DNA from: a bacterium | GTDB lineage: Bacteria > Patescibacteriota > Minisyncoccia > UBA6257 > 02-FULL-45-10c | DNA length: 64,000 nucleotides | Direction: 5' to 3' | Assembly: GCA_021786945.1 (NCBI GenBank) | Contig: JAJYMK010000003.1 | Span: forward strand, 37,105-101,104 | In this document: positions 1 to 64,000 of the stretch, in pieces | Layout of the letters: each line of letters starts with the position of its first letter | Numbering within the stretch: position 1 is the stretch's first letter | The notes under the pieces: generated by a model | Told to the model about the DNA's origin: nothing | Seen by the model: the letters and a program-made list of their open reading frames with translations, nothing else | Databases searched by the model: none | Position numbers and translations under genes: made by a program

Positions 1-1205
<1,205 letters not shown>

Positions 1206-1380
1206 TAAAATTTTTACTTCGGTAAAAATTTAAGTACGATTATTTATCTTTTGATAAGTATATGAGTGTTGATCGTGGAGCTCTAAGTCACGATTCGCTA
1301 ATTCAATTTATTTTGAAGCGCGTAAGGTTGAGGTAACTAAAAAGTTTTTAAATGACTCAATTACTGCATGAATAATAAAA

Positions 1381-1404
1381 AGCGCCTTGTCGGCGTTTTT
1401 TATT
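1381..1404 (+). terminator. Weak rho-independent terminator downstream of 16S (gcgcc-ttgtc-ggcgt stem plus T-run)
   Basis: Short GC stem followed by TTTTTTATTTTT. Confidence 0.35.
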
Positions 1405-1442
1405 TTTAAAAAAATAAAGTCTTGTGATATAATATAAAAACA

Positions 1443-1814
1443 ATGGCAAAGAAAATATTATTGATTGAGGACGACCCATTTTTATCTTCTTTATTAAAAA
1501 ATAGATTTATTAAGGAGGGTTATGAAATCGTATTGGCTCAAACCGGTGATGCAGGCATCCAAGCTGCAAAACAAGGCGGGGTTGATTTGATTCTTTTAGA
1601 TCTTATTCTTCCGGGTAAGTCCGGATTTGAAGTTATGGAAGAGTTAAATATGGATCCGTTGGTCCCCAAGGTTCCTATTCTTATAATTTCCAATTTAGGA
1701 CAAGATAGTGATATAGAGAAAGGTAAGGAGCTTGGCGCTGTGGGTTATCTTATAAAAGCCAGGACATCAATTGAAACTTTAATTTCTAAAGCAAAGGAAT
1801 TTATAGGAACTTAA
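1443..1814 (+). CDS. Single-domain CheY-like response regulator receiver
   Basis: Receiver-domain motifs: LLIEDD..., the phospho-acceptor context DLILLDLILPGKSG, and a conserved Lys near the C-terminus. A TGATATAAT extended -10 lies just upstream. Confidence 0.85.
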   Translation: MAKKILLIEDDPFLSSLLKNRFIKEGYEIVLAQTGDAGIQAAKQGGVDLILLDLILPGKSGFEVMEELNMDPLVPKVPILIISNLGQDSDIEKGKELGAVGYLIKARTSIETLISKAKEFIGT

Positions 1815-1900
1815 TAGTTATCAACATTTAATATTCCTTATATTTTATAAATAGTTTATAATATATATACAATTAAAATTAATAAAAAATATAGTTATTT

Positions 1901-2533
1901 ATGAGTAAATCAGTAACAAAAGGTTTTACCTTAATCGAATTATTGATCGTTATTGGTATTTTGGCTGTTTTAGCCACCGTAACATTATTAGTATTAAATC
2001 CGGCTCAGATGTTTGCTCAGGCCAGGGATTCACAGAGGATTTCCGATTTAAATACAGTTAAGAGCGCCGTTTCTTTGTATTTATCTACAGCGTCTTCCCC
2101 GGTTTTAGCTACAGGCACCAATGGTGTTGATTGTGCTACAAATTTTTGGGGTACTTTTGCAACAACCACTGGAGCTACAGCTGGCGCCGCTTTATTTGGT
2201 AATTCCGCCAGAACGACATTTAAATCTCCAACCTCTGCCACAACTACCGTTGGCCTAGGCGGATGGATTCCTGTTCCTTTAGATACAATGTCTGGAGGTT
2301 CTCCAATTAGTGCTTTGCCGTTGGATCCTTCCAATATTTTGAATGGTACAAATACAAATGACGCTACAGCTTATTACTATGCCTGCAGCACAACTCAGAT
2401 GACTTTTAAATTAGTAGGACAATTGGAAAGCACCAGATATTCTAACGGTGGTACAGAAGATAAAGAATCAACTGACGGTGGTACAAATGCCGCTTATTAC
2501 GAAACCGGTACCAATATCTCTGCCAGTTTGTAA
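1901..2533 (+). CDS. Type IV major pilin paralog 1 (class III signal, G|FTLIELL)
   Basis: N-terminus MSKSVTKG|FTLIELLIVIGILAVLA is a prepilin peptidase site with Glu+5. It shares the GWIPV...LP.DP...ESxxYS...STDGG..YYE core with the next two genes. Confidence 0.9.
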   Translation: MSKSVTKGFTLIELLIVIGILAVLATVTLLVLNPAQMFAQARDSQRISDLNTVKSAVSLYLSTASSPVLATGTNGVDCATNFWGTFATTTGATAGAALFGNSARTTFKSPTSATTTVGLGGWIPVPLDTMSGGSPISALPLDPSNILNGTNTNDATAYYYACSTTQMTFKLVGQLESTRYSNGGTEDKESTDGGTNAAYYETGTNISASL

Positions 2534-2556
2534 ACCCGATTCTAAAAAATATTTTT

Positions 2557-2585
2557 ATCCCGCACAATTGTGCGGGATTTTTGTT
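2557..2585 (+). terminator. Rho-independent terminator after pilin 1
   Basis: atcccgcaca-att-tgtgcgggat followed by TTTTTGTT. Confidence 0.7.
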
Positions 2586-2631
2586 AACATTTTCATTTAT
2601 TAACTTTTTAAAATAGTTTATAATTAAATTT

Positions 2632-3234
2632 ATGAATAAAACATCGGCAAAGGGTTTTACTTTAATTGAACTTTTAATCGTTATCGCTATTTTGGCTATT
2701 TTAGCCACAGTGGTTTTGATTGTTATTAACCCGGTTCAAATGTTTGCTCAAGCCAGGGATTCTCAGAGGATTAATGATATGGCTACTTTAAATAGCGCCG
2801 TAGCTTTATATTTAACAACTGTCACATTGCCATCGTTGGAGGGTGGTGGTGGAACTTGCGCAGCAAATTTTTGGGCCACCAACGGAAGCGCAGTTAATAC
2901 CTTCGTTACTTCTTTAGTTTTACCAGCCGCCCCTTCTTTTACGGCAGCCGTAGATGGTACGGGCTGGATTCCGGTTAATTTATCTACAATTTCCGGCGGC
3001 TCTCCTTTAAGCGCTCTGCCTAGGGACCCCATAAATTCAAGTACGTATTTTTATTCTTATGCTTGTAATAATGCCAGTAAATGGTTTGAGTTTCATTCGA
3101 AAATGGAAAGCTGCAGATATAGTTATAATAATTCCGGTTGTGGAGGTGCCGGCAGTGATGATGTAGAAAGCACAGATGGAGGCCCAAACAATAATTATTA
3201 CGAAGTCGGAAATACTCCTGGTTTGGGTTTGTAA
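2632..3234 (+). CDS. Type IV major pilin paralog 2
   Basis: MNKTSAKG|FTLIELLIVIAILAILA. It has its own TATAAT ~7 nt upstream of the ATG. Confidence 0.9.
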   Translation: MNKTSAKGFTLIELLIVIAILAILATVVLIVINPVQMFAQARDSQRINDMATLNSAVALYLTTVTLPSLEGGGGTCAANFWATNGSAVNTFVTSLVLPAAPSFTAAVDGTGWIPVNLSTISGGSPLSALPRDPINSSTYFYSYACNNASKWFEFHSKMESCRYSYNNSGCGGAGSDDVESTDGGPNNNYYEVGNTPGLGL

Positions 3235-3251
3235 GATTTATAAATAAAAAA

Positions 3252-3860
3252 ATGTCAAAAGGTTTTACTTTAATTGAGCTTTTAATCGTTATAGGTATAT
3301 TGGCTATTCTAGCTACTGTCACGGTGGTTGTTTTAAACCCTGGTCAACTATTTGCCCAAGCGAGAGATTCGCAAAGAATGTCTGATTTGGAAACTGTCAG
3401 TAAAGCTATAGGATATTATTTGTTAAATACTAGCAGCGTAGATCTTGATTCTGCGCTTTCGGTTTGCGGAACTTCCGGTACCCAATCATTGGCTTACACC
3501 GGAACTATTGCGGGTGCCACTACAAGCTTGATTTGCGCCGGAACCTGTTCTCAGGTTGCTGTTTCGGCAGCCAACGTTACTAATGTTGATGGGACTGGCT
3601 GGATTCCGGTAAATTTTGCAAGCGGCATGCTGGCGGGTACATCTATAAGTGATTTGCCGATTGATCCTACCAATACTACCGGCGCTACTGGATACGCATA
3701 TTCATATGGCTGTAATAATGCAGCCGCAACTTATGAGATCGATGCAAACTTGGAAAGTCAAAAATATTCGTATACCGGTTCAGATGATAAGGAGTCTAAG
3801 GATGGGGGAAATTCGGCTACATTGTACGAGGTTGGTAATGATCCTGGTTTGAATATGTAA
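3252..3860 (+). CDS. Type IV major pilin paralog 3
   Basis: MSKG|FTLIELLIVIGILAILA. Conserved C-terminal ESxKYSYTGSDDKESKDGG...YEVGN motif. Confidence 0.9.
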   Translation: MSKGFTLIELLIVIGILAILATVTVVVLNPGQLFAQARDSQRMSDLETVSKAIGYYLLNTSSVDLDSALSVCGTSGTQSLAYTGTIAGATTSLICAGTCSQVAVSAANVTNVDGTGWIPVNFASGMLAGTSISDLPIDPTNTTGATGYAYSYGCNNAAATYEIDANLESQKYSYTGSDDKESKDGGNSATLYEVGNDPGLNM

Positions 3861-3880
3861 TTTATTCGAAAGGTGGATAA

Positions 3881-3910
3881 AAAGCCGTGCTTATATCACG
3901 GCTTTTTTGT
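3881..3910 (+). terminator. Rho-independent terminator after the pilin array
   Basis: aaagccgtg-cttatat-cacggcttt plus a T-run. It is followed at once by TGTTATAAT (3908-3916), 8 nt before the pilB ATG. Confidence 0.7.
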
Positions 3911-3924
3911 TATAATAAAATTAA

Positions 3925-5631
3925 ATGCAGATTCCTATACACAAACTAAAAGAGATCGTTGTCGGTGAGAATTTTATTAGTGAAGCCGATTTTGATGCTT
4001 TGACGGAAGAAGCTGCTAGATTAGGCCAGAATGTAGCTGATGTTTTGATTTCAAAAAACATTGTTTCGCATGACTATCTTGCCGATTTGCTTTCTTCTTA
4101 TTTTGGCGTTGAAAAAGCCAATCTTGCTTCCAGGCAAATTGATAAGAATATTTTACAGCTTTTGCCGGAAGAAATGGCTAGGCAAAAAAAGGTAATTGTT
4201 TTCGCCAAAGAAGATTCGGGAATTTTTGATGTGGCTATGGAGGACCCGAGCGATTTGTTGACTATAGAATTTTTAGAGCAAAATTTGGGCGGTAAAGTAA
4301 AGCCATTTTTGGCTTTGGAGGGAGATTTGAATAAAGGCTTTGCTTTGTATGGTCAGGAATTATCTCAGGATTTTAAACAAATCATCGAATCAAATATTAA
4401 GGAGTCTTTAAGAATGGGGAAGAAGGGCGATGAGGCCGCTACGGAGGTTCCTATTGTTGCCATTGTAGATAATCTAGTTTCTTACGCCTTGGCTTCCCGT
4501 GCATCAGATATTCATTTTGAAATTTTTCAGGACGGAATACTTGTCCGTTACAGGATCGACGGTGTTTTGCATGAAATTATGAAGATACCAAAAGAAGTTC
4601 ATTCCGCTATCGTTGCTCGTGTAAAACTTTTGGGCGGTTTAAAAATTGATGAACATTATAAGCCGCAGGATGGACGTTTTAGATATAGAATTTCTGGAGG
4701 TAAGGATGTGTTGGACGTAAGGGTTTCCATATTGCCCACATACTATGGCGAAAAAATAGAAATGCGTCTTTTGGCTGCAGCTCAAAGGCCGCTGTCTTTA
4801 AAGGAGGTTGGTTTACTTGAAGACCATGCGGAAATTGTGATGGAAAATATAAAAAAGAGTTACGGTATGATCCTAGTTTGTGGTCCTACGGGTTCCGGTA
4901 AAACAACTACTCTGTATTCAATTTTAGGCCTTTTAAATAAAACGGAAGTAAATATTGTTACCATTGAGGATCCTATTGAATACGATATTAAATTTATAAA
5001 TCAAACACAGATCAATCCTCAGGCCGGAGTTACTTTTGCCAGCGGATTAAGATCTATTTTGAGGCAAGACCCTAATATTATCATGGTTGGTGAAATCAGA
5101 GATCCAGAAACTGCCGATATTTCCGTGCAGGCAGCTTTGACCGGTCATTTGGTGCTTTCTTCCTTGCACACGAACGATGCTCCGACAGCAGTGCCAAGGT
5201 TGATAGATATGAATATTGTTCCTTTTTTGGTTGCAGCTGTTGTTAATATGGTTTTGGCTCAAAGACTTGTACGAAGTATTTGTCTTGAATGTATTTATTC
5301 TATGGAGCCGGATAAAGAAACAATAGATGTAATTACACGTCAGCTTAAGGAATTGGGAGTTGAGAATTTTAAAATACCGAAATTAATTTATGCCGGAAAG
5401 GGCTGTCAGGCTTGCGGCGGTACTGGCTATAGAGGCAGAACCGGTATTTTTGAAATATTGAATGTGACCGAGGATATCAGAAAGGCTATTATTAGTCCCG
5501 ATTTTTCTTTGGATACTTTAAGAAACTCAGCCAGGGCTCATGGAATGGTAAGCATGTTTGAGGATGGATTAAGAAAAGTTGAGCGTGGTATGACAACCGT
5601 CGAAGAAATTTTGAGGGTTATAAGAGAGTAG
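3925..5631 (+). CDS. pilB: Type IV pilus assembly ATPase PilB/GspE family
   Basis: Walker A GPTGSGKTTT, Asp box, His box and the C-terminal tetracysteine motif CLEC...CQACGGTGYRGRTGIFE. 568 aa. Confidence 0.92.
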   Translation: MQIPIHKLKEIVVGENFISEADFDALTEEAARLGQNVADVLISKNIVSHDYLADLLSSYFGVEKANLASRQIDKNILQLLPEEMARQKKVIVFAKEDSGIFDVAMEDPSDLLTIEFLEQNLGGKVKPFLALEGDLNKGFALYGQELSQDFKQIIESNIKESLRMGKKGDEAATEVPIVAIVDNLVSYALASRASDIHFEIFQDGILVRYRIDGVLHEIMKIPKEVHSAIVARVKLLGGLKIDEHYKPQDGRFRYRISGGKDVLDVRVSILPTYYGEKIEMRLLAAAQRPLSLKEVGLLEDHAEIVMENIKKSYGMILVCGPTGSGKTTTLYSILGLLNKTEVNIVTIEDPIEYDIKFINQTQINPQAGVTFASGLRSILRQDPNIIMVGEIRDPETADISVQAALTGHLVLSSLHTNDAPTAVPRLIDMNIVPFLVAAVVNMVLAQRLVRSICLECIYSMEPDKETIDVITRQLKELGVENFKIPKLIYAGKGCQACGGTGYRGRTGIFEILNVTEDIRKAIISPDFSLDTLRNSARAHGMVSMFEDGLRKVERGMTTVEEILRVIRE

Positions 5632-5632
5632 T

Positions 5633-6841
5633 ATGAAGTTTCACTACATAGCTTCCGATCCTACAGGAAGAATAAATGAAGATAATTATGAGGCTGAAAG
5701 CTCTTATGAAGTTTTGAATTTTTTGGCTAAAAAGGGCTTAAGGCCGATTTCTATTAAGGTTGTAAGAAGTGTTGATGTAAACTTAAAAAAATTTTTTGGA
5801 CAAACTGTTACCATTGAAGATAAAATATTTTTGACGAAATACTTGTCTTTGATGTTGAAGGCGGGAACGGATTTGTTCAAGGCCATTACTATCCTTATTC
5901 AGGATTTTGAAAAACCGGTTTTGAAGGCTCTTTTGATTGAGATTAGGAATACCTTGGAAAAGGGACAGCCTTTTTATCTTACATTTTCTAAATATCCAAA
6001 ATATTTTTCAAATGTTTTTGTCAGTTTGATTAAAGCCGGAGAGCTTTCTGGTAACCTTGAACAGGTTTTTTATAATTTAAGCGTTTCTCTGCAAAAAGAC
6101 CAAGAGCTCTACGGGCGCATAAAATCAGCTTTTATTTACCCTATAATTTTGATGGGGGTTTCGGCTTTAATCCTTTTATTGCTTGTAAGCTTTGCTTTGC
6201 CGAAAGTGGCAGATGTTTTTTTGAAATCGGGTTTTAAAGTACCATTTTTTTCACAAATAGTTTTTTCTATAGGCTTATTTATAAATGATTATAAACTCAT
6301 AATTTTTCCTTTATTATTTATTTTTGTGGTTGTTTCTTATTATTTCTTTGCCAAGACGGTTCCGGGCAGGCAAATAATTTCCAGATTTATAAACAAACTT
6401 CCTATTGTAAATAAGGTTATCAAAGAAATGGCTTTGCAGAGATTCGCTTCAACACTTGCTTCTTTGATGCGTGCCGGCTTACCGATTTTAGATGCCTTAG
6501 AAATTACCGCTGATTCAGTTGGTTCTGAAGAATTAAGACAAGCCCTGCTTAGAATCTCTAGAGAGGGAATTGCTAAGGGACTTACTATCGGCGAGGCTTT
6601 CAGAAAAGAACCTTTTTTCCCCATGACGGTTACCAATCTTATCGCTGTTTCCGAGAAGGCCGGACACACAGAGGATATTTTGAGCACATTATCTGAATTT
6701 TTTGAAACAGAAATTGACGGACAGGTTAAAAACCTCGTTTCATTCCTTGAACCTATTTTACTTTTAGGTATAGGGTTGATAATTGGAACAATCGCTTTAG
6801 CTGTTATAGTTCCGGTTTATCAGCTTGTTGGTGGCATGTAG
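5633..6841 (+). CDS. pilC: Type IV pilus inner-membrane platform protein PilC/GspF family
   Basis: Two GspF repeats, three TM segments, and a start 2 nt after the pilB stop. Confidence 0.88.
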   Translation: MKFHYIASDPTGRINEDNYEAESSYEVLNFLAKKGLRPISIKVVRSVDVNLKKFFGQTVTIEDKIFLTKYLSLMLKAGTDLFKAITILIQDFEKPVLKALLIEIRNTLEKGQPFYLTFSKYPKYFSNVFVSLIKAGELSGNLEQVFYNLSVSLQKDQELYGRIKSAFIYPIILMGVSALILLLLVSFALPKVADVFLKSGFKVPFFSQIVFSIGLFINDYKLIIFPLLFIFVVVSYYFFAKTVPGRQIISRFINKLPIVNKVIKEMALQRFASTLASLMRAGLPILDALEITADSVGSEELRQALLRISREGIAKGLTIGEAFRKEPFFPMTVTNLIAVSEKAGHTEDILSTLSEFFETEIDGQVKNLVSFLEPILLLGIGLIIGTIALAVIVPVYQLVGGM

Positions 6842-6884
6842 AGAGGGGTATAATTAAAATTGTTTAACACTAATTTTAAAAACA

Positions 6885-9800
6885 ATGTTCAATAAAAAGA
6901 ATAATGGTTTTACCTTGATGGAGCTTTTGGTAACTATGGGAATAGCTGTGGTTTTGGGTAGCGTTGCGATGTCTAATTATTTTAGTTATCAATCCACTGT
7001 AAGTATTGATGGAGCCGCCAACGAGCTTTTGGGTAATTTAAGGGATGCTCAACAGAGAGCGATTTCTCAAGATCAGCAATCGGCTTGGGGTGTTTATATC
7101 AATGCAGTTTCCGACGATAACGATTATTATGAATTATTTTACGGTAATAGCAGATCAACGGGGACGGTTGTTTCAAAGACTGTTTTGCCGGTTGATCTGG
7201 AGTTTTTAGTTCCGGCTCAAGGTAGTGTCTCCGAAATAAATTTCGCAAAATCTACCGGCTTGCCGAATCATGACTATACTTTAATAATTGTTTCTAAAAG
7301 AAATAGTACCTTAGCAAGAACAATTTCTTTTAATATGTCTACGGGCTTGATAGCTTCTTCTGAGAATTTGGGCTCCGGACCGACACTTTCTTCTATTACT
7401 CCAAATAGCGCCTTAAATTCAGCCCCGGTAAATATAACAGCCTTGGTGGGAACGGGTTTTCAGCAGGGTGCTTTATTGAAGTTAACAAAATCCGGAAATC
7501 CTGATTTGATTTGTACAAATATGGCTTTTGTTAATTCGGCTTTATTGACCGGCACATGTGATGTTACTGGTAAATCCGGAGGAACTTGGAATACAGTAGT
7601 TGTAAATCCTGACGGACAATCGGCAACTTTAGCTAATAGTTTTACATTGATTGGAGTTTCGGTGCCGGGATTCGTTTCTTCGTTTAGCGCTGTTGTTGGA
7701 AATCAACAATTAGTTTTGAATTGGGGAGCTCCGCTTGATAACGGGGGTGCCACAATAACCAGTTATAAAGTTTATCGTAGTACAACTTCTGGCGCAGAAA
7801 CATTGCTTACTTCCGGAGGGTGTTCTGGTCTTGGAAGTGTATTGACCTGTACTGATTCCGGTCTTACAAATGGCACAACTTATTATTATAAAATTTCTGC
7901 AGTTAATTCCGTTGGAGAAGGAGCTTTGAGTTCGGAAATAAGTTATATTCCGGCTTCGGTGCCTACAGCCCCTCAAAATTTTGCCGTATCTTCCGGCAAC
8001 CAACAATTAGTTTTGAATTGGGGAGCTCCGCTTGATAACGGGGGTGCCACAATAACCAGTTATAAAGTTTATCGTAGTACAACTTCTGGCGCAGAAACAT
8101 TGCTTACTTCCGGAGGGTGTTCTGGTCTTGGAAGTGTATTGACCTGTACTGATTCCGGTCTTACAAATGGCACAACTTATTATTATAAAATTTCTGCAGT
8201 TAATTCCGTTGGAGAAGGAGCTTTGAGTTCGGAATCTAGCGCGACTACATTTACAACGCCTACAGCCCCTCAAAATTTTGCTGCAATATCAGGAAAACAA
8301 AAAATAGTTCTTAATTGGACAGCTCCATCAAATAATGGCGGCTCTTCAATTACTAATTATGAAATATATAGAGGTGCGTCTTCCGGAGGAGAAACACTTC
8401 TAGCAGAAGTTGGTAGTGTGCTTACGTATACCGATTCAGGATTGGCAAATGGATCGACTTATTACTATAAAGTTGCGGCTAAAAATATTATTGGTATTGG
8501 TACGCAAAGTTCAGAATCCAGCGCGACTACATTAACTGAATGGCGTAGAATTTTTGTAACTAGCACTTCATATTCGGGTAATTTAGGAGGATTATCCGGC
8601 GCGGATTCGTTATGCCAGACAAGGGCTAATGCTGTTAGTCTTGGCGGGACTTGGAAGGCTTGGCTCAGTGATGAAACAACAAATGCTTCAGATAGGCTTT
8701 ATCATGATACCGTTGCATATGTAAATATGAATAATGATAAAGTCGCTAATAACTGGACTGATTTAACTGATGGAAGTTTAACATCTGCGATTCAATATAA
8801 TGAGAGCGGGGTTTCTACGGCTGGCCAAGCTTGGACTGGTAGCTATTCCGACGGAACTAAGTATTTTAGCCAAGATTGTACGGCGTGGACTTCTACAACC
8901 GGAACTGGCGGAGATGCTGGATTATCGGGTATTGTTACTAGTACAACGGGTTCGTGGTCGTATAACGGAACCAATTCTTGCAATACCAGCCTTCCATTAT
9001 ATTGCGTAGAGCAGCCTCCATTTAGTGCTCCGGATGCGCCAACTATCAATACGGTTTATGCAGGAAACAGTCGCGTATCAGTTCTTTTTTCAGCTCCGTC
9101 TTCCGACGGTGGTAGTCCTATTACTAGTTATACAGTTACATCTAATCCTGGAAATATTACCGCTAACGCTTCAGCTAGCCCAATCATAGTAACTGGATTA
9201 ACTAACGGAATCCCTTACACTTTTACTGTAACCGCTACAAATGCTATTGGTACCGGTCCAGCCTCGGTTCCTTCTAGTAGCGTTACTTTGCCTACCGTTT
9301 TTTCAAGACTTTTTGTAACGAGTTTAAAATATAATGGTAATCTAGGTGGTTTATCCGGAGCCGATGCCAAATGTCAGGCTCGTGCTGATGCCGCTAGTTT
9401 AGGTGGAATATGGAAGGCGTGGCTTAGTGATTCAACTACAGATGCTTCGGCTAGATTGTTTCATAATACAGTTCCTTATGTTGATATTTTAGGCAATCTC
9501 GTTGCAAATGATTGGACTGGGTTAACCAGTAGCAATCTTATTATGCCCATAAAATATGATGAGTTTGGTGTTGAATATACCGATCAATATTACCCTAATC
9601 CGACATCTTTAGCTGTCCATACAAACACATATGCTAATGGCACACGAATTGCAACTCAATCTGTTTATACTTGCAGCGATTGGACATATGCTTCTAATTA
9701 TGACCAATATTCTATGTGGCATGGATTTACAAGAAGATCTGATTCGACTTGGTCGTACGATCCAAATTGGTATGGATTAGGATGCCCAATTGAACAGTTC

Positions 9801-10631
9801 CTTTATTGTTTTGAGCAGCCAACCGCTCCTTCCGCTCCAGAAAATCTATTAGCTCTTCGCAGCAGCGTTGCTACGGAAGTTGCCTTAAGTTGGACAGCTC
9901 CATCAAACAATGGCGGCTTACCGATAACTGGTTATAAAATTTATCGGGGAACTACTAGTGGGGGAGAGACTTTATTGGCAACCATCGGTAATGTTTTGAC
10001 CTATACAGCTACGGGTCATACAAGTGGTATAACGTATTATTATAAAGTATCTGCGGTAAATTCGGTCGGCGAAGGAAGTCTTTCAATTGAAGCATTAGGA
10101 TATCCTGGAGCGAAAAGAATATTTGTAACTAGCACAGCATACAATGGTAATCTTGGTGGTGTTGCTGGGGCTAATAGTATTTGTCAGACCCGTGCTAATG
10201 CGGCTTCTCTTGGAGGTACTTGGAAGGCTCTTATATGTTCATCTACTCAAGATGCAAGATCGGTCCCGACCTATGGTACAAATAGCGCATTTGTACGTGT
10301 AGATGGAGTTTATATTAGCGCAAATACAAGCTCTCCAAATGATTTGTTTGACGGTACTATAGCTAACAGTCTAAACAAAACAGAGTTTAATGGTACGCTT
10401 AGCAGGGTTCTTGACAGTATTGAAACCGGTTGTTTAACTACTGGCTTAAGACAAACCGATAGTAATACCTACATGTGTAGCGACTGGACATCTTCTTCTG
10501 CTGCAGGTCCTCCTTATAAAAATGCGTCTGGTCCATTAAGTACGGACGAAACTTTATATGGCTATTACATGGGTGGGAGTGCATATGGCTGCGCTTATAC
10601 AAATTTGCATATTTACTGCATCGAAATATAA
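6885..10631 (+). CDS. Giant prepilin-type protein (1248 aa): pilin N-terminus, Ig-like region, 5 FN3 repeats, 3 Cys-containing lectin-like modules
   Basis: N-terminus MFNKKNNG|FTLMELLVTMGIAVVLG is a class III signal. FN3 repeats have the form PTAPQNF...LNW.AP.DNGG..IT.Y.VYR....G.E.LL...G..L..TD.GLTNGTTYYYK. There are three ~160-aa modules of the form R(I/L)FVTS..Y.GNLGG..GA...C...A.A.SLGG.WKA...(4-6 Cys)...(L/I)YC(V/F/I)E. Confidence 0.85.
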   Translation: MFNKKNNGFTLMELLVTMGIAVVLGSVAMSNYFSYQSTVSIDGAANELLGNLRDAQQRAISQDQQSAWGVYINAVSDDNDYYELFYGNSRSTGTVVSKTVLPVDLEFLVPAQGSVSEINFAKSTGLPNHDYTLIIVSKRNSTLARTISFNMSTGLIASSENLGSGPTLSSITPNSALNSAPVNITALVGTGFQQGALLKLTKSGNPDLICTNMAFVNSALLTGTCDVTGKSGGTWNTVVVNPDGQSATLANSFTLIGVSVPGFVSSFSAVVGNQQLVLNWGAPLDNGGATITSYKVYRSTTSGAETLLTSGGCSGLGSVLTCTDSGLTNGTTYYYKISAVNSVGEGALSSEISYIPASVPTAPQNFAVSSGNQQLVLNWGAPLDNGGATITSYKVYRSTTSGAETLLTSGGCSGLGSVLTCTDSGLTNGTTYYYKISAVNSVGEGALSSESSATTFTTPTAPQNFAAISGKQKIVLNWTAPSNNGGSSITNYEIYRGASSGGETLLAEVGSVLTYTDSGLANGSTYYYKVAAKNIIGIGTQSSESSATTLTEWRRIFVTSTSYSGNLGGLSGADSLCQTRANAVSLGGTWKAWLSDETTNASDRLYHDTVAYVNMNNDKVANNWTDLTDGSLTSAIQYNESGVSTAGQAWTGSYSDGTKYFSQDCTAWTSTTGTGGDAGLSGIVTSTTGSWSYNGTNSCNTSLPLYCVEQPPFSAPDAPTINTVYAGNSRVSVLFSAPSSDGGSPITSYTVTSNPGNITANASASPIIVTGLTNGIPYTFTVTATNAIGTGPASVPSSSVTLPTVFSRLFVTSLKYNGNLGGLSGADAKCQARADAASLGGIWKAWLSDSTTDASARLFHNTVPYVDILGNLVANDWTGLTSSNLIMPIKYDEFGVEYTDQYYPNPTSLAVHTNTYANGTRIATQSVYTCSDWTYASNYDQYSMWHGFTRRSDSTWSYDPNWYGLGCPIEQFLYCFEQPTAPSAPENLLALRSSVATEVALSWTAPSNNGGLPITGYKIYRGTTSGGETLLATIGNVLTYTATGHTSGITYYYKVSAVNSVGEGSLSIEALGYPGAKRIFVTSTAYNGNLGGVAGANSICQTRANAASLGGTWKALICSSTQDARSVPTYGTNSAFVRVDGVYISANTSSPNDLFDGTIANSLNKTEFNGTLSRVLDSIETGCLTTGLRQTDSNTYMCSDWTSSSAAGPPYKNASGPLSTDETLYGYYMGGSAYGCAYTNLHIYCIEI
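7704..8234 (+). repeat. Perfect tandem duplication inside the giant pilin gene (period 297 bp; 234 bp identical)
   Basis: 7704-7937 is base-for-base identical to 8001-8234. Each copy encodes an identical FN3 domain. The antisense ORFs 7710..8006 and 8007..8273 translate identically because of it. Confidence 0.9.
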
Positions 10632-10644
10632 CGACAGAATAAAA

Positions 10645-10676
10645 ACAGGAGAGACTTATAACCTCTCCCGTTTTTA
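10645..10676 (+). terminator. Rho-independent terminator after the giant pilin gene
   Basis: caggagag-acttataac-ctctcccg followed by TTTTTATTATT. Confidence 0.7.
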
Positions 10677-10736
10677 TTATTGAGCTGGGGATTGTTTCGG
10701 TTTTAGCTATTAGAATAAAGTGTTAAAATATTAATA

Positions 10737-12629
10737 ATGTCTAAAAGATTTCAAAGCGGCCAGTCGTTGATGGAAATTTTGATTGGCCTTGGAATTATCT
10801 CAATAATGGTAGGTACTTCTACCTATGCTTTGGTTACTGTTTTAAGAACCAGCTCTACCACCGAGCAAAATCAAGCAGCTGGATTAATAGGTAACAGTCT
10901 TTTGGAATCAGCTTCTACTTTAGCCGAGGCAAATTGGAACTCGATTTATAACTTACAAAAAACTTTATCTAATCATTACTATCTTGTAAGATCTTCTACT
11001 ACCACCCCAACTCCCGTTGCGGGAGATGAAAGCGTTTTGGAGCAGGATGTTACGAACGGTTTGGTTGGCTATTGGAAATTCGATGAAGCTGGCGGCAGTT
11101 ATGCCTATGATTCTTCCGGTAATGGAAATTTGGGAACACTAACGAATATACCAGATTTAAACAGCGGGCTTGTTGGATATTGGAAATTCGATGAAGGATC
11201 GGGTGCATCTGTAACTGATTTTTCCGGAAATAATAATACGGGAACCTTGGTAAATTCTCCGACATGGACTGATAGTTTAAATTGCAGATTGGGTGGATGC
11301 TTGGGTTTTAACGGATTAAATCAATATGTTCAAGTTAATAATTCTCCTTCATTAAATCCCAATAATTTAACAATTTCGGTTTGGGCTAAGAGTAATACTT
11401 CTACTTGGAATGATTATGGTTTTTTGGTTAGTAAGAGAAATGCGTATATTATTCACCCGGTTCAAGGAACTAATAGTATTGGTTTTTATATTTATACAAC
11501 AGCTTGGACATCTGTTAGTTGTAGTGCTGCAAATATTACAAATTGGAATTTGTATACCCTAACATGGAACGGAACGACTCTGAGTTGCTATGTTAATGAA
11601 ACGATGGGATATTCAAATAATCCCGGCGGATCAATAAATGTTTCTGATGGCAATAATTTAACTATTGGTAGGGATAGTACTTTATCTAGGTATTTTAATG
11701 GCTTTATCGACAATGTTCGTATTTACAACAGAGCCCTAACCGCAACTGAAGTTTCGAGGCTTTATAATATGAATGGTTGTAAGGCTGGGAGTTGTATGGT
11801 TTTTAATGGAACAAATAATTATATATCGATTCCTCACAATGCCGTTCTTACCCCAACATCAGCCTTAACAGTTTCAGTTTGGGTTAATCCCACCTCAGTT
11901 TCTTCAGCTCTTGATATTTTAAATAAAACTTGGCAGTATTCGGGCGATCTTTATTGGCTTAGAATAAATGCCGGAGGAACTATTTATTGGCATATTGGAA
12001 CTGCAGATACCGTTGCTAAGGCTATGAATACGACAGCTTCAATTCAGGCTAATAAGTGGTCGCATATTGTGGCTACTTATAATGGGTCAAAAGCTTACGT
12101 TTATATAAACGGCATTAAGGACGCTAACTCCATTACAGTTTCTCCGTCTCAAAATTTTGGCCCATCTGTTTATAAACTTGATATAGGAGTAAGACTTGTT
12201 TATTTTTCTGGTCTTATCGATGATGTTCGTATCTACAACCGTGAATTATCGGCTAGTGAAATTTCCCAAATTTATAACAGCCAGGTTTATTCGAGATATT
12301 TTTATGTAGATAATGTGAATAGGGATGTTTGTGGCTCCGGAAATATTACTACGAGTGCCCAAAGCACATGTATTGGAACGAGCGGTGTTAGCGAAGATCC
12401 GGCCACGCAAAAAATTACAGTAGGAACATACTGGAATTTAAAGGGTGTAAAACAGGTTTTGGAAAATTATATTTATGTTACTAGGTGGTTGAATAGTGCA
12501 GCGGCGCAAAATGACTGGGGCGGCACCAGCGGTGTTGATACTTCGGTTTCCAGTTTCGGAACCGATTATTACAGCGCATCAAATATTTCGGTAACAGCTT
12601 CTGGTACCATTAAAGTATCGGGGCTTTAA
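10737..12629 (+). CDS. Pseudopilin-like protein with two LamG/concanavalin-A-like lectin domains
   Basis: Pilin-like N-terminus MSKRFQSG|QSLMEILIGLGIISIMVG with Glu+5. Two LamG_3-type signatures: LVGYWKFDE(A/G)...SGNGN.GTL and GFIDNVRIYNRALTATEV / GLIDDVRIYNRELSASEI. Confidence 0.75.
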   Translation: MSKRFQSGQSLMEILIGLGIISIMVGTSTYALVTVLRTSSTTEQNQAAGLIGNSLLESASTLAEANWNSIYNLQKTLSNHYYLVRSSTTTPTPVAGDESVLEQDVTNGLVGYWKFDEAGGSYAYDSSGNGNLGTLTNIPDLNSGLVGYWKFDEGSGASVTDFSGNNNTGTLVNSPTWTDSLNCRLGGCLGFNGLNQYVQVNNSPSLNPNNLTISVWAKSNTSTWNDYGFLVSKRNAYIIHPVQGTNSIGFYIYTTAWTSVSCSAANITNWNLYTLTWNGTTLSCYVNETMGYSNNPGGSINVSDGNNLTIGRDSTLSRYFNGFIDNVRIYNRALTATEVSRLYNMNGCKAGSCMVFNGTNNYISIPHNAVLTPTSALTVSVWVNPTSVSSALDILNKTWQYSGDLYWLRINAGGTIYWHIGTADTVAKAMNTTASIQANKWSHIVATYNGSKAYVYINGIKDANSITVSPSQNFGPSVYKLDIGVRLVYFSGLIDDVRIYNRELSASEISQIYNSQVYSRYFYVDNVNRDVCGSGNITTSAQSTCIGTSGVSEDPATQKITVGTYWNLKGVKQVLENYIYVTRWLNSAAAQNDWGGTSGVDTSVSSFGTDYYSASNISVTASGTIKVSGL

Positions 12630-12645
12630 TATAAATATGTGATAT

Positions 12646-13509
12646 ATGAATAAAAAATTAAAAATAATTTCATTTTTAACCTTTTTGACCGTTGGATTCG
12701 GATTTTTTTCTGATTTTGCTTCGGCTGCGACAAATATTGTTTCGGTGTCTCCTTATTATTATGCCTGGAATGATATAATTGGCTGGATAAATTTTTATAG
12801 CACCGGAAATGTTTATCTTTCTACAACTAATCTGACCGGCTATGCAAATTCAGATATTGGATATATTGCTTTTGATTGCGCAAGTTCACCGACCCCGCCC
12901 ACGGATTGTGTTACCACCTTTCCTGATTGGCACGTAACAAGAAGCGGCTCATCTCTTTCTGGTTGGGCTTGGAATGATCAAATTGGTTGGATTAGTTTTG
13001 ATTGCCACAACACTAACACCTGCCTTACATCAAATTATCAAGTAACTTTATCAGGGGATGAATTTATTGGTTACGCTTGGAATGATATTATTGGTTGGAT
13101 TAGTTTTAATTGTACGAATTCCGGAACTTGCGCGACGGTAGATTATAAGGTAAAGCGGTTGCCGGAAGTGGCTTTAACAGGATCCTTAATCTCTAGCACC
13201 TTTGACACGGGTGTTGCCGGGGGCGTTGTTTACAACACCGTTCTATATCACGGTACGAAGCCGGTAGGAACAGAGGTGAAACTTCAGTTGGCTACATCAG
13301 ATAGTTCGTCTGGTCCGTGGAATTTTAGCGGTTATGATGGGACGGATACAACCTTTTATACTCCAATAGGCCCAGATGTTTCTATAGCTTTGAACCCCGT
13401 TCTTTATAAAAACAAAAGATATTTTAGATATAAGATTTTCTTAAGTTCGGATACATACCAAAGCCTTACCCCGGAAGTTACCGGCGTTGTGGTTACTTGG
13501 AGCAGGTAG
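12646..13509 (+). CDS. Secreted protein with three Cys-containing (A)WNDIIGWI(S/N)F repeats
   Basis: Signal peptide MNKKLKIISFLTFLTVGFGFFSDFASA. Repeats YAWNDIIGWINF, GWAWNDQIGWISFDC and GYAWNDIIGWISFNC. It sits inside the pilus operon. Confidence 0.6.
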   Translation: MNKKLKIISFLTFLTVGFGFFSDFASAATNIVSVSPYYYAWNDIIGWINFYSTGNVYLSTTNLTGYANSDIGYIAFDCASSPTPPTDCVTTFPDWHVTRSGSSLSGWAWNDQIGWISFDCHNTNTCLTSNYQVTLSGDEFIGYAWNDIIGWISFNCTNSGTCATVDYKVKRLPEVALTGSLISSTFDTGVAGGVVYNTVLYHGTKPVGTEVKLQLATSDSSSGPWNFSGYDGTDTTFYTPIGPDVSIALNPVLYKNKRYFRYKIFLSSDTYQSLTPEVTGVVVTWSR

Positions 13510-13535
13510 TTTATTTATCGTTTATTAGTTAAATT

Positions 13536-13544
13536 TGTTATAAT
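13536..13544 (+). promoter_or_regulatory. Extended -10 element TGTTATAAT within the recurrent TTGTTATAATTAAATTAAT motif
   Basis: The same 18-nt motif recurs at 57268-57285, 51563-51580, 53784-53799 and 2617-2631, and partially at 6847-6857 and 3908-3920. Confidence 0.5.
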
Positions 13545-13590
13545 TAAATTAATCCAATGTCGGGATATTAATTAATTTTTTATAAAAAAA

Positions 13591-13959
13591 ATGAGTAAAT
13601 TAAATATAATTTTGTCGGCTATTGTATTGATTTTGTTGGTGGTTTTAGGTTTATTTTTTTGGAAGCCAAATTTCTTAACCGATTTAACAAGGCCTTGTTA
13701 TTATGCTGTTTATTTAACCAGCGGTGATTTATATTTCGGAAAAATAAGCTGGTTCGAACCGCATACTTTGACCGACGTGCGAATGATCCAGAGGGAGCAA
13801 GCCAGCGAAAAAGATCAGCCGGTTTTAAGCTTGGTTGAATTTAGTAAAAGTGTTGTTTGGGGTCCGATTAAGGAATTGGAACTAAATGAGAAAAATATTT
13901 TATGGATTTCGAAGTTGGGTGATGATAGCCAGGTCGTTCAGCTTATTAATAAAAAATAA
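13591..13959 (+). CDS. Small membrane-anchored protein (possible pilus assembly component)
   Basis: One N-terminal TM (ILSAIVLILLVVLGLFFW). Located in the pilus operon. Confidence 0.5.
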   Translation: MSKLNIILSAIVLILLVVLGLFFWKPNFLTDLTRPCYYAVYLTSGDLYFGKISWFEPHTLTDVRMIQREQASEKDQPVLSLVEFSKSVVWGPIKELELNEKNILWISKLGDDSQVVQLINKK

Positions 13960-13965
13960 TATTTT

Positions 13966-14391
13966 GTGAGGTTGGATTTATATAAAAATAGAGGAATAGC
14001 CGCCCTACCAACGCTTCTTTTGGTTGGGGGAATTATTACTGGAATTTCTATAGCCTTAACGGCTTCCGTCTATTTGTATATTAATTCCACATCTGGCGCA
14101 AATTTGTCTTTAAAGGCCCTTTCTGTCGCTAAATCTGGGGTTTATGATGGTTTGATGAAAGTAGTAAGAGATAAATCCCTGATTAGTGCCAACTATACCT
14201 TGAATATAGGAAATCAGACCGCTACTATAACTATTTGCCGCGACTCTGCTGAGTGCGGAGGCAGCGGAAAGTTTAAGATAGATTCTATCGGTACGGCTTT
14301 TACCAGAAGAAAGAAAATGGAGGCGATAGTTGCCGTAGATCCGGATACGGGTATTACAAAATTGGAAAGCATGAAGGAGGTAGCGTTATAA
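13966..14391 (+). CDS. PilX-like minor pilin / pseudopilin (GTG start)
   Basis: N-terminus NRGIAALPTLLLVGGIITGISIALTASVY resembles the PilX N-terminal helix. Confidence 0.5.
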   Translation: MRLDLYKNRGIAALPTLLLVGGIITGISIALTASVYLYINSTSGANLSLKALSVAKSGVYDGLMKVVRDKSLISANYTLNIGNQTATITICRDSAECGGSGKFKIDSIGTAFTRRKKMEAIVAVDPDTGITKLESMKEVAL

Positions 14392-14403
14392 TTATATTGA
14401 TAT

Positions 14404-15936
14404 ATGGATTTAAATTTATTTTCTAAAAAATATCCTGTATTGGGAAAATATTGGCAGAAAATCATTAAGCTTTTAAAATCCGAAAATATTATCGGCGGAA
14501 TTAGCATAAGCAGCACGGCGATACGTTTTATAAGATTAAACGAAGGCGTAATCGAAAAGATTGGAGTTGTTTTGGAGCCTGGGGTTATTGTGGCGGGCAG
14601 GTTAAAAAACAGAGACATATTTTTGAAGTCATTACTAGCCTTAAGGAATAAATTGGGTAATCCTAAAGAGGATATTCATGTAATTGTTTCTTTATCTCCG
14701 GACAATGTTTATACACAATCCTTTAATATTCCAGCTATAGAGGAAAGATTGGTTAATGAAGCGGCAAAGCTTAATTTGCAGCTTATTTCTCCTATTGATA
14801 TAAAAACGGCTTATACCGATTGGGAAAAAATAGGCGAAACCCAGGAGGAGGGCGGTAAAATAGAATTACTTGGAGCTTTTGCTAATAAGGTAATGGTGGA
14901 TGAATTTACATCGGTTTTTAAAGAGGCTGGTTTTGGGGTGGTGGCTATTGAATTTTCATCTCTGTCCCTGGCCAGACTTATAAAAGACGAATCTTTTAAT
15001 GCGAGCTTGGAAAAACCACAGGTAGTTCTTTCTATTTCAAGTGATGGCCCAGAATTTTTTGTTTTAAAAAACAATAAGCTCTATTTCAATTATTTCTTTC
15101 CATGGACATCGGTTGAGGGTAGGCAAATATCCCTTTCCGATTTTGATACTATTTTAACTCAGGAAATGAAGAAAGTTCTGAATTTTTATAGTAGTCATTG
15201 GAACGCTCAGCTTTCCGACCTGGTTTTAATTACTCATGGTCTTTACTCTGAAATAGAAGCAATAATCAAAAAAAATTTTCCGGCTATCAATATAAAACCA
15301 ATTATATTGAACGATAAATTCTCTGGTTTAAATCCTTCCTGGTACACTGCTTTAGGCAGTGCAATAAGGGGAACTATTTCAAGATCGGATGATATTTTTA
15401 TTAGTCTTATGGATGTTGGTACTGAACAGAGTTTTTTTGAAAGCCGGGTTAGTTATTTTGTAAAAATTTGGCGAACAATAGTTTTGTCGACTTTAGGCGT
15501 TGTTGTTTTTTTGTTCTTTTTGGAAGATATGTTTTTTATGCAAATCTCAAATAGTTTACAGGCTCAAATTTCAACAATAGTTTCCAGACCGGAAAGCCAG
15601 GAAATAACAAGCCTTGAAAATAAAGCAAGAGAGTTTAACAGTCTTATTTCAAAAGCCTTAATTGCAAAACAGGGCAGCAGAAAAGTGTCTAGGTTTTTTG
15701 ATATTTTTAAACAGTTGGCAGGTACTGATATCGAAATACAAAAAATTGTCTTCGACACTGATAGGGCTACGGTTTTGATAACAGCTATAGCAAAAAGCAA
15801 TCAGGCGGTTATAAATTTTAAAAACAATCTTTCTAGCCGCAGCGAATTCAGGAACGTGGAGTTTTCTTTTACTAGTACCACCAACAATCCTGACGGAACT
15901 ATTAATTTCCCAATGACGCTGGGTGTAAATATATAA
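14404..15936 (+). CDS. pilM: PilM-like actin-fold protein fused to a PilN-like segment
   Basis: ~350-aa PilM/FtsA-like region, then a TM helix (IWRTIVLSTLGVVVFLFFL), then a ~140-aa coiled-coil plus alpha/beta C-terminus typical of PilN/PilO. Confidence 0.65.
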   Translation: MDLNLFSKKYPVLGKYWQKIIKLLKSENIIGGISISSTAIRFIRLNEGVIEKIGVVLEPGVIVAGRLKNRDIFLKSLLALRNKLGNPKEDIHVIVSLSPDNVYTQSFNIPAIEERLVNEAAKLNLQLISPIDIKTAYTDWEKIGETQEEGGKIELLGAFANKVMVDEFTSVFKEAGFGVVAIEFSSLSLARLIKDESFNASLEKPQVVLSISSDGPEFFVLKNNKLYFNYFFPWTSVEGRQISLSDFDTILTQEMKKVLNFYSSHWNAQLSDLVLITHGLYSEIEAIIKKNFPAINIKPIILNDKFSGLNPSWYTALGSAIRGTISRSDDIFISLMDVGTEQSFFESRVSYFVKIWRTIVLSTLGVVVFLFFLEDMFFMQISNSLQAQISTIVSRPESQEITSLENKAREFNSLISKALIAKQGSRKVSRFFDIFKQLAGTDIEIQKIVFDTDRATVLITAIAKSNQAVINFKNNLSSRSEFRNVEFSFTSTTNNPDGTINFPMTLGVNI

Positions 15937-15942
15937 CTTAAT

Positions 15943-15970
15943 AAAAAGACGGGCCTTGTTGGCCCGTTTT
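15943..15970. terminator. Bidirectional terminator between convergent pilM and pth
   Basis: agacgggcc-ttgtt-ggcccgt flanked by A-run and T-run. Confidence 0.7.
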
Positions 15971-15971
15971 T

Positions 15972-16457
15972 TTATTTTTCTTTTGTTATTGCCGATAGCG
16001 ATTCAGCGAATACTTTATTAATAATTTCTAGATCTTCTTTTTTTATTTTTTTAAGAACAAACTCCTCGGCCTTCATTCGTTTCCCTTTTTCTTCGAGTGG
16101 CCTTATTCCAATTCTTAATCTCCAAAAATTTTTTGTGCCAAGTTTATTTATTATGTCCTGGATTCCTTTATGGCCGGCCGATGATTGATTTATCGTCAAT
16201 TTAAATTTGCCGATAACGATATCTGAATCGTCATGAATAACAAGCAGAAGCTCTGGTTTATTTCCTATTTTTTTGAATATTTTCATGGCCGAAGTTCCGG
16301 ATTCATTCATAAATCCTTGATTTTTTGCGAGTATGGCGGTTTTCGTAAAAATATCGGATTTAGTTAGAAAATCTATCATTAATTGGCCTACGTTGTGGTA
16401 GGTATTTTTATATTTAACTCCTTCATTTCCGAGTCCTAAAATTGCTTTGAAATCCAT
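15972..16457 (-). CDS. pth: Peptidyl-tRNA hydrolase (short form)
   Basis: GLGNEGVKYKNTYHNVG matches the Pth signature GLGNPG.KY..TRHN.G. 161 aa. Confidence 0.85.
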   Translation of the reverse strand: MDFKAILGLGNEGVKYKNTYHNVGQLMIDFLTKSDIFTKTAILAKNQGFMNESGTSAMKIFKKIGNKPELLLVIHDDSDIVIGKFKLTINQSSAGHKGIQDIINKLGTKNFWRLRIGIRPLEEKGKRMKAEEFVLKKIKKEDLEIINKVFAESLSAITKEK

Positions 16458-16542
16458 GTATTTATTATAGCAGGTGCCTTAAATTAGGCTATTTTTGGAG
16501 GCATTGTATTTTCTTTTTAATATAGTAAAATATAAGGAATGA

Positions 16543-16675
16543 ATCCCACACATAACAAAGATATTTGTTGTTAGTGTGTGGAAATGGCCAGATAATTAAT
16601 GTCGAAAGATAAGTAATTAATATATAAAAACAAGGTAAAGAAAGCAGGGCTTTCAATCTTTGTTATGTGTGGGAT
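16543..16675. promoter_or_regulatory. Perfect 20-bp inverted repeat (ATCCCACACATAACAAAGAT) flanking ~93 bp in the pth/lepB divergent region, plus a third degenerate copy
   Basis: 16543-16562 is the reverse complement of 16656-16675. An imperfect inverted copy lies at 16566-16581. The right arm overlaps the lepB start. Confidence 0.6.
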
Positions 16676-17225
16676 GAAATTGTTTTTATCGGCTTTTTGG
16701 GAGGTTGTGGAGGTTATTTTAATAGCTGTAGTTACTGTTTTTTTTATCAGAAACTATGTAATGCAGCCGTTTTTGGTGAGTGGTGCCAGCATGGAGCCTA
16801 ATTTTTCAACCAATAATTATCTTTTAGTTGATGAAGTTACTTATAGAATGAGGGCTCCGGAAAGGGGGGAGGTTGTTGTTTTTAAATATCCAAACGATCC
16901 GTCCGTATATTATATAAAAAGAATAATAGCTTTGCCTGGAGAGAGAATTGTTGTAAAAAATGGCGAGGTAAAAATATTCAACAATGCCAATCCTAATGGC
17001 TTTGATTTAAAGGAAAATTATCTGGGAACGAATTTGGTTACCGTTGGCAATATCGATGAGGTTTTGGGCCAAAATGATTATTTTGTAATGGGAGACAATA
17101 GGAATTTTAGTTATGATTCTAGAAGCTGGGGTTTTCTTCCTAAAGATAATATTGTTGGTATAGTAAGACTTAGGCTCTTTCCACTCGGATCGATCCAGGC
17201 CTTTAACTATGGTTCCGTAAATTAA
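16665..17225 (+). CDS. lepB: Signal peptidase I
   Basis: Catalytic Ser box GASMEPNF, Lys box YIKRIIALPGE, and GDNRNFSYDSRSWGF. The true start is probably the ATG at 16674 (MKLF...). Confidence 0.88.
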   Translation: MCGMKLFLSAFWEVVEVILIAVVTVFFIRNYVMQPFLVSGASMEPNFSTNNYLLVDEVTYRMRAPERGEVVVFKYPNDPSVYYIKRIIALPGERIVVKNGEVKIFNNANPNGFDLKENYLGTNLVTVGNIDEVLGQNDYFVMGDNRNFSYDSRSWGFLPKDNIVGIVRLRLFPLGSIQAFNYGSVN

Positions 17226-17241
17226 TTAAATTTTATTAAAT

Positions 17242-18537
17242 ATGGCCAAAAAAAATATAAATTTTTATTCGGTAAAAGGAACCCACGATATTTTGCCGTC
17301 TGAGCAATATATCTGGGAAAAAATCAGAAAAGAAATAAGAGATGTGGCTGAAACCTATTCTTTTTCCAGAATAGACACTCCTATTATTGAAAATTTAGAT
17401 TTGTTTCAGAGGGGTGTTGGAGAGGCTACCGATATTGTGGAGAAGCAGATGTTTACCCTTACTACCAAGGGTGGCGATAAGCTTGTATTAAGGCCGGAGG
17501 GAACATCGGCTATTGCCAGGGCTTATATTCAACACGGACTCTCACATGTAGGCCAACCCCTCAAGGTTTATTACGAAGGCCCATTTTTTAGATATGAAAA
17601 TCCGCAAGCCGGAAGATATCGCCAATTTCATCAGGCTGGTTTTGAGATAATCGGAGGCGAGAATGATCCTATTTATGATGTTCAGGTCATGCTTGCCAAC
17701 TTGCGATTATTGGAAAGTTTGAAATTGAAAAATATCAGCATACATGTAAATAGCATTGGCTGTAAAACATGCAGGCCTATTTATAAGAAAAAACTTCTCA
17801 GTTATTACAAGAGTAAAAAGAAAGAAATTTGTAAGGATTGTAACAGGAGAATGAATGATAATCCTTTAAGGCTTTTGGATTGTAAGGATGAAAAATGCGA
17901 GGTTGTAAAAAAGAGTGCGCCGATAATGATCGACGATCTCTGCGCTACTTGTCGAAGGCATTTTAAGGAAGTTCTGGAGTATGCCGAAGAATTGAAATTG
18001 CCTTATCAGATTAATCCGTTTGTGGTTCGGGGCCTCGATTATTACAATAGAACTGTTTTTGAATTTTTTACGGAAATTAATAATGCTGAGGGGGAAAAAT
18101 CTTTGAGTTTGGCATTGGGTGGAGGCGGAAGATATGATTATCTTTTTGAAATATTTGGTCAAAGGAGTACGCCTGCCGTTGGCGCAGCCTTGGGATTGGA
18201 AAGAATCGCCGAAGTTATAAAATCATTAAAAATAAATATTCCTGTCAGGCAAAAAAATAAAGTTTTTTTGATTGTTATAGGTATAGAAGCAAAAAAAAGA
18301 GGGATGTCACTGGTAGAGGAATTTGTTAAATCCGGAATAAATATCAGCGAATCAATGGGAAAAAATTCTTTGGGCGCCCAGCTCAAGGCTGCTGATAAAG
18401 AAGGAGCTGTGCTAGCTCTTATTCTTGGCCAAAAAGAAGTGTTTAAAGAATCAATTATTATAAGAGATATGAAAACCGGAGTGCAGGAAACCATTCTTCT
18501 CAAAAAAGTTGTTGCCGAAATAAAAAGGAGGGTTTAA
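17242..18537 (+). CDS. hisS: Histidyl-tRNA synthetase with Cys-rich insertion domain
   Basis: Class II motifs (LRPEGT, FRYE.PQ.GRYRQF, GGGRYD) and an anticodon-binding C-terminus. The insertion carries CxxC x3 plus CKDEKC. Confidence 0.9.
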   Translation: MAKKNINFYSVKGTHDILPSEQYIWEKIRKEIRDVAETYSFSRIDTPIIENLDLFQRGVGEATDIVEKQMFTLTTKGGDKLVLRPEGTSAIARAYIQHGLSHVGQPLKVYYEGPFFRYENPQAGRYRQFHQAGFEIIGGENDPIYDVQVMLANLRLLESLKLKNISIHVNSIGCKTCRPIYKKKLLSYYKSKKKEICKDCNRRMNDNPLRLLDCKDEKCEVVKKSAPIMIDDLCATCRRHFKEVLEYAEELKLPYQINPFVVRGLDYYNRTVFEFFTEINNAEGEKSLSLALGGGGRYDYLFEIFGQRSTPAVGAALGLERIAEVIKSLKINIPVRQKNKVFLIVIGIEAKKRGMSLVEEFVKSGINISESMGKNSLGAQLKAADKEGAVLALILGQKEVFKESIIIRDMKTGVQETILLKKVVAEIKRRV

Positions 18538-18540
18538 ATC

Positions 18541-18903
18541 ATGTCTGACTGTATTTTTTGTAAAATTATAAAAAAAGAAATTCCTTCTGATTTTGTATTT
18601 GAGAATAAAGACTTAGTTATTTTTAAAGACATTAATCCGTCTGCACCGGTTCATTATTTAGTTGTTCCTAAGGAGCATATTCAATCTATTGCCCATCTGG
18701 AGGGCAATCATAAGGAGGTTCTGGCTGAGCTTATTTATGCAGCAAAAAATGAAGCCAGAAAATTGGGTCTTAAGGGGTATAAATTAGTTTTTAATGTTGG
18801 CCGTGAAGGAGGCCAGGTTATAGACCACCTCCATCTTCATTTATTGGGAGGCTGGAAAAAGGCAACGGAGGTTGATCATAAAACTATACATTTAAAAATA
18901 TAA
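18541..18903 (+). CDS. HIT-family (histidine triad) nucleotide hydrolase
   Basis: HLHLHLLGG triad plus the N-terminal CIFCKI motif. Confidence 0.85.
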   Translation: MSDCIFCKIIKKEIPSDFVFENKDLVIFKDINPSAPVHYLVVPKEHIQSIAHLEGNHKEVLAELIYAAKNEARKLGLKGYKLVFNVGREGGQVIDHLHLHLLGGWKKATEVDHKTIHLKI

Positions 18904-18946
18904 ATATAGTTGCCAAACCGTTTCAAATCTGCAATAATATAAACCT

Positions 18947-19156
18947 ATGTTAATCAAAAGAAAAGAAGGGGAGTCGGTAAGTTCGCTTTTATATCGCTTT
19001 TCCAAAAGAGTTCAGCAAAGCGGAATTTTGCGTGAAGCAAAAAAGAGAAAGCGCCATGATAGGCCGGTTTCTCGAATTAAAAGAAAACTTTCTGCTCTTC
19101 ATAGAGTAGCCAAGAAAAAAGAGACAGAGAGAATGAAAAAGTTGGGTTTGGCTTAA
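18947..19156 (+). CDS. rpsU: Ribosomal protein S21
   Basis: 69-aa basic protein: KRKEGESVSSLLYRFSKRVQQSGILREAKKRKRHDRP. Confidence 0.7.
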   Translation: MLIKRKEGESVSSLLYRFSKRVQQSGILREAKKRKRHDRPVSRIKRKLSALHRVAKKKETERMKKLGLA

Positions 19157-19302
19157 TTTATTTTTTATGCCAGGCAGTGAAAATTCAATTGATCCGCAAA
19201 AGCGGCCGGTTATTGAATAAAAATTATTGTTTGGCAACAAATACGATTATTTCAATTTAAGTCGAAATTAACTAATTATTATTGAATTTCTACTGACCTG
19301 GT

Positions 19303-19746
19303 ATGGAATTGCAAAAAAAGATAAGCGACGATTTAAAGTCTGCTTTAAAGTCCGGCGATCAGCTTCGCTTGGGTGTTTTGAGGATGATAAATTCTGCTTT
19401 ACAAAATAAAAAAATAGAAAAGGGCAGGGATGCTGTTTTAACCGATGAAGAGGCCTTGCAGGTTTTAGCCAAGGAAGCCAAAAAAAGAAAAGAATCTATA
19501 ATTGCTTTTGAAAATGGCGGGCGTCCAGAGTTGGCGGCCGGTGAAAAAAATGAGCTGGTAATAATAGAGGAGTATCTTCCTAAGCAAATGAGTAGGGAGG
19601 ACGCGGTCAAAGAAGTTGAGAGAATTTTAGCGGGAATAACCGATAAGAGTAAGTTTGGTTTGGTTATGAAAGAGGTAATGAAAGAATTGAAGGGCAAAGT
19701 AGACGCGGCAATTATTACTGAAATTATAAAAGAAAAAATTGGATAA
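19303..19746 (+). CDS. yqeY: GatB/YqeY-domain protein
   Basis: YqeY-like N-terminus (LKSALKSGD..RLGVLRMINSAL) and C-terminal motifs. Confidence 0.7.
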   Translation: MELQKKISDDLKSALKSGDQLRLGVLRMINSALQNKKIEKGRDAVLTDEEALQVLAKEAKKRKESIIAFENGGRPELAAGEKNELVIIEEYLPKQMSREDAVKEVERILAGITDKSKFGLVMKEVMKELKGKVDAAIITEIIKEKIG

Positions 19747-20156
19747 TGGTAAAGGTTTGGGTTATTGATAAAAAAACCGAAAAATATAAAAAAATTATTT
19801 CACAAAAAGCTCGCTTGGTTGCGAGTTTTTTGGACTTAGACGGATATATTGAGATATTTTTGGTTGGCAATAAACAGATGAAGAAGAATGTTTTGTCCTA
19901 TGTTGATAAAGACAGAAAGTTACCATTTTTCAGGCCGGATATTAAGGATGAATATTTGGGTGAAATTTATTTGAATCCATTTTATATCAAAGAAAATGGG
20001 GAGAGTCTTTTATTTATGCTTTTTCACGGACTTTTGCACATCGCGGGCTATGATCATAAGAAGAAAAATGATAGAATAAAGATGGAGAAATTAGAGAGAA
20101 AAATTTTTTTGAAATTTGGCGGAACATCTCGTTCGCAATTCCTTGAACGTTTATAA
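19746..20156 (+). CDS. ybeY: rRNA maturation endoribonuclease YbeY (compact)
   Basis: HGLLHIAGYDH metal-binding motif. Confidence 0.75.
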   Translation: MVKVWVIDKKTEKYKKIISQKARLVASFLDLDGYIEIFLVGNKQMKKNVLSYVDKDRKLPFFRPDIKDEYLGEIYLNPFYIKENGESLLFMLFHGLLHIAGYDHKKKNDRIKMEKLERKIFLKFGGTSRSQFLERL

Positions 20157-20206
20157 AAATCAGCGGATAAGCAATTGCGAGCCAGCGGTTAGGCTTTTTA
20201 TTTTTT

Positions 20207-21430
20207 ATGTCTGATAATTTTATTACAGGTTTAGATATTGGAGCCAGCAATATAAAAGCGATAGTCGGCCAAGTAAATGAAGACGGCCGAATTTCTGTTT
20301 TAAAGGTATTTAAATCGCCTTCGGCCGGAATTAGAAAGGGCGTGATTGACGATTTTTCCGAGCTTACAAAAAGCCTTTCTCAAATTTTTGGTGAGATAAA
20401 AAATTTTTCTAGAAATGCTTTAAAAAATATTTATATAAATATTGAAAGCCCTGATATACATACACAGTTTTCAAGGGGAATTGTTGCTGTTTCCCGAGCC
20501 GATCAGGAGATTCATAAAGATGATATGGACCGGGCATTACAGGCTTCTCAGTCTGTAAAACTTTCGGCTAATAGAGCAGTTTTGCATGCTATTACCAAAG
20601 AATTTATAGTAGACGGTATTGGAGACATCAGAGATCCAATGGGGATGATAGGAAACAGATTGGAGGTAAATAGTCTTATAATTGATGTATTTGATCCCGC
20701 GGTTAAGAATCTTACTAAGTGCGTGGAAATGGCCGGAGGAATAGTTAGCGGGTTAATCTTTAGTCCTTTAGCCAGTGCGCGTTCGGTTTTATCTAAAAAT
20801 CAAAAGGATTTAGGGGTTGTATTGGTGGATATTGGCTTTAGTACAACCGGTATATGTGTTTATGAAGAAAATAAACTTATTCATGCTGCGGTTTTGCCGG
20901 TTGGTTCCGGTAACATAACCAACGATCTGGCAATTGTTTTGAAAACTTCCGTAACTGCAGCAGAAGCAATAAAACTTTCTTTTGGCACCGCTTTAGCTAA
21001 AGAGGTTTCGGGAAGAGAGGTGATAGATTTAAGAAAAATAGATCCAAATGCAAAAAATACTACCACCAAAAAGAAAGTTGCCGAAATTATAGAAACAAGA
21101 CTGGCTGAAATATTTGAATTTATAAACGGTGAACTTAAAAATATAGGAAAGGCTGGTCAGTTACCTGCGGGTGTAGTGATAGTTGGAGGGGGGTCAAAGA
21201 TGGCAAATATAGTTGATTTGGCCAAACAAGAACTTAAACTTCCCGCCCAAATAGGAATTCCAGAAACGACTTCATTGGATATAGCAAATGGCGAAATAAA
21301 TTTGCAGGTGGAAGATCCGGAATTATCTTGTGCGGCAGGTCTCCTGATTGAGGGTTCTGAGAGAAGTTTTACGAAGAGTGATAATTTAAAAGGTTGGCTT
21401 GGTAAAATAATAAATGCTTTGAAACCATAA
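20207..21430 (+). CDS. ftsA: Cell division protein FtsA
   Basis: Actin-fold ATPase (GLDIGASNIKAIVG ... VVGGGS). It sits immediately upstream of ftsZ. Confidence 0.88.
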   Translation: MSDNFITGLDIGASNIKAIVGQVNEDGRISVLKVFKSPSAGIRKGVIDDFSELTKSLSQIFGEIKNFSRNALKNIYINIESPDIHTQFSRGIVAVSRADQEIHKDDMDRALQASQSVKLSANRAVLHAITKEFIVDGIGDIRDPMGMIGNRLEVNSLIIDVFDPAVKNLTKCVEMAGGIVSGLIFSPLASARSVLSKNQKDLGVVLVDIGFSTTGICVYEENKLIHAAVLPVGSGNITNDLAIVLKTSVTAAEAIKLSFGTALAKEVSGREVIDLRKIDPNAKNTTTKKKVAEIIETRLAEIFEFINGELKNIGKAGQLPAGVVIVGGGSKMANIVDLAKQELKLPAQIGIPETTSLDIANGEINLQVEDPELSCAAGLLIEGSERSFTKSDNLKGWLGKIINALKP

Positions 21431-21433
21431 TTT

Positions 21434-22627
21434 ATGACAAATGACAATAAAAAAAGAATAGGCGATGATAGGCCGATTGCTCATGGCCAGGCCAGCATAA
21501 AAGTTGTTGGTGTGGGGGGTGGAGGAGGAAATGCTGTTCATAGAATGAAGAAGTATTTTGAAAGAGGAATTGATTTTGTAGCTATTAATACAGATGCTCA
21601 AGATTTGGATTATTGTGATGTAAAAACAAAAATTCATATAGGCAAAAATTTAACCCGGGGTTTAGGTGCGGGTATGAATCCGGAATTGGGCAGACAGGCT
21701 GCCGAAGAAACCAAAGCCGAAATTATTGAATCTTTAAAAGGAGCTGATTTGGTTTTTATTACGGCTGGACTTGGTGGTGGTACCGGAACAGGAGCCTCAC
21801 CGGTTGTAGCAGAATTAGCTAAAGAAGCCGGGGCTTTGACTGTCGCTGTAGTTACTAGGCCGTTTGGTTTCGAGGGCGGGCAAAGAGGAAGGATAGCCGA
21901 TGAAGGTCTTCAGAAATTAAAAGAAAAGGTAGATACAATGATTGTTATTCCTAATGACAGGGTTTTTTCGGTTATTGATAAGGACACTCCGCTTATTAAA
22001 GCTTTTGAAATAGTTGATGAAATTTTAAGATATGCTGTTCAGGGAATCGCCGATCTTATCGCTATGCCCGGAATAGTAAATGTAGATTTTGCCGATGTAA
22101 AAGCCATTATGCAGGATGCGGGTACCGCAATTGTCGGGATAGGAATGAGTTCTGGTGAGGGAAGGGCTATGAAATCTGTAACACAGGCGGTACACTCTCC
22201 TCTTCTGGAAGTTTCGATTGATGGGGCTAAAGGTGTTTTATTTGGAATTTCCGGTGGAAAAGATTTAAAAATGAGTGAAATAAATGATATTGCTAAAACC
22301 ATATCGGAGTCGGTTGACCCTACAGCTAAAATTATTTTTGGAGCTTATTGCGACAAGAAAATGAGACCCGGATTTATAAAAGTTACTCTTATCGCTACCG
22401 GTTTTTCCGGAAATTCAATTTCAAAAATAGGATCATCATCTTCTTCTACTTTATTTGGCTCCGTTTCGCATGATATTGGTAAGACTCAGATTGGGATAAA
22501 GGAATCTAAAAATGAATTATCGGCAGAAAAAAATGAAGTTTCTTCCAAAGAAAAAATTCAACAGCCTATTAAAAAGAAAACTTCAGAGTGGGATATACCG
22601 GCATTTTTAAGAAAGGGTAAAAAATAA
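21434..22627 (+). CDS. ftsZ: Cell division GTPase FtsZ
   Basis: Tubulin signature GGGTGTG, GVGGGGGNAV, and the T7 loop. Confidence 0.95.
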   Translation: MTNDNKKRIGDDRPIAHGQASIKVVGVGGGGGNAVHRMKKYFERGIDFVAINTDAQDLDYCDVKTKIHIGKNLTRGLGAGMNPELGRQAAEETKAEIIESLKGADLVFITAGLGGGTGTGASPVVAELAKEAGALTVAVVTRPFGFEGGQRGRIADEGLQKLKEKVDTMIVIPNDRVFSVIDKDTPLIKAFEIVDEILRYAVQGIADLIAMPGIVNVDFADVKAIMQDAGTAIVGIGMSSGEGRAMKSVTQAVHSPLLEVSIDGAKGVLFGISGGKDLKMSEINDIAKTISESVDPTAKIIFGAYCDKKMRPGFIKVTLIATGFSGNSISKIGSSSSSTLFGSVSHDIGKTQIGIKESKNELSAEKNEVSSKEKIQQPIKKKTSEWDIPAFLRKGKK

Positions 22628-22662
22628 AATATTAAAATTAATTAATTCCACACTAAAAAAGT

Positions 22663-24918
22663 GTGGGATTTACCAACAAAATGATAAAATTTATTAAAAA
22701 AAGAGACGGAAATATAGTTGCTTTTGATAGGGACAAAATTTCAGCCGCTATTTTGAAAGCCATGGTTGCTTCTCAGGAGGGTTCGGAAAAAGATTCGGAA
22801 AAAGTTACCGATCAAGTTATTAAAGATTTGGTTAAAAAATATACAAAAGACGGTTTTCCCGGCGTGGAAAATATCCAAGATGTCGTTGAAACAGACTTGA
22901 TTTTAATGGATTATGCCAAAGCCGCTAAAGCCTATATTCTTTATCGACAAGAAAGAGCCAAGCTTAGGGAACAACGAAGGGAGATACCGGAGCATGTAAA
23001 GAAATTAGCTGAAGAAAGTAAGAAATATTTTAAAAATCCTTTGGCGGAATTCGTTTATTACAGAAGTTATTCCAGATGGATTGAAGAGGAGGGTAGGAGA
23101 GAAACTTGGATTGAAACCGTTGGCAGATACATGAATTTTATGAAGGATAAATTGGGAAAAAAGTTGACCGAGAAGGAATATGAAGAGATACATCAGGCCA
23201 TATTAAATCAAGAAGTCATGCCTTCCATGCGTTTGATGTGGAGCGCTGGAAATGCCGTAAAAAAGACCAATGTCGCCGCATACAATTGTTCTTATGTTGC
23301 CGTCTCAAAACTTAAAGATTTTTCGGAATTAATGTACCTTTTGATGTGTGGGGCCGGAGCCGGTTTTTCTGTTGAGCAACAAACAGTTCAGAAACTCCCA
23401 CAAATAAAGAGGCAGTCCGGTAAAAAAGCCAGGTCCTATGCTATTGAAGATAGCAAGGAGGGCTGGGCAGACGCTTTATATTTTGGCTTAAAGACGTGGT
23501 TTGACGGAAGAGACGTTGTTTTTGATTATTCAAATCTTAGACCTATGGGCGCCAGATTGAAAACAATGGGCGGAAAAAGTTCCGGTCCTGATCCGTTAAG
23601 ACGTGCTTTGGAGTTCGCTCGTGAAAGAATTTTAGCCAGACAGGGTAGAAGGCTTACATCTTTGGATGTGCATGACATTTTGTGTAAGATAGGCGAGGTA
23701 GTGGTAATGGGTGGCGTAAGACGAAGCGCTTTGCTTTCACTTTCCGATTTGGATGATGAAGATTTGAGGGATGCTAAAAAAGGAATGTTTTACTTAACCG
23801 ATCCTCAAAGGAGCATGGCTAATAATTCTGTGGCCTATATGGACAAACCTTCAGCGGCTCAATTTTTGGATGAATGGTTGGCTTTGGCAAAAAGCGGATC
23901 CGGTGAAAGAGGTATTTTTAACCGCGGCGGCCTAAAATATCAGATTCCGGAAAGGCGCTGGAAAAAAATGGGTGACAAATGGGTTACCGCTGGCGTGAAT
24001 CCGTGCGGAGAAATAAATTTGCGTTCAAAGGGATTTTGTAATCTTTCAGAAGTTGTAGCTCGGGCCAATGATACGGAGAAGTCGCTTCTTGAAAAAATTC
24101 GCTTAGCCGCTATTCTTGGGACTTTCCAATCAACTTTAACGGATTTTCCGTATTTGTCTAAAGATTGGAAAGAAAATGCCGAAGAAGAAAGGCTTTTGGG
24201 TGTTTCTATAACAGGCCAATGGGATTGTCCGGTTGTCAGAAATAAAGCTGTCTTAGAAAGGCTTAAAAATAAAGCCGTTGAAATAAATAAAGTTTATGCG
24301 AAAAAAATAGGAATAAATGAATCTTTGGCTGTTACTTGTGTCAAACCTTCGGGAACTGTTTCCCAGCTGGTTGATGCTTCCTCGGGTCTTCATCCTAGAT
24401 ATTCGCCTTATTACATTAGGCGTGTAAGGGTTGCCGCTACCGACAGTTTGTTTAAGATGCTTAAAGACCAAAAAATGCCTTATTATCCGGAGGTTGGACA
24501 GAGTTATGATAGTGCTACCAGCTATATTTTTGAATTTCCAATAAAGTCGCCAAAGGGAACAATTTTTAGGAATGATTTATCTGCATTGGAACAGTTGGAA
24601 TACTGGAAGTTGGTTAAAGAAAATTATACAGAGCATAATCCTTCGGTAACAATTTCCGTTGGTACCGATGAGTGGATTGATGTTGCAAATTGGGTTTATA
24701 AAAATTGGAACATCGTTGGCGGGCTTTCTTTCCTTCCGAGAGAAGAGCATATTTATGCTATGGCTCCTTATGAAGAAATAGACAAGGAGACTTATGAAAT
24801 GATGATGAAAAAAATGCCCAAGATAGATTTTGCCCAGATTTTACTTTATGAAAAAGATGATGAAACTCAGGGCTCCAAAGAATTGGCTTGTATGGGAGGA
24901 AAATGTGAAATTGCTTAG
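22663..24918 (+). CDS. nrdJ: Class II (adenosylcobalamin-type) ribonucleotide reductase with N-terminal ATP-cone
   Basis: ATP-cone start IKKRDGNIVAFDRDKI. Thiyl-radical loop NPCGEINL, which is the class II hallmark rather than the class I NxCxE. C-terminal Cys pair CMGGKC. Confidence 0.75.
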   Translation: MGFTNKMIKFIKKRDGNIVAFDRDKISAAILKAMVASQEGSEKDSEKVTDQVIKDLVKKYTKDGFPGVENIQDVVETDLILMDYAKAAKAYILYRQERAKLREQRREIPEHVKKLAEESKKYFKNPLAEFVYYRSYSRWIEEEGRRETWIETVGRYMNFMKDKLGKKLTEKEYEEIHQAILNQEVMPSMRLMWSAGNAVKKTNVAAYNCSYVAVSKLKDFSELMYLLMCGAGAGFSVEQQTVQKLPQIKRQSGKKARSYAIEDSKEGWADALYFGLKTWFDGRDVVFDYSNLRPMGARLKTMGGKSSGPDPLRRALEFARERILARQGRRLTSLDVHDILCKIGEVVVMGGVRRSALLSLSDLDDEDLRDAKKGMFYLTDPQRSMANNSVAYMDKPSAAQFLDEWLALAKSGSGERGIFNRGGLKYQIPERRWKKMGDKWVTAGVNPCGEINLRSKGFCNLSEVVARANDTEKSLLEKIRLAAILGTFQSTLTDFPYLSKDWKENAEEERLLGVSITGQWDCPVVRNKAVLERLKNKAVEINKVYAKKIGINESLAVTCVKPSGTVSQLVDASSGLHPRYSPYYIRRVRVAATDSLFKMLKDQKMPYYPEVGQSYDSATSYIFEFPIKSPKGTIFRNDLSALEQLEYWKLVKENYTEHNPSVTISVGTDEWIDVANWVYKNWNIVGGLSFLPREEHIYAMAPYEEIDKETYEMMMKKMPKIDFAQILLYEKDDETQGSKELACMGGKCEIA

Positions 24919-24934
24919 TTCGTTTAATTAAGTA

Positions 24935-24962
24935 AAAGGCGCCTTTTAAGGCGCCTTTTTGT
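24935..24962. terminator. Bidirectional rho-independent terminator (aaaaggcgcc-tttta-aggcgccttttt)
   Basis: Perfect 7-bp GC stem flanked by A-run and T-run. Confidence 0.75.
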
Positions 24963-25166
24963 TTAAGGGGTTTGCGTACTTGTTTATAAGCAGTAAGGCC
25001 ACTATGAAAAGTACAAATGAAAGAACTACTGATTCCGCCGGATGATTTTGGACGAAATTCATTTTTTAACCCTCCTTTTTTATTATTGGGAACTAAAAAT
25101 ATAGTAACTTTTGAATTATTTTTTGTCAAAAAAATCCCCCCGTCATAAAAAGACGAGGGGATTATT

Positions 25167-25829
25167 TTATTGAATGGGGCTTATTTTTATTACAACTATC
25201 ATTAATTCAAGTTTTTGGATACCGTCTTTATCCGATGTTTGTCCGGCATAATTGACGAGACCTAAAACTTTGAATTTTTTGTCGTAATCTATCTGTTTCA
25301 GGAAAAATCGCCAATAATCTCCGACCGCACCCCAAAAAAGTTTTTTTTGGAGAAGAAGAGCATTGCTCGGATCTGTGGAAATCATCAGTTGCTTTATTAT
25401 TTTTTCCTGTCCGTTTATGTTTACTGGTACGTTTTCGGCGTAGTATATGTCGGGCACATAGACAGCCAGATAGTTTCCGTCTTTACCTCGGCAAATATGG
25501 GTCATTACGAGATTAGCTACGCGCCCTTCAAATTCTATAAGCAAATTTGAAGCAGGGCTGAACATAGCCGTTTTTTCTTTTTCCAAATCGTGGGAAGCCT
25601 GAATTCTCTCGAGAGCTTCTTTTATTTGGATAGGCGGAATTTTTCCGTTTAATATTTTTTCCGCATGATTTCCATCGTCGAGCCGGTCGATCATTTTAAG
25701 CGATTTCGTAGTTATGCTTAAAGTTGATCCGTTAAGGTCGTAAACTGCCCCGCGAGTGCCGCCGTCTTCAGCAAAAATCCTTAAATTTAAGGAAAATAAT
25801 ATCAAAAGAATCATTAAAAACTCTTTCAT
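25167..25829 (-). CDS. Secreted protein of unknown function
   Basis: Signal peptide MKEFLMILLILFSLNLRIFA. Confidence 0.5.
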   Translation of the reverse strand: MKEFLMILLILFSLNLRIFAEDGGTRGAVYDLNGSTLSITTKSLKMIDRLDDGNHAEKILNGKIPPIQIKEALERIQASHDLEKEKTAMFSPASNLLIEFEGRVANLVMTHICRGKDGNYLAVYVPDIYYAENVPVNINGQEKIIKQLMISTDPSNALLLQKKLFWGAVGDYWRFFLKQIDYDKKFKVLGLVNYAGQTSDKDGIQKLELMIVVIKISPIQ

Positions 25830-25902
25830 ACCCCCTCCTTTTTAAAGAACTCTATCTGTTTTTATATTAAAGCGGGGATAGCCCAATCGTCAAACCCATT
25901 TT

Positions 25903-26613
25903 TTATTTTAAACCCAAACTTCCCAAAAAGGCTTTTTTCTCGTTATTTTCTATATTTCTTTTTTCCCCTGGTTTTAAATCGCCTAGTCTTATATCCATTA
26001 TCCTTTTTCTTTTCAATTTTTCTACGGTAAGCCTGAGAGCCGCTAACATGCGTCTTATTTGATGAGTTTTGCCCTCGGTTAAAACTATATTCATCTTATG
26101 GTCACCAATAATATTTACTGTTTTGGCCGTAAGTTTTTCTCCTTCGGTAATTATTCCGGCTTCAAGAACTTTTTCTGCTCTATTTGGTATTTTTTCTCTT
26201 ACTATCACTTCGTATTCTTTTTCATGTTCGAATCTTGGACTTAAAATTCTCTCGGTTATGCGACCATCGTTGGTTAAAATAATTAGACCCTCGGATTCCT
26301 TATCTAATCTGCCAATTGGAAAAATACCAGGAATATTTAAAATATCTTCAATCGATCTTTCCCCGTGTCTAGGAGAATGGGTGACTATACCTCTGGGTTT
26401 GTAATAAGCCAGATAAATTAATTTTTTTACATTGCCCTTTTGAAGGACTTTAATATCATCAGTTTCCGAAACTTTATCACCGAGCACAGCCTTTCTCCCG
26501 TTTATAAATACTAAGCCAGAGCTGATAAGCTCATCCGCTTCGCGTCTGGTAGCTACACTTTTAAGAGCTAAATATCTATTTATCCTTATTGGGTATATTA
26601 TTTCTTCAGTCAT
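25903..26613 (-). CDS. Pseudouridine synthase, RsuA/RluB family (S4 domain plus catalytic domain)
   Basis: S4-like N-terminus (RINRYLA...) and catalytic GRLDKESEGLIILTNDG. Confidence 0.85.
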   Translation of the reverse strand: MTEEIIYPIRINRYLALKSVATRREADELISSGLVFINGRKAVLGDKVSETDDIKVLQKGNVKKLIYLAYYKPRGIVTHSPRHGERSIEDILNIPGIFPIGRLDKESEGLIILTNDGRITERILSPRFEHEKEYEVIVREKIPNRAEKVLEAGIITEGEKLTAKTVNIIGDHKMNIVLTEGKTHQIRRMLAALRLTVEKLKRKRIMDIRLGDLKPGEKRNIENNEKKAFLGSLGLK

Positions 26614-26630
26614 AGTTCTTTAAGAATATA

Positions 26631-27140
26631 TTAAATTTGCCTACTATCATAGGCCCAATGCAAAACAGCCTGCCTTTGTTTAGCTCTGCATAATAAATCT
26701 TTGGATTTACAATTATTTTTTAGTTGTGCAATGTGTCGTTTTATAGCGCGCCATCTTTTGATCTGCCTGTTATCTTCATTGATAATTCTTCTGCCCATGT
26801 AATATCGGCAATACCACTGGAACCATCCCCGAGGATCTTCCTTATAAATCCAACCTTTCTTTTTCCAGACCGAGAGGGGTTGGCTGGCATTTACTTTAAA
26901 AAAATTAAGATTTGGATCATGTTTTTCGTGGCAAAGCTTGGCTTTTTTGAACCAGCTTTTTGGGAATTCTTTTTTACAGTCCGTCATATATTTTCCGCCA
27001 AAAATTCCTATTTCCAGCATTTGTTTTGGGGTTAGCTCAGGTTTAAATTTTGGATCAAAATTTTTTCCGGATGGTTCGGATAGGGCATAGCTATAATTTT
27101 TCTGCATTAAGTCGCTTACAGTTATGATTTTATTTGGCAT
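26631..27140 (-). CDS. Basic Trp/Cys-rich protein of unknown function
   Basis: Distinctive GWFQWYCRYYMGRR...DNRQIKRW segment. Confidence 0.4.
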   Translation of the reverse strand: MPNKIITVSDLMQKNYSYALSEPSGKNFDPKFKPELTPKQMLEIGIFGGKYMTDCKKEFPKSWFKKAKLCHEKHDPNLNFFKVNASQPLSVWKKKGWIYKEDPRGWFQWYCRYYMGRRIINEDNRQIKRWRAIKRHIAQLKNNCKSKDLLCRAKQRQAVLHWAYDSRQI

Positions 27141-27798
27141 TTATCTTTTTATTTTTGATAAATTTTATCAAGAATACAATGCCGTAGATAACTATGATTA
27201 TTATTAATATTCCTATACCAAGAAAAGCGCCAAGTTTGTTTTGAAATACCGAGTACCATGGTTTTTGAAAAAACACAGTTTTAATTTTATAAAGCTCGCT
27301 AAACATTTTGGGCATTTGTATTAAGGGAAAACTTTCTTTTTCCCCGACAACAAAAACATATTCTCCTTTATTCCCGGGATTAAAAACTGAAATCGTATAT
27401 TGTCCGGCGGGTAATTCTTTTTTAAATTCCGGACCCATCCAGTACCAATCTCCCCCGAATTCTTCATACCAATGTGTCCAGGTATAATTGTTTAAGCCGT
27501 CCAATTTTTTTATTTCAATTCCGTTTTCATTTGTTATTGAAGCAAATAGATTATTTTGCGGATTACCCACATCCGGAGTTAAGAGCTGTATATATAATTG
27601 AAAATCCGAAGCTGAATCTATTGAAAAATTTACCGGTTGCCCATCCAAAAATCCATAAAAAGCCTGAGAAATTTCTGGATTTATAACCGTGATTTCTTTG
27701 GCTTTATCTATGAAGTTTGGCTGGTGAGCTTCCGCTGGGCAGTAAAACATTAAAAACAATGAAAGGGTAGCCAATAAGATTATTTGTATTTTTTTCAT
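27130..27798 (-). CDS. Signal-peptide protein with C-terminal TM anchor
   Basis: N-terminal signal MKKIQIILLATLSLFLMFYCPAEA and C-terminal GILIIIIVIYGIVFLI. Confidence 0.5.
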   Translation of the reverse strand: MKKIQIILLATLSLFLMFYCPAEAHQPNFIDKAKEITVINPEISQAFYGFLDGQPVNFSIDSASDFQLYIQLLTPDVGNPQNNLFASITNENGIEIKKLDGLNNYTWTHWYEEFGGDWYWMGPEFKKELPAGQYTISVFNPGNKGEYVFVVGEKESFPLIQMPKMFSELYKIKTVFFQKPWYSVFQNKLGAFLGIGILIIIIVIYGIVFLIKFIKNKKINAK

Positions 27799-27858
27799 AA
27801 TATAAATTATAACAAAAAAACAACCTGTTTTTATCGAGCTGTTTTTTTAAAAAAATAA

Positions 27859-28224
27859 CTAGCACTTTTCATTTAACCATTCTTCGGCGGATTCTATTGA
27901 TTCAAAAAATTCTACATCTGGTTTAAATTCAGTAGCTATTTTTACAAATGCTTTAACCACCGGATTTTTTATTACAAAAGCCGTTGGGCCCAATCTCTTG
28001 TCTTTTAGAAATTCCTGATAAATTTTTATACCCTTGTAATCAGAAGTACCAGATAGAAGCATATCAACTATTCCGCATACTTTCTTATTTTGGTATTTAT
28101 CCAGTAATTTATTAGCGGTATTTACAAATTCTTTAGCTACGTTTTCGTCACCGTCACCGATTATCGTTGCCAACATTATCATTCCCTCATCCTTTTCACT
28201 TCTTATTGTTATTGTATGTTTCAT
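27859..28224 (-). CDS. Small cytoplasmic protein, possibly STAS-like
   Basis: Weak STAS-like C-terminus (EFFESIESAEEWL). Confidence 0.3.
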   Translation of the reverse strand: MKHTITIRSEKDEGMIMLATIIGDGDENVAKEFVNTANKLLDKYQNKKVCGIVDMLLSGTSDYKGIKIYQEFLKDKRLGPTAFVIKNPVVKAFVKIATEFKPDVEFFESIESAEEWLNEKC

Positions 28225-28264
28225 TTTTGTTATATAGCTATATTATACAGTAAAAAATAATATT

Positions 28265-28555
28265 TTATTTAGGTAATTTACCAAATCTTTTTTCTGTATA
28301 AATTATTCTCCACCAATATCGTCCGGCAAAAAAACCCCATACAATTCCGAATATTAAAAAGCTTATTAAGAAAACGAGGGTAGGGGGATAGCCGCTGTAC
28401 CAGATTATATTTTTTTCGGAATGCAGCAATTTTTGCAATACCAGTACTTGTGCAAAAAACAATACAAAATAGTTTATGAGTAATCCAAATATAGATGCGG
28501 CAGCTAGATAAACAATTCGTTTTATTTTCAATGAGCTTTTAGGTTGTATTTGCAT
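28265..28555 (-). CDS. Small membrane protein (3 TM)
   Basis: Hydrophobic profile only. Confidence 0.4.
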   Translation of the reverse strand: MQIQPKSSLKIKRIVYLAAASIFGLLINYFVLFFAQVLVLQKLLHSEKNIIWYSGYPPTLVFLISFLIFGIVWGFFAGRYWWRIIYTEKRFGKLPK

Positions 28556-28632
28556 ATAATTATTATATTAAATTTTTGATATTTATTGTAAGCATTGTTT
28601 TCCCGCGGATGATATAATTAATAATAAGGATT

Positions 28633-30030
28633 ATGAATAATTTTTTTTATAAGAAGATATATTTATTGTTCGGATTAATTATTTTACTGTTTTCTTCGGC
28701 TTCTCTTTCCTATGCCGCCGAATCCAAAATAGTAAAGGTGGGGGCTTTTGATAATTATCCTGTTATTTTTAAAGATTCCGATGGGGTTATTAAGGGTTTT
28801 TATCCGGATCTTTTGGCTGACATCGGAAAAAAAGAAAATATTGATTTTGAATATATTTTTGGCACTTGGAATGATGGTTTAGATCGTATTAAATCCGGAG
28901 AAATTGACATGCTGACTAGCGTGGCATATACCGATGAACGCGCATCGTATATGGATTATTGCAAAAATCCAATTTTAACTGTTTGGGGGGAGTTGTATGC
29001 GTTGCCCTCTTCTAATATTAAGGGGGTTTTAGATGTTGCCGGTAAAAATATTGGAGTTTTGACGGGTGATATTAATTACAAAAATTTTCAGACCCTCGTT
29101 TCTCAATTTAATATTGAAGTAAGATTTTCCGAATTTTCAACTTACGATGAAGTTTTTAATGCCGTTGTTAATAATAAAGTTGATGCCGGTGTTGTTGGCG
29201 TTACTTTTGGCATGGCTAACGAGATCAAATATGGATTGGAATCGACGGGGGTGGTATTTAACCCATTAAATTTATATTTTTCGGTTGCTAAGGGTAAAAA
29301 TCAGGCTTTATTAAAAATTTTGGATAGCTATATTTTGGAATGGAAACAACAAAATAATTCAATTTATGATCAAGCCGAACAAAAATGGCTTAGGGGTTTA
29401 CCAAAAGAATTGCCCGTTATCCCGGATTGGATAGTTGAGATTTTAGTTGCTTTAGGCGTCCTAGTTTTTATTTTATTAATTTTTATTTTTTTGTTGAATT
29501 TTAGGGTTAGACGGGTAACTAAAAAAATAAAAGAAGAAGAAAAAAGATTGGAAGAGAGTGAATGGAAAAATAAAAATATTATTGAGAATTCTAAGGATAT
29601 GATATTTATGATAGGAGCTGATTATAAATATCTAACCGTCAATAAGGCTTTAGCTGATAGTATTAAAAAAATCCCCCAAGATATTATTGGTAAGTCTATG
29701 TTTGATATTTTTCCCGAAGAAACATATTCTGCTTTTTTGGAAAACTTAAAAAAGGTTTTTGAAACAGGAATTGGTTTGTCCGTTGAAGAAAAAGTTATGG
29801 TTGAGAATAAATATGTATTTATAAGTTCAAAATTGGATCCAGTAAAGGATGTAAATGGAAAGGTGGTTGCTGTGGCCGGAATCGTGAGGGATATATCGGA
29901 TAGCAAAAAGAAAGAAGAAGAATTAGAAAGAATGAATAGGTTTATGGTAGCAAGGGAATTAAGGATGAAGGAATTAAAAAATAAAATTACTAAAATGGAA
30001 GATGGAAATTCGGCTGAAAAAAATAATTAA
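28633..30030 (+). CDS. Periplasmic solute-binding (SBP family 3)-TM-PAS sensor protein with no transmitter domain
   Basis: Signal peptide, ~230-aa SBP_bac_3-like domain, TM (ILVALGVLVFILLIFIFLL), a PAS domain, and a C-terminal coiled coil ending LERMNRFMVARELRMKELKNKI. Confidence 0.7.
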   Translation: MNNFFYKKIYLLFGLIILLFSSASLSYAAESKIVKVGAFDNYPVIFKDSDGVIKGFYPDLLADIGKKENIDFEYIFGTWNDGLDRIKSGEIDMLTSVAYTDERASYMDYCKNPILTVWGELYALPSSNIKGVLDVAGKNIGVLTGDINYKNFQTLVSQFNIEVRFSEFSTYDEVFNAVVNNKVDAGVVGVTFGMANEIKYGLESTGVVFNPLNLYFSVAKGKNQALLKILDSYILEWKQQNNSIYDQAEQKWLRGLPKELPVIPDWIVEILVALGVLVFILLIFIFLLNFRVRRVTKKIKEEEKRLEESEWKNKNIIENSKDMIFMIGADYKYLTVNKALADSIKKIPQDIIGKSMFDIFPEETYSAFLENLKKVFETGIGLSVEEKVMVENKYVFISSKLDPVKDVNGKVVAVAGIVRDISDSKKKEEELERMNRFMVARELRMKELKNKITKMEDGNSAEKNN

Positions 30031-30061
30031 AATAATTTAAAATTAATAAAAAACTAAATTA

Positions 30062-30496
30062 ATGCATAAAAAAACTTTAAAAGAATTAGCTAAGTTTGCA
30101 TCGGGACTTATAGCCGCTGATTTTTTATGTGGTTTATGGGTATATTTTAGCGTTATTCCGCCTATTTCATTTTTAGGCATTGTATTTACCAAACAGAATA
30201 TTATTTTGTGGATGGCCTTCGATGTTATTATTTTTTTGTTTTTGGTTCATTATGCTTGGAGAGTAGGAGATAGAGAGAGAACCAGTAAAGAAAAAATTTT
30301 TCACAATATAGCCGGTACCATATTTGCTTTGGTGGCGATACTGCATTTAAGCAGACTATTATTCGGATGGAGATTTATTATTGGATCTTGGTTAGTTCCT
30401 TATTGGCTTAATGGTTTAGGTGTCGTTATAACAATCTTTTTGGCTTATTTAAGTTTTCATATCGGCACGGGCAGAGAAAATAATCAATCTTTATAA
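30062..30496 (+). CDS. Membrane protein (4 TM), unknown
   Basis: Hydrophobic profile only. Confidence 0.4.
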   Translation: MHKKTLKELAKFASGLIAADFLCGLWVYFSVIPPISFLGIVFTKQNIILWMAFDVIIFLFLVHYAWRVGDRERTSKEKIFHNIAGTIFALVAILHLSRLLFGWRFIIGSWLVPYWLNGLGVVITIFLAYLSFHIGTGRENNQSL

Positions 30497-30574
30497 AACA
30501 TGGGTTGTTTTTAATGCCTTAACAATTATTTTAATGGCTTTTGCGTTTAGATAAGTTAGTTTTTTGTAATAATA

Positions 30575-30602
30575 AAAAACCGCCTATATGGGCGGTTTTA
30601 TT
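30575..30602. terminator. Bidirectional terminator (aaaaaaccgcc-tatatg-ggcggtttta)
   Basis: GC stem with A/T runs between convergent genes. Confidence 0.7.
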
Positions 30603-30612
30603 ATTAAATTTT

Positions 30613-32061
30613 TCAGCGGTTAATATTCGCAAAATCTATATAGCCGCGGTTAACATCGGTGTAAATTAATTTAACCTTAAGAATATCTCCAACGTCTAAA
30701 CCGGTTTCTCCTTGAGCTAGCAATCCCTCAACGTGTGGATGTAGTATGCGGACGAAGGTTCCGTGTGTGGTTACGCCGGTTACCACCGCATTAAATATTT
30801 CTCCTATACGATGGCTCATCACCATTGCGGCAATACGTTTCGACATATCCCTTTCAACTTTATTCGCTAAATTTTCTTTTAATGTACAGTTATTTGCTAT
30901 AGTAACAAGCTCTTCGTCGGAGTAGGGATTTTTATCACCGTTAAGCATTGCTTTTATAATTCGTTGGGTAACAATATCCGCAAAGCGGCGATTGGGTGCG
31001 GTAGAGTGGGTATAGTCCTGGACAGCGAGTCCAAAATGACCTTGTTTATTATCACTTCCGCGTTCCATAATATATTCCCCAGGACCAATTAATTTTATTA
31101 TTGCCAAGGATAAATCGGCAAAGTGATCGGGATCAATAGTTTTTCGACTAATAAGAAACTCATTAAGTTCCTTACTTGACGGTTCGCTTGGTAGTTTTGT
31201 TTTGTAATTTGCAGCAAGCTGAACAATTCTATCCCATCGTTTTGGTGTTTTTACTACACGTTTTAATATTGATAATTTTTCAAGTTTTTTACCAACAACT
31301 TCATTTGCCGTAATCATAAAATCTTCTATTAGATCTGTAGCGCGATTTTTTTCTTGGTTGGCGATGTCTGCGATTTTTGTGCCGGAAAAAATTGGATGAA
31401 TTTGTATGGATTCAAGATACAAACCTCCGTGCTCATGCCGCTTATTTTTAAGTATTTGAGCTATCTTATCTTGCAATTTAAGTTGCTCCTGCAATTCTTT
31501 CGATTCGGAAATTTTTATAGGGGCAAGAGAGCTACTTTCGAGCCATTTTCCTACGGAGTTATAAGTAAGCTGTGCATGATTTCTGACAATAGCTCTGTAT
31601 ATATCGCTAGAAGATAGGGATCCGTCTGATTTAACCGTAAATTCTATTACAATGCTTGGTCTGTTCATATTTTCCGCCAACGAAGTTTTATCGTTGGAAA
31701 GTTCATTTGGCAACATTGGAAAAGTGCGTATGCCTGCATACACCGTTGTAGTTTCTTCTGAGGCGTAAATATCGATGGGTGAATTTTTTGGAACGAGCGC
31801 ATCAACATCGGCTATGGCTATCATAATTTTAACCATCCCGTTTGTTAGGGGTTCGGCCACTTCAATTTGGTCGATATCCAAAGAATCGTCATTATCAATT
31901 GAAGACCATGGCAGATGTCGCAAATCTCTGACACCTTTTTCGAAAGTTAAGGGCTGTGTGTGTTTTTTTATATCTGATAATTGTTCCAGGGCTTGGGGTG
32001 GAAAATCTGGAATAAATCCGCGCTCCAGCATAATTTGCCTGGCTATTACTTTTAAGTCCAT
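30613..32061 (-). CDS. RNase II/R family 3'-5' exoribonuclease (RNB plus C-terminal S1 domain; compact)
   Basis: RNB motifs (HFGLAVQDYTHSTAPNRRFADIVTQR) and a C-terminal S1-like fold. Confidence 0.8.
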   Translation of the reverse strand: MDLKVIARQIMLERGFIPDFPPQALEQLSDIKKHTQPLTFEKGVRDLRHLPWSSIDNDDSLDIDQIEVAEPLTNGMVKIMIAIADVDALVPKNSPIDIYASEETTTVYAGIRTFPMLPNELSNDKTSLAENMNRPSIVIEFTVKSDGSLSSSDIYRAIVRNHAQLTYNSVGKWLESSSLAPIKISESKELQEQLKLQDKIAQILKNKRHEHGGLYLESIQIHPIFSGTKIADIANQEKNRATDLIEDFMITANEVVGKKLEKLSILKRVVKTPKRWDRIVQLAANYKTKLPSEPSSKELNEFLISRKTIDPDHFADLSLAIIKLIGPGEYIMERGSDNKQGHFGLAVQDYTHSTAPNRRFADIVTQRIIKAMLNGDKNPYSDEELVTIANNCTLKENLANKVERDMSKRIAAMVMSHRIGEIFNAVVTGVTTHGTFVRILHPHVEGLLAQGETGLDVGDILKVKLIYTDVNRGYIDFANINR

Positions 32062-32191
32062 ATTGTAAATTTATTTATTATAAATACTTATTTGTACCTA
32101 TATTTGTATTTTATCTAAAAAATAAATTAAATAAAAATATAATTTTTATTACTTTGTTTTATTGAGTCATAGAACTGATAATTCTTAAGCT

Positions 32192-32878
32192 TTGTTCGTT
32201 TTTATAATATATAATAAAAACATGTTTAAGCAGCCATCGAATAATAGGGATTGGGAAAAAGATCAAAAAATTTTAGCGCATGCAATGATCGAGAGCGGCA
32301 AAATTTCTTTGTTTAATATCCGTAATTTTAAATACCGTTCCGAATTCGATTACGAAGTTGATTATTGTAGCCAAGTTTTTGAGATAGATAGGTTAATTGA
32401 TGTTAGTTTGGGCATTGTCGCTTTCTCTAAGAATCCTTTATTAGCTCATATTCTAACTACATTTGAATTTGCGGACGGTAAATCGGTGGTTTTTTCAATT
32501 GAAGTCCGCAAGCAGAAAGACCAGAAATTCATCGCCTGGCAGACAGCATTTAATAATTATGAGCTTATGTATGTCGTTGCGACGAGATCGGATGTAATTG
32601 ATTTACGCAATAAGCATCGAAAAAATGAACGTGTTGTCGAGTACAAACTAAATTTAGATCAAGACCAAAAATGCCGATTGTTCTTAGATTTTTGTATTCG
32701 GTTAAATCAACTTAAAGGTGGTCCGGAATTTTTTAATCTTTTCTACAATAGTTGCAGCAGTAACGCGATAAATCATTTAAATAAAGTATTGGATTGGAAA
32801 GTGCCATGGTTTTATAAATATTTAGCTCCTGGTTATTTAGATAAGGCATTAGGAAATCGAAAAATAATAAATCAATAG
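32192..32878 (+). CDS. DUF4105-like protein
   Basis: C-terminal motif FYNSCSSNAINHL resembles the DUF4105 Y.x.NNC(T/S) signature. Confidence 0.4.
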   Translation: MFVFIIYNKNMFKQPSNNRDWEKDQKILAHAMIESGKISLFNIRNFKYRSEFDYEVDYCSQVFEIDRLIDVSLGIVAFSKNPLLAHILTTFEFADGKSVVFSIEVRKQKDQKFIAWQTAFNNYELMYVVATRSDVIDLRNKHRKNERVVEYKLNLDQDQKCRLFLDFCIRLNQLKGGPEFFNLFYNSCSSNAINHLNKVLDWKVPWFYKYLAPGYLDKALGNRKIINQ

Positions 32879-32996
32879 TGTTAACGAGGCGAGCTATTTC
32901 GTGCTGAGCCCTAAACCGTCAATCCTAGTAAGTGTTTATTTTTTTAATTGACACGTTTCGCGTGCCCAATTATTAAAATTTTCTATTAAATAAATT

Positions 32997-33611
32997 TTAA
33001 TAATTAAAATTGGTGCGATAGCCGACAAATGATCCGTCGGGATTCAGGTTGACTGTAAGCCCATAATTTCCGGTCTGGCAATGATTAGTGCAATAATAAT
33101 GTTCAATGTAATAACTCAGGGTTCCGCCGCCGTTCGGATTGAGAAAATCACGGTAATATAAACAGATGTCGGCTTTTAGATGCTCATAAGTGCTGACTTT
33201 TTGCTCTTGCATCAATTTGTCTATTAATTCGGTCAATTGATAGTTATTATCTGGAGAATAATTTTTTATTTTACCGTAAAACGCGCCGTTATTAAAAGTC
33301 TCCAGAGAAGCGATCTCAAAGATCGTTTGCGGAAGTTTTTCTTCCGGTGTAATGACATTTCGTTCAACGGTGAATTTTTCCATACATTTCTTACCGCCTA
33401 GCGTTCCCACTACGCCCTGGGATTCCGCATCTCCGGTTTTAGCGGTGCTTGGCGGATAATTATTCTTATCCACAGAAAGATTTTGATTACCGGAATTATT
33501 TGCGGACGATGTCGGTTTAGTGATATTTTTTAGGATAAACCAATTTACGGCTATTGCTGTAATAATTAAAACAATGACTAATAACAATGGATACAAAATT
33601 TTTTTGTTCAT
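32997..33611 (-). CDS. N-terminally anchored or secreted protein, unknown
   Basis: N-terminal TM (ILYPLLLVIVLIITAIAVNWFIL) and a Cys-containing C-terminal domain. Confidence 0.45.
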   Translation of the reverse strand: MNKKILYPLLLVIVLIITAIAVNWFILKNITKPTSSANNSGNQNLSVDKNNYPPSTAKTGDAESQGVVGTLGGKKCMEKFTVERNVITPEEKLPQTIFEIASLETFNNGAFYGKIKNYSPDNNYQLTELIDKLMQEQKVSTYEHLKADICLYYRDFLNPNGGGTLSYYIEHYYCTNHCQTGNYGLTVNLNPDGSFVGYRTNFNY

Positions 33612-33717
33612 ATTTTAATTATACTACTAAAAAAGCTCTAACTATATTTCTGGATATAAAAATAACCATCATAAAAATAGGTTATTTTTCAGAGCTCGCC
33701 AAGTCGTGTTGGAGAAA

Positions 33718-34563
33718 TTAAATATTTTGGTCGTATTTTTCTTTGAATTCTTTAAAACTCATAGAAACAGTTTTACCGTTTACAAAAGCAACTCCCGGGC
33801 CAAGATATGTATTTTTACCGTCTCTGATATTTTTTTGTTTTTCCCTGAAATTAGTATGGGCCGTTGGCTCTTTTTCCGGTTTAGTATTTTCAATTCCTGG
33901 GATTTTATCAGCAAAATCATCCCAAATATTTTTCCACTCTTCTAGAATTACCGCTTCTTCTTTTAATGGATGAAGTGTAATGGTCGTTCTATCATTGGAT
34001 TCTTTAATAGATATTTCTATTTTTTTATTTTTAAAATATTCAATAATTGATTCTGGTATTTTAACTTCTTTATTATAAACATCTACGAATTGATCCCTAA
34101 TTGAAGACTCTTTAAAACCCGATTGAAATGTATTGTATCCCTTTTTTCTTAGCATAAATACAGCGTTACTAACCTGGGATTCTAATTCATCTTTATATGC
34201 GCCGGCATTAAGTTCTTCTTCGTCGGCAAGGGGATTCTCCACGAGCCTTTGCTCACGTCTTTTAAAAGAATCTTCTCTTTCGCTTAAGCGTTGAAATTTT
34301 TCTATAAATAAAGTTTTATTTTTAATTGCACTATCCCATTCCTCAATATTTTTTTTGATTTCAGCGCTATTTAAATCTTTATAAAGAAAAGACATTTCTT
34401 CTTTTAACTTGTTAAAGTCTGAGTAGTGACTGTAAATATAATCTTTAATCGGACTTTTTTCCGGTAAATATCTATTGGAAGCATCGAGCATCATATTCTT
34501 AATTTTCTCAACATCGTTGTTTGTTACCCCTTCTTTTTGTTGTTTTTGTTCAAATTTTTCCAT
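33718..34563 (-). CDS. Charged hypothetical protein
   Basis: Long ORF with native AT-rich codon usage and no recognizable motif. Confidence 0.45.
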   Translation of the reverse strand: MEKFEQKQQKEGVTNNDVEKIKNMMLDASNRYLPEKSPIKDYIYSHYSDFNKLKEEMSFLYKDLNSAEIKKNIEEWDSAIKNKTLFIEKFQRLSEREDSFKRREQRLVENPLADEEELNAGAYKDELESQVSNAVFMLRKKGYNTFQSGFKESSIRDQFVDVYNKEVKIPESIIEYFKNKKIEISIKESNDRTTITLHPLKEEAVILEEWKNIWDDFADKIPGIENTKPEKEPTAHTNFREKQKNIRDGKNTYLGPGVAFVNGKTVSMSFKEFKEKYDQNI

Positions 34564-34716
34564 ATAAAAATTATATCAATTATCTAAATTTAAAAAAGAC
34601 CCCGAAATTAAATTTCGAGGCATTTCCAGAGACTCACGACTGGGCTCGCTGTCTGGGACGATGTTGGAACCCTTTTTGGGGTAAAAGAGAGGGTGGGCGA
34701 GTAAGTTTAGGTTATA

Positions 34717-34745
34717 TTGACAAATATTGCCTAGTATGTTAATAT
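34717..34745 (+). promoter_or_regulatory. Canonical sigma70 promoter: TTGACA, 17 nt, TAATAT
   Basis: -35 at 34717-34722 and -10 at 34740-34745. A 13-bp perfect palindrome GTGTCTaAGACAC lies at 34764-34776. An AGGAG SD precedes the ATG at 34819. Confidence 0.55.
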
Positions 34746-34818
34746 ATAACAATTGTAGGAACGGTGTCTAAGACACTGAATCTTATGATAGTACCTTGTT
34801 TTTACTTTAGGAGTATTT

Positions 34819-35391
34819 ATGGGAGTGATTAAGGGGATTACGGATATTGTCTTTCGCTGCCCGGTCAACTACGGCTTAGGTGTCGATAAGTTGATTAAGA
34901 AGGGGAAATATGACTTGGTGAACAACAGGTGGGTACATAACGAGATTACCGAGAATAACTTCCCAACAAAGAGAGGTGGTCAGAAAGAAGTGGAAATGAA
35001 AATTTTTCACTTCAGGAAAAAGAGGACTCTGGAGGAATACAGTAAAGCAAAAGACAGAGAGGGCTTCTTATCCCAATACCTTTTTAAAGGTGAGTTTTGG
35101 GAAAAAGACGTGACCTTGAAAGAAGTCAAAGCAGAAATGGCTAATCAGGGCTACCGCCCCGCTAAGCTATGTGAGCTTTTGGCTTTTGAGGATGCCTACC
35201 CCGAATACTTGTGGAGTACGGGGCTCTTGATAGCCCTGGGCTCTGCCTGTCGGAATTCGGACGGATGTCGACAATTCCCATATCTCTCAGAAAGTGTCTT
35301 TGAGAGAAAGAAGTGGCTGCATCTCAGCCTGGTCAAAAAAGGGAAGGATGGCTTGGGTTGGACCTGCTACTTCTTAGCCGTTCGCAAATAG
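34819..35391 (+). CDS. Hypothetical protein in a compositionally foreign (~45% GC) cassette
   Basis: GC and codon usage (ctg, ggc, ccc codons) differ from the rest of the window. It has its own promoter, SD and terminator. Confidence 0.6.
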   Translation: MGVIKGITDIVFRCPVNYGLGVDKLIKKGKYDLVNNRWVHNEITENNFPTKRGGQKEVEMKIFHFRKKRTLEEYSKAKDREGFLSQYLFKGEFWEKDVTLKEVKAEMANQGYRPAKLCELLAFEDAYPEYLWSTGLLIALGSACRNSDGCRQFPYLSESVFERKKWLHLSLVKKGKDGLGWTCYFLAVRK

Positions 35392-35442
35392 CCACTCCCG
35401 TGGCACCCACTTCAATAGGTCTCCCAGACCTAAAGAAGTCCG

Positions 35443-35492
35443 CCCCGTGTTCAGGATTAATATTCTGAATGCGGGGCATTTTTATTTCCACA
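35443..35492 (+). terminator. Rho-independent terminator of the foreign cassette
   Basis: gccccg...(ttcag/ctgaa inner stem)...cggggc followed by ATTTTTATTT. Confidence 0.55.
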
Positions 35493-35572
35493 CAAAAAAA
35501 CAACTTTTCCTCAAAAGACCCATATACAAATCATAAGAAACTTTGCAGATCGGATAATGTCAGAATCAGTTT

Positions 35573-36202
35573 TTATGTTAGGTTTTTTACAACACCTTCT
35601 ATATTTGGATAATATTTATTGAAAATTGTATCTACCCCATTAGTTTTTATAGGAATATTTTGCATAGTTGCTACATCGGGAATTATTCTGGAAAGAACTA
35701 GATCTACAATTCTTTCTTTTACCCAATGGTCAACATTATATTTATCAATAAGTTTTTGTATGGATAGGTGCACCATTTCATGAATCAAGGCCTTGGAAAC
35801 CCCTATGCCGAATCTACCTTGAATATTAACGATTATTTTATTAGGAAGATTATAACTTCCAGCACTTCCATATTTTGTTAGTTCTATTAAGTAAAAATCT
35901 TCCGGAACCAAAGAAGCCTCTTCAAAATATTGTTCTAGTTTTGGCGAAAATTTAACCCATTGTTTTTTGACTATTTCTTCTACGTCGTTAAAGTCTTTTT
36001 GATTGTATTCTTTTTCAGCTTTATTTAATAAAATATCTATGGACTTGTTTCCATCAATATCTGTTAATTTAATATTTTCTGGTAGCTTTATCCAATTCGA
36101 ATAACCGTTTTTAATATACCAATCGGACTTATCCAATGTATGCTTAATACGCTCCTTTTCACATTCAGGTGAATATTTAAATTTTAAAGCAATATTTTTC
36201 AT
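35573..36202 (-). CDS. Putative zinc-dependent peptidase-like protein (HExxH)
   Basis: LIHEMVHLSIQ is a HExxH motif. Native AT-rich composition. Confidence 0.4.
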   Translation of the reverse strand: MKNIALKFKYSPECEKERIKHTLDKSDWYIKNGYSNWIKLPENIKLTDIDGNKSIDILLNKAEKEYNQKDFNDVEEIVKKQWVKFSPKLEQYFEEASLVPEDFYLIELTKYGSAGSYNLPNKIIVNIQGRFGIGVSKALIHEMVHLSIQKLIDKYNVDHWVKERIVDLVLSRIIPDVATMQNIPIKTNGVDTIFNKYYPNIEGVVKNLT

Positions 36203-36260
36203 GCATTAATTATATCAAAATATCCCCATTTAAGAAGCTATTTACCATACAGTATATTAG

Positions 36261-36332
36261 CTCCGCGACCAGGACTCGAACCTGGAACCATCGCCTTAAC
36301 AGGGCGCCGCTCTACCATTGAGCTATCGCGGA
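36261..36332 (-). tRNA. tRNA-Asn (anticodon GTT); CCA not encoded
   Basis: Minus-strand sequence TCCGCGA-TA-GCTC-AATGGTA-GAGC-G-GCGCC-CTGTTAA-GGCGA-TGGTT-CCAGG-TTCGAGT-CCTGG-TCGCGGA-G forms a cloverleaf with U33 and A37. Confidence 0.85.
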
Positions 36333-36454
36333 ATATTTAGATAAAAATAATATAACAAATTATATAAAAAAAATAAACCCCTTTGGGTTAATTGACGGCG
36401 TTAACAAAGTTACAGTTTTTGTTATAATTATTAAATAAACCAATCATAAAATTT

Positions 36455-36871
36455 ATGAAAAAATTTGTTTGGACTCAGGAATATAGCGTGGGCATAGAAT
36501 CTATTGATGAACAGCATCAGCATTTTTTCGATATAGCAAATAAGATTATGGAGATGTCGGATTCTAATTCTTCGGAAGGACGTGATCTTTTTGAGTCTTT
36601 GGAGGAGTTGGGTAATTATGCATTTTATCACTTAGACACCGAAGAAAATTATTTTGATGAATATAATTTCGAGGGCAAAGAAGAGCATGTTAATGCACAT
36701 AATTTATTTAGAAAGAAAGTTAATGAATTTATGGACAGAGCTAGAAAAGGGGAGGATATTAAAAAAATTATGAATGAAGCAGCTTCGTATTCAGGAGAGT
36801 GGCTTTTACAACATATTTTGATAATGGATAAGAAATATACCAAATTCTTGGTTGAACGCGGAGTAAAATAA
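36455..36871 (+). CDS. Bacteriohemerythrin
   Basis: Hemerythrin HHE cation-binding pattern: WTQEYSVGIESIDEQHQHFFD ... H..E. ... HI. 138 aa. Confidence 0.8.
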   Translation: MKKFVWTQEYSVGIESIDEQHQHFFDIANKIMEMSDSNSSEGRDLFESLEELGNYAFYHLDTEENYFDEYNFEGKEEHVNAHNLFRKKVNEFMDRARKGEDIKKIMNEAASYSGEWLLQHILIMDKKYTKFLVERGVK

Positions 36872-36880
36872 TTTCTTACT

Positions 36881-37900
36881 ATGAGCTTAGTTATTTTTAT
36901 GGCTATTTTGGTGGTAGCGCTTGCGCTGTTTTTCAATTTTACAAACGGCTTTAATGATTCTGCCAGCCAAGTTGCTACTATAATTTTTTCAAGAACCTTA
37001 CAGCCAGAGATAGCGCTTTTTATTGCGGCTGTAGCTAATTTTAGCGGTGCTTATTTTTTAGGCACAGCGGTTGCACAAACAATAGGTTCGGGAATCGTTG
37101 ACCCGAGTCTTATGAAGGAAGGGGTATCCGGCGTTTTAGTTATTTTAGCCGCACTAATCGGTGCAATTTTATGGAATTTGGTTACTTGGTATTTTGGAAT
37201 CCCGTCTTCCTCTTCACATGCTTTAATCGGAGGTTTGGTAGGCTCTTTTTTGTTTAGCTGGGGGCCGAATCCGATAAATTGGACTAAGGTTTTTATGATT
37301 ATTACCGTTATGATAATTTCACCTATCATAGGGTTTATAATTACTTATATTTTTACTCAGCTAACTTTAATTTTTAGTCAATGGTCTAGTCCTAAAATAA
37401 ATAAAGTTTTTAAAAATTTACAATTTTTTTCTTTAATTACCCAAGCCCTTGCTCACGGTACAAATGATGCTCAGAAAGCTATGGGTGTTATTGTTTTTGG
37501 TTTTGTAATTCTGGGTTTATATACGCCTCCTCAAGGCCAATATATTATTCCTACGTGGATTATAGTTTCTTGTGCTTTAGCAATTTCTTTTGGAACTATG
37601 GTGGGTGGAAAGCGGATTATAAAAAAATTGGGTTCCGGGCTTTACAAGATCAGGCCAATTCATAGCTTTGCTTCGCAAACAGCCTCTACTTTAATAATTT
37701 ATGCGGCTTCCATTTTTGGTTTTCCGGTTTCTACAACACAGATTATTTCTTCTTCGGTAATGGGCGCCGGCGCGGCTTTTCGTCCAAAAATGATACGTTG
37801 GAAAATAGCCCAGGATATGGTGGTGGTTTGGTTTATTACGATTCCTATCAGTGGAACTATTGCAGGGCTATCATTTTTGCTTTTAAATAAGCTTTTTTAA
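36881..37900 (+). CDS. Inorganic phosphate transporter, PiT family
   Basis: Paired PHO4 signatures GFNDSASQVATII and GTNDAQKAMGVI. ~10 TM segments. Confidence 0.85.
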   Translation: MSLVIFMAILVVALALFFNFTNGFNDSASQVATIIFSRTLQPEIALFIAAVANFSGAYFLGTAVAQTIGSGIVDPSLMKEGVSGVLVILAALIGAILWNLVTWYFGIPSSSSHALIGGLVGSFLFSWGPNPINWTKVFMIITVMIISPIIGFIITYIFTQLTLIFSQWSSPKINKVFKNLQFFSLITQALAHGTNDAQKAMGVIVFGFVILGLYTPPQGQYIIPTWIIVSCALAISFGTMVGGKRIIKKLGSGLYKIRPIHSFASQTASTLIIYAASIFGFPVSTTQIISSSVMGAGAAFRPKMIRWKIAQDMVVVWFITIPISGTIAGLSFLLLNKLF

Positions 37901-37945
37901 GAGTATTATTAATATACGTTTTCGGTAAAATCAAAATACAAAAAT

Positions 37946-38551
37946 ATGAATTTCAATTTTTTCAAAAAAACAGATTTTTATAAATTACTGCTTGATCAGG
38001 CGGAAAAAACGCGGGAGGGTGTGGCGGCTTTGCTTGAATTTATAAATAATCCTACTCAGGAAAACGGAAACGATGTCAGCCGATTGGAGGGGGAGGCAGA
38101 TGAAATCAGGCGAGTCTTGATTGATGATTTAAACAGGACATTTGTTACCCCAATAGACCGAGAAGATATTTTTTCTTTATCTAGATCAATTGATGATGTA
38201 TTGGACTATGCCGAAACAACGGTTGAAGAAATGCTTGTTTTGGATATAAAGCCCGACAACAATATAAAACAGCTCGTTGAAATTCTTCTTGAAGCTTCAA
38301 ACAGTGTTGCTTTGGCTGTAAAAAATATAAAAGAGCATCCGGGTGTATGCATCGAGCATGTTATTAAAGCTAGAAAGTCCGAGCATAAAATAGAAAAGCT
38401 TTACAGGCTAGCCTTAGCTGAGCTTTTTAAAACAAATGATGTTATAAAAATCCTTAAAACAAGAGAGGTTTATAGACATCTTTCCAATGCCGCGGATAGA
38501 GTGGTGGCCGCCGCTAACGTGATCAGCGATATTTTGGTAAAAAATGCCTAA
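37946..38551 (+). CDS. DUF47 (PhoU-like) regulator partnered with PiT
   Basis: Helical ~200-aa protein in the conserved PiT-DUF47 gene pair. Confidence 0.7.
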   Translation: MNFNFFKKTDFYKLLLDQAEKTREGVAALLEFINNPTQENGNDVSRLEGEADEIRRVLIDDLNRTFVTPIDREDIFSLSRSIDDVLDYAETTVEEMLVLDIKPDNNIKQLVEILLEASNSVALAVKNIKEHPGVCIEHVIKARKSEHKIEKLYRLALAELFKTNDVIKILKTREVYRHLSNAADRVVAAANVISDILVKNA

Positions 38552-40043
38552 GTCTTTTTTTTCCGAGAAGGTTTGTGCTGAAATTGATCTGCATATGCTT
38601 ACCAGGCCTCAGGCCGAAGTGGAACTTTATGATTTTTTGGATAAATCCTATTCTTTAGGATTTCATAAAGTAAGAATAATTACTGGCAAGGGATTGAATT
38701 CCGAAAACGGTCAAAGCATTTTAAAGCCATTTGTTCAGGAAATTCTCAGAAAAGAAAAATTAAAGTTTAGGGATGCAAAAATGAATGAGGGCGGCGCCGG
38801 AGCAATTGATGTTTGGCTTTTTCAGGCTAAAGCCTTCACATTGATAGAACTCCTGATAGTCATAGGTATATTAGCAGTCTTAGCAACAACCGTGCTTCTA
38901 GTCATAAACCCAGCTCAGTTAGTTAAGCAATCCAGAGATGCCAATAGAATCACGGAGCTGACATCTATCAACCAAGCTCTTCTTTTGTATCAATCCTTCG
39001 GAGGTAGCACTAGCATGGGTACTCATGGAGATGTCTATGTGTCTTTACCCAGCGCCCAAGCTGATTGTTCCGACCTCGGTCTTCCAGCCCTCAGTAGTGG
39101 TAGCTATCATTGCTCCACCTCTGCAAACTACAGAAATATAGACGGTACAGGCTGGATTCCGGTTAATTTAGCTTCTGTCCAATCTTCTGCCGGAACTCTT
39201 TTTTCCAGTCTTCCTATAGATCCAATCAATACCGTAGCCAATGGTTACTACTACACCTATATCCCTGGTTCCTGGGCTCTTTCTGCTACCATGGAATCAG
39301 AAAAATACCTTGCTGCTAATGCTACCAATGACGGAGGACAATCAGCTACCAGATTCGAAAAAGGAAATGATTTGAGTTTGAATGCAAATTTACCTGGGTT
39401 TGTGCCTACGTGTGGAGCAAGCGATACCCTTGGTTTGGTTAGCTATTGGAAATTCAATGAATCTTCAGGAACATCAGCGGCCGATTTTTATGGCTCAAAT
39501 CCAGGCACGTTAACAGCGGGGTTGTCTTCGAGGGTTGCCGGCAAACTTGGCAATGCTTTAAATTTTATTGGTCAAAATGATTATATGAGTTTAGCGAGTA
39601 TGACCGGATTTCCTTCGGGATCTAATCCTTACACTATTGAGTTATGGATAAAACCAAATTTATTTGATAATAGAGTGATAATTAGCTGGGGAATTGGTTC
39701 TGCAAATCAAACCAATGCCATAAAAATAAATAATAATACTATTGTTAATTATTGGTGGGCAAATGATTTAACCGCTTCCGCAACCATAACTGATTCCTGG
39801 TATTATATAGTTGCTACTTTTGATGGTACTTCTAGAAAAATTTATTCGAATGGAAATGTGGTGGGCTCGGATAATCCGGGAAGTCCTAATATCAATTCAT
39901 CTAATTTTCGTTTAGGTCAGGGTTCTGGCAGTTTATTTTCTGGTTTAATTGATGAACTCGCTATTTATAATCAAGCCCTTTCGGGTACTGATATTCAAAA
40001 GCACTATCAAAGAATTAATAGCGGGAATAGTTATTGTAATTAG
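38544..40043 (+). CDS. In-frame fusion: Smr (MutS2-type nuclease) domain, then the type IV pilin core, then a LamG lectin domain
   Basis: Residues 1-93 are a complete Smr domain: IDLHMLT...VRIITGKGLNS...GGAGAIDVWLF. No stop follows it. Next comes QAKA|FTLIELLIVIGILAVLATTVLLVINPAQ, a pilin hydrophobic helix with Ala, not Gly, at -1. The pilin core (GTGWIPVN...LPIDP...ESEKY) follows, then a LamG_3 domain (LVSYWKFNESSGTS...GLIDELAIYNQALSGTDI). The pilin-core DNA (~38820-39370) is ~45% GC. Confidence 0.7.
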   Translation: MPKSFFSEKVCAEIDLHMLTRPQAEVELYDFLDKSYSLGFHKVRIITGKGLNSENGQSILKPFVQEILRKEKLKFRDAKMNEGGAGAIDVWLFQAKAFTLIELLIVIGILAVLATTVLLVINPAQLVKQSRDANRITELTSINQALLLYQSFGGSTSMGTHGDVYVSLPSAQADCSDLGLPALSSGSYHCSTSANYRNIDGTGWIPVNLASVQSSAGTLFSSLPIDPINTVANGYYYTYIPGSWALSATMESEKYLAANATNDGGQSATRFEKGNDLSLNANLPGFVPTCGASDTLGLVSYWKFNESSGTSAADFYGSNPGTLTAGLSSRVAGKLGNALNFIGQNDYMSLASMTGFPSGSNPYTIELWIKPNLFDNRVIISWGIGSANQTNAIKINNNTIVNYWWANDLTASATITDSWYYIVATFDGTSRKIYSNGNVVGSDNPGSPNINSSNFRLGQGSGSLFSGLIDELAIYNQALSGTDIQKHYQRINSGNSYCN

Positions 40044-40046
40044 AAT

Positions 40047-40952
40047 ATGAAACTAAAAATTATTTTAATATTGGTTATCTTAACTTCGGCGGTTTCTTTT
40101 TTGGTTTTAAAATATGAGGGAATTTTTTATCAGCCTACCGGAAAATTAAAGGTGGTAACCACACTTTTTCCTTATTACGATTTTAGCCGTATTATAGGCG
40201 GTGATAAAGCAGATGTTTCTTTATTGCTTCCTCCTGGTGTAGAGGCGCATTCATTTGAGCCTAAGCCTAGTGATATTTTAAAAATAAATAATTCCGATAT
40301 TTTTATTTATACGGGTGATTTTATGGAAATTTGGCCAAAGGATATTTTGGATGGAATAAATAATAGCAAATTATTTGTGGTAAGAGCATCGGACGGTATT
40401 AAATTACTGACAACGAATAAAGCAATTGATCCGCATATATGGTTGGATTTTACCAATTCTCAAAAAATCGTAGATAATATTTTGTTGGCTTTTTTGGAAA
40501 AGGATGGGCAAAATAAAGATTTTTATATTAAAAACGCGGATAGCTTGAAGGCATCTTTGGCTGATTTGGACGAGAGTTTTAAAAGCGGTTTATCGGATTG
40601 TCGCACAAAAAGCTTGGTTTATGGGGGCCACTATGCCTTTGGCTATTTAGTTAAAAGGTATGGTTTAAATTATTATGCCGCTCAAGGTTTGGCGCCGGAT
40701 AGCGAACCGACAGCCCAGGATCTTTCTAATCTAATAAAAGAAATAAAGATTAATGGAATAAAATATGTTTTTTATGAAGAGCTTTCTTCTCCTAAAATTG
40801 CCGAAACTATATCTGTCGAAACGGGGGCGAAACTTTTATTTTTGAATGCCGCGCATAATGTAAGTAGGGAAGATCTAAATAAAGGAGTGTCTTTTATTGA
40901 TATAATGAAAGAGGATTTAAATAATATTAAAATTGGATTGGAATGCCGATAA
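40047..40952 (+). CDS. znuA: Metal (Zn/Mn) ABC transporter substrate-binding protein, TroA/ZnuA family
   Basis: ZnuA-like fold signatures (HIWLD, GHYAFGYL). Confidence 0.8.
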   Translation: MKLKIILILVILTSAVSFLVLKYEGIFYQPTGKLKVVTTLFPYYDFSRIIGGDKADVSLLLPPGVEAHSFEPKPSDILKINNSDIFIYTGDFMEIWPKDILDGINNSKLFVVRASDGIKLLTTNKAIDPHIWLDFTNSQKIVDNILLAFLEKDGQNKDFYIKNADSLKASLADLDESFKSGLSDCRTKSLVYGGHYAFGYLVKRYGLNYYAAQGLAPDSEPTAQDLSNLIKEIKINGIKYVFYEELSSPKIAETISVETGAKLLFLNAAHNVSREDLNKGVSFIDIMKEDLNNIKIGLECR

Positions 40953-41716
40953 TTTCCGTAAAAAATTTAGAGTTTAGGTACGGAAGCAGGGAGGTTTTCT
41001 CGGGCGTTTCTTTTGATATAGAAAGAGGTGACTATGTCGGTGTGGCGGGGCAGAATGGATCCGGTAAAACTACTTTAATTAAATCAATTCTAGGTTTAAT
41101 TAAGCCGCAAAAAGGAGAGATTTTTATAGATGGTGTTCCATCTGGTAAATTTAAAGATTGGTATAAGATTGGCTACCTGCCTCAAAGTTTGACACTTTCA
41201 AAATCAATTTTTCCCGCTACGGTTAAAGAGGTCGTGTCTCTCGGTCTTTTAAGCAGGAAGTCGTTTCCGAAAAGAATTACGAGTTCAGATGACGAAAAAA
41301 TATTGGAAGTTTTAAAAATATTAAAAATTGAATCGATTAAGGATAAATTGATTGGAGAATTATCTGGCGGGCAGCAGCAACGTGTCTTTTTGGCCCACGC
41401 CTTAGTAAGTGATCCGGAAATTTTAATATTGGATGAACCAACTACGGCGCTGGATCCGGAAATTAGGGAAAATTTTTTTGAAACTCTTCGCAGACTCAAC
41501 AGGGATAAAAAAGTTACTATACTCCTAATAAGTCATGACGTTAGTCATATTGGTAATTATGCAGAAAAGCTTCTTTATATAGATAAAAAAGAAGTGTTTT
41601 TTGGATCTTTTAAGAATTTCTGCCAATCCAAAGAAATGGAAAATTATTTCGGCGAACATTTGCAGCATTTTATTTGCCATCAGCATGATGAAGAATCTGG
41701 ACATAAACATTTATAA
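40943..41716 (+). CDS. znuC: Metal ABC transporter ATPase with His-rich C-terminal tail
   Basis: Walker A GQNGSGKTT, LSGGQQQR and ILILDEPT. Tail HFICHQHDEESGHKH. Confidence 0.85.
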   Translation: MPIISVKNLEFRYGSREVFSGVSFDIERGDYVGVAGQNGSGKTTLIKSILGLIKPQKGEIFIDGVPSGKFKDWYKIGYLPQSLTLSKSIFPATVKEVVSLGLLSRKSFPKRITSSDDEKILEVLKILKIESIKDKLIGELSGGQQQRVFLAHALVSDPEILILDEPTTALDPEIRENFFETLRRLNRDKKVTILLISHDVSHIGNYAEKLLYIDKKEVFFGSFKNFCQSKEMENYFGEHLQHFICHQHDEESGHKHL

Positions 41717-41722
41717 TTATTT

Positions 41723-42517
41723 ATGAATATCCTAGAAATAATACAATTCGCATTTGTTCAGAAAGCTTTCATAGCCGGTAGCTTTGTTGCCATGCTCTGC
41801 TCAATTTTGGGATTATTTTTAGTTCTTCAAAAGATGTCTTTGATAGGCGATGGTTTGTCGCATGTAAGTTTTGGTGCAGTAGCCCTCGGAATATTTTTTG
41901 GAATTTACCCTATATATTTTGCCCTGCCCGTCGTGGCTTTGGCCTCGGTTTTGATTTTAAAATTAGCCAAGAAAGGAAGGCTCTATAAGGATACCGCTAT
42001 AGGTATAGTTTCGGCCACGGGAATAGCCGGCGGTGTTATTATTGCCAGTATCGCAGGAGGATTCAATGTTGATCTATTCAGTTATTTATTTGGAAATATT
42101 TTGGCGATAAGTAATGCTGAAGTTATTATTTCTATAGCATTGTCACTTATAGTTTTGGCGATTGTTTATTTCTTTTATTACGATCTTTTTTCGATTACCT
42201 TCAATGAAGATTATGCAAAAACAACCGGAGTTAAAACCGAACTTATAAATTCTTTGTTGGTTGTTCTTACCGCAATTACCGCCGTGTTAGCCGTAAAAGT
42301 TGTTGGTGTTATGCTTGTTTCTGCTCTTTTGATAATTCCGGCTACAACAGCCCTACAATTTAAAGCCGGATTCAAAGCGACTATTTTCCTTGCGGCTATA
42401 TTTTCCATTTTTTCGGTTTTGGCGGGCATTATTTTATCTATAATTTTAAATATACCGGCGGGAGCATCTATTGTAATGATAAGCCTTGTTTTATTTGCAA
42501 TTTCTTTGCTTTTTTAG
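41723..42517 (+). CDS. znuB: Metal ABC transporter permease (ZnuB-like)
   Basis: 8-TM ABC-3 family permease profile. Confidence 0.8.
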   Translation: MNILEIIQFAFVQKAFIAGSFVAMLCSILGLFLVLQKMSLIGDGLSHVSFGAVALGIFFGIYPIYFALPVVALASVLILKLAKKGRLYKDTAIGIVSATGIAGGVIIASIAGGFNVDLFSYLFGNILAISNAEVIISIALSLIVLAIVYFFYYDLFSITFNEDYAKTTGVKTELINSLLVVLTAITAVLAVKVVGVMLVSALLIIPATTALQFKAGFKATIFLAAIFSIFSVLAGIILSIILNIPAGASIVMISLVLFAISLLF

Positions 42518-42893
42518 AAAAATTTGCTTTTTATTTAGGCTGGTGTTATCTTTCAACTAAATAAATTACAGAATCTATCCCAATAATAATTCCTAAACGC
42601 GTTGCTGGGATAAGTTGAAAATTTCAAGGCATGCCGACGAGCTAGTGGTGTATACCACAGCTAGGAGGCATAACACAGAAATTTTCAATTCTTAGGTCTT
42701 AGGCAGCAACCCTTCGGGATACAGTAAATTTATATACATAACCAGCGTCGCTTGTCGGAAATATAGTTAAAAAACTATAAATTTCCTCCTCGCTCCTTGT
42801 TCTGTATAAAATTTACTTGTATCGCGTTTGGAAGTTATTATTGGAATAGATTCTATACACCCCTATGTTACAAAACGAGGGGGTTTTGTGTGT
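42518..42893 (+). ncRNA. Hairpin-rich noncoding region: candidate small RNA or structured 5' leader of uvrBA
   Basis: No ORF in any frame. Nested inverted repeats TATCCCA/TGGGATA (42576-42612) and TTGAAAATTTC/GAAATTTTCAA (42615-42688) enclose a GC-rich core containing GGCATGCC. A cccUUCGggg tetraloop hairpin lies at 42710-42719. A terminator-like hairpin ccccTATGTTACAAAACGAgggg plus T-run (42860-42890) ends 3 nt before the uvrB ATG. Confidence 0.3.
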
Positions 42894-44714
42894 ATGGAAA
42901 AATTTAAACTAAAATCACAATTTAAACCGGCGGGAAGCCAACCTGAAGCCATTGATGGCTTGGTTAAGGGTCTTAAAAAAGGATTGGGTTATCAAACTCT
43001 ACTTGGTGTAACTGGTAGTGGTAAAACTTTTACCATGGCAAATGTAATAGAAAAGATACAAAAACCGACTTTGGTTATTGCCCCAAACAAGACCCTTGCC
43101 GCTCAGCTTTATCAGGAATACAAAGCTTTTTTTCCGGAAAATAAAGTTTGCTATTTTGTTTCGTATTATGACTATTATCAGCCGGAAGCCTATATTCCCG
43201 TAACCGATACTTATATTGATAAGGAAGCAATGATAAACGAAGAGATAGACCGATTCAGGCATTTGGCCACCTCGGCCCTTTTAACCAGGCGGGACGTCAT
43301 TGTGGTTGCGTCGGTATCCTGTATTTATAACCTTGGTTTACCCGAAAGATATTTTGAGTCGATTATAAAATTGAATGTCGGACAACTTATTACTAGGGGA
43401 GATCTGATAAAGCAATTAATAAGAATTGGATTTACTAGAAACAATACCGTTGTTAAGCGTGGACAGTTTAGGGTGCGCGGAGATGTTTTTGAAATAATTG
43501 CGGCCTCTGAAGAATTAATTTATAGAGTAGAAATTAAAGACCAGAAAATTATTGGCTTGGCGGTATTGGAAAAAACAACTAGAACGATAAAAGAAGAATT
43601 GAATGATCTGATTATTTTTCCGCCAAAACATTTCGTGACCAGTATTCCGGATAGGGAACGGGCCATAAAAGACATAAAAGAGGAGCTTAAAGAAAGACTG
43701 AAATATTTAGAAAAAAATGGATTGCTTTTGGAAGCGGAAAGGCTTGAAAGGCGAACCAAATATGATTTAGAAATGATTAAAACTCTTGGTTTTTGCCATG
43801 GAATAGAAAATTATTCCAGGCATTTGGCCGGAAAGCTTCCGGGTGAACCGCCAGATACTCTTTTAGAATATTTCCCTAAAGATAAAGACGGAAAACCAGA
43901 TTTTTTGACCGTTATAGACGAAAGCCATATTGCCGTGCCGCAAATTTCCGGAATGTACGCAGGAGATCAGGCTAGAAAAAAGGTTTTGGCCGAACACGGC
44001 TGGAGATTGCCTTCGGCATTGGATAACAGGCCGCTTAATTTTAAGGAATTTAAAGAAAGAATAGGTCAAACGATATTTACTTCGGCGACTCCGGGAATTT
44101 TTGAAAAAGAAGTTTCCGATAAAGTCGTTGAACAGATTGTCAGGCCAACGGGTTTAACTGATCCCCGAATAGAAATAAGGCCGGTATTCGACAAAGAGAA
44201 AAATAGAAGCCAAATTGACGATGTAATGGCTGAAGCGATTATAGCCGCCAGTAAAGATGAGAGGACGTTGATTGTTACCTTAACCAAAAAAATGGCGGAA
44301 GAGCTTAATGATTTTTTGAAAGAAAAGGGATTTAAATCGGCCTATATGCATAGCGATACCAAGACTATAGACAGAACAAAGATTTTGGCTGATTTTAGAA
44401 AAAAAGAATTTGATATTTTGATTGGTATTAATCTTTTGCGTGAAGGTTTGGATTTACCCGAAGTATCTTTGGTGGCTATTTTGGACGCCGACAGCGAAGG
44501 ATTTCTGCGCTCTGAGACTTCGCTTATTCAGACTATGGGACGCGCCGCCAGAAACGTAGAGGGAAAGGTTATTTTGTACGCGGATAAGATAACGGGATCC
44601 ATGAAGCGGGCAATAGACGAGTGTGAACGCAGAAGAGAGATTCAGTTGGAATACAACAAAAAATATAAAATTACGCCAAAGTCGATTAAAAAAGAAATTA
44701 GGGAATTTGACTAA
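42894..44714 (+). CDS. uvrB: Excinuclease ABC subunit B
   Basis: MEKFKLKSQFKPAGSQPEAI, helicase motifs (GVTGSGKT, DESH) and a beta-hairpin region. The ORF-track start 42828 is probably 5'-extended. Confidence 0.92.
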   Translation: MEKFKLKSQFKPAGSQPEAIDGLVKGLKKGLGYQTLLGVTGSGKTFTMANVIEKIQKPTLVIAPNKTLAAQLYQEYKAFFPENKVCYFVSYYDYYQPEAYIPVTDTYIDKEAMINEEIDRFRHLATSALLTRRDVIVVASVSCIYNLGLPERYFESIIKLNVGQLITRGDLIKQLIRIGFTRNNTVVKRGQFRVRGDVFEIIAASEELIYRVEIKDQKIIGLAVLEKTTRTIKEELNDLIIFPPKHFVTSIPDRERAIKDIKEELKERLKYLEKNGLLLEAERLERRTKYDLEMIKTLGFCHGIENYSRHLAGKLPGEPPDTLLEYFPKDKDGKPDFLTVIDESHIAVPQISGMYAGDQARKKVLAEHGWRLPSALDNRPLNFKEFKERIGQTIFTSATPGIFEKEVSDKVVEQIVRPTGLTDPRIEIRPVFDKEKNRSQIDDVMAEAIIAASKDERTLIVTLTKKMAEELNDFLKEKGFKSAYMHSDTKTIDRTKILADFRKKEFDILIGINLLREGLDLPEVSLVAILDADSEGFLRSETSLIQTMGRAARNVEGKVILYADKITGSMKRAIDECERRREIQLEYNKKYKITPKSIKKEIREFD

Positions 44715-44717
44715 ATT

Positions 44718-47210
44718 ATGAAAGATAAAATTACTATAAAAGGCGCCAGGGTTAATAATTTAAAAAATATTGATCTTGAGATACCTAAAAATAAATTAGT
44801 TGTTTTTACGGGGCTTTCTGGAAGTGGTAAGTCTTCTTTGGCGTTTGAAACTATTTTTGCTGAAGGCCAGAGAAGATATGTAGAATCACTGTCTCCTTAT
44901 GCAAGGCAATTTTTGGGTCAAATGGAAAAACCGGATGTGGATGAAATCAGCGGTTTGTCTCCGGCTATTGCGATAGATCAAAAAGCACATTCCCATAACC
45001 CACGCTCGACTGTTGCTACATTAACGGAAATTTATGACTATTTAAGAATTTTGTACGCAAGAATTGGCCAGCCATTTTGTCCGGAATGCGGAAGAGCTAT
45101 AAAGAAAATGAGTTTGGAAGAAATGGTTGAATCGGTCCAGAAAAATGCGGTTAAAAATAAATCCGACTACGCCATTATTATTTCGCCGGTTGTCCGGGGA
45201 AGAAAGGGTGAATATTTTCAGCTGCTTCAGGATCTTTTTGAGAAAGGTTTTAGTGAAGTAAGAATAGACGGAGAAATAAAGTCTCTTCATGAAAGAATAG
45301 AAATGAAAAGATATGGAGTGCATACGATTGAGGTGGTTGTTGATAAGGTTTTGGTTAATGATCAAACCAGGCTTTTTGAGGCAATCGAAACTGCTTTAGA
45401 ATACGGCAAGGGTTTGATGATCGCGTCTTTTTCAAATAAAGAAGAAATTCTTTTTTCTTCTCATTGGACTTGTCCGCATGATGAATTTGCGTTTCCCGAA
45501 ATTGAGCCAAGATTATTTTCTTTTAATAGTCCATATGGAGCTTGCGAAGCTTGTCATGGATTGGGCCGGGATTTTTTTGATGAAACAAAAATTTGTCCGG
45601 TTTGTAATGGCGCGAGGCTAAAGAAGGAAGTTTTGGCTATAAAGATAAACAATAAAAATATCCACGAAGTAGTTTCTTTGACTATAGACAAGGCATATGA
45701 ATTTTTTTCTGATCTTCATGATATTTTTTCAGAAAATGAAACGGCCATCGCCAAAAATATTATTAAAGAAATCGAATCGCGTTTGGAATTTTTATTGGAA
45801 GTTGGATTAGATTATCTTACCCTGAATAGGGAATCGGGAACCTTATCCGGAGGGGAGGCTCAGCGTATCCGCTTAGCCAGTCAGATTGGATCAAAGCTTT
45901 CGGGAACGCTTTATGTTTTAGATGAGCCGACAATCGGGTTACATGAAAGAGACAACGAAAGGCTTTTGAAGCTTTTGAAGCAGTTGCGTGATTATGGCAA
46001 TACGCTGATTGTTGTTGAGCATGACGAAAGAGTTATTTTGAGTGCGGACTATTTGGTGGATATTGGCCCCGGTCCTGGTGTAAAAGGCGGTCAAGTGGTT
46101 AGGGCTGGAGAAATGCCCGCTATACTCAAGACTCCGGCGGGTAAATCGTTGACCATAGATTATCTTACCGGAAAAGAAGAAATAGAAATTCCCGCTAAAA
46201 GGCGTGATAAGGATAAGGGTGTTATAAAAATCATAGGAGCAACTTCAAACAATATTAAAAATCTTGATTTTGAAATTCCTTTAGGGAGATTTGTTTGTGT
46301 TACCGGAGTTTCGGGCAGCGGTAAATCGACATTGATAGAAAATATTTTTTCCAGAAATGTACAGAAAAAATTAAGCGGCTTTACCAATTTTGAAGGAATT
46401 TCAAAAATTTTCGGAACCGAATACGCAAAAAGAATTATAGAAATCGACCAGTCGCCTATAGGCAAAACCCCGCGCTCCAATCCCGCTACTTATACCGGAG
46501 TTTGGGGTCCGATAAGAGATTTGTTTTCTATGTTGCCAGACGCTCAGGAACGGGCTTACGGTAAGGGAAGATTTTCTTTCAATAGGCCGGGTGGCAGATG
46601 TGAAGCATGTGAGGGCGCGGGAATGAAAGTAATTGAGATGCATTTTTTGCCTGACGTTTTGGTCAAATGCGATGTTTGTCATGGGAAGAGATTTAACAAA
46701 GAAACTTTGGAAGTTAAATATAAAGATAAAAGTATATCGGACGTTCTGGATATGACCGTAGACGAGGCTTATGATTTATTTTCGGAAATTTATCAGATTA
46801 CCGATGTTTTGAAGGTTCTAAAAGAAGTTGGTTTGGGTTATATAAAATTAGGTCAAAGCGCAACAACTCTTTCCGGGGGTGAGGCGCAAAGAATAAAGCT
46901 TGCCAAGGAATTAGCTAAGCCGATGGCCCGTAATGTAATATTCGTTTTGGATGAGCCGACAACAGGTCTTCATTATGAAGACGTTAAAATGCTTTTAGAA
47001 GTTTTACAAAAATTAGTTGAAAAAGGAAATTCGGTTGTGGTTATTGAGCATAATATGCACGTGATTAAGACGGCTGATTATATTGTTGATATGGGTCCGG
47101 AGGGCGGTGTGGGCGGAGGAAAAATTGTGGCCGTCGGAACTCCGGAAGAGATAGCGACCAACAAAAAATCCCATACCGGTAAATATTTGAAGCCATACTT
47201 GACTAAGTAA
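44718..47210 (+). CDS. uvrA: Excinuclease ABC subunit A (compact, 830 aa)
   Basis: Two ABC modules (GLSGSGKSS / GVSGSGKST, LSGGEAQR x2) and zinc-finger Cys motifs. Confidence 0.92.
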   Translation: MKDKITIKGARVNNLKNIDLEIPKNKLVVFTGLSGSGKSSLAFETIFAEGQRRYVESLSPYARQFLGQMEKPDVDEISGLSPAIAIDQKAHSHNPRSTVATLTEIYDYLRILYARIGQPFCPECGRAIKKMSLEEMVESVQKNAVKNKSDYAIIISPVVRGRKGEYFQLLQDLFEKGFSEVRIDGEIKSLHERIEMKRYGVHTIEVVVDKVLVNDQTRLFEAIETALEYGKGLMIASFSNKEEILFSSHWTCPHDEFAFPEIEPRLFSFNSPYGACEACHGLGRDFFDETKICPVCNGARLKKEVLAIKINNKNIHEVVSLTIDKAYEFFSDLHDIFSENETAIAKNIIKEIESRLEFLLEVGLDYLTLNRESGTLSGGEAQRIRLASQIGSKLSGTLYVLDEPTIGLHERDNERLLKLLKQLRDYGNTLIVVEHDERVILSADYLVDIGPGPGVKGGQVVRAGEMPAILKTPAGKSLTIDYLTGKEEIEIPAKRRDKDKGVIKIIGATSNNIKNLDFEIPLGRFVCVTGVSGSGKSTLIENIFSRNVQKKLSGFTNFEGISKIFGTEYAKRIIEIDQSPIGKTPRSNPATYTGVWGPIRDLFSMLPDAQERAYGKGRFSFNRPGGRCEACEGAGMKVIEMHFLPDVLVKCDVCHGKRFNKETLEVKYKDKSISDVLDMTVDEAYDLFSEIYQITDVLKVLKEVGLGYIKLGQSATTLSGGEAQRIKLAKELAKPMARNVIFVLDEPTTGLHYEDVKMLLEVLQKLVEKGNSVVVIEHNMHVIKTADYIVDMGPEGGVGGGKIVAVGTPEEIATNKKSHTGKYLKPYLTK

Positions 47211-47260
47211 TTTATTTTTAGGACTATAAAAGAAGCTCTAAATATTTTAAGGGGGAATAA

Positions 47261-47725
47261 ATGGCAGAAATTGAGAGGAAGTTCAGATTAAGTTCTGCCC
47301 CTCACGAAATAAAAACAATTCCTGGAGTTCTTGTGAGACAGGGTTATCTTTATTTTGATGAGGAGGTGGAGTTAAGACTGCGGGAAAAAGAAGGGAAGTA
47401 TTTCATGACCTGCAAATCCGGAGATAGTTTAATCCGGGAAGAGTGGGAAGTGGAAATTCCATTTTGGGTATTCGGCGGACTTTGGTTTAAAACACGAAGT
47501 GTTAGGATCGAAAAACGCCGTTATGTTATAGATGGTCCCGATGGGTTGAAATTCGAGATAGATATCTATCTCGGATCTTTACGGGGATTGGTTATTTTAG
47601 AAGTAGAATTCCCGGATGAGAAAACGGCTCGGAAATTTAAGCTTCCGAAAGAATATAACGCCATTGAAGTTACCGAAGATGAGAGGTATAAAAATGTACA
47701 CCTCGCCATTTTCGGGATTCCTTAA
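47261..47725 (+). CDS. CYTH-domain (triphosphate tunnel metalloenzyme) protein
   Basis: N-terminal EIERKF (ExExK) signature and a beta-tunnel pattern. Confidence 0.7.
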   Translation: MAEIERKFRLSSAPHEIKTIPGVLVRQGYLYFDEEVELRLREKEGKYFMTCKSGDSLIREEWEVEIPFWVFGGLWFKTRSVRIEKRRYVIDGPDGLKFEIDIYLGSLRGLVILEVEFPDEKTARKFKLPKEYNAIEVTEDERYKNVHLAIFGIP

Positions 47726-47760
47726 AAATTGTGGGTTTTTAACCCTCTGGTCCGACGGCT

Positions 47761-47792
47761 GCCATAAATGCCGTTTTTGTTTTGATTTTTGA
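47761..47792 (+). terminator. Rho-independent terminator after the CYTH gene
   Basis: acggc-tgccataaat-gccgt followed by TTTTGTTTT. Confidence 0.55.
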
Positions 47793-47818
47793 ATTTATAT
47801 AGTTAATATATAGAAAAT

Positions 47819-49030
47819 ATGCCGATTTCTGTTTATGAAAAAATAAAAAAAATATCTAAAACATTCCCGAATTCACCCGGAGTTTATTTTTTCCTGGATA
47901 AAAACAAGAAACCGATTTATATAGGCCGGGCGGGTTCTCTTAAAAAAAGAATTGCCAGTTATTTTAGGACAAAAGATCCGCGTATCGGAGAGATGGTTTT
48001 ATTGGCCAATGGTTTGAAATTCGAGAAAACAAAAACACTTCTTGAAGCAATTATTCTTGAGGCAAATTTAATAAAAAAATATTGGCCGAAATATAATATC
48101 GTCGATAAAGATAATACTTCTTTTGACTATTTGGTTGTTTTAAAAGGTGAATACCCCAAGATTTTAACGGTACGTGGACGGGAAATAGAAAAATATGGGG
48201 CAATGAATGCCAAAATATTTGGTCCGTATCAAAGCCTGAGACTTTTGAGGGCTGCTTTGTCTTTAATCAGAAAAATTTTTCCTTTCGGAAAGTGCACCCC
48301 CAATCAGGGAAGGCCATGTTTTGATTATCAAATAGGTCTATGTCCCGGAATTTGCATAGGAGCTGTTAGTCCAAAAGATTATAAAAAAAACATTGATAAT
48401 ATCATCTTATTTTTTGGTGGACAAAAAAAGAGACTTATCGCTAAATTAAAAAAACAGAATCCAGAAAAGATTTCCGCCCTAGAACACGTGAACGACGTTG
48501 TTTTATTACAAGAATCGGAAAAAATTGGCGGTTATAAAAAAGGCGGAGTTTTTGGAAGGGTAGAGGGTTATGATATTTCCCATTTGGCGGGAAAAAATCC
48601 AGTTGGCGCTATGGTTGTATTTGAGCGCGGGGAAAAAAATACGAATGCCTACAGATTATTTAATATCAGGAATTTAAAAGAAGGCAAGAATTATAGTGAT
48701 GTGGATATGCTTAAAGAAGTTCTTGAACGAAGATTCAATCATAAGGAGTGGAATTTTCCCGATATTGTTTTTGTTGATGGTGGAATTAATCAGGTGAGAG
48801 CCGCCGTAGATATTTTAAAAAATAAAAATATTATCATACCGGTGGTTGGATTAGCTAAGAAGGGTGGCCACAGTGCCAGTGCTTATAGCCAGGACAAGTT
48901 AATAATTACTAATACTAAAAAATCAACTAGGGAATTGCTTTCTGGTTCTAAAAAGATATTTCAGGAAATCAGGAACGAGGCACATAGATTTGCGATTAAT
49001 TTTAATCGGAAGCGCATCAGAAAATTTTAA
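47819..49030 (+). CDS. uvrC: Excinuclease ABC subunit C homolog lacking the UVR and HhH domains (403 aa)
   Basis: GIY-YIG N-terminus (PGVYFFLD..KPIYIGRAGSLKKRIASYF), a Cys region (CPGICIG) and the RNase-H-like nuclease half (GYDISHLAGKNPVGAMVVF..YRLFNI). Confidence 0.8.
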   Translation: MPISVYEKIKKISKTFPNSPGVYFFLDKNKKPIYIGRAGSLKKRIASYFRTKDPRIGEMVLLANGLKFEKTKTLLEAIILEANLIKKYWPKYNIVDKDNTSFDYLVVLKGEYPKILTVRGREIEKYGAMNAKIFGPYQSLRLLRAALSLIRKIFPFGKCTPNQGRPCFDYQIGLCPGICIGAVSPKDYKKNIDNIILFFGGQKKRLIAKLKKQNPEKISALEHVNDVVLLQESEKIGGYKKGGVFGRVEGYDISHLAGKNPVGAMVVFERGEKNTNAYRLFNIRNLKEGKNYSDVDMLKEVLERRFNHKEWNFPDIVFVDGGINQVRAAVDILKNKNIIIPVVGLAKKGGHSASAYSQDKLIITNTKKSTRELLSGSKKIFQEIRNEAHRFAINFNRKRIRKF

Positions 49031-49099
49031 TTTTTGACTTTTGTATTATTTGGTGTCATTTTATATTTAGTTAATTTAAAAATAAAAAAAGGGGGATAA

Positions 49100-49552
49100 A
49101 TGCTTAATTTACCGGGATTGCCGAAATATTGGACGCCGTTTGATATTTTTGATCTTAGAAATGCAGAAACCTTTGAAGCTTTGTTTGGCATTGCTCAATC
49201 GGTTTTGTTTCGGATGCCGCAGCCAATCGCAATGGTATGTGGTCCCATAACTTCAGGCGGTCTTGGTTCGAAAGAGGAAAATCTTAAAGTTTTCAAAAAA
49301 ACAATAAAAGATCTTTCGGATAAAGGCATAATTGTTTTCAGTCAAATGCCTTTTGAAGAGCCAATTTGGAAGATTCAAAAAACTCCTTATTATAAGGGCG
49401 GCTGTCATACCCTTGAAGGATTTTATCTTCCGGTTTTTGAATCCGGTTTGGTAAAAAATCTTTACTTTATGCATGGATGGGAAAGTTCCCTGGGGGCGAC
49501 CTGGGAGCATATCCAGGCTAAAAGATTGGGAATCGGTATAATATATCTTTAG
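49100..49552 (+). CDS. Nucleoside 2-deoxyribosyltransferase-like (DUF4406-type) protein
   Basis: Flavodoxin-like pattern with the GWESSLGA..E...A..LG motif. Confidence 0.45.
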   Translation: MLNLPGLPKYWTPFDIFDLRNAETFEALFGIAQSVLFRMPQPIAMVCGPITSGGLGSKEENLKVFKKTIKDLSDKGIIVFSQMPFEEPIWKIQKTPYYKGGCHTLEGFYLPVFESGLVKNLYFMHGWESSLGATWEHIQAKRLGIGIIYL

Positions 49553-49561
49553 TTTAAAAAT

Positions 49562-49592
49562 AAACCGGCCATTTGTTGGCCGGTTTTTTATT
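49562..49592 (+). terminator. Rho-independent terminator (aaccggcc-atttgtt-ggccggtt plus T-run)
   Basis: Perfect 8-bp stem. Confidence 0.7.
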
Positions 49593-49641
49593 GCCGAAAA
49601 AATGATATAATTTAATAAATAAATATAAGATTTTAATTAAT

Positions 49642-50055
49642 ATGTTCAAATATATATATAAATTTTTTGATAAATTTGAGGATAAAAATAGGATGAGATT
49701 AAGCCACAGTCCTATTCTTTACGCTTTTTTGACCGGGGCCGGTATTATTCTTTTTTGGAGAGGTATTTGGCACGCGGCCGACACTACGCCTTTTTTGGAG
49801 AATAGTTATGTATCCATTGTTATTGGGGCTATTATTCTTTTGGCCATAGGTACATTTATTTCATCTTTTATTGGAAATGAAATAATTATTTCCGGAAATA
49901 AAAAAGAAAAAAAACTTGTCGATAAAATCGTTGAAGCTGAAGAACAGGATCTTGCCCACGAATTTGAAGATGACGCAAAAATTATAAGAGAATTGAATTC
50001 TTTAAAATCGGAAATAGTTGAATTGAAGAAAATATTGGAAAAAAATAAAATTTAA
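49642..50055 (+). CDS. Membrane protein with C-terminal coiled coil, unknown
   Basis: Two TM helices followed by a charged helix. Confidence 0.4.
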   Translation: MFKYIYKFFDKFEDKNRMRLSHSPILYAFLTGAGIILFWRGIWHAADTTPFLENSYVSIVIGAIILLAIGTFISSFIGNEIIISGNKKEKKLVDKIVEAEEQDLAHEFEDDAKIIRELNSLKSEIVELKKILEKNKI

Positions 50056-50058
50056 ATT

Positions 50059-50874
50059 ATGTCTCAATATTATAATCCCGGAAGAACAAAAAATATTTTT
50101 AATCCCGAAAGCGAAGAAGCTTTTAAGTTAAGCAGATCTAAAATTGAATTGTTTTTGAATTGTCCCAGGTGTTTTTACATGGACAGGAGATTGGGCATAG
50201 GCAGGCCGCCTGGTTTTCCTTTTAATCTTAACAGCGCAGTAGATTTTTTATTAAAAAAAGAATTTGATTTACACCGTGTAAGTGGCGAGGCTCATCCATT
50301 AATGAAGACATACGGCCTTGATTTGATTCCATTTAATCACGAAAAGATGGATGAATGGAGGGAAAATTTTAAGGGCGTTCAATATTTTCATGAGCCTTCT
50401 AATTTTATTTTAACCGGAGCGGTGGACGATCTTTGGGTTGATAAAAAGGGAGTGGTTTATGTTGTTGATTACAAATCAACCAGTAAAGACAGTGAGGTTA
50501 ATATAGACGCCGAATGGCAGGAGGGCTATAAAAATCAGATGGAATTTTATCAGTGGCTTTTAAGAAATAATGGTTTTAAGGTTTCGGATACGGGATATTT
50601 TGTTTATTGTAATGGCCGCAGGGATATGAAAGCTTTTGACGGCAAGTTGGAATTTGATGTAAAAATAATTCCTTATACTGGAAGCGATAGTTGGATAGAG
50701 GATACGATCATGGACGCCAAAAAATGTCTGTTATTGGACGATATCCCGGAAGCTGCGGCGGAATGTGATTATTGTAATTATAGATTTGCCGCTCAGGAGA
50801 AGGAGATAAAGCCGGATGCGCCATCTCGAAAAACAAAAACCAAAAAAGTAAAAACTCAGACAACTTTAATTTAA
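50059..50874 (+). CDS. PD-(D/E)XK nuclease superfamily protein with CxxC...CxxC (Cas4/RecB-like domain)
   Basis: D...(V)DYK(S) catalytic arrangement. N-terminal CPRC and C-terminal CDYC. Confidence 0.55.
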   Translation: MSQYYNPGRTKNIFNPESEEAFKLSRSKIELFLNCPRCFYMDRRLGIGRPPGFPFNLNSAVDFLLKKEFDLHRVSGEAHPLMKTYGLDLIPFNHEKMDEWRENFKGVQYFHEPSNFILTGAVDDLWVDKKGVVYVVDYKSTSKDSEVNIDAEWQEGYKNQMEFYQWLLRNNGFKVSDTGYFVYCNGRRDMKAFDGKLEFDVKIIPYTGSDSWIEDTIMDAKKCLLLDDIPEAAAECDYCNYRFAAQEKEIKPDAPSRKTKTKKVKTQTTLI

Positions 50875-50878
50875 AACT

Positions 50879-51556
50879 ATGAAGGCGATTTTATTTGGCA
50901 GGAATTTAGAGTTGATAAAACCTTTAATAAAAAAATCAGGTATTGAAATTGTTAAATCAAAGCCGGATTTTGTGATTAGTTATGGTGGTGACGGGACTTT
51001 AATGCAGTCTGAATATAAATTTCCCGGGATTCCAAAGATTATTTTAAAGGGTAGCTTAATTTGTAAAAAGGCTAGTAGTTTCACAAATGAAGAAGTTTTG
51101 AAGCGAATTAAAGAAAAGAAATACAAAATTAAAAATTATTTTAAACTTGAGGCGGAGGCCAATAAAAAGAAACTGCTGGCAGTAAACGATATAGTTGTTC
51201 ACAATAAAAACCCGAGACACGCAATTAGATATAGGGTCTGGATTGACGATAAAGAAATAGGCAAAGATGTTATTGGAGACGGTTTAGTTATTGCGACTCC
51301 TTTCGGATCGACCGGATATTACAGAAGTATCACCGACAGCTTTTTCGAATTGGGGATCGGCCTTGCTTTTAACAATAGCACCGAGCAGTTTGATCATATG
51401 GTTTTGGGCGAAGAACGAAACGTTAGAGTGAAAATAATACGTGGCCCAGCCGTGGTTTATGCGGACAATCAGGAGAATCATTTGGATTTATCCATTGATT
51501 CCGAGGTTGTAATAAAAAAGTCAAAAGAATTGATGAGGGTTGCCGAAGTTTTTTAG
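50879..51556 (+). CDS. nadK: NAD+ kinase (compact)
   Basis: GGDGTLM, NDIVV and GDGLVIATPFGSTGY. Confidence 0.85.
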   Translation: MKAILFGRNLELIKPLIKKSGIEIVKSKPDFVISYGGDGTLMQSEYKFPGIPKIILKGSLICKKASSFTNEEVLKRIKEKKYKIKNYFKLEAEANKKKLLAVNDIVVHNKNPRHAIRYRVWIDDKEIGKDVIGDGLVIATPFGSTGYYRSITDSFFELGIGLAFNNSTEQFDHMVLGEERNVRVKIIRGPAVVYADNQENHLDLSIDSEVVIKKSKELMRVAEVF

Positions 51557-51600
51557 AATAATTGTTATAATTAAATTATTAAAATTAAATCAATAAAATT

Positions 51601-51882
51601 ATGTTAAAAATTACGGGAAACGACATAAGGCGGGGCGGGGTGAAGGTGGGTTGGGTTGAAGGAAATGACATAAAAAATCATGAAGGCAGGAAGCTGGGTT
51701 ATTTTACCGACAATGATATTTATCGTGCGGATGGAGTAAAAATAGGATTTACCCAGGGAAATAACCTGTATTTTAATAGCGGTCGCACTATACATTTGGA
51801 CGATTTGAGACAGCAGCATGTTGTAGGCGGAACTATGCCAGATTTAATGAGGGCTGCCATTTTAATGCTTATTGGAGATTAA
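51601..51882 (+). CDS. Small repeat protein, unknown
   Basis: Four ~17-aa repeats: GNDI...G.K(V/I)G(W/Y/F)..GN(D/N)(I/L). Confidence 0.35.
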   Translation: MLKITGNDIRRGGVKVGWVEGNDIKNHEGRKLGYFTDNDIYRADGVKIGFTQGNNLYFNSGRTIHLDDLRQQHVVGGTMPDLMRAAILMLIGD

Positions 51883-51902
51883 AATTAAATTCTTGTATTA
51901 AT

Positions 51903-52493
51903 ATGAAATATGAAATAAAAAATTTCGATAGCCTGATTGGTTTGTATGGTTTTTCCGACAATCTTTTAAAAAACCATTTTGCTCTTTATCAGGGCTATGT
52001 TAATAATTTCAATAAACTTAATGATATTCTGATTGATTTGGAAAAATCGGATAAATTCGCAACGCCTGAATATTCGGAATTAAATAGGAGGTTTGGCTGG
52101 GAATTTAACGGAATGAGGCTTCATGAATATTATTTTGAGAATTTATCAAAACAGCCAACGGAATATGATGATAATTCAGAATTGGCAAAATTAATTGTTT
52201 CGGAATTTGGATCTTTCGATTTGTTTCTTAAAGATTTTAAAGCAATGGCTGCTATGCGAGGAATAGGATGGATAGTTTTGTATTTCGATCGGGAGGCGCA
52301 AAGAATTTTTAATGTTTGGATAAATGAGCATGATACCGGGCATTTTGCCGGTTGCACTCCGCTTTTGGTTATGGACGTTTTTGAGCATGCATATATGTTG
52401 GATTACGGTCTCAAAAAAGCCGATTATATTGAGGCTTTTGTTAAGGCAATAAATTGGAGAATCGTTGAGGAGAGGTTATTAAAAAATAAATAA
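51903..52493 (+). CDS. Fe/Mn superoxide dismutase family protein
   Basis: C-terminal GIGW...DVFEHAYMLDY...INW and a central LHEYYF. Confidence 0.7.
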   Translation: MKYEIKNFDSLIGLYGFSDNLLKNHFALYQGYVNNFNKLNDILIDLEKSDKFATPEYSELNRRFGWEFNGMRLHEYYFENLSKQPTEYDDNSELAKLIVSEFGSFDLFLKDFKAMAAMRGIGWIVLYFDREAQRIFNVWINEHDTGHFAGCTPLLVMDVFEHAYMLDYGLKKADYIEAFVKAINWRIVEERLLKNK

Positions 52494-52496
52494 AAC

Positions 52497-52748
52497 ATGT
52501 TTGATAAATTTAAACAATTAGCCCAGCTTAAAGGATTACAGAATGAAATAGCAAAAGAAAATTTTTCCGCGGAAATTGACGGTGTAAGAGTCGTGGTAAA
52601 TGGCGCAATGTCCGTTGAAGAAATTGTTTTAAATCAATCTTTAGACATTGAACGACAGGCCGAAGTTGTAAAAAAATGCGTTAACGAGGCTATGAAAAAA
52701 GCCCAGGTCGGCGCCGCCAAAAAATTGGCGGGAATGAACTTGTTTTAA
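52497..52748 (+). CDS. YbaB/EbfC family nucleoid-associated protein
   Basis: ~83 aa with the YbaB pattern (LAQLKGLQNEIAKE...VNGAMSVEEI). Confidence 0.6.
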   Translation: MFDKFKQLAQLKGLQNEIAKENFSAEIDGVRVVVNGAMSVEEIVLNQSLDIERQAEVVKKCVNEAMKKAQVGAAKKLAGMNLF

Positions 52749-52765
52749 CAAATAGCCGATTTTGC

Positions 52766-53341
52766 ATGAGCTCGATTATTTTAGGCGTAATTTCAAGTTT
52801 GGGTGCGTGGAATTATATAATAATTTTTTTAGCCATGATTATTGAGGGCGATCCTTTTTTGTTTTCTGCCTTTTTTCTTGCTCATGAAGGGGTGTTAAGA
52901 ATTTCCACTTTGTCCGTCGTTGTTTTTTTGGGGGTATTGATAGGTGATTTATTGTGGTATTGGCTTGGGATAAAAATAGATAAACACAGTTCCCGAAAAT
53001 TAGTGGACTGGGCCGAAAGAATAGCGGCTCCTTTCGACGGTCATCTTATATCCAGGACTTTCCATACGATTTTTATATCGAAGTTTACTTACGGTACTTA
53101 TCATGCAATATTGGTTCGCGCCGGTATGCTTAGATTTCCAATAAGAAGATTCATAGGATATGATGCCGTTTCGACTGTGGTATGGATGATTGTTGTTGGA
53201 GGATTAGGATATTTTTCAAGCTATTCTTTTTCTCTTATAAAGCATTATATGAAAATTGCTGAAGTCGGATTACTTATTGGTATCCTGTTTTTTATATTTT
53301 TGTCGAAGTATATTTCGAAGCGTTCAAGACAGATTTTATAA
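52766..53341 (+). CDS. DedA/SNARE-associated family membrane protein
   Basis: DedA-like TM pattern. Confidence 0.55.
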   Translation: MSSIILGVISSLGAWNYIIIFLAMIIEGDPFLFSAFFLAHEGVLRISTLSVVVFLGVLIGDLLWYWLGIKIDKHSSRKLVDWAERIAAPFDGHLISRTFHTIFISKFTYGTYHAILVRAGMLRFPIRRFIGYDAVSTVVWMIVVGGLGYFSSYSFSLIKHYMKIAEVGLLIGILFFIFLSKYISKRSRQIL

Positions 53342-53350
53342 TTTAAAAAC

Positions 53351-53791
53351 ATGAAAGTATTTACCAGCGCTTTTAAAAACAATGAAAAAATTCCGGCTAA
53401 ATTTACCTGCGATGGGGAAGATATAAATCCGGAAATTTTCATAGAAGACGTCTCAAAAGAAGCAAGAAGCTTGGTTTTAATAGTGGACGACCCAGATTCG
53501 CCGAGTGGAAATTGGAGTCACTGCGTTATTTGGAATATCGATCCCAAAATCAGCCTTATCAAGCAAGGTGAGCTACCTGCAGGTTCGAATAGCGGAGTAA
53601 ATGATTTCGGAAAAAGAGGTTATGGGGGACCATGCCCCTCTAGGGGCGAGCATAGGTATTTTTTTAAAATTTTTGCTTTGAGTGAGAAATTATTCATTCC
53701 GGATGGATCTACCAAAAACGATGTCGAGTCCGCCATGAAAGATTTGATTTTGGAAAAAAGTGAATTTGTCGGACTTTATTCAAGGTTATAA
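53351..53791 (+). CDS. PEBP/YbhB-YbcL family protein
   Basis: LVLIVDDPDSPSG...W.HCVIWNI...GYGGPCP..GEHRYFFKIFAL. Confidence 0.85.
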   Translation: MKVFTSAFKNNEKIPAKFTCDGEDINPEIFIEDVSKEARSLVLIVDDPDSPSGNWSHCVIWNIDPKISLIKQGELPAGSNSGVNDFGKRGYGGPCPSRGEHRYFFKIFALSEKLFIPDGSTKNDVESAMKDLILEKSEFVGLYSRL

Positions 53792-53796
53792 TTAAA

Positions 53797-54912
53797 TTGA
53801 TGGCACAAATTTTATTTTTAAGTCTTTTTTTACTGGTAATTTTCGGCAGCCATTTTTTTATTTTTAAATCAATTTCCTTTTTTATTGGTATTTTTGGGGT
53901 TTATAGGCTTTGGTTTGCGGCGGTCCTTATAGCGCTGCCTCTTTTATTCGTTATTTCTTCGGTTTTGGCTCATTATTTTTTTAATTATTTTTTCCGGGCT
54001 TTTTATTTTATTTCCGGCCTTTGGCTGGCGCTAGCTCTTAATTTAATTGTTGCACTTACGGCTATTTGGATTTTATTTGGGCTATCCAAATACTTTAATT
54101 TAAATATTGATTTTAAAATTTTAGGATGGATCGGAATTATTTGCTCGGTCTTATTTGTACTGTATGGAATTTGGCATGCGTATGACCTAAAAATTAAAAA
54201 TATTACAGTTGGTATAAAAGATCTGCCTGAGGAATGGTACGGTAAAAAAGCTGTGCAAATTTCCGATGTTCACTTGGGTTATGTATACGGAAAAGATTAT
54301 CTGCAATCCTTAGTAGATAAAGTAAATAGATTAAATCCCGATATCGTTTTTATAACAGGAGATTTATTAGACGGTATGGACGGCCATTTGGAAGAGCTGG
54401 TTGCTCCGCTTAATGGACTGCATCCGGTTTGGGGAACTTATTTTGTTACCGGTAATCATGAAACTTATCTGGGAGTCGATAAAGCTTTTAATGCATTGAG
54501 CAAGACAAATGTAAAAATTTTAAATGATAAACTGGAATTTATTAATGGCATGCAATTGGTGGGACTATCTTTTCCTTCCGGAGAAATAAGGGAGAGCCGG
54601 GATTTTTCTTTGGTTTTGCCCTCTCTTGGTTTTACTTCTTCCAAGCCGAGCATTTTGCTTTATCATGCGCCAATGGGTGTGGAAAAGGCGAAAGGGGCGG
54701 GGGTAAATCTGTTTTTGGCCGGACACACGCATGTTGGCCAGCTTTTCCCACTGGGTTTTATAACAAAAATAATATATGCGGGATATGACTATGGCTTTCA
54801 CCAAGATGGGGATTTTTCAATTTATACTTCAAGCGGCGCAGGTACTTGGGGGCCTACGGCTAGAACATCAAAAGACTCAGAAATAACTTTAATTAATTTT
54901 GAATCAAAATAA
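53797..54912 (+). CDS. Membrane-anchored calcineurin-like metallophosphoesterase
   Basis: Four N-terminal TM helices, then D.H...GDLLDG...GNHE...GHTH motifs. The likely start is the ATG at 53800, 7 nt after a TATAAT. Confidence 0.8.
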   Translation: MMAQILFLSLFLLVIFGSHFFIFKSISFFIGIFGVYRLWFAAVLIALPLLFVISSVLAHYFFNYFFRAFYFISGLWLALALNLIVALTAIWILFGLSKYFNLNIDFKILGWIGIICSVLFVLYGIWHAYDLKIKNITVGIKDLPEEWYGKKAVQISDVHLGYVYGKDYLQSLVDKVNRLNPDIVFITGDLLDGMDGHLEELVAPLNGLHPVWGTYFVTGNHETYLGVDKAFNALSKTNVKILNDKLEFINGMQLVGLSFPSGEIRESRDFSLVLPSLGFTSSKPSILLYHAPMGVEKAKGAGVNLFLAGHTHVGQLFPLGFITKIIYAGYDYGFHQDGDFSIYTSSGAGTWGPTARTSKDSEITLINFESK

Positions 54913-54915
54913 ATT

Positions 54916-55380
54916 ATGAAACTTAATTATATAATCATTCCTTTATTAGTATTATTTGTTTCTTTTTTGGGCGGCAGAATAACTTCTGGTGGTATGGACT
55001 GGTATAAAACAATAAAAATTCCCTCATGGACGCCGGGCGGCTCGGTCATAGGAATGGTTTGGGCCTTTATCTTTATTCTTTGTGCAATTTCCGTTATTTT
55101 TGTTTGGAATTCCGGGAATAAATCCGATAATTTTTACTGGATTATTGGACTTTTTATTTTAAACGCCTTATTGAATATTTTTTGGAGCTATCTTTTTTTT
55201 GGAATTCATTCCATGGGATGGGCGGCTTTAGAGGCGGGAGTTTTGGGCGCTTCGGTTTTGGTTTTGATAATCCTTATATGGACATTAAATAGATTAGCCG
55301 GATCTTTATTAATTCCTTATGTTTTATGGGTAAGTTTCGCCACTTATCTTACATATAATATATGGATATTAAATAAATAA
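54916..55380 (+). CDS. tspO: TspO/MBR tryptophan-rich sensory protein
   Basis: 5-TM protein with WYKTIKIPSWTPGGSVIGMVW. Confidence 0.8.
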   Translation: MKLNYIIIPLLVLFVSFLGGRITSGGMDWYKTIKIPSWTPGGSVIGMVWAFIFILCAISVIFVWNSGNKSDNFYWIIGLFILNALLNIFWSYLFFGIHSMGWAALEAGVLGASVLVLIILIWTLNRLAGSLLIPYVLWVSFATYLTYNIWILNK

Positions 55381-55382
55381 TT

Positions 55383-57266
55383 ATGAAAAATTATTTACCA
55401 GGCAAATCAAATTATTTCTTGGATTGGAGAATTATTTTTGATATCGTTCTGATTGTTTTTTTGGTCGCCGGACTTTTGGCTAGCCTTTTTAATTTACTGA
55501 ATGATTCTTTTATAAATTCCGCATTAAGAATAATTTCGTTGATAGGTTTTCTGCCTGTTATAGTAAGTGTTTATTTTTCTATAATCAAAAAAACAATTAG
55601 CGTTGATCTCCTGGCTGCCATTGCCTTGTTTTTTACTTTTTTGAAGGGTGAGTGGGTATCAGCTGCTTTTATAAACTTAATGCTTGCATCTGCCAGGCTT
55701 TTCGATAGATTCGTGGCCACAAGAACAAAGAATATAATAAACCAACTCCTCAAACTCAGACCGGATAAGGTTAGGGTAAAAACAGGTGATATTGTAAGTG
55801 AAATACCTATTGAAAAAGTAAAAATAGGCGATTTGGTAATTGTTGCGGCTGGAAGCAGAATTCCTGTTGATGGCGTTGTAGTTTCCGGACAGGCAAGTAT
55901 AGACGAATCGGCTATGACCGGCGAGAGTGAACCAGTGGTCAGAAGGGTTGGTGATAAGGTTCTAAGCTCTACTTTCAATGAATTTGGATCTTTGGTTGTT
56001 AGGGTAGAAAAGATTGGAGAAGACACTACTTTCGCAAAGATTGTGGGGTTGGTTGAAGAAGCGAGCAGATCGAAAACTAAAACCGAAAAAATAGCCGACA
56101 GATTTAGCGCCTGGTACATCGTTTTAACAATCGTGGGTTCGATTATTATTTATTTAATTTCTCACAATTCTAATCTGGTTTTAAGTATTCTGCTTATTAC
56201 TTGTGCAGATGATATTGCAGTGGCTATTCCATTGGGTTTCACAATTGTTATATCAAAAGCCGCCAAACACGGTATTTTAATTAAGGGCGCCGATATTATT
56301 GAACGTTTAAATAAGGTTAATGTTTTTTTAACAGATAAGACTGGTACTCTAACCAAAGGAGATGCAAGGGTTGTAAGCACGTCTTTTTTTGATATTGATA
56401 AGAAAAAATTTTTGGAAATTGCCGGAATTTGCGCTATTAACTCCAATCATCCCACGAGCCTTTCTATAATTGATCATTTAAAAAAAGAAAATATAGATAT
56501 CGTTGCTCCGGACGAGTTTGATGAGATGCCCGGAGACGGAATTGCTATAAAAAAGGGAGGTGACAGGTATTTTTCCGGAAAAATTAATTTTTTGGAAAAA
56601 AATGGAGTTATCCTCTCTAAAGAGCAGAGAGATCTCGTAGATAAAAAGAAAGCCGAGGGTGAAAGTATTGTTGCTATAGGCGCAAACGGAAAATTAATAG
56701 GATTTTTTAGTTTTGAAGATGAAATTCGGGCAAACGCAAAACATCTTATTACTCAAACCAAGTCTTTGGGTATAAAACGCTGGATTATGATGACGGGCGA
56801 TAATGAAAATGTGGCTAGAAGGGTGGCTAATCAGCTGGGTATCGATGAATATATTTCCAATATGAAGCCGGAGGATAAATTGGCCACTGTTAAAAAAATT
56901 AAGCATAAAGATAAGCACTTGGCTATGATTGGTGATGGCGTAAACGATGCAGCGGCCCTGGCTTTAGCTGACGTGAGTGTGGCTATGGGCGTAAAGGGTT
57001 CGGATGCCGCTATTGAAGCCGCTGATATTGCTTTAATGCACGATGATTTAGGAAAAATCCCTGAAGCCATTAAGTTGAGCCGGGAAGCTATTCTTATAGT
57101 AAAAGAAAATTTTATTATTTGGGCGATTTCCAACATTGCTGGATTAGTTTTGGTATTCAATGGCATTGTCGGCCCTGATGGTGCTGCGGCCTATAATTTT
57201 ATAACTGACTTTTTCCCGATTTTTAACGTATTCAGGATATTTAAGGCGAAGGCATTCAAAATTTAA
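55383..57266 (+). CDS. P-type cation-transporting ATPase (P1B-like core, atypical TM6 motif TCADD instead of CPC)
   Basis: TGES, DKTGTLT and GDGVNDAAALA motifs. No N-terminal metal-binding domain. Confidence 0.8.
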   Translation: MKNYLPGKSNYFLDWRIIFDIVLIVFLVAGLLASLFNLLNDSFINSALRIISLIGFLPVIVSVYFSIIKKTISVDLLAAIALFFTFLKGEWVSAAFINLMLASARLFDRFVATRTKNIINQLLKLRPDKVRVKTGDIVSEIPIEKVKIGDLVIVAAGSRIPVDGVVVSGQASIDESAMTGESEPVVRRVGDKVLSSTFNEFGSLVVRVEKIGEDTTFAKIVGLVEEASRSKTKTEKIADRFSAWYIVLTIVGSIIIYLISHNSNLVLSILLITCADDIAVAIPLGFTIVISKAAKHGILIKGADIIERLNKVNVFLTDKTGTLTKGDARVVSTSFFDIDKKKFLEIAGICAINSNHPTSLSIIDHLKKENIDIVAPDEFDEMPGDGIAIKKGGDRYFSGKINFLEKNGVILSKEQRDLVDKKKAEGESIVAIGANGKLIGFFSFEDEIRANAKHLITQTKSLGIKRWIMMTGDNENVARRVANQLGIDEYISNMKPEDKLATVKKIKHKDKHLAMIGDGVNDAAALALADVSVAMGVKGSDAAIEAADIALMHDDLGKIPEAIKLSREAILIVKENFIIWAISNIAGLVLVFNGIVGPDGAAAYNFITDFFPIFNVFRIFKAKAFKI

Positions 57267-57269
57267 AAT

Positions 57270-57278
57270 TGTTATAAT
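57270..57278 (+). promoter_or_regulatory. Extended -10 TGTTATAAT, 7 nt upstream of the ATG at 57286 (leaderless-type promoter)
   Basis: Same TTGTTATAATTAAATTAAT motif as at 13536. Confidence 0.5.
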
Positions 57279-57285
57279 TAAATTA

Positions 57286-58158
57286 ATGGATAAGGATTTG
57301 GAAAATAAAATTGATTTTAACAAATACATCGAGTATCTCCCGGATTTTATTTTTGTTTATGATTTTACCGGTAGAATTATATATGTTAATGATTCGGCCT
57401 GTAATGCATTTGGTTATTCTAAAGATGAAATTTTAAATAAAAAGATAACTGAGTTAGATACCGCAGAAAATGCAAGGTCGTTTGAATTGAGAATCAAAGA
57501 GCTTTCCCAAAAAGATAGCTTAAATTTTGAAACCGCACGAGTTAAAAAAGATGGAGGTATTATTTATTTGGATGCTGTTTTAAAAGTCATTAAAATTGAT
57601 GGTTTTAAATACGTATTGAGTATTGACCGAGATATAAGCGAAAGAAAAAGATATGAAGAAGTTTTTAAGGAGACCGAGGAAAAATTCAGGAAAGTTACCG
57701 AATCTTTATTTGATCCTTTAGTAATAATGGATGATAAAGGAATTATAACTTTTTGGAATACTGCAGCTGAAAAATTTTTTGGATACAGCGCTGAGGAGGT
57801 TTTAGGAGAAAATTTACACAAATTGTTGAATCCGGGAAAATACGACGTTGAACATTCATTGGCGCTTAGTAATTTCATGAAGACTGGACAGAGCCCGATT
57901 TTAAATAACGCTGTTGAACTTTCGGTAAAAGATAAATATGGCAATATCGTTCCCGTTGAACTTTCCGCCAGTCCTTTAATTTTAGGAAAAAAGATATACG
58001 CTGTTGGATCCCTAAGAGATTTAAGGGAGAAGAAAAAAAAGAAAGAAGAAATTGAAGACAAGATGTTGCAATTAGAGAGGTTTAATAAATTAATGATAGA
58101 CAGAGAGCTTAAAATGATTGAATTGAAGGAGGAGTTAAAAAAATATAAAAAAGAATAG
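57286..58158 (+). CDS. Tandem-PAS sensor protein without an output domain
   Basis: Two PAS domains and a C-terminal coiled coil LERFNKLMIDRELKMIELKEEL, shared with the 28633 protein. Confidence 0.7.
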   Translation: MDKDLENKIDFNKYIEYLPDFIFVYDFTGRIIYVNDSACNAFGYSKDEILNKKITELDTAENARSFELRIKELSQKDSLNFETARVKKDGGIIYLDAVLKVIKIDGFKYVLSIDRDISERKRYEEVFKETEEKFRKVTESLFDPLVIMDDKGIITFWNTAAEKFFGYSAEEVLGENLHKLLNPGKYDVEHSLALSNFMKTGQSPILNNAVELSVKDKYGNIVPVELSASPLILGKKIYAVGSLRDLREKKKKKEEIEDKMLQLERFNKLMIDRELKMIELKEELKKYKKE

Positions 58159-58160
58159 CA

Positions 58161-60368
58161 ATGTCTATAAGAAAAAAAATTTTATTATTTTCTTCTTTGT
58201 TTGTATCAATTTTTATAATTGTTGTAATTAGTACAGTTGAATTTAATATTTGGAAAAGTTTTTCTAATTTGGAAAATTTATCTGTAAGTAAGGCGATGGA
58301 CAGATCAATTGTTGGATTAGATTCAGCTATAGATGGCATTAATACTTCTTCTAAAGATTGGGCAGAATGGACAGATACTTATAATTACATTTTGGGTGAT
58401 TTCCCCGATTTTATAAAAATAAATATTTCTGAAAATCAATTTGCCTCCCTGGGGGTGAATTATATGATTTTTTTGGATAATTCCAATAAAGTTGTTTATT
58501 TCAGATATTTTGATTTAAAAAATAATAAATTTCTCCCCCCCCCAGATCAATTTATACCGGAAATTTTAAGTTCTTCATTTTTTTCTAAATCCGAAATTAC
58601 AAGCGGAATATTTTGTACAGAAAGTTTTAAGCCTACGATTTTAGCTGTTAGGCCGATTTTAAAAACAGATGGATCGGGACCGGTTGCCGGAAAACTTATT
58701 TTTGGAAGAATTATTGATGATGAAATTATTAAAAAGGTTAGCAATATTACTTCTTTCGACTTCGGTTTATTTAGGGCGTCGGATTTAAATAATCCCATTT
58801 TTTCTAAGGCTGCGATAGATTTTCTTTCGAATAATAGCGGTATTTATATGGATAAGAGTAATAGCGCTGTTATTTATGCATATCAGCTTTTTCCCGGAGA
58901 TTTGGATACCGATAATGATCTTGTTATAAAAATTTCAGTTTTGAGAGATGTTTATAAAGAAGGCGTTGTTGTTTCCTGGAGTCTTGTTGTTAGTTTAATC
59001 TTAGCTGCCATTTTTAATATAATAGCCTTTATTTACTTACTTAATATTCTAGTTGTTAAAAAAATAACACTTTTAGTTAAAAAAATTTCCGAAGTAGAAA
59101 CGGGCAGGGCCAATGTTAACGATTTGTATTTGCCGGGTAAGGACGAGGTTTCTTTTTTGTCGGAAAAATTAAAAAATGCTTTAAATGATGTTATTAAATC
59201 AAGAGAGGGTGTTAATTTAAGAAATGAGGAATTGGAAAAATCACAAAAAGCTATATTGAACGTATTGGAAGATGTCGAATTTGAAAAAAATAAATCAGAA
59301 AATTTAATAAAAGAACTTCAGAAGTTTAAACTTGCCGTAGAAAATGCTTCCGATCATATCGTGATTACCGATGCCAATGGAATTGTATTGTTTGCGAATA
59401 AAGGAGTGGAAAATATTACAGGTTATAAAATAGATGAGGTGGTTGGTAAAAAAACTTCTTTATGGGGAAAGCAAATGCCTAAAGAATTTTATGAAAATCT
59501 TTGGAAAATAATTAAAGAAAATAAGCAGAATTTTACCGGTGAAATAAAAAACAGGAGGAAGAATGGGGAAATTTATATAGCTGAAGCTAATATTAGCCCT
59601 ATCTTGAATAGCAGGGGTGAAGTTGCTTTCTTTGTCGGAATCGAAAGGGATATCACAAAAATTAAAGAGATTAATGATGCCAAGACGGAATTTGTCTCGG
59701 TAGCTTCGCACCAATTAAGAACTCCTTTAACCGGCATTAAATGGTTAACCGAAATTTTATTAAAAAATAGGGAGCATAATTTAACCGAAAAACAAATTAA
59801 TACCTTAAATGATATCAATATTAGCAATGACAGGGTAATTAATTTGGTAAACGATTTACTTAGCGTTTCCAGGATTGAGGGGGGTCGTCTTCAGGAATTA
59901 AATTTGAAAGCCGTAAATATGTCTAATTTAATCGGTGACTTATTGAAAGAGCTTAAGTCGGTTGCCGAAAATAAAGGGGCGGCTTTGAGCTCGGTTGTGG
60001 CCCTGCCTAAGGAATTTACATTGAATATAGACGAAGAAAAAATCCGCCAATCGATGAATAATTTGATTAGTAACGCCATAAAATATTCTAAGCCATCCGG
60101 GGGCAAAGTTGATGTTTTGGCTGAAGTCAGAAATAACGAATTCATTTTTTCGGTTAAGGATAATGGTATAGGAATTGCATTGAAGGATCAAAGAAGGATA
60201 TTTGAAAAGTTTTACCGAGCCGACAATGCCCGTCTTAGTCAAACCGAAGGAACCGGGCTTGGTTTGTTTATAGTAAAATCATATATAGAAAGTCATGGAG
60301 GAAGAATTTGGTTTGAGTCGAAAGAGGGCGAGGGTTCAAATTTCTCTTTTGCTTTAAAAATAAATTAA
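58161..60368 (+). CDS. Sensor histidine kinase (TM, extracytoplasmic domain, TM, HAMP, PAS, HisKA, HATPase_c)
   Basis: H-box FVSVASHQLRTPLTGI. N, G1 and G2 boxes (NLISNAIKYS, DNGIGI, GTGLGL). Confidence 0.88.
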   Translation: MSIRKKILLFSSLFVSIFIIVVISTVEFNIWKSFSNLENLSVSKAMDRSIVGLDSAIDGINTSSKDWAEWTDTYNYILGDFPDFIKINISENQFASLGVNYMIFLDNSNKVVYFRYFDLKNNKFLPPPDQFIPEILSSSFFSKSEITSGIFCTESFKPTILAVRPILKTDGSGPVAGKLIFGRIIDDEIIKKVSNITSFDFGLFRASDLNNPIFSKAAIDFLSNNSGIYMDKSNSAVIYAYQLFPGDLDTDNDLVIKISVLRDVYKEGVVVSWSLVVSLILAAIFNIIAFIYLLNILVVKKITLLVKKISEVETGRANVNDLYLPGKDEVSFLSEKLKNALNDVIKSREGVNLRNEELEKSQKAILNVLEDVEFEKNKSENLIKELQKFKLAVENASDHIVITDANGIVLFANKGVENITGYKIDEVVGKKTSLWGKQMPKEFYENLWKIIKENKQNFTGEIKNRRKNGEIYIAEANISPILNSRGEVAFFVGIERDITKIKEINDAKTEFVSVASHQLRTPLTGIKWLTEILLKNREHNLTEKQINTLNDINISNDRVINLVNDLLSVSRIEGGRLQELNLKAVNMSNLIGDLLKELKSVAENKGAALSSVVALPKEFTLNIDEEKIRQSMNNLISNAIKYSKPSGGKVDVLAEVRNNEFIFSVKDNGIGIALKDQRRIFEKFYRADNARLSQTEGTGLGLFIVKSYIESHGGRIWFESKEGEGSNFSFALKIN

Positions 60369-60372
60369 TAAA

Positions 60373-63300
60373 ATGAAAAAAGATAATCTTTCGCAAAAAC
60401 TAATAAATATAATTAAGAATATGCCGGAGGCGGTTGCCATTTATGAGGCTATAGATGGCGGCGGAAACTTTATTATTAAGTATTTTAATAAATCGGCTGA
60501 GAAGATTGAGGGTGTAAGAGCGAGCAATATAATAAACAGAAAAATTACCGCTGTTTTTCCGGGAGTTAAAAAATTCGGGATTCTTGCCGTTTTAAGAAGG
60601 GTTTATAAAACAGGAAAATCGGAAAGATTCCCATTGGCTTTCTATAGGGATAAAAAAATTTCCGGATGGAGGGATAACTATATATTTAAATTATCTTCTG
60701 GAGACGTCGCTGTTTTTTATACAGATGAAACCAAAAACAAACAATACGAAGAGGAGTTGCTTCGAAATCAAGAAAAATTATCCATTACTCTAAAAAGTAT
60801 CGGTGATGCCGTTATAGTTACGGACGAAAAAGGAAGAATTGTTTTATTAAATGAAATTGCTCAGAAAATTACTGGCTGGTCAGAGAAGTGTGCGGTTGGA
60901 AGGCTATTAAAAGAAATTTTTGTAATTTTTAACGAGAAAACGGGTGAGGCTGTTTTAGATCCGGTAGTTAGGGTTATAAAAACCGGGAAAATAATCGGTT
61001 TAGGAAATCATACAGTATTGATCAATAAGGGGGGTGAAAGAATATTAATAGAAGATAGCGCATCTCCAATAAAAAATACCGACGGGAAAATAATGGGAGT
61101 GGTTTTGGTTTTTCGCGATGTAACAAAAAAAAGAGAGTTGGATAAAAAATTAATTAAAACCTCCAAGACTTTAGAGACGGTTAGTAAGTGCAACAAGGCT
61201 TTGGTCCGCGCTAAAGACGAAAAAGAGCTTCTAAATAAAATCTGCAAAATAATTGTTGATTCAGGTGAATATAATTTTGCTTGGATTGGATATGCGCAAA
61301 ACGATAAGGATAAATCCGTAAGTCCGGTGGCTGAGGCGGGATTTGAAAGAGGTTATCTTGAGTCTGCTAAGATTGTTTGGTCTGATACTTTGCGGGGACG
61401 CGGTCCAACGGGAACTGCGATTAGAACCGGCAAGGTGGTTGTGTGTAGGGATATTTTGCATGACCGGAAGTTTGCCCCCTGGAGAAAGGCTGCTATAAAA
61501 CAAGGTTATGCATCAAGTATTAGTCTCCCTATATTTATTGATGATTTGGTGGGAGTGGTTAATGTATACTCGCCGGATTTGAATGTTTTTAACAATGAAG
61601 AAATAAATTTATTAAAACAGCTTGCCGCTGATTTATCCTTTGGAATCAAAAGCTTGAGATGGTCATTGAAGTTAAAAGAAAATGAAGAAAAATATTTGTC
61701 ATTATATGACAATGCGGTTGATGCAATTTTTATAGCAGATCCTATTACTAAAAAATTGATAAATTGCAATAAAGCAGCTGAAAAATTATTGGGTTGTTCC
61801 CGAAAAGAAATTTTATCGATGAGAGCGGAAGAGCTTCATCCTAAAAATTTAGTAACCGAAACGATGGCTGGTTTTAATAGGCAAGTAAAAGGAAGGCTTG
61901 AGCAAGTTTTTTCTGAGATTTTAACTAAAAATAATAGAAGGGTTCCGGTTTCTATAAATTCTTCAATAATTAATATTGGTGGAAAAAAATACCTCCAAGG
62001 TATTTTTAGGGATATTACCAAACAAAAATATATTGAAAAAAAATTAAAGGAAAGTGAAGAAAGATATAAAACTATAGTTGATAATGTAAATGATGCTTTT
62101 TATCTTCATGACTTTAAAGGAAAGATTTTGGATGTTAATAAGAATGCCTGCAGGATGACCGGATATAGTTGCAGCGAATTGATTGGAAAAAATGCTGCTA
62201 TTATAGATGCGCCCGATGAGGCTAAATTTATTCCTAAAAGAATAAGAAAGGTTTTGAAGTTGGGTAAATTTGTATTTGAAAGTAAACATAGAAAAAAAGA
62301 CGGGACTATTTTTTGGGTTAGCGTTAGCGCTAAGCTGGTTTCAAAAAATAATGGCGGTATTATAGAGTCTTTTGTTCGTGATATTTCGGAGAAGAAGACT
62401 CATGAATTAAGATTAAGGGAAAGCGAAGAAAGATACAGGAATTTAATTTCCAATCTGCCGAAGACTGAGTATGTCTTGGTGCATAGAAATGGAAAGCTAA
62501 TTTGGATAAACAAAAATGTCCCGGTATTTTTAGGCCTTTCTAAGGAAAAAATAATAGGAACTCAAGTTTTGAATTATGTAGAAAAAGACTACCATGACGT
62601 CGTTTTAAATAGTATTAAAATGAGAAGTGCCGGGAAAAAGGTTGGCGAGTATGAAATAAAAGTAGTAAACAAATTTGGAGAAGACATTGATGTTAGAGTA
62701 AGGGGATCAGATATTGATTATGAGGGTGAGAAGGCAACCTTATTGGTTCTTTCGGATATTTCAGATCACAAAAAGACCGAAAAAATTATTGAAGAAAGCG
62801 AGGAGCGATATAGGATAATTGCCGAACAAACCGGGGAATTGATTTATGACTATAATTTATTGACCGGACACATAAAATGGAATGGACCGATTAAAAAAGT
62901 TGTAGGCTATACGGATAAAGAATTTGAATCCTTTGATATTAAAGCTTGGGAGAGGGCTATAAAACCCAGTGATAGATCTCGGGTAGTTAAAGCACTTGAT
63001 ATTTGTAAGAAAAATAAAACGATTTTTGAAGTTGTTTATGGTTTTAAAAATAAAAAAGGTAATTTTATTGATGTCCAGGATCGGGGGGTTTTTCTTTATG
63101 ATCAAAATGGCCGGGCTTATAGAATGCTTGGTGCGATGTCGAATATAAGTGACGTGATAAAAAAAGACAGGGAGCTGGAGAGGGCAAATACGGATTTGGT
63201 TAAATTTAAATTGGCCGTTGATAATGCTTCGGACGATATACTTATAACCGACTCGAGAGGTGTTATTTTATATGCCAATTCCGCAATTCAAAAAACAAAC

Positions 63301-63663
63301 GGATATTCTTTAAAGGAAATAATCGGTAAAACTCCGGCGATTTGGGGCAGGCAAATGCCGCCGGAATTTTATGAAAATTTTTGGAAAACGATTTTTCTTG
63401 ATAAGCAATCTTTCGTGGGCGAGATGGTAAACAAAAGAAAAAATGGCGCTTTGTATAACGCGGAGGTAAAGGTTTCGCCTATACTGAACAATAAAAACGA
63501 AGTTGAATTTTTTGTAGGTATTCAAAGAGATATTACCAGGCTTAAGGAAATAGATAGGGCGAAGTCTGAGTTTGTTTCCGTAGCTTCGCATCAACTGAAA
63601 ACTCCTTTGTCGGGAATAAGTGGGTTATGGAATCCATATTACAAAATAAAGAAAATAATCTGA
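60373..63663 (+). CDS. Multi-PAS/GAF sensor histidine kinase, reading frame broken near 63616-63620
   Basis: Several PAS modules, a GAF-like region, and H-box FVSVASHQLKTPLSGI. The ORF then ends in an out-of-frame tail. Confidence 0.8.
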   Translation: MKKDNLSQKLINIIKNMPEAVAIYEAIDGGGNFIIKYFNKSAEKIEGVRASNIINRKITAVFPGVKKFGILAVLRRVYKTGKSERFPLAFYRDKKISGWRDNYIFKLSSGDVAVFYTDETKNKQYEEELLRNQEKLSITLKSIGDAVIVTDEKGRIVLLNEIAQKITGWSEKCAVGRLLKEIFVIFNEKTGEAVLDPVVRVIKTGKIIGLGNHTVLINKGGERILIEDSASPIKNTDGKIMGVVLVFRDVTKKRELDKKLIKTSKTLETVSKCNKALVRAKDEKELLNKICKIIVDSGEYNFAWIGYAQNDKDKSVSPVAEAGFERGYLESAKIVWSDTLRGRGPTGTAIRTGKVVVCRDILHDRKFAPWRKAAIKQGYASSISLPIFIDDLVGVVNVYSPDLNVFNNEEINLLKQLAADLSFGIKSLRWSLKLKENEEKYLSLYDNAVDAIFIADPITKKLINCNKAAEKLLGCSRKEILSMRAEELHPKNLVTETMAGFNRQVKGRLEQVFSEILTKNNRRVPVSINSSIINIGGKKYLQGIFRDITKQKYIEKKLKESEERYKTIVDNVNDAFYLHDFKGKILDVNKNACRMTGYSCSELIGKNAAIIDAPDEAKFIPKRIRKVLKLGKFVFESKHRKKDGTIFWVSVSAKLVSKNNGGIIESFVRDISEKKTHELRLRESEERYRNLISNLPKTEYVLVHRNGKLIWINKNVPVFLGLSKEKIIGTQVLNYVEKDYHDVVLNSIKMRSAGKKVGEYEIKVVNKFGEDIDVRVRGSDIDYEGEKATLLVLSDISDHKKTEKIIEESEERYRIIAEQTGELIYDYNLLTGHIKWNGPIKKVVGYTDKEFESFDIKAWERAIKPSDRSRVVKALDICKKNKTIFEVVYGFKNKKGNFIDVQDRGVFLYDQNGRAYRMLGAMSNISDVIKKDRELERANTDLVKFKLAVDNASDDILITDSRGVILYANSAIQKTNGYSLKEIIGKTPAIWGRQMPPEFYENFWKTIFLDKQSFVGEMVNKRKNGALYNAEVKVSPILNNKNEVEFFVGIQRDITRLKEIDRAKSEFVSVASHQLKTPLSGISGLWNPYYKIKKII

Positions 63664-64000
63664 GTGATAAGCAGCTTTCTGAAATGAAAGATGTTTATGA
63701 AAATAATGAAAGAATGATTGGGCTAGTTAATGATTTATTGAATATTTCCAGAATTGATTCCGGAAAATCCACATTGCTTAATTTGGCAAAGATTGAAATA
63801 GCTTCGTTGATTGAAAGAGCTATTAAAAATTTAAATTCTTTTGCCGAGGAAAGAGGCGTTAAAATTATTTTTAATAATCGTTTGCCATCCGGCTTTGCAT
63901 TAGGTATCGATGATGACAAGATTTATCAGGCGGTATTAAATCTTATAGCCAATTCCATCAAATACTCAAAGCCGGAAAACGGATTTTCGGAAATTACGGC
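63621..64000 (+). CDS. Continuation of the same kinase in the -1 frame (HisKA helix 2 and the start of HATPase_c), partial at the window end
   Basis: The -1 frame reads WVMESILQNKENNLSDKQLSEMKDVYENNERMIGLVNDLLNISRIDSGK...NLIANSIKYSKPENG. This parallels the upstream kinase (IKWLTEILLKNREHNLTEKQ...). Confidence 0.7.

What the first reader, a model, noticed from the sequence alone, without database searches (positions are those of the whole stretch)
1443..15936. Complete, compact type IV pilus locus with a standalone receiver and multiple lectin-decorated pilins
Gene order is receiver, pilin x3, PilB, PilC, giant pilin, LamG pilin, secreted repeat protein, small membrane protein, PilX-like, PilM-N. 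The three pilins are separate transcription units with their own -10 elements and terminators. They share a conserved core, which would allow differential expression or recombination among them. PilD, PilT and a secretin are not in the window. The lectin-type domains on minor pilins suggest glycan-directed adhesion, for example to a host cell if this is an episymbiont.
Basis: partly seen in the sequence, partly recalled or inferred. Interest (0 to 1): 0.5.

Follow-up and report, generated by a model that had tools for sequence, protein, structure and literature searches.

The report
Accessory type IV pilus locus, Paceibacteria
This is a genuine but ordinary type IV pilus gene cluster from an ultra-small Patescibacteria (Paceibacteria) bacterium; it lacks its own retraction motor and prepilin peptidase, and it carries unusually large adhesin-decorated minor pilins plus a conserved, undescribed secreted partner protein.

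Summary
All twelve ORFs sit at the stated coordinates, and profile or fold evidence supports each assignment. They are a receiver, three paralogous pilins, PilB, PilC, a 1248-aa modular pilin, a LamG pilin, a secreted repeat protein, a small membrane protein, a pilin-fold protein lacking Glu5 (best fold match GspK), and a PilM-PilN fusion. The source is a Paceibacteria genome (GCA_027372035.1).

- The locus is not "complete". PilD, PilT and PilO are absent. In other Patescibacteria, PilD and PilT lie in a different locus type (PilM…PilB-REC-PilT-PilC-PilA-PilD-minor pilins).
- Terminators follow pilA1 and pilA3 only. pilA2 and pilA3 are 17 nt apart.
- Recombination among the pilins is unlikely, because the longest shared exact run is 17 nt.

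Additions:
- Order and genomic position are conserved across Paceibacteria.
- The giant pilin is a GspH-like minor pilin with a ~1090-aa C-terminal graft (Ig-like, fn3 ×5, Leptospira Len/endostatin-like ×3).
- The LamG pilin is a PilV-like pilin with two LamG domains inserted inside its globular domain.
- The repeat protein belongs to a large Pfam-less family. In many genomes it is fused to the C-terminus of that same PilV-like pilin.

Verdict: a new member of a known kind, of moderate-to-low interest.

The parts
1374..1404 (+). Intrinsic terminator closing the 16S rRNA gene (16S ends at 1206); marks the upstream boundary of the locus
   Evidence: RNAfold gives -14.8 kcal/mol, a 13-bp stem followed by a T run. 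The 16S is identified by Rfam.
1425..1433 (+). Extended -10 element TGATATAAT, 9 nt upstream of the receiver ATG (leaderless-type arrangement)
   Evidence: Best promoter-like hit in the region, flagged TG. Sequence read. Position-specific enrichment of TATAAT upstream of start codons.
1443..1814 (+). Stand-alone receiver (CheY-like single-domain response regulator), 123 aa
   Evidence: PF00072 75.8 bits. D10, D11, D53, S83 and K105 are present. An orthologous receiver heads the locus in L006 and L024.
1901..2533 (+). pilA1, candidate major pilin, 210 aa; leader MSKSVTKG|FTLIELL
   Evidence: N_methyl 29.4 bits and TIGR02532 28.9 bits. Alignment A1.
2557..2578 (+). Intrinsic terminator after pilA1
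   Evidence: 9-bp stem with 6 GC pairs, followed by TTTTTG.
2632..3234 (+). pilA2, pilin paralogue, 200 aa; TATAAT at -13..-8
   Evidence: N_methyl 34.7 bits. 54% identical to pilA1. Upstream sequence.
3252..3860 (+). pilA3, pilin paralogue, 202 aa; only 17 nt after pilA2, with no terminator between them
   Evidence: N_methyl 28.8 bits. 49% identical to pilA1. Intergenic sequence.
3879..3907 (+). Intrinsic terminator after pilA3, followed by TATAAT (3911-3916) 8 nt before the pilB ATG
   Evidence: 11-bp stem followed by a T run.
3925..5631 (+). PilB-type assembly ATPase, 568 aa (MshEN/T2SSE_N, Walker A GPTGSGKT, C-x2-C...C-x2-C motif)
   Evidence: PF00437 400 bits and PF05157 46.9 bits. TIGR02538 scores 527 bits against an equivalog cut-off of 676. 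It is the only T2SSE Walker A in the window.
5633..6841 (+). PilC platform protein, 402 aa
   Evidence: PF00482 169 bits, two stretches. GspF/PilC NCBIfam models score 215-274 bits, below the equivalog cut-offs.
6885..10631 (+). Giant modular minor pilin, 1248 aa. Layout: GspH/ComGD-like pilin module (aa 1-~160), Ig-like (~165-258), fn3 x3 (~262-548), Len/DUF1554 (555-710), fn3, Len/DUF1554 (808-978), fn3, Len/DUF1554 (1078-1248)
   Evidence: Pfam hits: N_methyl, fn3 x5, DUF1554 x3, Endostatin. NCBIfam hits: LenA/B, LenF, ComGD, GspH. The pilin module is 33% identical to the 157-aa unadorned orthologue in L024. Domain boundaries come from motif positions.
7704..8281 (+). 297-nt tandem duplication inside the giant pilin (fn3 units 1 and 2); the first 234 nt of the two copies are identical
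   Evidence: TRF reports 1.9 copies at 94%. Mismatch positions. Four independent assemblies break inside this stretch, at aa 283-397.
10635..10682 (+). Intrinsic terminator after the giant pilin
   Evidence: RNAfold shows a hairpin followed by a T run.
10737..12629 (+). PilV-like minor pilin (leader ...SG|QSLMEILIG), 630 aa, with two LamG domains inserted inside the pilin globular domain (insertion ~aa 84-517)
   Evidence: Laminin_G_3 x2, 186 bits. BLASTP against the 210-aa L024 orthologue gives two blocks, 1-83/1-83 and 106-210/518-630. The L025 orthologue scores 46.4 bits on TIGR02523 PilV.
12646..13509 (+). Secreted repeat protein ('rep287'), 287 aa: Sec signal peptide, three W-N-D-x-I-G-W-I-x-F beta repeats, and a C-terminal jelly-roll domain
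13591..13959 (+). Small single-pass membrane protein, 122 aa, role unknown; found only in the closest relative
   Evidence: Hydrophobic segment at aa 6-24. No family hit. An orthologue is present in L023 but absent from L024 and L025.
13966..14391 (+). Non-canonical minor pilin, 141 aa (conserved G at -1, then IAALPT; Pro replaces Glu5); GspK/GspI-like fold without the GspK alpha-domain
14404..15936 (+). PilM-PilN fusion, 510 aa (cytoplasmic actin-like PilM, TM at 355-373, external PilN)
   Evidence: PilM_2 29.2 bits (cut-off 27) and PilN 22.1 bits (cut-off 22.8). TM segment. The same single ORF of 499-510 aa occurs in L008, L023, L024 and L025.
15940..15976 (.). Bidirectional terminator between the PilMN gene and the convergent peptidyl-tRNA hydrolase gene; downstream boundary of the locus
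   Evidence: 16-bp stem. pth at 15972-16457 on the minus strand.
38544..40043 (+). Unlinked fourth PilA-core paralogue: a single ORF of Smr domain (aa 14-92), class III signal (QAKA|FTLIELL), pilin, and LamG
   Evidence: Pfam hits: Smr 63 bits, N_methyl 23.8 bits, Laminin_G_3 75.5 bits. 39% identical to pilA1. The same architecture occurs in a second species at 79% identity, with an in-frame 6-nt indel at the junction.

Best explanation
The region is a type IVa-like pilus assembly locus of a Paceibacteria (Patescibacteria) bacterium. It is one of two T4P locus types seen in this phylum, and it is the type that has no retraction ATPase and no prepilin peptidase of its own.

Proposed mechanism:
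1. Three paralogous prepilins (PilA1-3) and three minor prepilins are inserted in the membrane. A prepilin peptidase encoded elsewhere cleaves them after Gly-1 (inferred).
2. The PilB hexamer drives polymerisation. It sits on the PilC platform and is held by the GspL-like PilM-PilN fusion. The proteins are shown by homology; the mechanism is inferred from the family.
3. Assembly is primed by a tip complex of three parts:
   - a GspH-like pilin that carries a ~1090-aa stalk of Ig, fn3 and Len/endostatin-like modules;
   - a PilV-like pilin with two LamG domains inserted in its head;
   - a small GspK/GspI-fold pilin lacking Glu5.
4. The Sec-secreted two-domain protein rep287 docks on the PilV-like pilin. 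This is inferred because in many other genomes the two are a single polypeptide.
5. The complex ends up at the pilus tip and presents several binding modules to a host-cell surface (inferred).
6. The CheY-like receiver at the head of the locus couples pilus production or activity to a histidine kinase (inferred).

From terminators and -10 boxes, expression appears to run in about four units: REC(+pilA1), pilA2-pilA3, pilB-pilC-giant pilin, and LamG pilin to PilMN. Many of these are of the leaderless type.
For: Family assignments:
- Every core protein is assigned by Pfam or NCBIfam.
- The Glu5-less protein has a pilin fold and a GspK/GspI-like best match.
- The pilin module of the giant pilin hits GspH/ComGD models. 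It aligns to a 157-aa unadorned orthologue.
- The LamG pilin is a split match to a 210-aa orthologue. The L025 orthologue matches the full PilV model.

rep287 link to the PilV-like pilin:
- The family has 3777 representatives.
- About a third of the top 150 carry the domain at the C-terminus of a longer protein.
- 24 of 30 such long forms that were fetched begin with the GQSLIE PilV-like pilin.
- Forms with a LamG insertion (P0273, P0282) are effectively the two window genes fused into one.

Conservation:
- Order and neighbourhood are conserved in distinct species: (RF1, L31, 16S) REC-pilins-PilB-PilC-mp1-mp2-rep-X-PilMN-pth-lepB-hisS...ftsAZ.
- In other Patescibacteria loci, a PilT-size ATPase and an A24 PilD lie beside a separate PilM and a receiver.

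Transcription signals: terminators and -10 positions are. TATAAT starts at -17..-10 in 13 of 59 genes, against 0.42 expected.

Precedents:
- TM7x has a PilT-containing and a PilT-less T4P system; the latter is used for host binding (PMC11623550).
- S. sanguinis has a tip complex with a ConA-like lectin pilin (PMC9934059).
- Modular pilins are widespread, with PF13385 and fn3 among the commonest modules (PMC8179133).
Against: - No pilus, transcript or binding activity has been observed; everything is inferred from sequence.
- I could not scan the rest of this genome for PilD or PilT. Dependence on a second locus is extrapolated from other genomes.
- The PilN and window LamG-pilin N_methyl scores fall just under the Pfam cut-offs: 22.1 against 22.8, and 16.0 against 21.2.
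- PilB and PilC fall below the NCBIfam equivalog cut-offs.
- rep287 has its own Sec signal peptide here, so its physical association with the pilus rests only on gene fusion elsewhere and on adjacency.
- Which PilA is the major subunit, and whether the three co-polymerise, is unknown.
Confidence: 0.8

Rival explanations
1. The locus builds a DNA-uptake (competence-type) pilus rather than an adhesive one. On this reading it is a retraction-ATPase-less filament that captures DNA for a nucleotide-auxotrophic episymbiont, and the large modules are incidental.
For: - The locus has no PilT, as in ComG systems.
- The giant pilin's N-terminus hits ComGD, and the major pilins weakly hit ComGC/ComGE models.
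- In TM7x the PilT-less locus sits next to recA/recX (PMC11623550).
- Natural competence is documented in Patescibacteria (title and abstract of PMC10633639, listed).
Against: - PilB scores 527 bits on the T4aP PilB model but only 237 bits on ComGA, whose cut-off is 300.
- A PilM-PilN protein is present. By my own knowledge ComG operons lack one; this was not tested here.
- No comEA, comEC or recA lies in or beside the locus in any of the syntenic relatives.
- The minor pilins carry LamG, Len/endostatin-like and discoidin-like modules, which are typical adhesin domains.
Confidence: 0.12
2. The three tandem pilin genes are a variation system. Recombination or gene conversion among them, or switching between separately transcribed copies, changes the pilus surface.
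For: - There are three full-length paralogues in tandem with a conserved N-terminal core.
- pilA1 is separated from pilA2 by a terminator, and each gene has a -10-like box.
- The genome holds at least five more pilins built on a related core.
Against: - The copies share only 49-54% amino-acid identity.
- DNA identity in the best 192-nt stretch is 68-76%, and the longest exact shared run is 12-17 nt. That is too short for efficient homologous exchange.
- All three are complete genes with their own signal peptides, not silent cassettes.
- pilA2 and pilA3 have no terminator between them.
- Two major pilins co-assembling into one heteropolymeric pilus is documented in S. sanguinis (PMC10628169). 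That is a simpler reading.
Confidence: 0.1
3. The machinery works as a short pseudopilus or secretion piston (T2SS-like) that exports or displays rep287 and other proteins, rather than as a long surface pilus.
For: - PilC scores best on the GspF model and PilB scores nearly as well on GspE as on PilB.
- The PilM-PilN fusion has the architecture of GspL (my own knowledge).
- The minor pilins resemble GspH, GspI and GspK.
- A secreted protein is encoded inside the operon.
Against: - No secretin is present, and no outer membrane is expected in Patescibacteria (and the ORF survey).
- rep287 has a Sec signal peptide and needs no further export across a single membrane.
- There are three abundant-type pilins of ~200 aa with short leaders.
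- Pili have been seen on cultivated relatives (PMC11623550).
Confidence: 0.05

Closest known systems
Second (PilT-less) type IV pilus system of Nanosynbacter lyticus TM7x, T4P-2 (PMC11623550)
   Same: - Same phylum.
- It is a second T4P gene set with PilB, PilC and PilM/N but no retraction ATPase, alongside a fuller PilT/PilD-containing locus.
- Its minor pilins carry large accessory domains and are proposed to act as lectin-like host-binding tip proteins.
   Different: - TM7x has separate PilM, PilN and PilO; here PilM and PilN are one ORF and no PilO is recognisable.
- In TM7x the pilins of that system lie in a separate locus, and recAX is adjacent.
- The TM7x tip modules are a beta-propeller and a jelly roll, not LamG, fn3 or Len-like.
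- No receiver and no rep287-type protein is reported there.
- I did not compare the sequences directly.
Streptococcus sanguinis T4P tip complex PilA-PilB-PilC with modular pilins (PMC9934059, PMC8179133)
   Same: - It is a monoderm-type T4P.
- It has a minor pilin carrying a ConA/LamG-superfamily lectin module, and a second bulky modular pilin.
- It has more than one major pilin.
   Different: - In S. sanguinis the modules are grafted at the C-terminus; here the LamG pair is inserted inside the pilin head.
- S. sanguinis has PilT and PilD in its locus.
- The giant pilin here is about 2.5 times larger and uses fn3 plus Len-like domains instead of vWA.
- S. sanguinis has no separate secreted partner.
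GspH-I-J-K / FimU-PilV-PilW-PilX (+PilY1) priming and tip complex of T2SS and T4aP
   Same: - There is an H-like pilin, a PilV-like pilin and a Glu5-less K/I-fold pilin encoded together.
- There is also a non-pilin partner positioned like PilY1.
- The order and inferred role (priming, then tip display) match.
   Different: - Only three pilin-type members are recognisable; a clear J subunit is not.
- The K-like protein lacks the GspK alpha-domain and is half its size.
- rep287 shows no PilY1 beta-propeller.
- HMM scores are below the family cut-offs.
   Same: - Same phylum.
- The PilB is homologous (36-39% identity) and the PilC is 25-29% identical.
- A stand-alone receiver is embedded in the locus, and the major pilins are GFTLIELL-type.
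   Different: - That locus type has a separate 383-aa PilM, a 352-aa PilT-size ATPase, an A24 PilD and four small minor pilins.
- It has no rep287, no PilMN fusion and no giant modular pilins.
- It sits next to ligA rather than between the 16S gene and pth.
Leptospira endostatin-like Len proteins (PMC2063517)
   Same: The three DUF1554 domains of the giant pilin hit the NCBIfam LenA/B and LenF models and Pfam Endostatin. Len proteins are surface adhesins.
   Different: - Len proteins are single-domain spirochaete outer-membrane lipoproteins that bind fibronectin, laminin and complement regulators of animals.
- Here the domain is repeated three times on a pilin of an environmental bacterium.
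- Scores (71 and 48 bits) are far below the equivalog cut-offs (300 and 400).

Membership tests
Type IV pilus / type IV filament machinery | Pilins with a class III signal peptide (short leader, Gly-1, hydrophobic helix with Glu5) | tested here: met
   pilA1-3 and the giant pilin score above the PF07963 and TIGR02532 cut-offs. The motif G|FTL[IM]ELL was read directly in six frames.
Type IV pilus / type IV filament machinery | PilB/GspE-family assembly ATPase | tested here: met
   PF00437 scores 400 bits against a cut-off of 24.9, and PF05157 scores 46.9 bits. The NCBIfam equivalog TIGR02538 scores 527 bits, below its 676-bit cut-off. Family membership is therefore met, but equivalog status is not.
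Type IV pilus / type IV filament machinery | PilC/GspF polytopic platform protein | tested here: met
   PF00482 scores 169 bits in two stretches. The equivalog models are all below cut-off.
Type IV pilus / type IV filament machinery | Prepilin peptidase (PilD, peptidase A24) | tested here: not met
   None is present in the 64-kb window. There is no A24 motif in six frames and no A24 hit among the scanned ORFs. It is present in the other locus type of related phylum members. The rest of this genome could not be searched.
T4aP with twitching (retractile) capability | PilT-type retraction ATPase | tested here: not met
   Only one T2SSE Walker A exists in the window, and it is PilB. A 352-aa T2SSE ATPase is present in loci L009-L021 of other genomes.
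T4aP alignment subcomplex PilM-PilN-PilO | PilM actin-like protein, PilN and PilO bitopic proteins | tested here: inconclusive
   PilM_2 scores 29.2 bits against a cut-off of 27, so it just passes. PilN scores 22.1 against 22.8, so it just fails. TIGR01175 scores 30 bits against a cut-off of 133. No PilO is recognisable, and the 122-aa membrane protein has no hits.
Modular pilins (sense of Raynaud et al. 2021, PMC8179133) | [quoted passage not shown] | tested here: met
   The giant pilin has N_methyl plus fn3, DUF1554 and Endostatin. The 38.5-kb paralogue has N_methyl plus LamG. For the 630-aa LamG pilin, the N_methyl score is 16.0, below the 21.2 cut-off. Its pilin nature rests on orthology to the L024 and L025 pilins.
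GspK / PilX class of minor pilins ('PilX-like' of the finding) | Pilin fold with a class III-type N-terminus lacking Glu5 | tested here: met
GspK / PilX class of minor pilins ('PilX-like' of the finding) | Sequence-profile match (PilX_N / T2SSK models) and the alpha-domain inserted in the beta-sheet | tested here: not met
PilV (TIGR02523) minor pilin | Full-length match to the PilV model | tested here: inconclusive
   The L025 orthologue scores 46.4 bits against a cut-off of 52.2, covering 2-138 of 139 model positions. The window protein itself is interrupted by the LamG insertion and gives no PilV hit.
ComG competence pilus | ComGA-type ATPase and ComGB platform at equivalog level | tested here: not met
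   ComGA scores 237 bits against a cut-off of 300. ComGB scores 131 bits against 240. Both proteins score much higher on the PilB/GspE and GspF/PilC models.
PilG/PilH-type CheY-like regulators of T4P | Single receiver domain with an intact phospho-acceptor pocket, genetically linked to T4P genes | tested here: met
   PF00072 scores 75.8 bits with no output domain. D10, D11, D53, S83 and K105 are present. Linkage recurs in L006 and L024 and in 12 loci of the other type.
PilG/PilH-type CheY-like regulators of T4P | Partner Chp/Pil-Chp chemosensory kinase and a demonstrated effect on PilB/PilT | not testable with these tools
   No CheA-type kinase is in the window. Two PAS-rich histidine kinases lie at 58161-63663, but nothing links them to this receiver.

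The most novel reading that the evidence does not exclude
Across Paceibacteria this PilT-less locus would encode a dedicated host-recognition pilus. Its tip would be built on two conserved 'carrier' minor pilins, one GspH-like and one PilV-like. These carriers accrete different binding modules even between close relatives: 1248 aa against 1460 aa, and 630 aa against 1276 aa. The tip would also include a previously undescribed, strongly conserved two-domain protein, the rep287 family. That family has no Pfam model and ~3800 representatives, and it occurs either fused to the PilV-like pilin or secreted separately. On this reading rep287 acts as the invariant tip adhesin or adaptor, functionally analogous to PilY1 but unrelated to it.
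Probability: 0.4. Interest if true: 0.55.

Novelty: new member of a known kind. Interest (0 to 1): 0.35.

Why it matters
Patescibacteria make up a large share of bacterial diversity, and the cultivated ones live attached to host cells. Type IV pili are the only attachment organelle shown experimentally so far, and only in Saccharibacteria.

This locus gives a clean, syntenically anchored picture of the second, retraction-less pilus system in Paceibacteria, a much larger and almost uncultivated class. It identifies which parts are constant: PilB, PilC, PilMN, three carrier pilins, rep287 and often a receiver. It also identifies which parts vary between close relatives, namely the adhesin modules.

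That yields concrete candidates for host-specificity determinants and one uncharacterised conserved protein family to test. It does not reveal a new kind of machine.

Tried and rejected
- Generic sigma-70 scan. It found 36 promoter-like sites against 48.8 expected, so it gives no evidence on its own. I used position-specific enrichment of TATAAT upstream of start codons instead.
- The consensus terminator scan missed the hairpins after pilA3 and after the giant pilin. RNAfold on the intergenic regions found them.
- Recombination substrate search. No long identical tracts exist among pilA1-3 or with the fourth paralogue; the maximum is 21 nt.
- MAFFT alignment of the LamG pilin with short orthologues mis-placed the C-terminal block. 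Pairwise BLASTP resolved the insertion.
- I considered a Com pilus, a T2SS-like pseudopilus and a Neisseria-like pilin variation system. All rank low; see the rival explanations.
- I could not find PilD or PilT of this genome.
- Literature searches for 'Smr domain' with 'prepilin', and for 'anti-Shine-Dalgarno' with 'Patescibacteria', returned nothing. A broader search found that anti-SD loss in Parcubacteria is already published.

Full report
WHAT IS THERE

The window starts inside a bacterial 16S rRNA gene (positions 1-1206, Rfam RF00177). PilB from the window is encoded identically on contig DAHXJT010000001.1 of assembly GCA_027372035.1 and in three metagenome assemblies. Its closest relatives in the species-representative genome set are labelled Candidatus Paceibacterota. 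The organism is therefore a Paceibacteria (Parcubacteria) member of the Patescibacteria.

The block ends at a bidirectional terminator (15940-15976) shared with a convergent peptidyl-tRNA hydrolase gene.

Pfam gathering thresholds are passed by these genes:
- the receiver (75.8 bits)
- the three pilins (N_methyl 28.8-34.7 bits, cut-off 21.2)
- PilB (T2SSE 400 bits, plus MshEN)
- PilC (T2SSF 169 bits)
- the giant pilin (N_methyl, fn3 x5, DUF1554 x3, Endostatin)
- the LamG domains of the 630-aa protein (186 bits)
- PilM (29.2 bits, cut-off 27)

Two scores fall just short:
- PilN scores 22.1 against a cut-off of 22.8.
- The 630-aa protein's N_methyl scores 16.0 against 21.2.

NCBIfam equivalog cut-offs are not reached by PilB (527 bits against 676), PilC or PilM. 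That is expected for a deeply divergent phylum. PilB scores far better on the T4aP PilB model than on ComGA (237 bits against a cut-off of 300).

The refutation criterion is therefore not met. This is a type IV pilus locus.

The receiver is a bare CheY-like domain with D10, D11, D53, S83 and K105 intact.

THE THREE PILINS

PilA1-3 are 49-54% identical, with canonical leaders ending in KG|FTLIELL. Hairpin-plus-T-run terminators follow pilA1 (2557-2578) and pilA3 (3879-3907). pilA2 and pilA3 are only 17 nt apart and nothing folds between them.

Each gene has a TATAAT-like hexamer ending 5-9 nt before its ATG, and no Shine-Dalgarno sequence. This is a property of the whole genome:
- A perfect TATAAT starts at -17..-10 in 13 of 59 genes, against 0.42 expected.
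- The 16S 3' tail reads GGAUCAUUUUAUUU in place of GGAUCACCUCCUU, so the anti-SD is missing.
- Anti-SD loss is already published for a Parcubacteria subgroup (PMC9297842).

Further terminators follow the giant pilin (10635-10682) and the PilMN gene. The likely transcription units are REC(+pilA1), pilA2-pilA3, pilB-pilC-giant pilin, and LamG pilin through PilMN.

The recombination idea is weak. DNA identity is 68-76% over the best 192 nt, and the longest exact shared runs among pilA1-3 are 12-17 nt. All three are complete genes. Co-assembly of several major pilins, as in S. sanguinis (PMC10628169), or alternative use, are simpler readings.

WHAT THE 'DECORATED' PILINS REALLY ARE

Comparative loci resolve this. 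A conserved arrangement occurs in other Paceibacteria (L008, L023, L024, L025):

REC - 2-3 pilins - PilB - PilC - minor pilin 1 - minor pilin 2 - rep protein - ~140-aa protein - PilMN - pth(-) - lepB - hisS - HIT - S21 - yqeY - ybeY - ftsA - ftsZ - RNR

RF1, L31 and the 16S gene lie upstream.

In L024 the two minor pilins are plain:
- The 157-aa pilin gives GspH/ComGD-type hits.
- The 210-aa pilin has a GQSLIE N-terminus. Its L025 orthologue matches the whole PilV model at 46 bits.

The window's giant pilin is minor pilin 1 (33% identity over the pilin module) with a ~1090-aa C-terminal graft. The graft is an Ig-like domain, three fn3 domains, then (Len/DUF1554-fn3) x2 and a final Len/DUF1554 domain.

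The window's LamG pilin is minor pilin 2, split by an insertion. Residues 1-83 and 518-630 match the two halves of the 210-aa orthologue, and two LamG domains sit between them. This is an insertion into the pilin head, not a C-terminal graft as in S. sanguinis PilC.

Module content differs even in the closest relative, L023. There the giant pilin is 1460 aa with Fib_succ_major domains, and the LamG pilin is 1276 aa with at least three LamG domains.

Modular pilins with PF13385 or fn3 modules are already known to be common, many of them from CPR genomes. The longest cited in that survey is 860 aa (PMC8179133).

The DUF1554 domains resemble the Leptospira Len adhesins. Those bind fibronectin, laminin and complement regulators (PMC2063517). 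'Lectin-decorated' is therefore justified for LamG only.

THE 'PilX-LIKE' ORF

No profile matches it or its orthologues. Its family conserves Gly-1 followed by IAALPT, so proline replaces Glu5.

The AF2 model (pLDDT 81.7) is a pilin lollipop. Its best structural matches are:

It is a small tip-class (K/I-like) minor pilin without the GspK alpha-domain.

THE 'SECRETED REPEAT PROTEIN'

This is the least ordinary component. It has a Sec signal peptide and three W-N-D-x-I-G-W-I-x-F units, and it hits no Pfam or NCBIfam family.

It is well conserved, at ~45-50% identity across Wolfe-, Lipton- and Pacebacteria. One search found 838 hits. An exhaustive search found 3777 representatives at E <= 1e-3 and 1135 at E <= 1e-10.

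About a third of the top 150 representatives carry the domain at the C-terminus of a longer protein. Of 30 such long forms that I fetched, 24 start with the GQSLIE PilV-like pilin. Some of these (P0273, P0282) also have the LamG insertion. In those genomes the window's two adjacent genes are effectively a single polypeptide.

This Rosetta-stone relation, plus a 16-nt gene spacing, argues that rep287 is a pilus-tip component attached to the PilV-like pilin. It is inference, not demonstration.

WHAT IS MISSING, AND WHERE IT LIES IN RELATIVES

The window has one T2SSE ATPase and no A24 peptidase or secretin.

The genome scan with PilB also retrieved a second locus type from other Patescibacteria (PilB 36-39% identical):

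PilM (383 aa) - three bitopic proteins - PilB - REC - 352-aa T2SSE ATPase (PilT-size) - PilC - PilA(s) - PilD - four small minor pilins - ligA

The PilD carries A24_N_bact plus Peptidase_A24.

The window locus therefore corresponds to a second, PilT- and PilD-less system. This parallels the two systems shown experimentally in the Saccharibacterium TM7x, where the PilT-less system makes thin, host-binding pili (PMC11623550). I could not establish whether this particular genome holds the fuller locus.

A stand-alone receiver recurs in both locus types. That supports a functional link, but no kinase partner can be named.

OUTSIDE THE STATED COORDINATES

A fourth PilA-core gene lies at 38544-40043. 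It is a single ORF made of an Smr domain, a class III signal (QAKA|FTLIELL), the pilin, and a LamG domain.

A second species has the same 499-aa architecture at 79% identity. Its junction has an in-frame 6-nt indel and reads ...WLFNG|FTLIELL, and it has no internal ATG. The fusion is therefore real.

The same genome encodes at least five more pilins on this core, with FISUMP, fn3 or LamG modules. Most have Ala at -1.

VERDICT

'Complete', 'three transcription units' and 'recombination' need correction.

T4P in Patescibacteria, PilT-less second systems, stand-alone CheY-like regulators and lectin-type modular pilins are all described already. The locus is a new member of a known kind.

The modestly new elements are:
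- the class-wide conserved layout
- the insertion-type LamG pilin
- the size of the giant pilin
- the unnamed rep287 family linked by fusion to the PilV-like pilin

Noticed in passing
window 38544-40043 (+); L026 4001-5500: A single ORF fuses a cytoplasmic-type Smr domain (aa 14-92) directly to a prepilin class III signal, a PilA-like pilin and a LamG domain. The Smr domain takes the place of the leader peptide. The fusion is conserved in a second species at 79% identity, in the same PHO4/PhoU-like/ZnuA context, with an in-frame indel at the junction and no internal ATG. No paper pairing 'Smr domain' with 'prepilin' was found.
   Followed up: partly
same genome, outside the window (proteins P0126, P0129, P0133, P0143, P0148 on the 696,638-bp contig): At least five further modular pilins share 50-92% identity with the pilin core of the 38.5-kb gene. 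They end in different modules (Fib_succ_major/FISUMP, fn3, LamG). Most have Ala rather than Gly at position -1 (QKA|FTLIELL). This looks like a dispersed multigene family of 'major-pilin-core plus adhesin' subunits.
   Followed up: partly
window 1194-1206; L024 ~3940-3955: The 16S rRNA 3' tail lacks the anti-Shine-Dalgarno core: GGAUCAUUUUAUUU where the consensus is GGAUCACCUCCUU. A second species shows the same loss. This is already reported for a Parcubacteria subgroup (PMC9297842).
   Followed up: yes
whole window, upstream of start codons: A perfect TATAAT begins 10-17 nt before the start codon of 13 of 59 genes, against 0.42 expected. SD-like motifs precede only about five genes. This points to widespread leaderless-type expression.
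   Followed up: partly
window 1-1206 and 1207-64000: The 16S gene is followed by a terminator and protein-coding genes. No 23S or 5S rRNA occurs in the next 62 kb, and there is only one tRNA (Asn, 36260-36332). The rRNA genes therefore appear unlinked.
   Followed up: no
window 7704-8281; ends of L001-L004: Two fn3 units of the giant pilin are identical over 234 nt. Four independent assemblies of this organism all terminate inside this repeat. The copy number in the window may therefore be uncertain or variable.
   Followed up: partly
L009-L021 (e.g. L021 6844-18462): A second, fuller Patescibacteria T4P locus type was seen, always with a receiver between PilB and the PilT-size ATPase. Its order is PilM, three bitopic proteins, PilB, REC, PilT-size ATPase, PilC, PilA(s), PilD, four minor pilins, ligA.
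   Followed up: partly
window 13591-13959; L023 10911-11279: The 122-aa single-pass membrane protein inside the operon has no detectable family. It is present only in the closest relative, not in L024 or L025.
   Followed up: no
window 28633-30030 and 57286-63663: Several PAS-rich sensor proteins are present. They are an SBP_bac_3-TM-PAS protein, a 290-aa double-PAS protein, a 735-aa histidine kinase, and a histidine kinase longer than 1096 aa with many PAS/GAF units. Any of these could be the partner of the orphan receiver, but nothing links them to it.
   Followed up: no

What the first reader, a model, noticed from the sequence alone, without database searches (positions are those of the whole stretch)
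7704..8234. Perfect 234-bp duplication (297-bp period) inside the giant pilin gene
Two FN3 domains are 100% identical at the DNA level, and a third diverged copy follows. This marks a very recent in-frame domain duplication. It creates a hotspot for copy-number change by slipped-strand or RecA-mediated recombination, which would vary the adhesin length. Assembly collapse or expansion of repeats is a real possibility.
Basis: seen in the sequence. Interest (0 to 1): 0.5.

Follow-up and report, generated by a model that had tools for sequence, protein, structure and literature searches.

The report
Identical FN3 repeat in giant pilin
Two neighbouring FN3 spacer domains of a 1248-residue type IV pilin adhesin, probably from a Patescibacteria (CPR) bacterium, share a real, perfectly identical 234-bp core that most likely arose when one domain overwrote the other; this is an ordinary kind of repeat for surface adhesins, and it makes the gene hard to assemble and possibly variable in length.

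Summary
Window 7704-7937 equals 8001-8234 exactly (234 bp, period 297), in frame, inside ORF 6885-10631. A third FN3 copy follows, with about 66% DNA identity.

The gene encodes a modular type IV pilin: pilin module, Ig-like domain, five FN3 domains and three DUF1554 modules. It sits in a pilB/pilC/pilM operon.

The repeat is not an invention of one assembler. Contigs from independent short-read assemblies stop or start exactly at the repeat edges plus k (k = 31, 77, 141). That happens only if the core has two left and two right contexts in the reads.

The origin is probably not a fresh tandem duplication. The identical tract (234 bp) is shorter than the period (297 bp), and all three linkers differ. 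A syntenic ortholog (63% identity) has three diverged FN3 domains with orthologous linkers. FN3-2's core was therefore most likely overwritten by FN3-1's core through gene conversion.

A near-identical genome (GCA_027424165.1) carries the same gene minus exactly one 297-bp unit. This is either a real recombinational deletion or an assembly collapse; without reads I lean towards collapse.

This is a new member of a known kind (Periscope-like repeats, modular pilin), of modest interest.

The parts
6885..10631 (+). Giant modular type IV pilin gene (1248 aa): pilin module, Ig-like domain, FN3 x3, endostatin-like DUF1554, FN3, DUF1554, FN3, DUF1554
   Evidence: ORF list; translation; Pfam fn3 E=1e-46 with 5 stretches, DUF1554 E=1.4e-24 with 3 stretches, N_methyl 24.5 bits against a cut-off of 21.2
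6885..7365 (+). Prepilin leader (MFNKKNNG|FTLMELLV) and pilin module (about aa 1-160)
   Evidence: PF07963 hit at aa 4-28; 74% and 58% identity to the N-termini of P0004 and P0064. The module boundary is inferred.
7641..7703 (+). Linker L0>1 with the FN3-1 A strand (FTLIGVSVPGFVSSFSAVVGN); unique
   Evidence: 68% DNA identity to the orthologous linker of P0004, 46% to L1
7704..7937 (+). Repeat core R, copy 1 (FN3-1 core, aa 274-351, includes the Cys loop CSGLGSVLTC); probable donor
   Evidence: Exact match; 75% DNA and 81% protein identity to the FN3-1 core of ortholog P0004
7938..8000 (+). Linker L1 (ISYIPASVPTAPQNFAVSSGN) between the two identical cores. It is ancestral, not created by a duplication.
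   Evidence: 62% DNA identity to the FN3-1>2 linker of P0004. Also present in the independent assembly DAHXJT010000001.1 (L017, 100% identical to window 1-8077).
8001..8234 (+). Repeat core R, copy 2 (FN3-2 core, aa 373-450); probable acceptor of the conversion
   Evidence: Exact match; only 69% identical to the positional ortholog, the P0004 FN3-2 core, which is the short type without the Cys loop
8235..8297 (+). Linker L2>3 (SSATTFTTPTAPQNFAAISGK)
   Evidence: 71% DNA identity to the FN3-2>3 linker of P0004
8298..8516 (+). FN3-3 core, the diverged third copy (short type)
   Evidence: 66% DNA identity to R; 77% and 72% to the P0004 FN3-2 and FN3-3 cores
8547..9011 (+). DUF1554 module 1, endostatin-like fold
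   Evidence: Pfam Endostatin E=1.3e-16 and DUF1554; AF2 model pLDDT 91.8; Foldseek hits to endostatin 1dy0/1koe at E=1e-10, TM 0.80-0.82
9306..9815 (+). DUF1554 module 2
   Evidence: Direct repeat family D4; module extraction and alignment
10116..10625 (+). DUF1554 module 3
   Evidence: Best Pfam DUF1554 stretch at aa 1084-1206; D4
1901..3860 (+). Three small pilin genes (1901-2533, 2632-3234, 3252-3860)
   Evidence: N_methyl hits
3925..6841 (+). pilB-like extension ATPase (3925-5631) and pilC-like platform protein (5633-6841)
   Evidence: T2SSE E=1e-119, T2SSF E=4e-50
10737..12629 (+). Second modular pilin, with two LamG (concanavalin-like) modules
   Evidence: Laminin_G_3 E=5e-55; weak N_methyl hit at aa 4-26
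14404..15936 (+). PilM-PilN fusion
   Evidence: PilM_2 and PilN hits

Best explanation
The 234-bp identity is a real feature of the organism's giant modular type IV pilin gene. Three FN3 spacer domains already lay between the pilin/Ig part and the first endostatin-like module. Recently, the core of FN3-1, including its 15-bp disulphide-loop insertion, was copied over the core of FN3-2 by intragenic non-reciprocal recombination (gene conversion). The tract ends where the two domains already shared sequence (QQLVLNW on the left, S-S/T-E on the right), and the three linkers were left untouched. The result is two 234-bp perfect direct repeats 63 bp apart. These are an efficient substrate for deletion or expansion of one 297-bp (99-aa) FN3 unit, by homologous recombination or replication slippage. 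Such a change would shorten or lengthen the stalk that carries the three endostatin-like (C-type-lectin-like) modules on a pilus subunit. The repeat also forms an unresolvable loop in short-read assembly graphs. Shown: the identity, the domain content, the operon, the linker orthology, and the graph branching in other read sets. Inferred: the conversion mechanism and its direction, the adhesin/stalk function, and any real copy-number variation.
For: The exact repeat has sharp edges, and the tract (234 bp) is shorter than the period (297 bp). All three linkers differ from one another, but each matches the positionally equivalent linker of the syntenic ortholog P0004/L002 (68%, 62%, 71%). That ortholog has three diverged FN3 domains at the same residues (L.W at 278, 377, 471), and its FN3-2 is the short type. 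W1 and P1 are 75% identical while W1 and W2 are 100% identical, so homogenisation occurred long after the species split. The repeat is real in reads. The MEGAHIT k141 contigs of ERZ27237183 end at 7844 and start at 8094. The Logan k31 contigs of SRR22746137 and SRR13201255 end at 7733 and start at 8205. The NCBI contig DAHXJT010000001.1 is 100% identical to window 1-8077 and ends at 8077, which is copy 2's first 77 bases. A de Bruijn simulation of the window puts branch nodes at exactly these positions and nowhere else in 5000-12000. GCA_027424165.1 carries the gene with exactly one 297-bp unit removed and otherwise 100% identical. For the pilin and operon identity; for the endostatin-like modules.
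Against: No reads were available, so copy number (2 or more) and heterogeneity are not measured. Only one informative outgroup exists (63% identity). The W3 core is slightly closer to P2 (77%) than to P3 (72%), so the FN3-2/FN3-3 history is not clean. Independence of the public assemblies is uncertain, because some may derive from the same runs. The stalk and adhesin functions are inferred from domain types only. recA was not looked for outside the window.
Confidence: 0.7

Rival explanations
1. Fresh in-frame tandem duplication of one FN3 unit, with no earlier FN3-2.
For: Two identical cores lie side by side, in frame, with period 297. A one-unit-shorter allele exists and could be the ancestral state.
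Against: A 297-bp tandem duplication predicts 297 identical bases and one repeated linker. Only 234 bp are identical, and linker L1 (7938-8000) is not a copy of either neighbouring linker (46% and 62%). L1 is orthologous to the FN3-1>2 linker of the three-FN3 ortholog, so it predates the event. About 30 substitutions in 63 bp alongside none in 234 bp is not credible as divergence after a duplication.
Confidence: 0.08
2. Assembly artefact in the window contig. Either the true genome has one copy and the loop was expanded, or the two copies really differ and were homogenised by bubble popping or polishing.
For: The repeat (234 bp) is longer than usual k values, and three NCBI assemblies resolve it differently. 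Tandem repeats are a known source of assembly error (PMC6868369, found).
Against: L1 is flanked by R on both sides in a second assembly (L017). Contig ends at k = 31, 77 and 141 show two in-contexts and two out-contexts for R in at least three read sets. The k141 ends (7844, 8094) together cover all 234 bp, leaving no room for a difference between the copies in that sample. No Logan or ENA contig runs straight through a one-copy gene: P0002 is found only on the NCBI contig.
Confidence: 0.07
3. The locus is truly polymorphic. Both the two-copy allele and the one-copy allele (GCA_027424165.1) exist in nature, produced by recombination between the identical cores. This is compatible with the best explanation; it is scored here as the probability that the short allele is real.
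For: The short allele is the exact product expected (X-R-Y, in frame, otherwise identical over 3450 nt). It sits on a slightly different haplotype: 16S positions 803-804 are CC rather than TT, and there is a 2-bp indel at 1869-1870.
Against: The same product is expected if an assembler skips the R-L1-R loop. The ERZ27237183 contigs carry the same CC and 2-bp-deletion haplotype markers, yet still branch at both edges of R. No short-read assembly gives an uninterrupted one-copy gene.
Confidence: 0.35

Closest known systems
Periscope Proteins (SasG/Aap G5-E, Rib/alpha C, Sgo_0707 SHIRT, CdrA; Whelan et al. 2021, PMC8201768)
   Same: A surface-exposed protein with adjacent folded domains that are identical at the DNA level, with short proline-containing linkers. 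The expected consequence is the same: intragenic recombination changes domain number and hence how far binding modules project. Like those proteins, it breaks the usual rule that neighbouring domains are less than 50% identical.
   Different: Only two identical units, not a long array, and the linkers are not part of the identical tract. The anchor is an N-terminal pilin module rather than a C-terminal wall anchor, so the topology is inverted. Repeat-number variation between strains is not established. The rod-like shape was not tested.
Modular type IV pilins (S. sanguinis PilB-vWA and PilC-lectin, Raynaud et al. 2021, PMC8179133; Saccharibacteria PilX1/PilX2, PMC11623550)
   Same: An N-terminal class III signal peptide and pilin module followed by grafted non-pilin modules, encoded in a T4P operon. 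Lectin-like modules are proposed to bind host glycans. That survey already noted CPR examples with many extra domains.
   Different: Much larger (1248 aa, nine extra domains) than the bimodular archetypes. The FN3 + endostatin-like (DUF1554) architecture is not among those discussed there. No experimental evidence exists for incorporation into a pilus or for tip location.
Endostatin / collagen XV-XVIII NC1 domain (C-type-lectin-like fold)
   Same: The DUF1554 module model superposes on endostatin structures (TM 0.80-0.82, E=1e-10, 22-26% identity), and Pfam Endostatin hits at E=1.3e-16.
   Different: A bacterial, pilin-borne module in three copies. Its ligand is unknown, and no heparin- or zinc-site analysis was done.

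Membership tests
Modular type IV pilin | N-terminal prepilin (class III) signal peptide / N-methylation motif with G at -1 and E at +5 | tested here: met
   MFNKKNNG|FTLMELLV; PF07963 scores 24.5 bits against a cut-off of 21.2
Modular type IV pilin | Additional domain(s) not specific to T4P biology fused after the pilin module | tested here: met
   fn3 x5 and DUF1554/Endostatin-like x3
Modular type IV pilin | Encoded with T4P assembly machinery | tested here: met
   PilB (T2SSE), PilC (T2SSF), PilM-PilN and four other pilin-like genes in the same strand block. No prepilin peptidase was found in the window.
Modular type IV pilin | Processed and polymerised into a pilus (tip or body) | not testable with these tools
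   Needs proteomics, cryo-ET or genetics
Periscope Protein | Tandem folded domains with very high DNA identity | tested here: met
   Two FN3 cores are 100% identical over 234 bp. However, there are only two units and the 63-bp linkers are diverged.
Periscope Protein | Repeat number varies between closely related strains | tested here: inconclusive
   GCA_027424165.1 has exactly one unit fewer, but assembly collapse explains this equally well
Periscope Protein | The repeats form an elongated stalk projecting a functional domain away from the anchor | not tested
   Inferred from the FN3 fold (termini at opposite ends) and the domain order pilin-Ig-FN3x3-endostatin-like. No multi-domain model was made.
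Intragenic gene conversion between paralogous repeats | Identical tract bounded by diverged flanks that keep their orthology to an outgroup, with the converted unit grouping with its paralog rather than its ortholog | tested here: met
   W2 = W1 (100%) against W2~P2 at 69%. Linkers W0>1~P0>1 68%, W1>2~P1>2 62%, W2>3~P2>3 71%. There is a single outgroup only.

The most novel reading that the evidence does not exclude
The FN3 stalk of this pilus-borne adhesin is a genuine length-polymorphic ('periscope-like') locus in natural populations of an ultrasmall episymbiotic bacterium. Recombination between the homogenised FN3 cores would switch cells between one-, two- and perhaps three-unit alleles, tuning how far the endostatin-like binding modules reach towards a host cell. 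This would extend the Periscope concept to type IV pilins and to Patescibacteria.
Probability: 0.3. Interest if true: 0.45.

Novelty: new member of a known kind. Interest (0 to 1): 0.3.

Why it matters
The practical value is a warning. This gene is mis-assembled or truncated in most public assemblies of this population, so contig breaks and a 99-aa length difference between near-identical MAGs should not be read as biology without read support. Biologically, it is a clean example of concerted evolution between neighbouring domains in a host-contact protein of an uncultured lineage. It also gives a concrete, cheaply testable candidate for adhesin length variation in Patescibacteria, where type IV pili are thought to mediate host attachment (PMC11623550). 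It does not open a new class of mechanism.

Tried and rejected
1. The exact look-up of the 1248-aa protein found no indexed contig. The window's own record therefore could not be identified; it is known only as an NCBI protein on a 554,095-bp contig.
2. A scan of JGI metagenome contigs for a 28-nt piece of the repeat core gave 0 hits.
3. Protein-guided scans of genome contigs and metagenome contigs with the pilin-module alignment returned only 5 and 3 relatives, none closer than P0004. None of the relatives' loci scanned (L007-L009, L012-L014) showed a highly similar FN3 pair; their direct repeats were at most 72% identical.
4. A search for protein fragments spanning linker L1, to catch the small loop contig of other assemblies, returned only distant FN3 proteins.
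5. A second look-up through pilB did not reveal the hidden 50-200 kb contig.
6. A literature search for the run and assembly accessions found nothing.
7. Antisense ORFs under the repeat (7710-8006 and 8007-8273, minus strand) are mirror by-products of the duplication and were dismissed.
8. Rfam found nothing at the locus.
9. A mobile element or MITE was rejected, because the repeat is in frame and is an FN3 domain core.

Full report
**Observation.** At an offset of 297 bp, window 7704-7937 is identical base for base to 8001-8234 (234 bp). The repeat finder and Tandem Repeats Finder report the same array. The identity ends abruptly. Mismatches start at 7703 and 7700 on the left and at 7938 on the right, and the 63-bp stretches that flank the cores are only 46% and 62% identical to each other. 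A third unit follows (core 8298-8516). It has 66% DNA and 62% protein identity to the repeat and lacks a 15-bp insertion. If the two cores were as diverged as in the nearest ortholog (about 69%), 234 consecutive matches would have a probability near 2e-38.

**The gene and its setting.** The repeat is in frame in ORF 6885-10631 (1248 aa).
- The product starts with a prepilin leader and methylation motif (MFNKKNNG|FTLMELLV). Pfam N_methyl scores above its cut-off.
- It also carries five fn3 stretches (E=1e-46) and three DUF1554 modules that also hit Pfam Endostatin.
- The layout is: pilin module, an Ig-like domain (inferred), FN3-1, FN3-2, FN3-3, DUF1554, FN3-4, DUF1554, FN3-5, DUF1554.
- A model of the first DUF1554 module, built from a 14-sequence alignment, has pLDDT 91.8. 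It superposes on endostatin structures (E=1e-10, TM 0.80-0.82), which have a C-type-lectin-like fold.
- The same-strand neighbours are a response regulator, three small pilins, a PilB-type ATPase, a PilC-type platform protein, a second modular pilin with LamG modules, and a PilM-PilN fusion.
- The window starts with the 3' part of a 16S rRNA and has 36.5% G+C.
- Relatives of the pilin module come from MAGs labelled Patescibacteria. The organism is therefore probably a CPR bacterium; this is an inference.

**Origin: overwrite, not fresh duplication.** A new tandem duplication of a 297-bp unit would leave 297 identical bases and a repeated linker. Here only 234 bp are identical, and the three linkers (7641-7703, 7938-8000, 8235-8297) all differ.

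The syntenic ortholog P0004 (63% identity, same operon order, found unchanged on 8 contigs from several samples) has three FN3 domains at the same residues.
- Its FN3-1 is the long type with the Cys loop.
- Its FN3-2 and FN3-3 are the short type.
- Each window linker is most similar to the linker at the same position in P0004 (68%, 62%, 71% DNA identity).
- The window FN3-1 core matches the P0004 FN3-1 core at 75%.
- The window FN3-2 core is 100% identical to its own FN3-1 but only 69% identical to its positional ortholog.

The common ancestor therefore already had three FN3 domains. In the window's lineage the FN3-2 core was recently replaced by the FN3-1 core, including the 15-bp loop insertion. 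That is the signature of intragenic gene conversion. The tract edges lie where the two domain types already share sequence (QQLVLNW on the left, S-S/T-E on the right), as expected for homology-driven exchange.

One imperfection remains. The FN3-3 core is slightly closer to the P0004 FN3-2 core (77%) than to its FN3-3 core (72%). This hints at further exchanges among the short-type domains and does not change the conclusion.

**Is it real or an assembly product?** Exact-protein look-ups of the neighbouring genes recovered other public assemblies of the same population. Their contig ends fall precisely on the repeat edges:
- The MEGAHIT k141 contigs of ERZ27237183 end at 7844 (7704+141-1) and start at 8094 (8234-141+1).
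- The Logan (k=31) contigs of SRR22746137 and SRR13201255 end at 7733, and a SRR22746137 contig starts at 8205.
- NCBI contig DAHXJT010000001.1 (GCA_027372035.1, 696,638 bp) is 100% identical to window 1-8077 and stops at 8077. It therefore reads core, linker L1, and the first 77 bases of the second core.

A de Bruijn simulation of the window places in- and out-branch nodes at exactly these coordinates for k = 31, 77 and 141, and nowhere else between 5000 and 12000. Such breaks arise only if the core has two different left neighbours and two different right neighbours in the reads. The two-context structure, including L1, thus exists in at least three read sets. The two k141 ends together cover all 234 bases, so the copies are identical in that sample as well. 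An expansion artefact from a single copy is excluded, and a homogenisation artefact is very unlikely. A copy number above two cannot be excluded, because the loop can be traversed more than once.

**The shorter allele.** GCA_027424165.1 (contig DAIBYD010000001.1, 502,876 bp) encodes P0002 (1149 aa). Its gene is the window gene minus exactly one 297-bp unit and is otherwise identical over 3450 nt. Across the 20.6 kb shared with the window, the only other differences are two adjacent bases in the 16S (803-804) and a 2-bp indel at 1869-1870.

This is the exact product of recombination between the two cores. It is also the exact product of an assembler that skips the loop. Two observations favour collapse:
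- The ERZ27237183 contigs carry the same 803-804 and 1869-1870 variants, yet still branch at both repeat edges.
- No short-read assembly contains an uninterrupted one-copy gene.

I put the probability that the short allele is biologically real at about 0.35.

**How it probably works.**
- Shown: the two cores form perfect 234-bp direct repeats 63 bp apart, inside a pilin gene.
- From established knowledge: direct repeats of this size and spacing are efficient substrates for RecA-dependent recombination and for replication slippage, each event removing or adding one 99-aa FN3 unit in frame.
- Inferred: the FN3 domains act as a spacer between the pilin/Ig part and the endostatin-like modules, which are the likely ligand-binding parts. 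A change of one unit would alter the reach by one FN3 length.
- Inferred: a pilin carrying this much cargo is most likely a low-abundance, tip-exposed subunit, as argued for other modular pilins (PMC8179133). Lectin-like minor pilins have been linked to host binding in Saccharibacteria (PMC11623550).

**Comparison with known systems.** The protein meets the sequence-level criteria of a modular type IV pilin; its incorporation into a filament cannot be tested here. The repeat resembles the Periscope Protein class (PMC8201768) in having adjacent domains identical at the DNA level and in its expected behaviour. It differs in having only two identical units, non-identical linkers and an inverted anchor topology, and strain-to-strain variation is unproven. 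It works like a nascent periscope repeat, but membership is not established.

**Verdict.** The repeat is real and hazardous for assembly. It reflects recent gene conversion within a pre-existing FN3 array rather than a fresh duplication. It is a new member of known kinds and of modest interest (0.3).

Noticed in passing
window 8547-9011, 9306-9815, 10116-10625: The DUF1554 modules of the giant pilin have an endostatin-like (collagen XV/XVIII NC1, C-type-lectin-like) fold: AF2 pLDDT 91.8, Foldseek E=1e-10, TM 0.80-0.82, 22-26% identity. Ten columns are invariant across 14 modules, including three Cys; a fourth Cys column is nearly invariant.
   Followed up: partly
window 1-1206 and 1207-1442: The 3' part of a 16S rRNA gene is followed directly by a response-regulator gene, with no 23S downstream, so the rRNA genes appear unlinked. 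The only substitutions among the near-identical assemblies (803-804 TT/CC, 819 A/G) lie inside this 16S.
   Followed up: partly
window 1869-1870: A 2-bp (AC) indel between assemblies lies in an AT-rich stretch 31 bp upstream of the first small pilin gene (ATG at 1901). It could change promoter or RBS spacing for the pilin operon.
   Followed up: no
window 10737-12629; L002 12485-16315: The second modular pilin (LamG modules) is 630 aa here but 1276 aa, with more LamG stretches, in the syntenic sister species. Module number therefore differs between species in both large pilins.
   Followed up: no
L002 8001-12383 (P0004): The orthologous giant pilin of the sister species carries Fib_succ_major modules in its C-terminal part (the window protein has none), together with one endostatin-like and one further DUF1554-like module. 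This is module shuffling behind a conserved pilin-Ig-FN3x3-endostatin-like front end.
   Followed up: partly
window 38544-40043: This ORF combines an Smr domain (aa 14-92), an N_methyl pilin motif (aa 96-117) and a LamG module. It is either two adjacent genes merged by ORF calling or a further LamG modular pilin away from the main pilus operon.
   Followed up: no
window 57286-63663: A run of PAS-rich sensor proteins: 290 aa with PAS x2, a 735-aa CHASE4-PAS histidine kinase, and 1096 aa with PAS x5 + GAF. The last ORF stops inside its HisKA domain (model positions 1-22 of 66), which suggests a split or frameshifted kinase. This much sensing machinery is unusual for a genome of about 0.5-0.7 Mb.
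   Followed up: no
window 14404-15936: PilM and PilN are fused in one 510-aa ORF. No prepilin peptidase (PilD) or retraction ATPase (PilT) was found among the ORFs scanned in this window.
   Followed up: partly

What the first reader, a model, noticed from the sequence alone, without database searches (positions are those of the whole stretch)
13534..13551. Recurrent extended -10 motif TTGTTATAATTAAATTAAT placed ~7 nt before ATG: leaderless transcripts
The same ~18-nt motif occurs at 13534, 57268, 51563, 53784 and 2617, and partially before pilB (3908) and the giant pilin (6847). In four cases the ATG begins 6-8 nt after TATAAT (2632, 3925, 53800, 57286). The transcription start would then coincide with the start codon. 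This fits the missing anti-SD, and the conserved TAAATTAAT downstream of the -10 may be a lineage-specific discriminator element.
Basis: partly seen in the sequence, partly recalled or inferred. Interest (0 to 1): 0.5.

Follow-up and report, generated by a model that had tools for sequence, protein, structure and literature searches.

The report
Promoters placed directly against start codons
The repeated 19-base motif is the strongest version of this bacterium's ordinary promoter, and in about a quarter of its genes that promoter sits 6-8 bases before the ATG, so the messenger RNA probably starts at the start codon itself, in an organism whose ribosome has lost the usual mRNA-docking sequence.

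Summary
TTGTTATAATTAAATTAAT occurs exactly at 13535 and 57269, and with 1-3 mismatches at 51562, 3907 and 53783. That is 6 hits against 0.42 expected.

It is a sigma-70-type extended -10 promoter (TGnTATAAT) with an A/T-only start to the discriminator and no -35 element.

An exact TATAAT lies 5-9 nt before the first ATG of 14 of 61 genes, on both strands (p about 2e-8; shuffles give 0.9). This holds for 9 of the 27 genes that have at least 60 nt of ORF-free upstream DNA.

The same peak appears in 17 related Paceibacterota (CPR) loci and in 20 independent metagenome contigs whose 16S also lacks the anti-SD.

Other results point the same way:
- TG is enriched before these boxes.
- Terminator hairpins abut three of the promoters.
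- Pilin leader peptides fix several of the start codons.
- SD motifs are not enriched upstream of genes.

Leaderless transcription is therefore well supported, but it is unproven without mapped 5' ends.

Two corrections. The flagged site (13535), and also 51562 and 6849, drive leadered genes, with the ATG 46, 29 and 30 nt after the -10. TAAATTAAT is not a conserved lineage-specific element.

The architecture is a known kind (GeneMarkS-2 'group C') in a lineage where I found no report of it.

The parts
13535..13553 (+). Exact 19-mer and the flagged site. TG at 13536-13537, TATAAT at 13539-13544. Promoter of the operon 13591-15936 (two small membrane proteins plus a PilM/PilN fusion). The ATG at 13591 is 46 nt after the -10, so this transcript is leadered (about 40 nt).
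57269..57287 (+). Exact 19-mer. TATAAT at 57273-57278. The ATG at 57286 (PAS-domain protein) follows a 7-nt gap, so this is a leaderless candidate. The motif fills the 19-nt gap after the upstream P-type ATPase gene.
51562..51580 (+). 19-mer with 1 mismatch. TATAAT at 51566-51571. The ATG at 51601 is 29 nt after the -10, so this transcript is leadered.
3876..3927 (+). Terminator hairpin (dG -14.1 kcal/mol, z -3.6). Its T-run continues into TTGTTATAAT (19-mer with 2 mismatches at 3907-3925; TATAAT at 3911-3916). After an 8-nt gap comes the pilB ATG at 3925. Any pilB-specific transcript must start within 20 nt of the ATG.
   Evidence: the arrangement is conserved in relatives
53783..53802 (+). 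19-mer with 3 mismatches and no TG. TATAAT at 53787-53792. The ATG at 53800 (metallophosphoesterase) follows a 7-nt gap. The TAA stop of the upstream gene lies inside the TATAAT, so this is a weaker, operon-internal case.
2557..2634 (+). Terminator hairpin at 2557-2578 (dG -16.1 kcal/mol), then TATAATTAAATT at 2619-2630, then after a 7-nt gap the ATG at 2632 of a pilin. The pilin start is fixed by its prepilin leader MNKTSAKG|FTLIELL.
6845..6887 (+). Partial motif (13/19). TATAAT at 6849-6854. The ATG at 6885 of the 1248-aa pilin is 30 nt downstream, so this transcript is leadered.
1425..1445 (+). TGATATAAT, a 9-nt gap, then the ATG at 1443 (response regulator). A terminator hairpin at 1375-1403 precedes it.
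10721..10739 (+). TGTTAAAAT (5/6 match to the -10, with TG), a 7-nt gap, then the ATG at 10737 of a pseudopilin (MSKRFQSG|QSLMEIL).
16455..16472 (-). TGCTATAAT, a 6-nt gap, then the ATG of peptidyl-tRNA hydrolase.
27796..27814 (-). TGTTATAAT, a 7-nt gap, then the ATG of a hypothetical protein.
28553..28570 (-). TATAAT, a 6-nt gap, then the ATG of a 96-aa hypothetical protein.
32210..32224 (+). TATAAT, a 6-nt gap, then the ATG at 32222 (Lnb_N-domain protein). A TTG 30 nt upstream is an alternative, less likely start.
33609..33626 (-). TATAAT, a 6-nt gap, then the ATG of a hypothetical protein.
34561..34578 (-). TGATATAAT, a 6-nt gap, then the ATG of a hypothetical protein.
36200..36217 (-). TGATATAAT, a 6-nt gap, then the ATG of a hypothetical protein.
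41712..41725 (+). TATAAT, a 5-nt gap, then the ATG at 41723 (ABC-3 permease). The box overlaps the TAA stop of the upstream ABC ATPase gene. This is a weaker, operon-internal case.
53337..53353 (+). TATAAT, an 8-nt gap, then the ATG at 53351 (PEBP). The box overlaps the upstream TAA stop. This is a weaker, operon-internal case.
1..1206 (+). 3' 1.2 kb of the 16S rRNA. The tail at 1193-1206 reads GGATCATTTTATTT: CCTCC is replaced by TTTTA, so there is no anti-Shine-Dalgarno sequence.

Best explanation
The 19-mer is the near-consensus form of this organism's housekeeping (sigma-70-type) promoter. It consists of an extended -10 element (T-T-G-T-TATAAT), no recognisable -35, and a discriminator whose first four bases are always A or T.

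RNA polymerase opens the -10 and starts 6-9 nt after its last T. In roughly a quarter of all genes, and about a third of genes that head a transcription unit, the ATG occupies exactly that position (gap of 5-9 nt, mode 6-7). The mRNA then begins with, or within about 3 nt of, AUG.

Such leaderless mRNAs are bound at the 5'-AUG by ribosomes carrying initiator tRNA and need no Shine-Dalgarno pairing. That fits a ribosome whose 16S 3' tail has lost CCUCC, and a genome with no SD enrichment.

The same promoter also drives leadered transcripts. The flagged site 13535, and also 51562 and 6849, have 20-40-nt A-rich, SD-free leaders.

What is shown: motif enrichment, the positional peak, TG enrichment, abutting terminators, conservation in relatives, absence of the anti-SD and absence of SD enrichment.

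What is inferred: promoter activity, the exact transcription start, and the mode of ribosome recruitment.
For: - Motif enrichment: 6 against 0.42 expected.
- Positional peak in the window: exact TATAAT 5-9 nt before the first ATG in 14/61 genes. 14 of the 27 upstream TATAATs fall in that 5-position window (binomial p = 1.7e-8). 2000 shuffles give a mean of 0.89 and a maximum of 5. The reverse-complement control ATTATA gives only 2 hits.
- Restricted to genes with >=60 nt of ORF-free upstream DNA: 9/27 genes, p = 1e-5.
- The same peak in PilB-containing loci of relatives: 27/48 at gaps 6-8 in L009-L021, 6/7 at gaps 5-9 in L005-L008, none in a Verrucomicrobia (Opitutia) outgroup locus. The restricted analysis gives p = 1.6e-10.
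- The same peak in 20 independent contigs with Parcubacteria-type anti-SD-less 16S: 12/24 at gaps 6-9, with SD-like motifs in only 8/120 ORFs.
- TG at -15/-14 in 7/13 short-gap boxes against 7/102 other TATAATs (Fisher p = 9e-5). In relatives 12/33 against 23/258 (p = 9e-5).
- The PWM shows T-15 and G-14, no -35, and A/T-only bases at -6 to -3.
- Stable terminator hairpins end 5-40 nt before the boxes of genes 1443, 2632 and 3925.
- The terminator + TGnTAxxxT + 8-10 nt + ATG arrangement is conserved upstream of pilB at 60% protein identity, although the DNA sequence itself has diverged.
- Start codons are independently fixed by prepilin leader peptides, and about 10 of 37 pilin genes have a -10-like box 7-9 nt upstream. 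Pfam domain boundaries also fix starts for Pth, the response regulator and ABC-3.
- The genome's rRNA promoter is a perfect TTGACA-16-TATAAT, so its RNA polymerase reads the canonical -10.
- No anti-SD and no SD enrichment (GGAG 4 against 3.2 expected).
- The architecture matches the published definition of leaderless 'group C' genomes: Pribnow box 6-8 nt from the start, 25-50% of operons (PMC6028130).
Against: - No 5'-end data exist for this organism or any Paceibacterota. The only CPR transcription-start set found is for N. lyticus and was inferred from RNA-seq coverage (PMC12641261).
- Three short-gap cases (41712, 53337, 53787) lie in 6-9-nt operon junctions where the upstream TAA stop is part of the TATAAT. 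They lack TG and could be partly compositional.
- Pyrimidine at -1 is no more frequent in the short-gap class than at other genes.
- The pilB relatives L005 and L006 have a 10-nt gap, which suggests a 2-3-nt leader rather than none.
- The flagged site itself is not leaderless.
- I could not compare CPR genomes that keep the anti-SD, so the link between anti-SD loss and leaderless starts is co-occurrence only.
Confidence: 0.75

Rival explanations
1. RNA-level signal. The A/U-rich block UAUAAU(N7) acts within longer transcripts as a non-SD ribosome-binding or enhancer element (for example through protein S1, or by pairing with the U-rich 16S tail), not as a promoter.
For: - Four sites lie in very short intergenic gaps inside apparent operons (41712, 53337, 53787, 57273).
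- The organism must have some SD-independent way to start translation at internal genes.
- Upstream regions of the other genes are about 50% A.
Against: - TG one base upstream of the hexamer is strongly enriched. That is a contact for sigma and has no role in translation.
- Terminators directly precede three of the boxes.
- Most short-gap boxes sit in long or divergent intergenic regions.
- UAUAAU is not complementary to the 16S tail.
- Complementarity of upstream regions to the tail is no better than to a reversed-sequence control.
- The tail is not conserved among anti-SD-less relatives.
- The gap distribution (mode 6-7) is that of -10-to-start-site distances.
Confidence: 0.08
2. Operator or regulon motif. 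The 19-mer, which contains the palindrome ATTAA-A-TTAAT, is the binding site of a transcription factor that co-regulates a gene set such as the type IV pilus/competence genes.
For: - Two copies are identical over 19 nt, and five share the 12-mer TATAATTAAATT. That is more than position-independent promoter frequencies predict (about 0.8 expected of 27).
- Three copies precede pilus genes (2632, 3925, 13591).
Against: - The other copies precede unrelated genes: a beta-flower protein, a metallophosphoesterase and a PAS protein.
- The part downstream of the -10 is not conserved at orthologous pilB or pilin promoters of relatives.
- TAAATTAAT alone is not enriched.
- In A/T-only sequence such palindromes are trivial.
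- The same 19-mer occurs in unrelated phages as a plain promoter.
Confidence: 0.05
3. Composition artefact. A/T-rich intergenic DNA plus TAA stop codons create TATAAT near start codons by chance.
For: - Intergenic DNA is 72% A+T.
- In three cases the TAA stop of the preceding gene is part of the TATAAT.
Against: - Shuffles of the same upstream regions give 0.9 against 14 observed.
- The reverse-complement hexamer is nearly absent.
- The peak persists when the whole 60-nt upstream region is ORF-free.
- The peak persists in relatives with 48-55% GC (L007, L008, L013).
- The peak is at gaps 6-7, not at the frame-linked gaps 5/8/11 that an in-frame TAA would favour.
Confidence: 0.03
4. Copied promoter cassette. 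The near-identical 19-mers arose by duplication or recombination of a short promoter segment, not by independent selection. This is compatible with the best explanation and concerns only the origin of the identity.
For: - 19/19 identity at 13535 and 57269, and 18/19 at 51562.
- There is an excess of the exact 12-mer.
Against: - Identity stops sharply at the motif edges, and the flanks are unrelated.
- 19 nt is too short to show homology, and strong selection for a consensus promoter gives the same picture.
Confidence: 0.09

Closest known systems
Leaderless-gene architecture of 'group C' bacteria (GeneMarkS-2 classification; Mycobacterium, Streptomyces, Deinococcus)
   Same: - A Pribnow box sits 6-8 nt before the start codon of first genes in operons.
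- 25-50% of operons are affected (PMC6028130). The window has 9/27 = 33%.
- AUG starts, with no SD in front of these genes.
   Different: - In group C the remaining genes use SD sites. Here SD is not enriched at all and the 16S has no anti-SD.
- The genome is A/T-rich, and the promoters are TGn-extended with a full TATAAT rather than the degenerate TANNNT of actinobacteria (the latter from my own knowledge).
- The lineage (CPR, Paceibacterota) is not among those reported.
Extended -10 (TGnTATAAT) promoters of E. coli and the TRTG '-16 region' promoters of Gram-positive bacteria
   Same: - TG at -15/-14 directly before a consensus -10.
- No need for a -35.
- The exact 19-mer is found in unrelated A/T-rich phages as such a promoter.
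   Different: In those systems the promoter is followed by a leader with an SD. Here the start codon occupies the transcription start position in many cases.
Anti-SD-less 16S rRNA in a subgroup of Parcubacteria (Tsurumaki et al. 2022, RNA; PMC9297842)
   Same: - The CCUCCU motif is absent from the 16S 3' end. The paper reports detection in only 48% of Parcubacteria.
- The window's helix 45 and tail match other such sequences.
   Different: The paper leaves open how translation starts in these lineages. The promoter-to-ATG arrangement described here is a candidate answer for part of the genes.
SD-independent initiation in Bacteroidota ('group B', A-rich non-SD leaders)
   Same: The non-leaderless genes here have A-rich, G/C-poor upstream regions and no SD.
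   Different: Bacteroidota keep the anti-SD sequence and mostly make leadered mRNAs (my own knowledge, and PMC6028130). Here the anti-SD is deleted, and many genes have no room for a leader.
Mammalian mitochondrial translation (leaderless mRNAs, 12S rRNA without anti-SD)
   Same: A small-subunit rRNA lacking the anti-SD is combined with mRNAs that begin at or next to AUG (my own knowledge).
   Different: There the 5' ends come from processing of polycistronic precursors, not from promoters placed at each gene. The resemblance is an analogy only.

Membership tests
sigma-70-type extended -10 promoter | -10 hexamer matching TATAAT | tested here: met
sigma-70-type extended -10 promoter | TG dinucleotide at -15/-14 (TGn directly before the hexamer) | tested here: met
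   Present at 13535, 57269, 51562 and 3907; absent at 53783, 2615 and 6845. Across the class, 7/13 short-gap boxes have it against 7/102 other TATAATs, Fisher p = 9e-5.
sigma-70-type extended -10 promoter | Strand-specific location upstream of genes | tested here: met
   27 TATAATs lie within 60 nt upstream of starts, against 2 for the reverse complement.
sigma-70-type extended -10 promoter | -35 element dispensable | tested here: met
   A PWM of 27 promoters shows no information at -25 to -4 relative to the hexamer, apart from TG. The rRNA promoter of the same genome does have TTGACA.
sigma-70-type extended -10 promoter | Directs transcription initiation 6-9 nt downstream | not testable with these tools
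   Needs in vitro transcription or 5'-end mapping.
Leaderless mRNA gene (group C-type architecture) | -10 box 6-8 nt upstream of the start codon | tested here: met
   Met for 14/61 genes, including 2632, 3925, 53800 and 57286. NOT met at the flagged site 13535 (46 nt), at 51562 (29 nt) or at 6849 (30 nt).
Leaderless mRNA gene (group C-type architecture) | Mapped mRNA 5' end at, or within 5 nt of, the start codon | not testable with these tools
   No transcriptome is available. The literature search found no start-site data for Paceibacterota.
Leaderless mRNA gene (group C-type architecture) | Start codon correctly assigned | tested here: met
   Prepilin leader peptides fix 2632 and 10737. PilB N-termini align from residue 1 in relatives. 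Pfam domains begin within 13 residues of the ATG for the response regulator, Pth, ABC-3 and PEBP.
Leaderless mRNA gene (group C-type architecture) | Remaining genes use Shine-Dalgarno sites (part of the group C description) | tested here: not met
   SD-like motifs are at chance level upstream of starts. The 16S lacks CCUCC.
Lineage-specific discriminator element TAAATTAAT | Over-represented downstream of the -10 in this genome | tested here: inconclusive
   TAAATT follows 5 of 27 upstream TATAATs (p about 1e-7 against the intergenic background), and the first 4 nt are always A/T. The full 9-mer follows only 2 boxes, and alone it is not enriched.
Lineage-specific discriminator element TAAATTAAT | Conserved in related genomes | tested here: not met
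   33 short-gap promoters of relatives have varied discriminators. Only the first base or two are mostly A/T.
Anti-SD-less Parcubacteria 16S rRNA | No CCUCC after GGAUCA at the 3' end | tested here: met
   The tail GGATCATTTTATTT is aligned to the end of the Rfam SSU model. It is identical in three independent assemblies.
Anti-SD-less Parcubacteria 16S rRNA | Parcubacteria/Paceibacterota affiliation | tested here: met
   The closest PilB loci are titled Candidatus Paceibacterota, Nomurabacteria or Taylorbacteria. The helix 45 sequence is identical to 8 metagenomic anti-SD-less 16S genes. No formal 16S phylogeny was done.

The most novel reading that the evidence does not exclude
In the Paceibacterota that deleted the anti-SD, translation initiation has been rewired as a whole. 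Promoter-proximal genes are made as leaderless mRNAs from a compact 'promoter-start cassette' (TGnTATAAT + A/T discriminator + ATG). In this cassette a preferred discriminator (TAAATTA in this species) fixes the start site on the A of AUG. All other genes rely on re-initiation or on A-rich leaders that interact with the new U-rich 16S tail. On this reading, loss of the anti-SD and gain of leaderless starts are causally linked in this clade.
Probability: 0.2. Interest if true: 0.65.

Novelty: new member of a known kind. Interest (0 to 1): 0.45.

Why it matters
A large branch of the candidate phyla radiation has ribosomes without the anti-Shine-Dalgarno sequence. The paper that reported this left open how their mRNAs are recognised (PMC9297842).

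The promoter-against-ATG arrangement is seen in this window, in 17 related loci and in 20 independent anti-SD-less contigs. It gives a concrete, testable answer for about a third of transcription units.

It also has practical consequences:
- Gene-start prediction in these genomes should use a leaderless model.
- Intergenic promoters can be read directly from sequence.
- Heterologous expression of CPR genes needs added ribosome-binding sites.

The mechanism itself is well known from actinobacteria, Deinococcus and archaea, so this extends a known mechanism to a new lineage and does not change it.

Tried and rejected
1. Alternative SD pairing with the U-rich 16S tail (AAAUAAAAUGAU). Upstream regions match it slightly better than shuffles do (mean longest match 5.57 against 5.19), but a reversed, non-complementary control matches equally well. 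The tail also varies among anti-SD-less relatives. Rejected as unsupported.

2. Pyrimidine at -1 as a start-site signature. No difference from other genes.

3. A -35 element. None in the PWM. The generic promoter scan found fewer hits than its shuffles (35 against 51.5) because it requires a -35.

4. TAAATTAAT as an independent motif. Not enriched.

5. A pilus/competence regulon. The downstream genes are functionally mixed.

6. RNA structure around the operon-internal motifs at 57230-57300 and 53750-53815. No better than shuffles.

7. Scan of viral contigs for the 19-mer. 15 unrelated A/T-rich phage contigs carry it, mostly as ordinary promoters and none with a long ORF starting at the 7-nt gap. 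The 19-mer is therefore not lineage-specific.

8. Metagenome scan for 16S tails without C after GGATCA. About 100 of the 120 hits were eukaryotic 18S/ITS1. Only 20 were Parcubacteria-type.

9. Rfam search of relatives' loci for 16S genes to check their anti-SD. None were present.

10. Literature searches linking leaderless mRNAs to CPR, Patescibacteria, Parcubacteria or Saccharibacteria. The only co-occurrences were reference-list citations (mostly GeneMarkS-2) and one remark that YchF promotes leaderless translation; none reports leaderless architecture in CPR.

Full report
**What the window is.** Bases 1-1206 are the 3' part of a bacterial 16S rRNA. The rest holds about 61 genes at 33-41% GC. 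They include a type IV pilus cluster and housekeeping genes. The same sequence is in the MAG GCA_027372035.1 and in three other assemblies. The nearest PilB relatives are titled Candidatus Paceibacterota, Nomurabacteria or Taylorbacteria, which places it in the Parcubacteria branch of the candidate phyla radiation.

**The observation.**
- TTGTTATAATTAAATTAAT is exact at 13535-13553 and 57269-57287. It has 1 mismatch at 51562, 2 at 3907 and 3 at 53783.
- That is 6 hits at <=3 mismatches against 0.42 expected.
- The sites at 2615 (15/19) and 6845 (13/19) are only partial.
- At the flagged site the first possible start codon of the downstream ORF is 13591, 46 nt after the -10. An in-frame stop lies just before it.
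- 51562 and 6849 are also followed by 29-30-nt leaders.

**What the motif is.** I aligned all 27 TATAAT boxes that lie within 60 nt upstream of a gene.
- There is no information in the -35 region.
- T and G are strong at -15/-14.
- The four bases after the hexamer are exclusively A or T.
- TG precedes 7 of 13 start-proximal boxes but only 7 of the other 102 TATAATs in the window (p = 9e-5). In relatives the figures are 12/33 against 23/258.
- The hexamer's reverse complement is almost absent upstream of genes.
- The rRNA promoter of the same genome is a perfect TTGACA-16-TATAAT, so the polymerase reads canonical elements.

The 19-mer is therefore the near-consensus extended -10 promoter of this organism. 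The genes behind its copies are unrelated: pilins, PilB, a beta-flower protein, a metallophosphoesterase and a PAS protein. It is not a regulon signal. The identical 19-mer also occurs in 15 unrelated A/T-rich phage contigs, mostly as a plain promoter in front of SD-led genes.

**The larger pattern.**
- An exact TATAAT lies 5-9 nt before the first ATG of 14 of 61 genes, on both strands. The modes are 6 and 7 nt.
- 14 of the 27 upstream TATAATs fall in that five-position window (p = 1.7e-8). 2000 shuffles of the upstream regions give a mean of 0.89 and never more than 5.
- A/T-rich DNA is confined to short intergenic gaps, which could bias the result. I therefore repeated the test on genes whose whole 60-nt upstream region is ORF-free: 9 of 27 genes, p = 1e-5.
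- The gaps are those expected between a -10 and a transcription start. They are not the 5/8/11 series that an in-frame TAA inside TATAAT would favour.

**Independent anchors.**
- Terminator hairpins: stable hairpins end just before the promoters of genes 1443, 2632 and 3925 (dG -13.5, -16.1 and -14.1 kcal/mol; none of 200 shuffles folds as well).
- pilB: the terminator's T-run runs into TTGTTATAAT, so a pilB transcript can only begin within 20 nt of the ATG.
- Conservation at pilB: the arrangement 'hairpin, TGnTAxxxT, 8-10 nt, ATG' is kept upstream of pilB in relatives with 60% protein identity, although the DNA has diverged.
- Pilin starts: prepilin leader peptides fix these start codons, and about 10 of 37 pilin genes across all loci have a -10-like box 7-9 nt upstream.
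- Other starts: Pfam domain boundaries fix several more.

**Comparative evidence.**
- Loci L009-L021: 27 of 48 TATAAT-to-ATG gaps are 6-8 nt.
- Loci L005-L008: 6 of 7 gaps are 5-9 nt.
- Outgroup: a Verrucomicrobia (Opitutia) locus has none.
- ORF-free restriction: this gives p = 1.6e-10.
- GC content: the signal persists in relatives with 48-55% GC.
- SD-like motifs: they precede only 12 of 234 ORFs in these relatives.
- Metagenome scan: a scan for 16S tails without C after GGATCA returned mostly eukaryotic 18S. It also returned 20 contigs with a Parcubacteria-type helix 45 and A/U-rich tails.
- Those 20 contigs: in their 135 kb, 12 of 24 gaps are 6-9 nt, and SD-like motifs precede 8 of 120 ORFs.

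**The anti-SD.** The 16S ends GGATCATTTTATTT where CCTCC is expected. The tail is identical in three independent assemblies. SD-like motifs are at chance level upstream of the window's genes (GGAG 4 against 3.2 expected; GGAGG 2 against 0.8). Loss of the anti-SD motif in about half of Parcubacteria is already published, with the consequence for initiation left open (PMC9297842).

**The proposed discriminator.**
- TAAATT follows 5 of 27 boxes, far more than the intergenic background predicts.
- The full TAAATTAAT follows only two boxes and is not enriched on its own.
- Relatives have varied sequences there.
- An A/T-only start to the discriminator is real. A conserved lineage-specific element is not supported.
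- Why five promoters share the exact 12-mer remains unexplained. It could be a species-specific optimum, an overlapping second TAnnnT box, or copied cassettes.

**Mechanism.**
- *Shown:* promoter-like boxes sit at start-site distance from validated ATGs in about a quarter of genes. They are strand-specific, TG-enriched and conserved in position across a clade, in genomes with neither an anti-SD nor SD enrichment.
- *Inferred:* RNA polymerase starts on or within about 3 nt of the A of AUG. The resulting leaderless mRNAs are recruited through the 5'-AUG and initiator tRNA without SD pairing.
- The same promoters elsewhere give 15-40-nt A-rich leaders, as at the flagged site.
- Internal genes, often 1-10 nt from the preceding stop, must use some other SD-independent route.
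- I tested pairing of A-rich leaders with the U-rich 16S tail. It was no better than a reversed-sequence control.

**Weak points.**
- No 5' ends are mapped. The only CPR start-site set found is for N. lyticus and was inferred from RNA-seq coverage.
- Three operon-internal cases (41712, 53337, 53787) lack TG and incorporate the upstream TAA stop.
- I could not examine CPR genomes that retain the anti-SD, so the link to its loss is co-occurrence only.

**Comparison and novelty.** The architecture matches GeneMarkS-2 'group C': a Pribnow box 6-8 nt from starts, and 25-50% of operons (PMC6028130). That group was described for Actinobacteria and Deinococcus-Thermus. It differs here in that the remaining genes have no SD. 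In the searched library the two topics co-occur only in reference lists (mostly GeneMarkS-2) and in one remark on YchF; no paper reports leaderless architecture in CPR, Patescibacteria, Parcubacteria or Saccharibacteria. Subscription journals were not covered. I rate it a new member of a known kind, of moderate interest.

Noticed in passing
window 1193-1231: The 16S 3' tail reads GGATCATTTTATTT (no CCTCC). A perfect hairpin with a UUCG loop follows immediately (AAAATTTTTAC-TTCG-GTAAAAATTT). No tRNA or 23S follows; instead there is a response-regulator gene and a pilus cluster, so the rRNA genes are unlinked.
   Followed up: partly
window 18520-18540, 25830-25845(-), 47245-47260, 49085-49099: Four genes carry good-looking SD-like G-runs at the right distance (AAAAGGAGGG, AAAAGGAGGGGGT, AAGGGGGAATAA, AAAGGGGGATAA), although the ribosome has no anti-SD. 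This is not significant overall, but none of the four genes has a nearby -10 box.
   Followed up: partly
loci L101, L141, L114, L106, L100, L086, L044, L111, L064, L131, L063, L107, L062, L046, L038, L025, L045, L130, L027, L074: Parcubacteria-type 16S genes without an anti-SD have A/U-rich but non-conserved tails after GGATCA. Examples: AATTAAACT in 8 contigs (all with helix 45 identical to the window's) and ATTTTTTT(T)AAAAA in 5. This argues against a single replacement anti-SD.
   Followed up: partly
window 6885-10631, 10737-12629 and 38544-40043: Unusual pilin-like proteins:
- A 1248-aa pilin with five fn3 repeats plus DUF1554 and endostatin-like domains.
- A 630-aa pseudopilin with Laminin_G_3.
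- A 499-aa protein that combines an N-terminal Smr domain, an internal prepilin N-methylation motif (residues 96-117) and Laminin_G_3.
   Followed up: no
window 41712-41717, 53337-53342, 53787-53792: In three tight operon junctions the TAA stop codon of the upstream gene is embedded in the TATAAT that sits 5-8 nt before the next ATG. One hexamer would then serve as stop-codon context and as a putative internal promoter.
   Followed up: partly
window 13557-13571: A four-codon mini-ORF (ATG TCG GGA TAT TAA) and a small AUCC/GGAU hairpin lie at the 5' end of the predicted ~40-nt leader of the flagged promoter.
   Followed up: no
L001 5404-5431: The rRNA promoter of the same genome is a perfect TTGACA-16 nt-TATAAT. 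It is the only promoter I saw with a clear -35. The divergent L31 gene has TATAAT 9 nt before its ATG.
   Followed up: partly
window 42518-42830: The longest uvrB ORF starts with TTG after a 310-nt gap that contains no convincing -10 near the start. The true start or promoter of uvrB is unclear.
   Followed up: no
window 15940-15976: A strong bidirectional terminator (16-bp stem) lies between the convergent pilM/N operon and the pth gene.
   Followed up: no
loci L144-L158 (viral contigs): The exact 19-mer occurs in 15 phage contigs of 24-47% GC, and twice in L148 within a longer repeated segment. Several occurrences are classic TTGACA-17-TGnTATAAT promoters followed by SD-led genes.
   Followed up: partly
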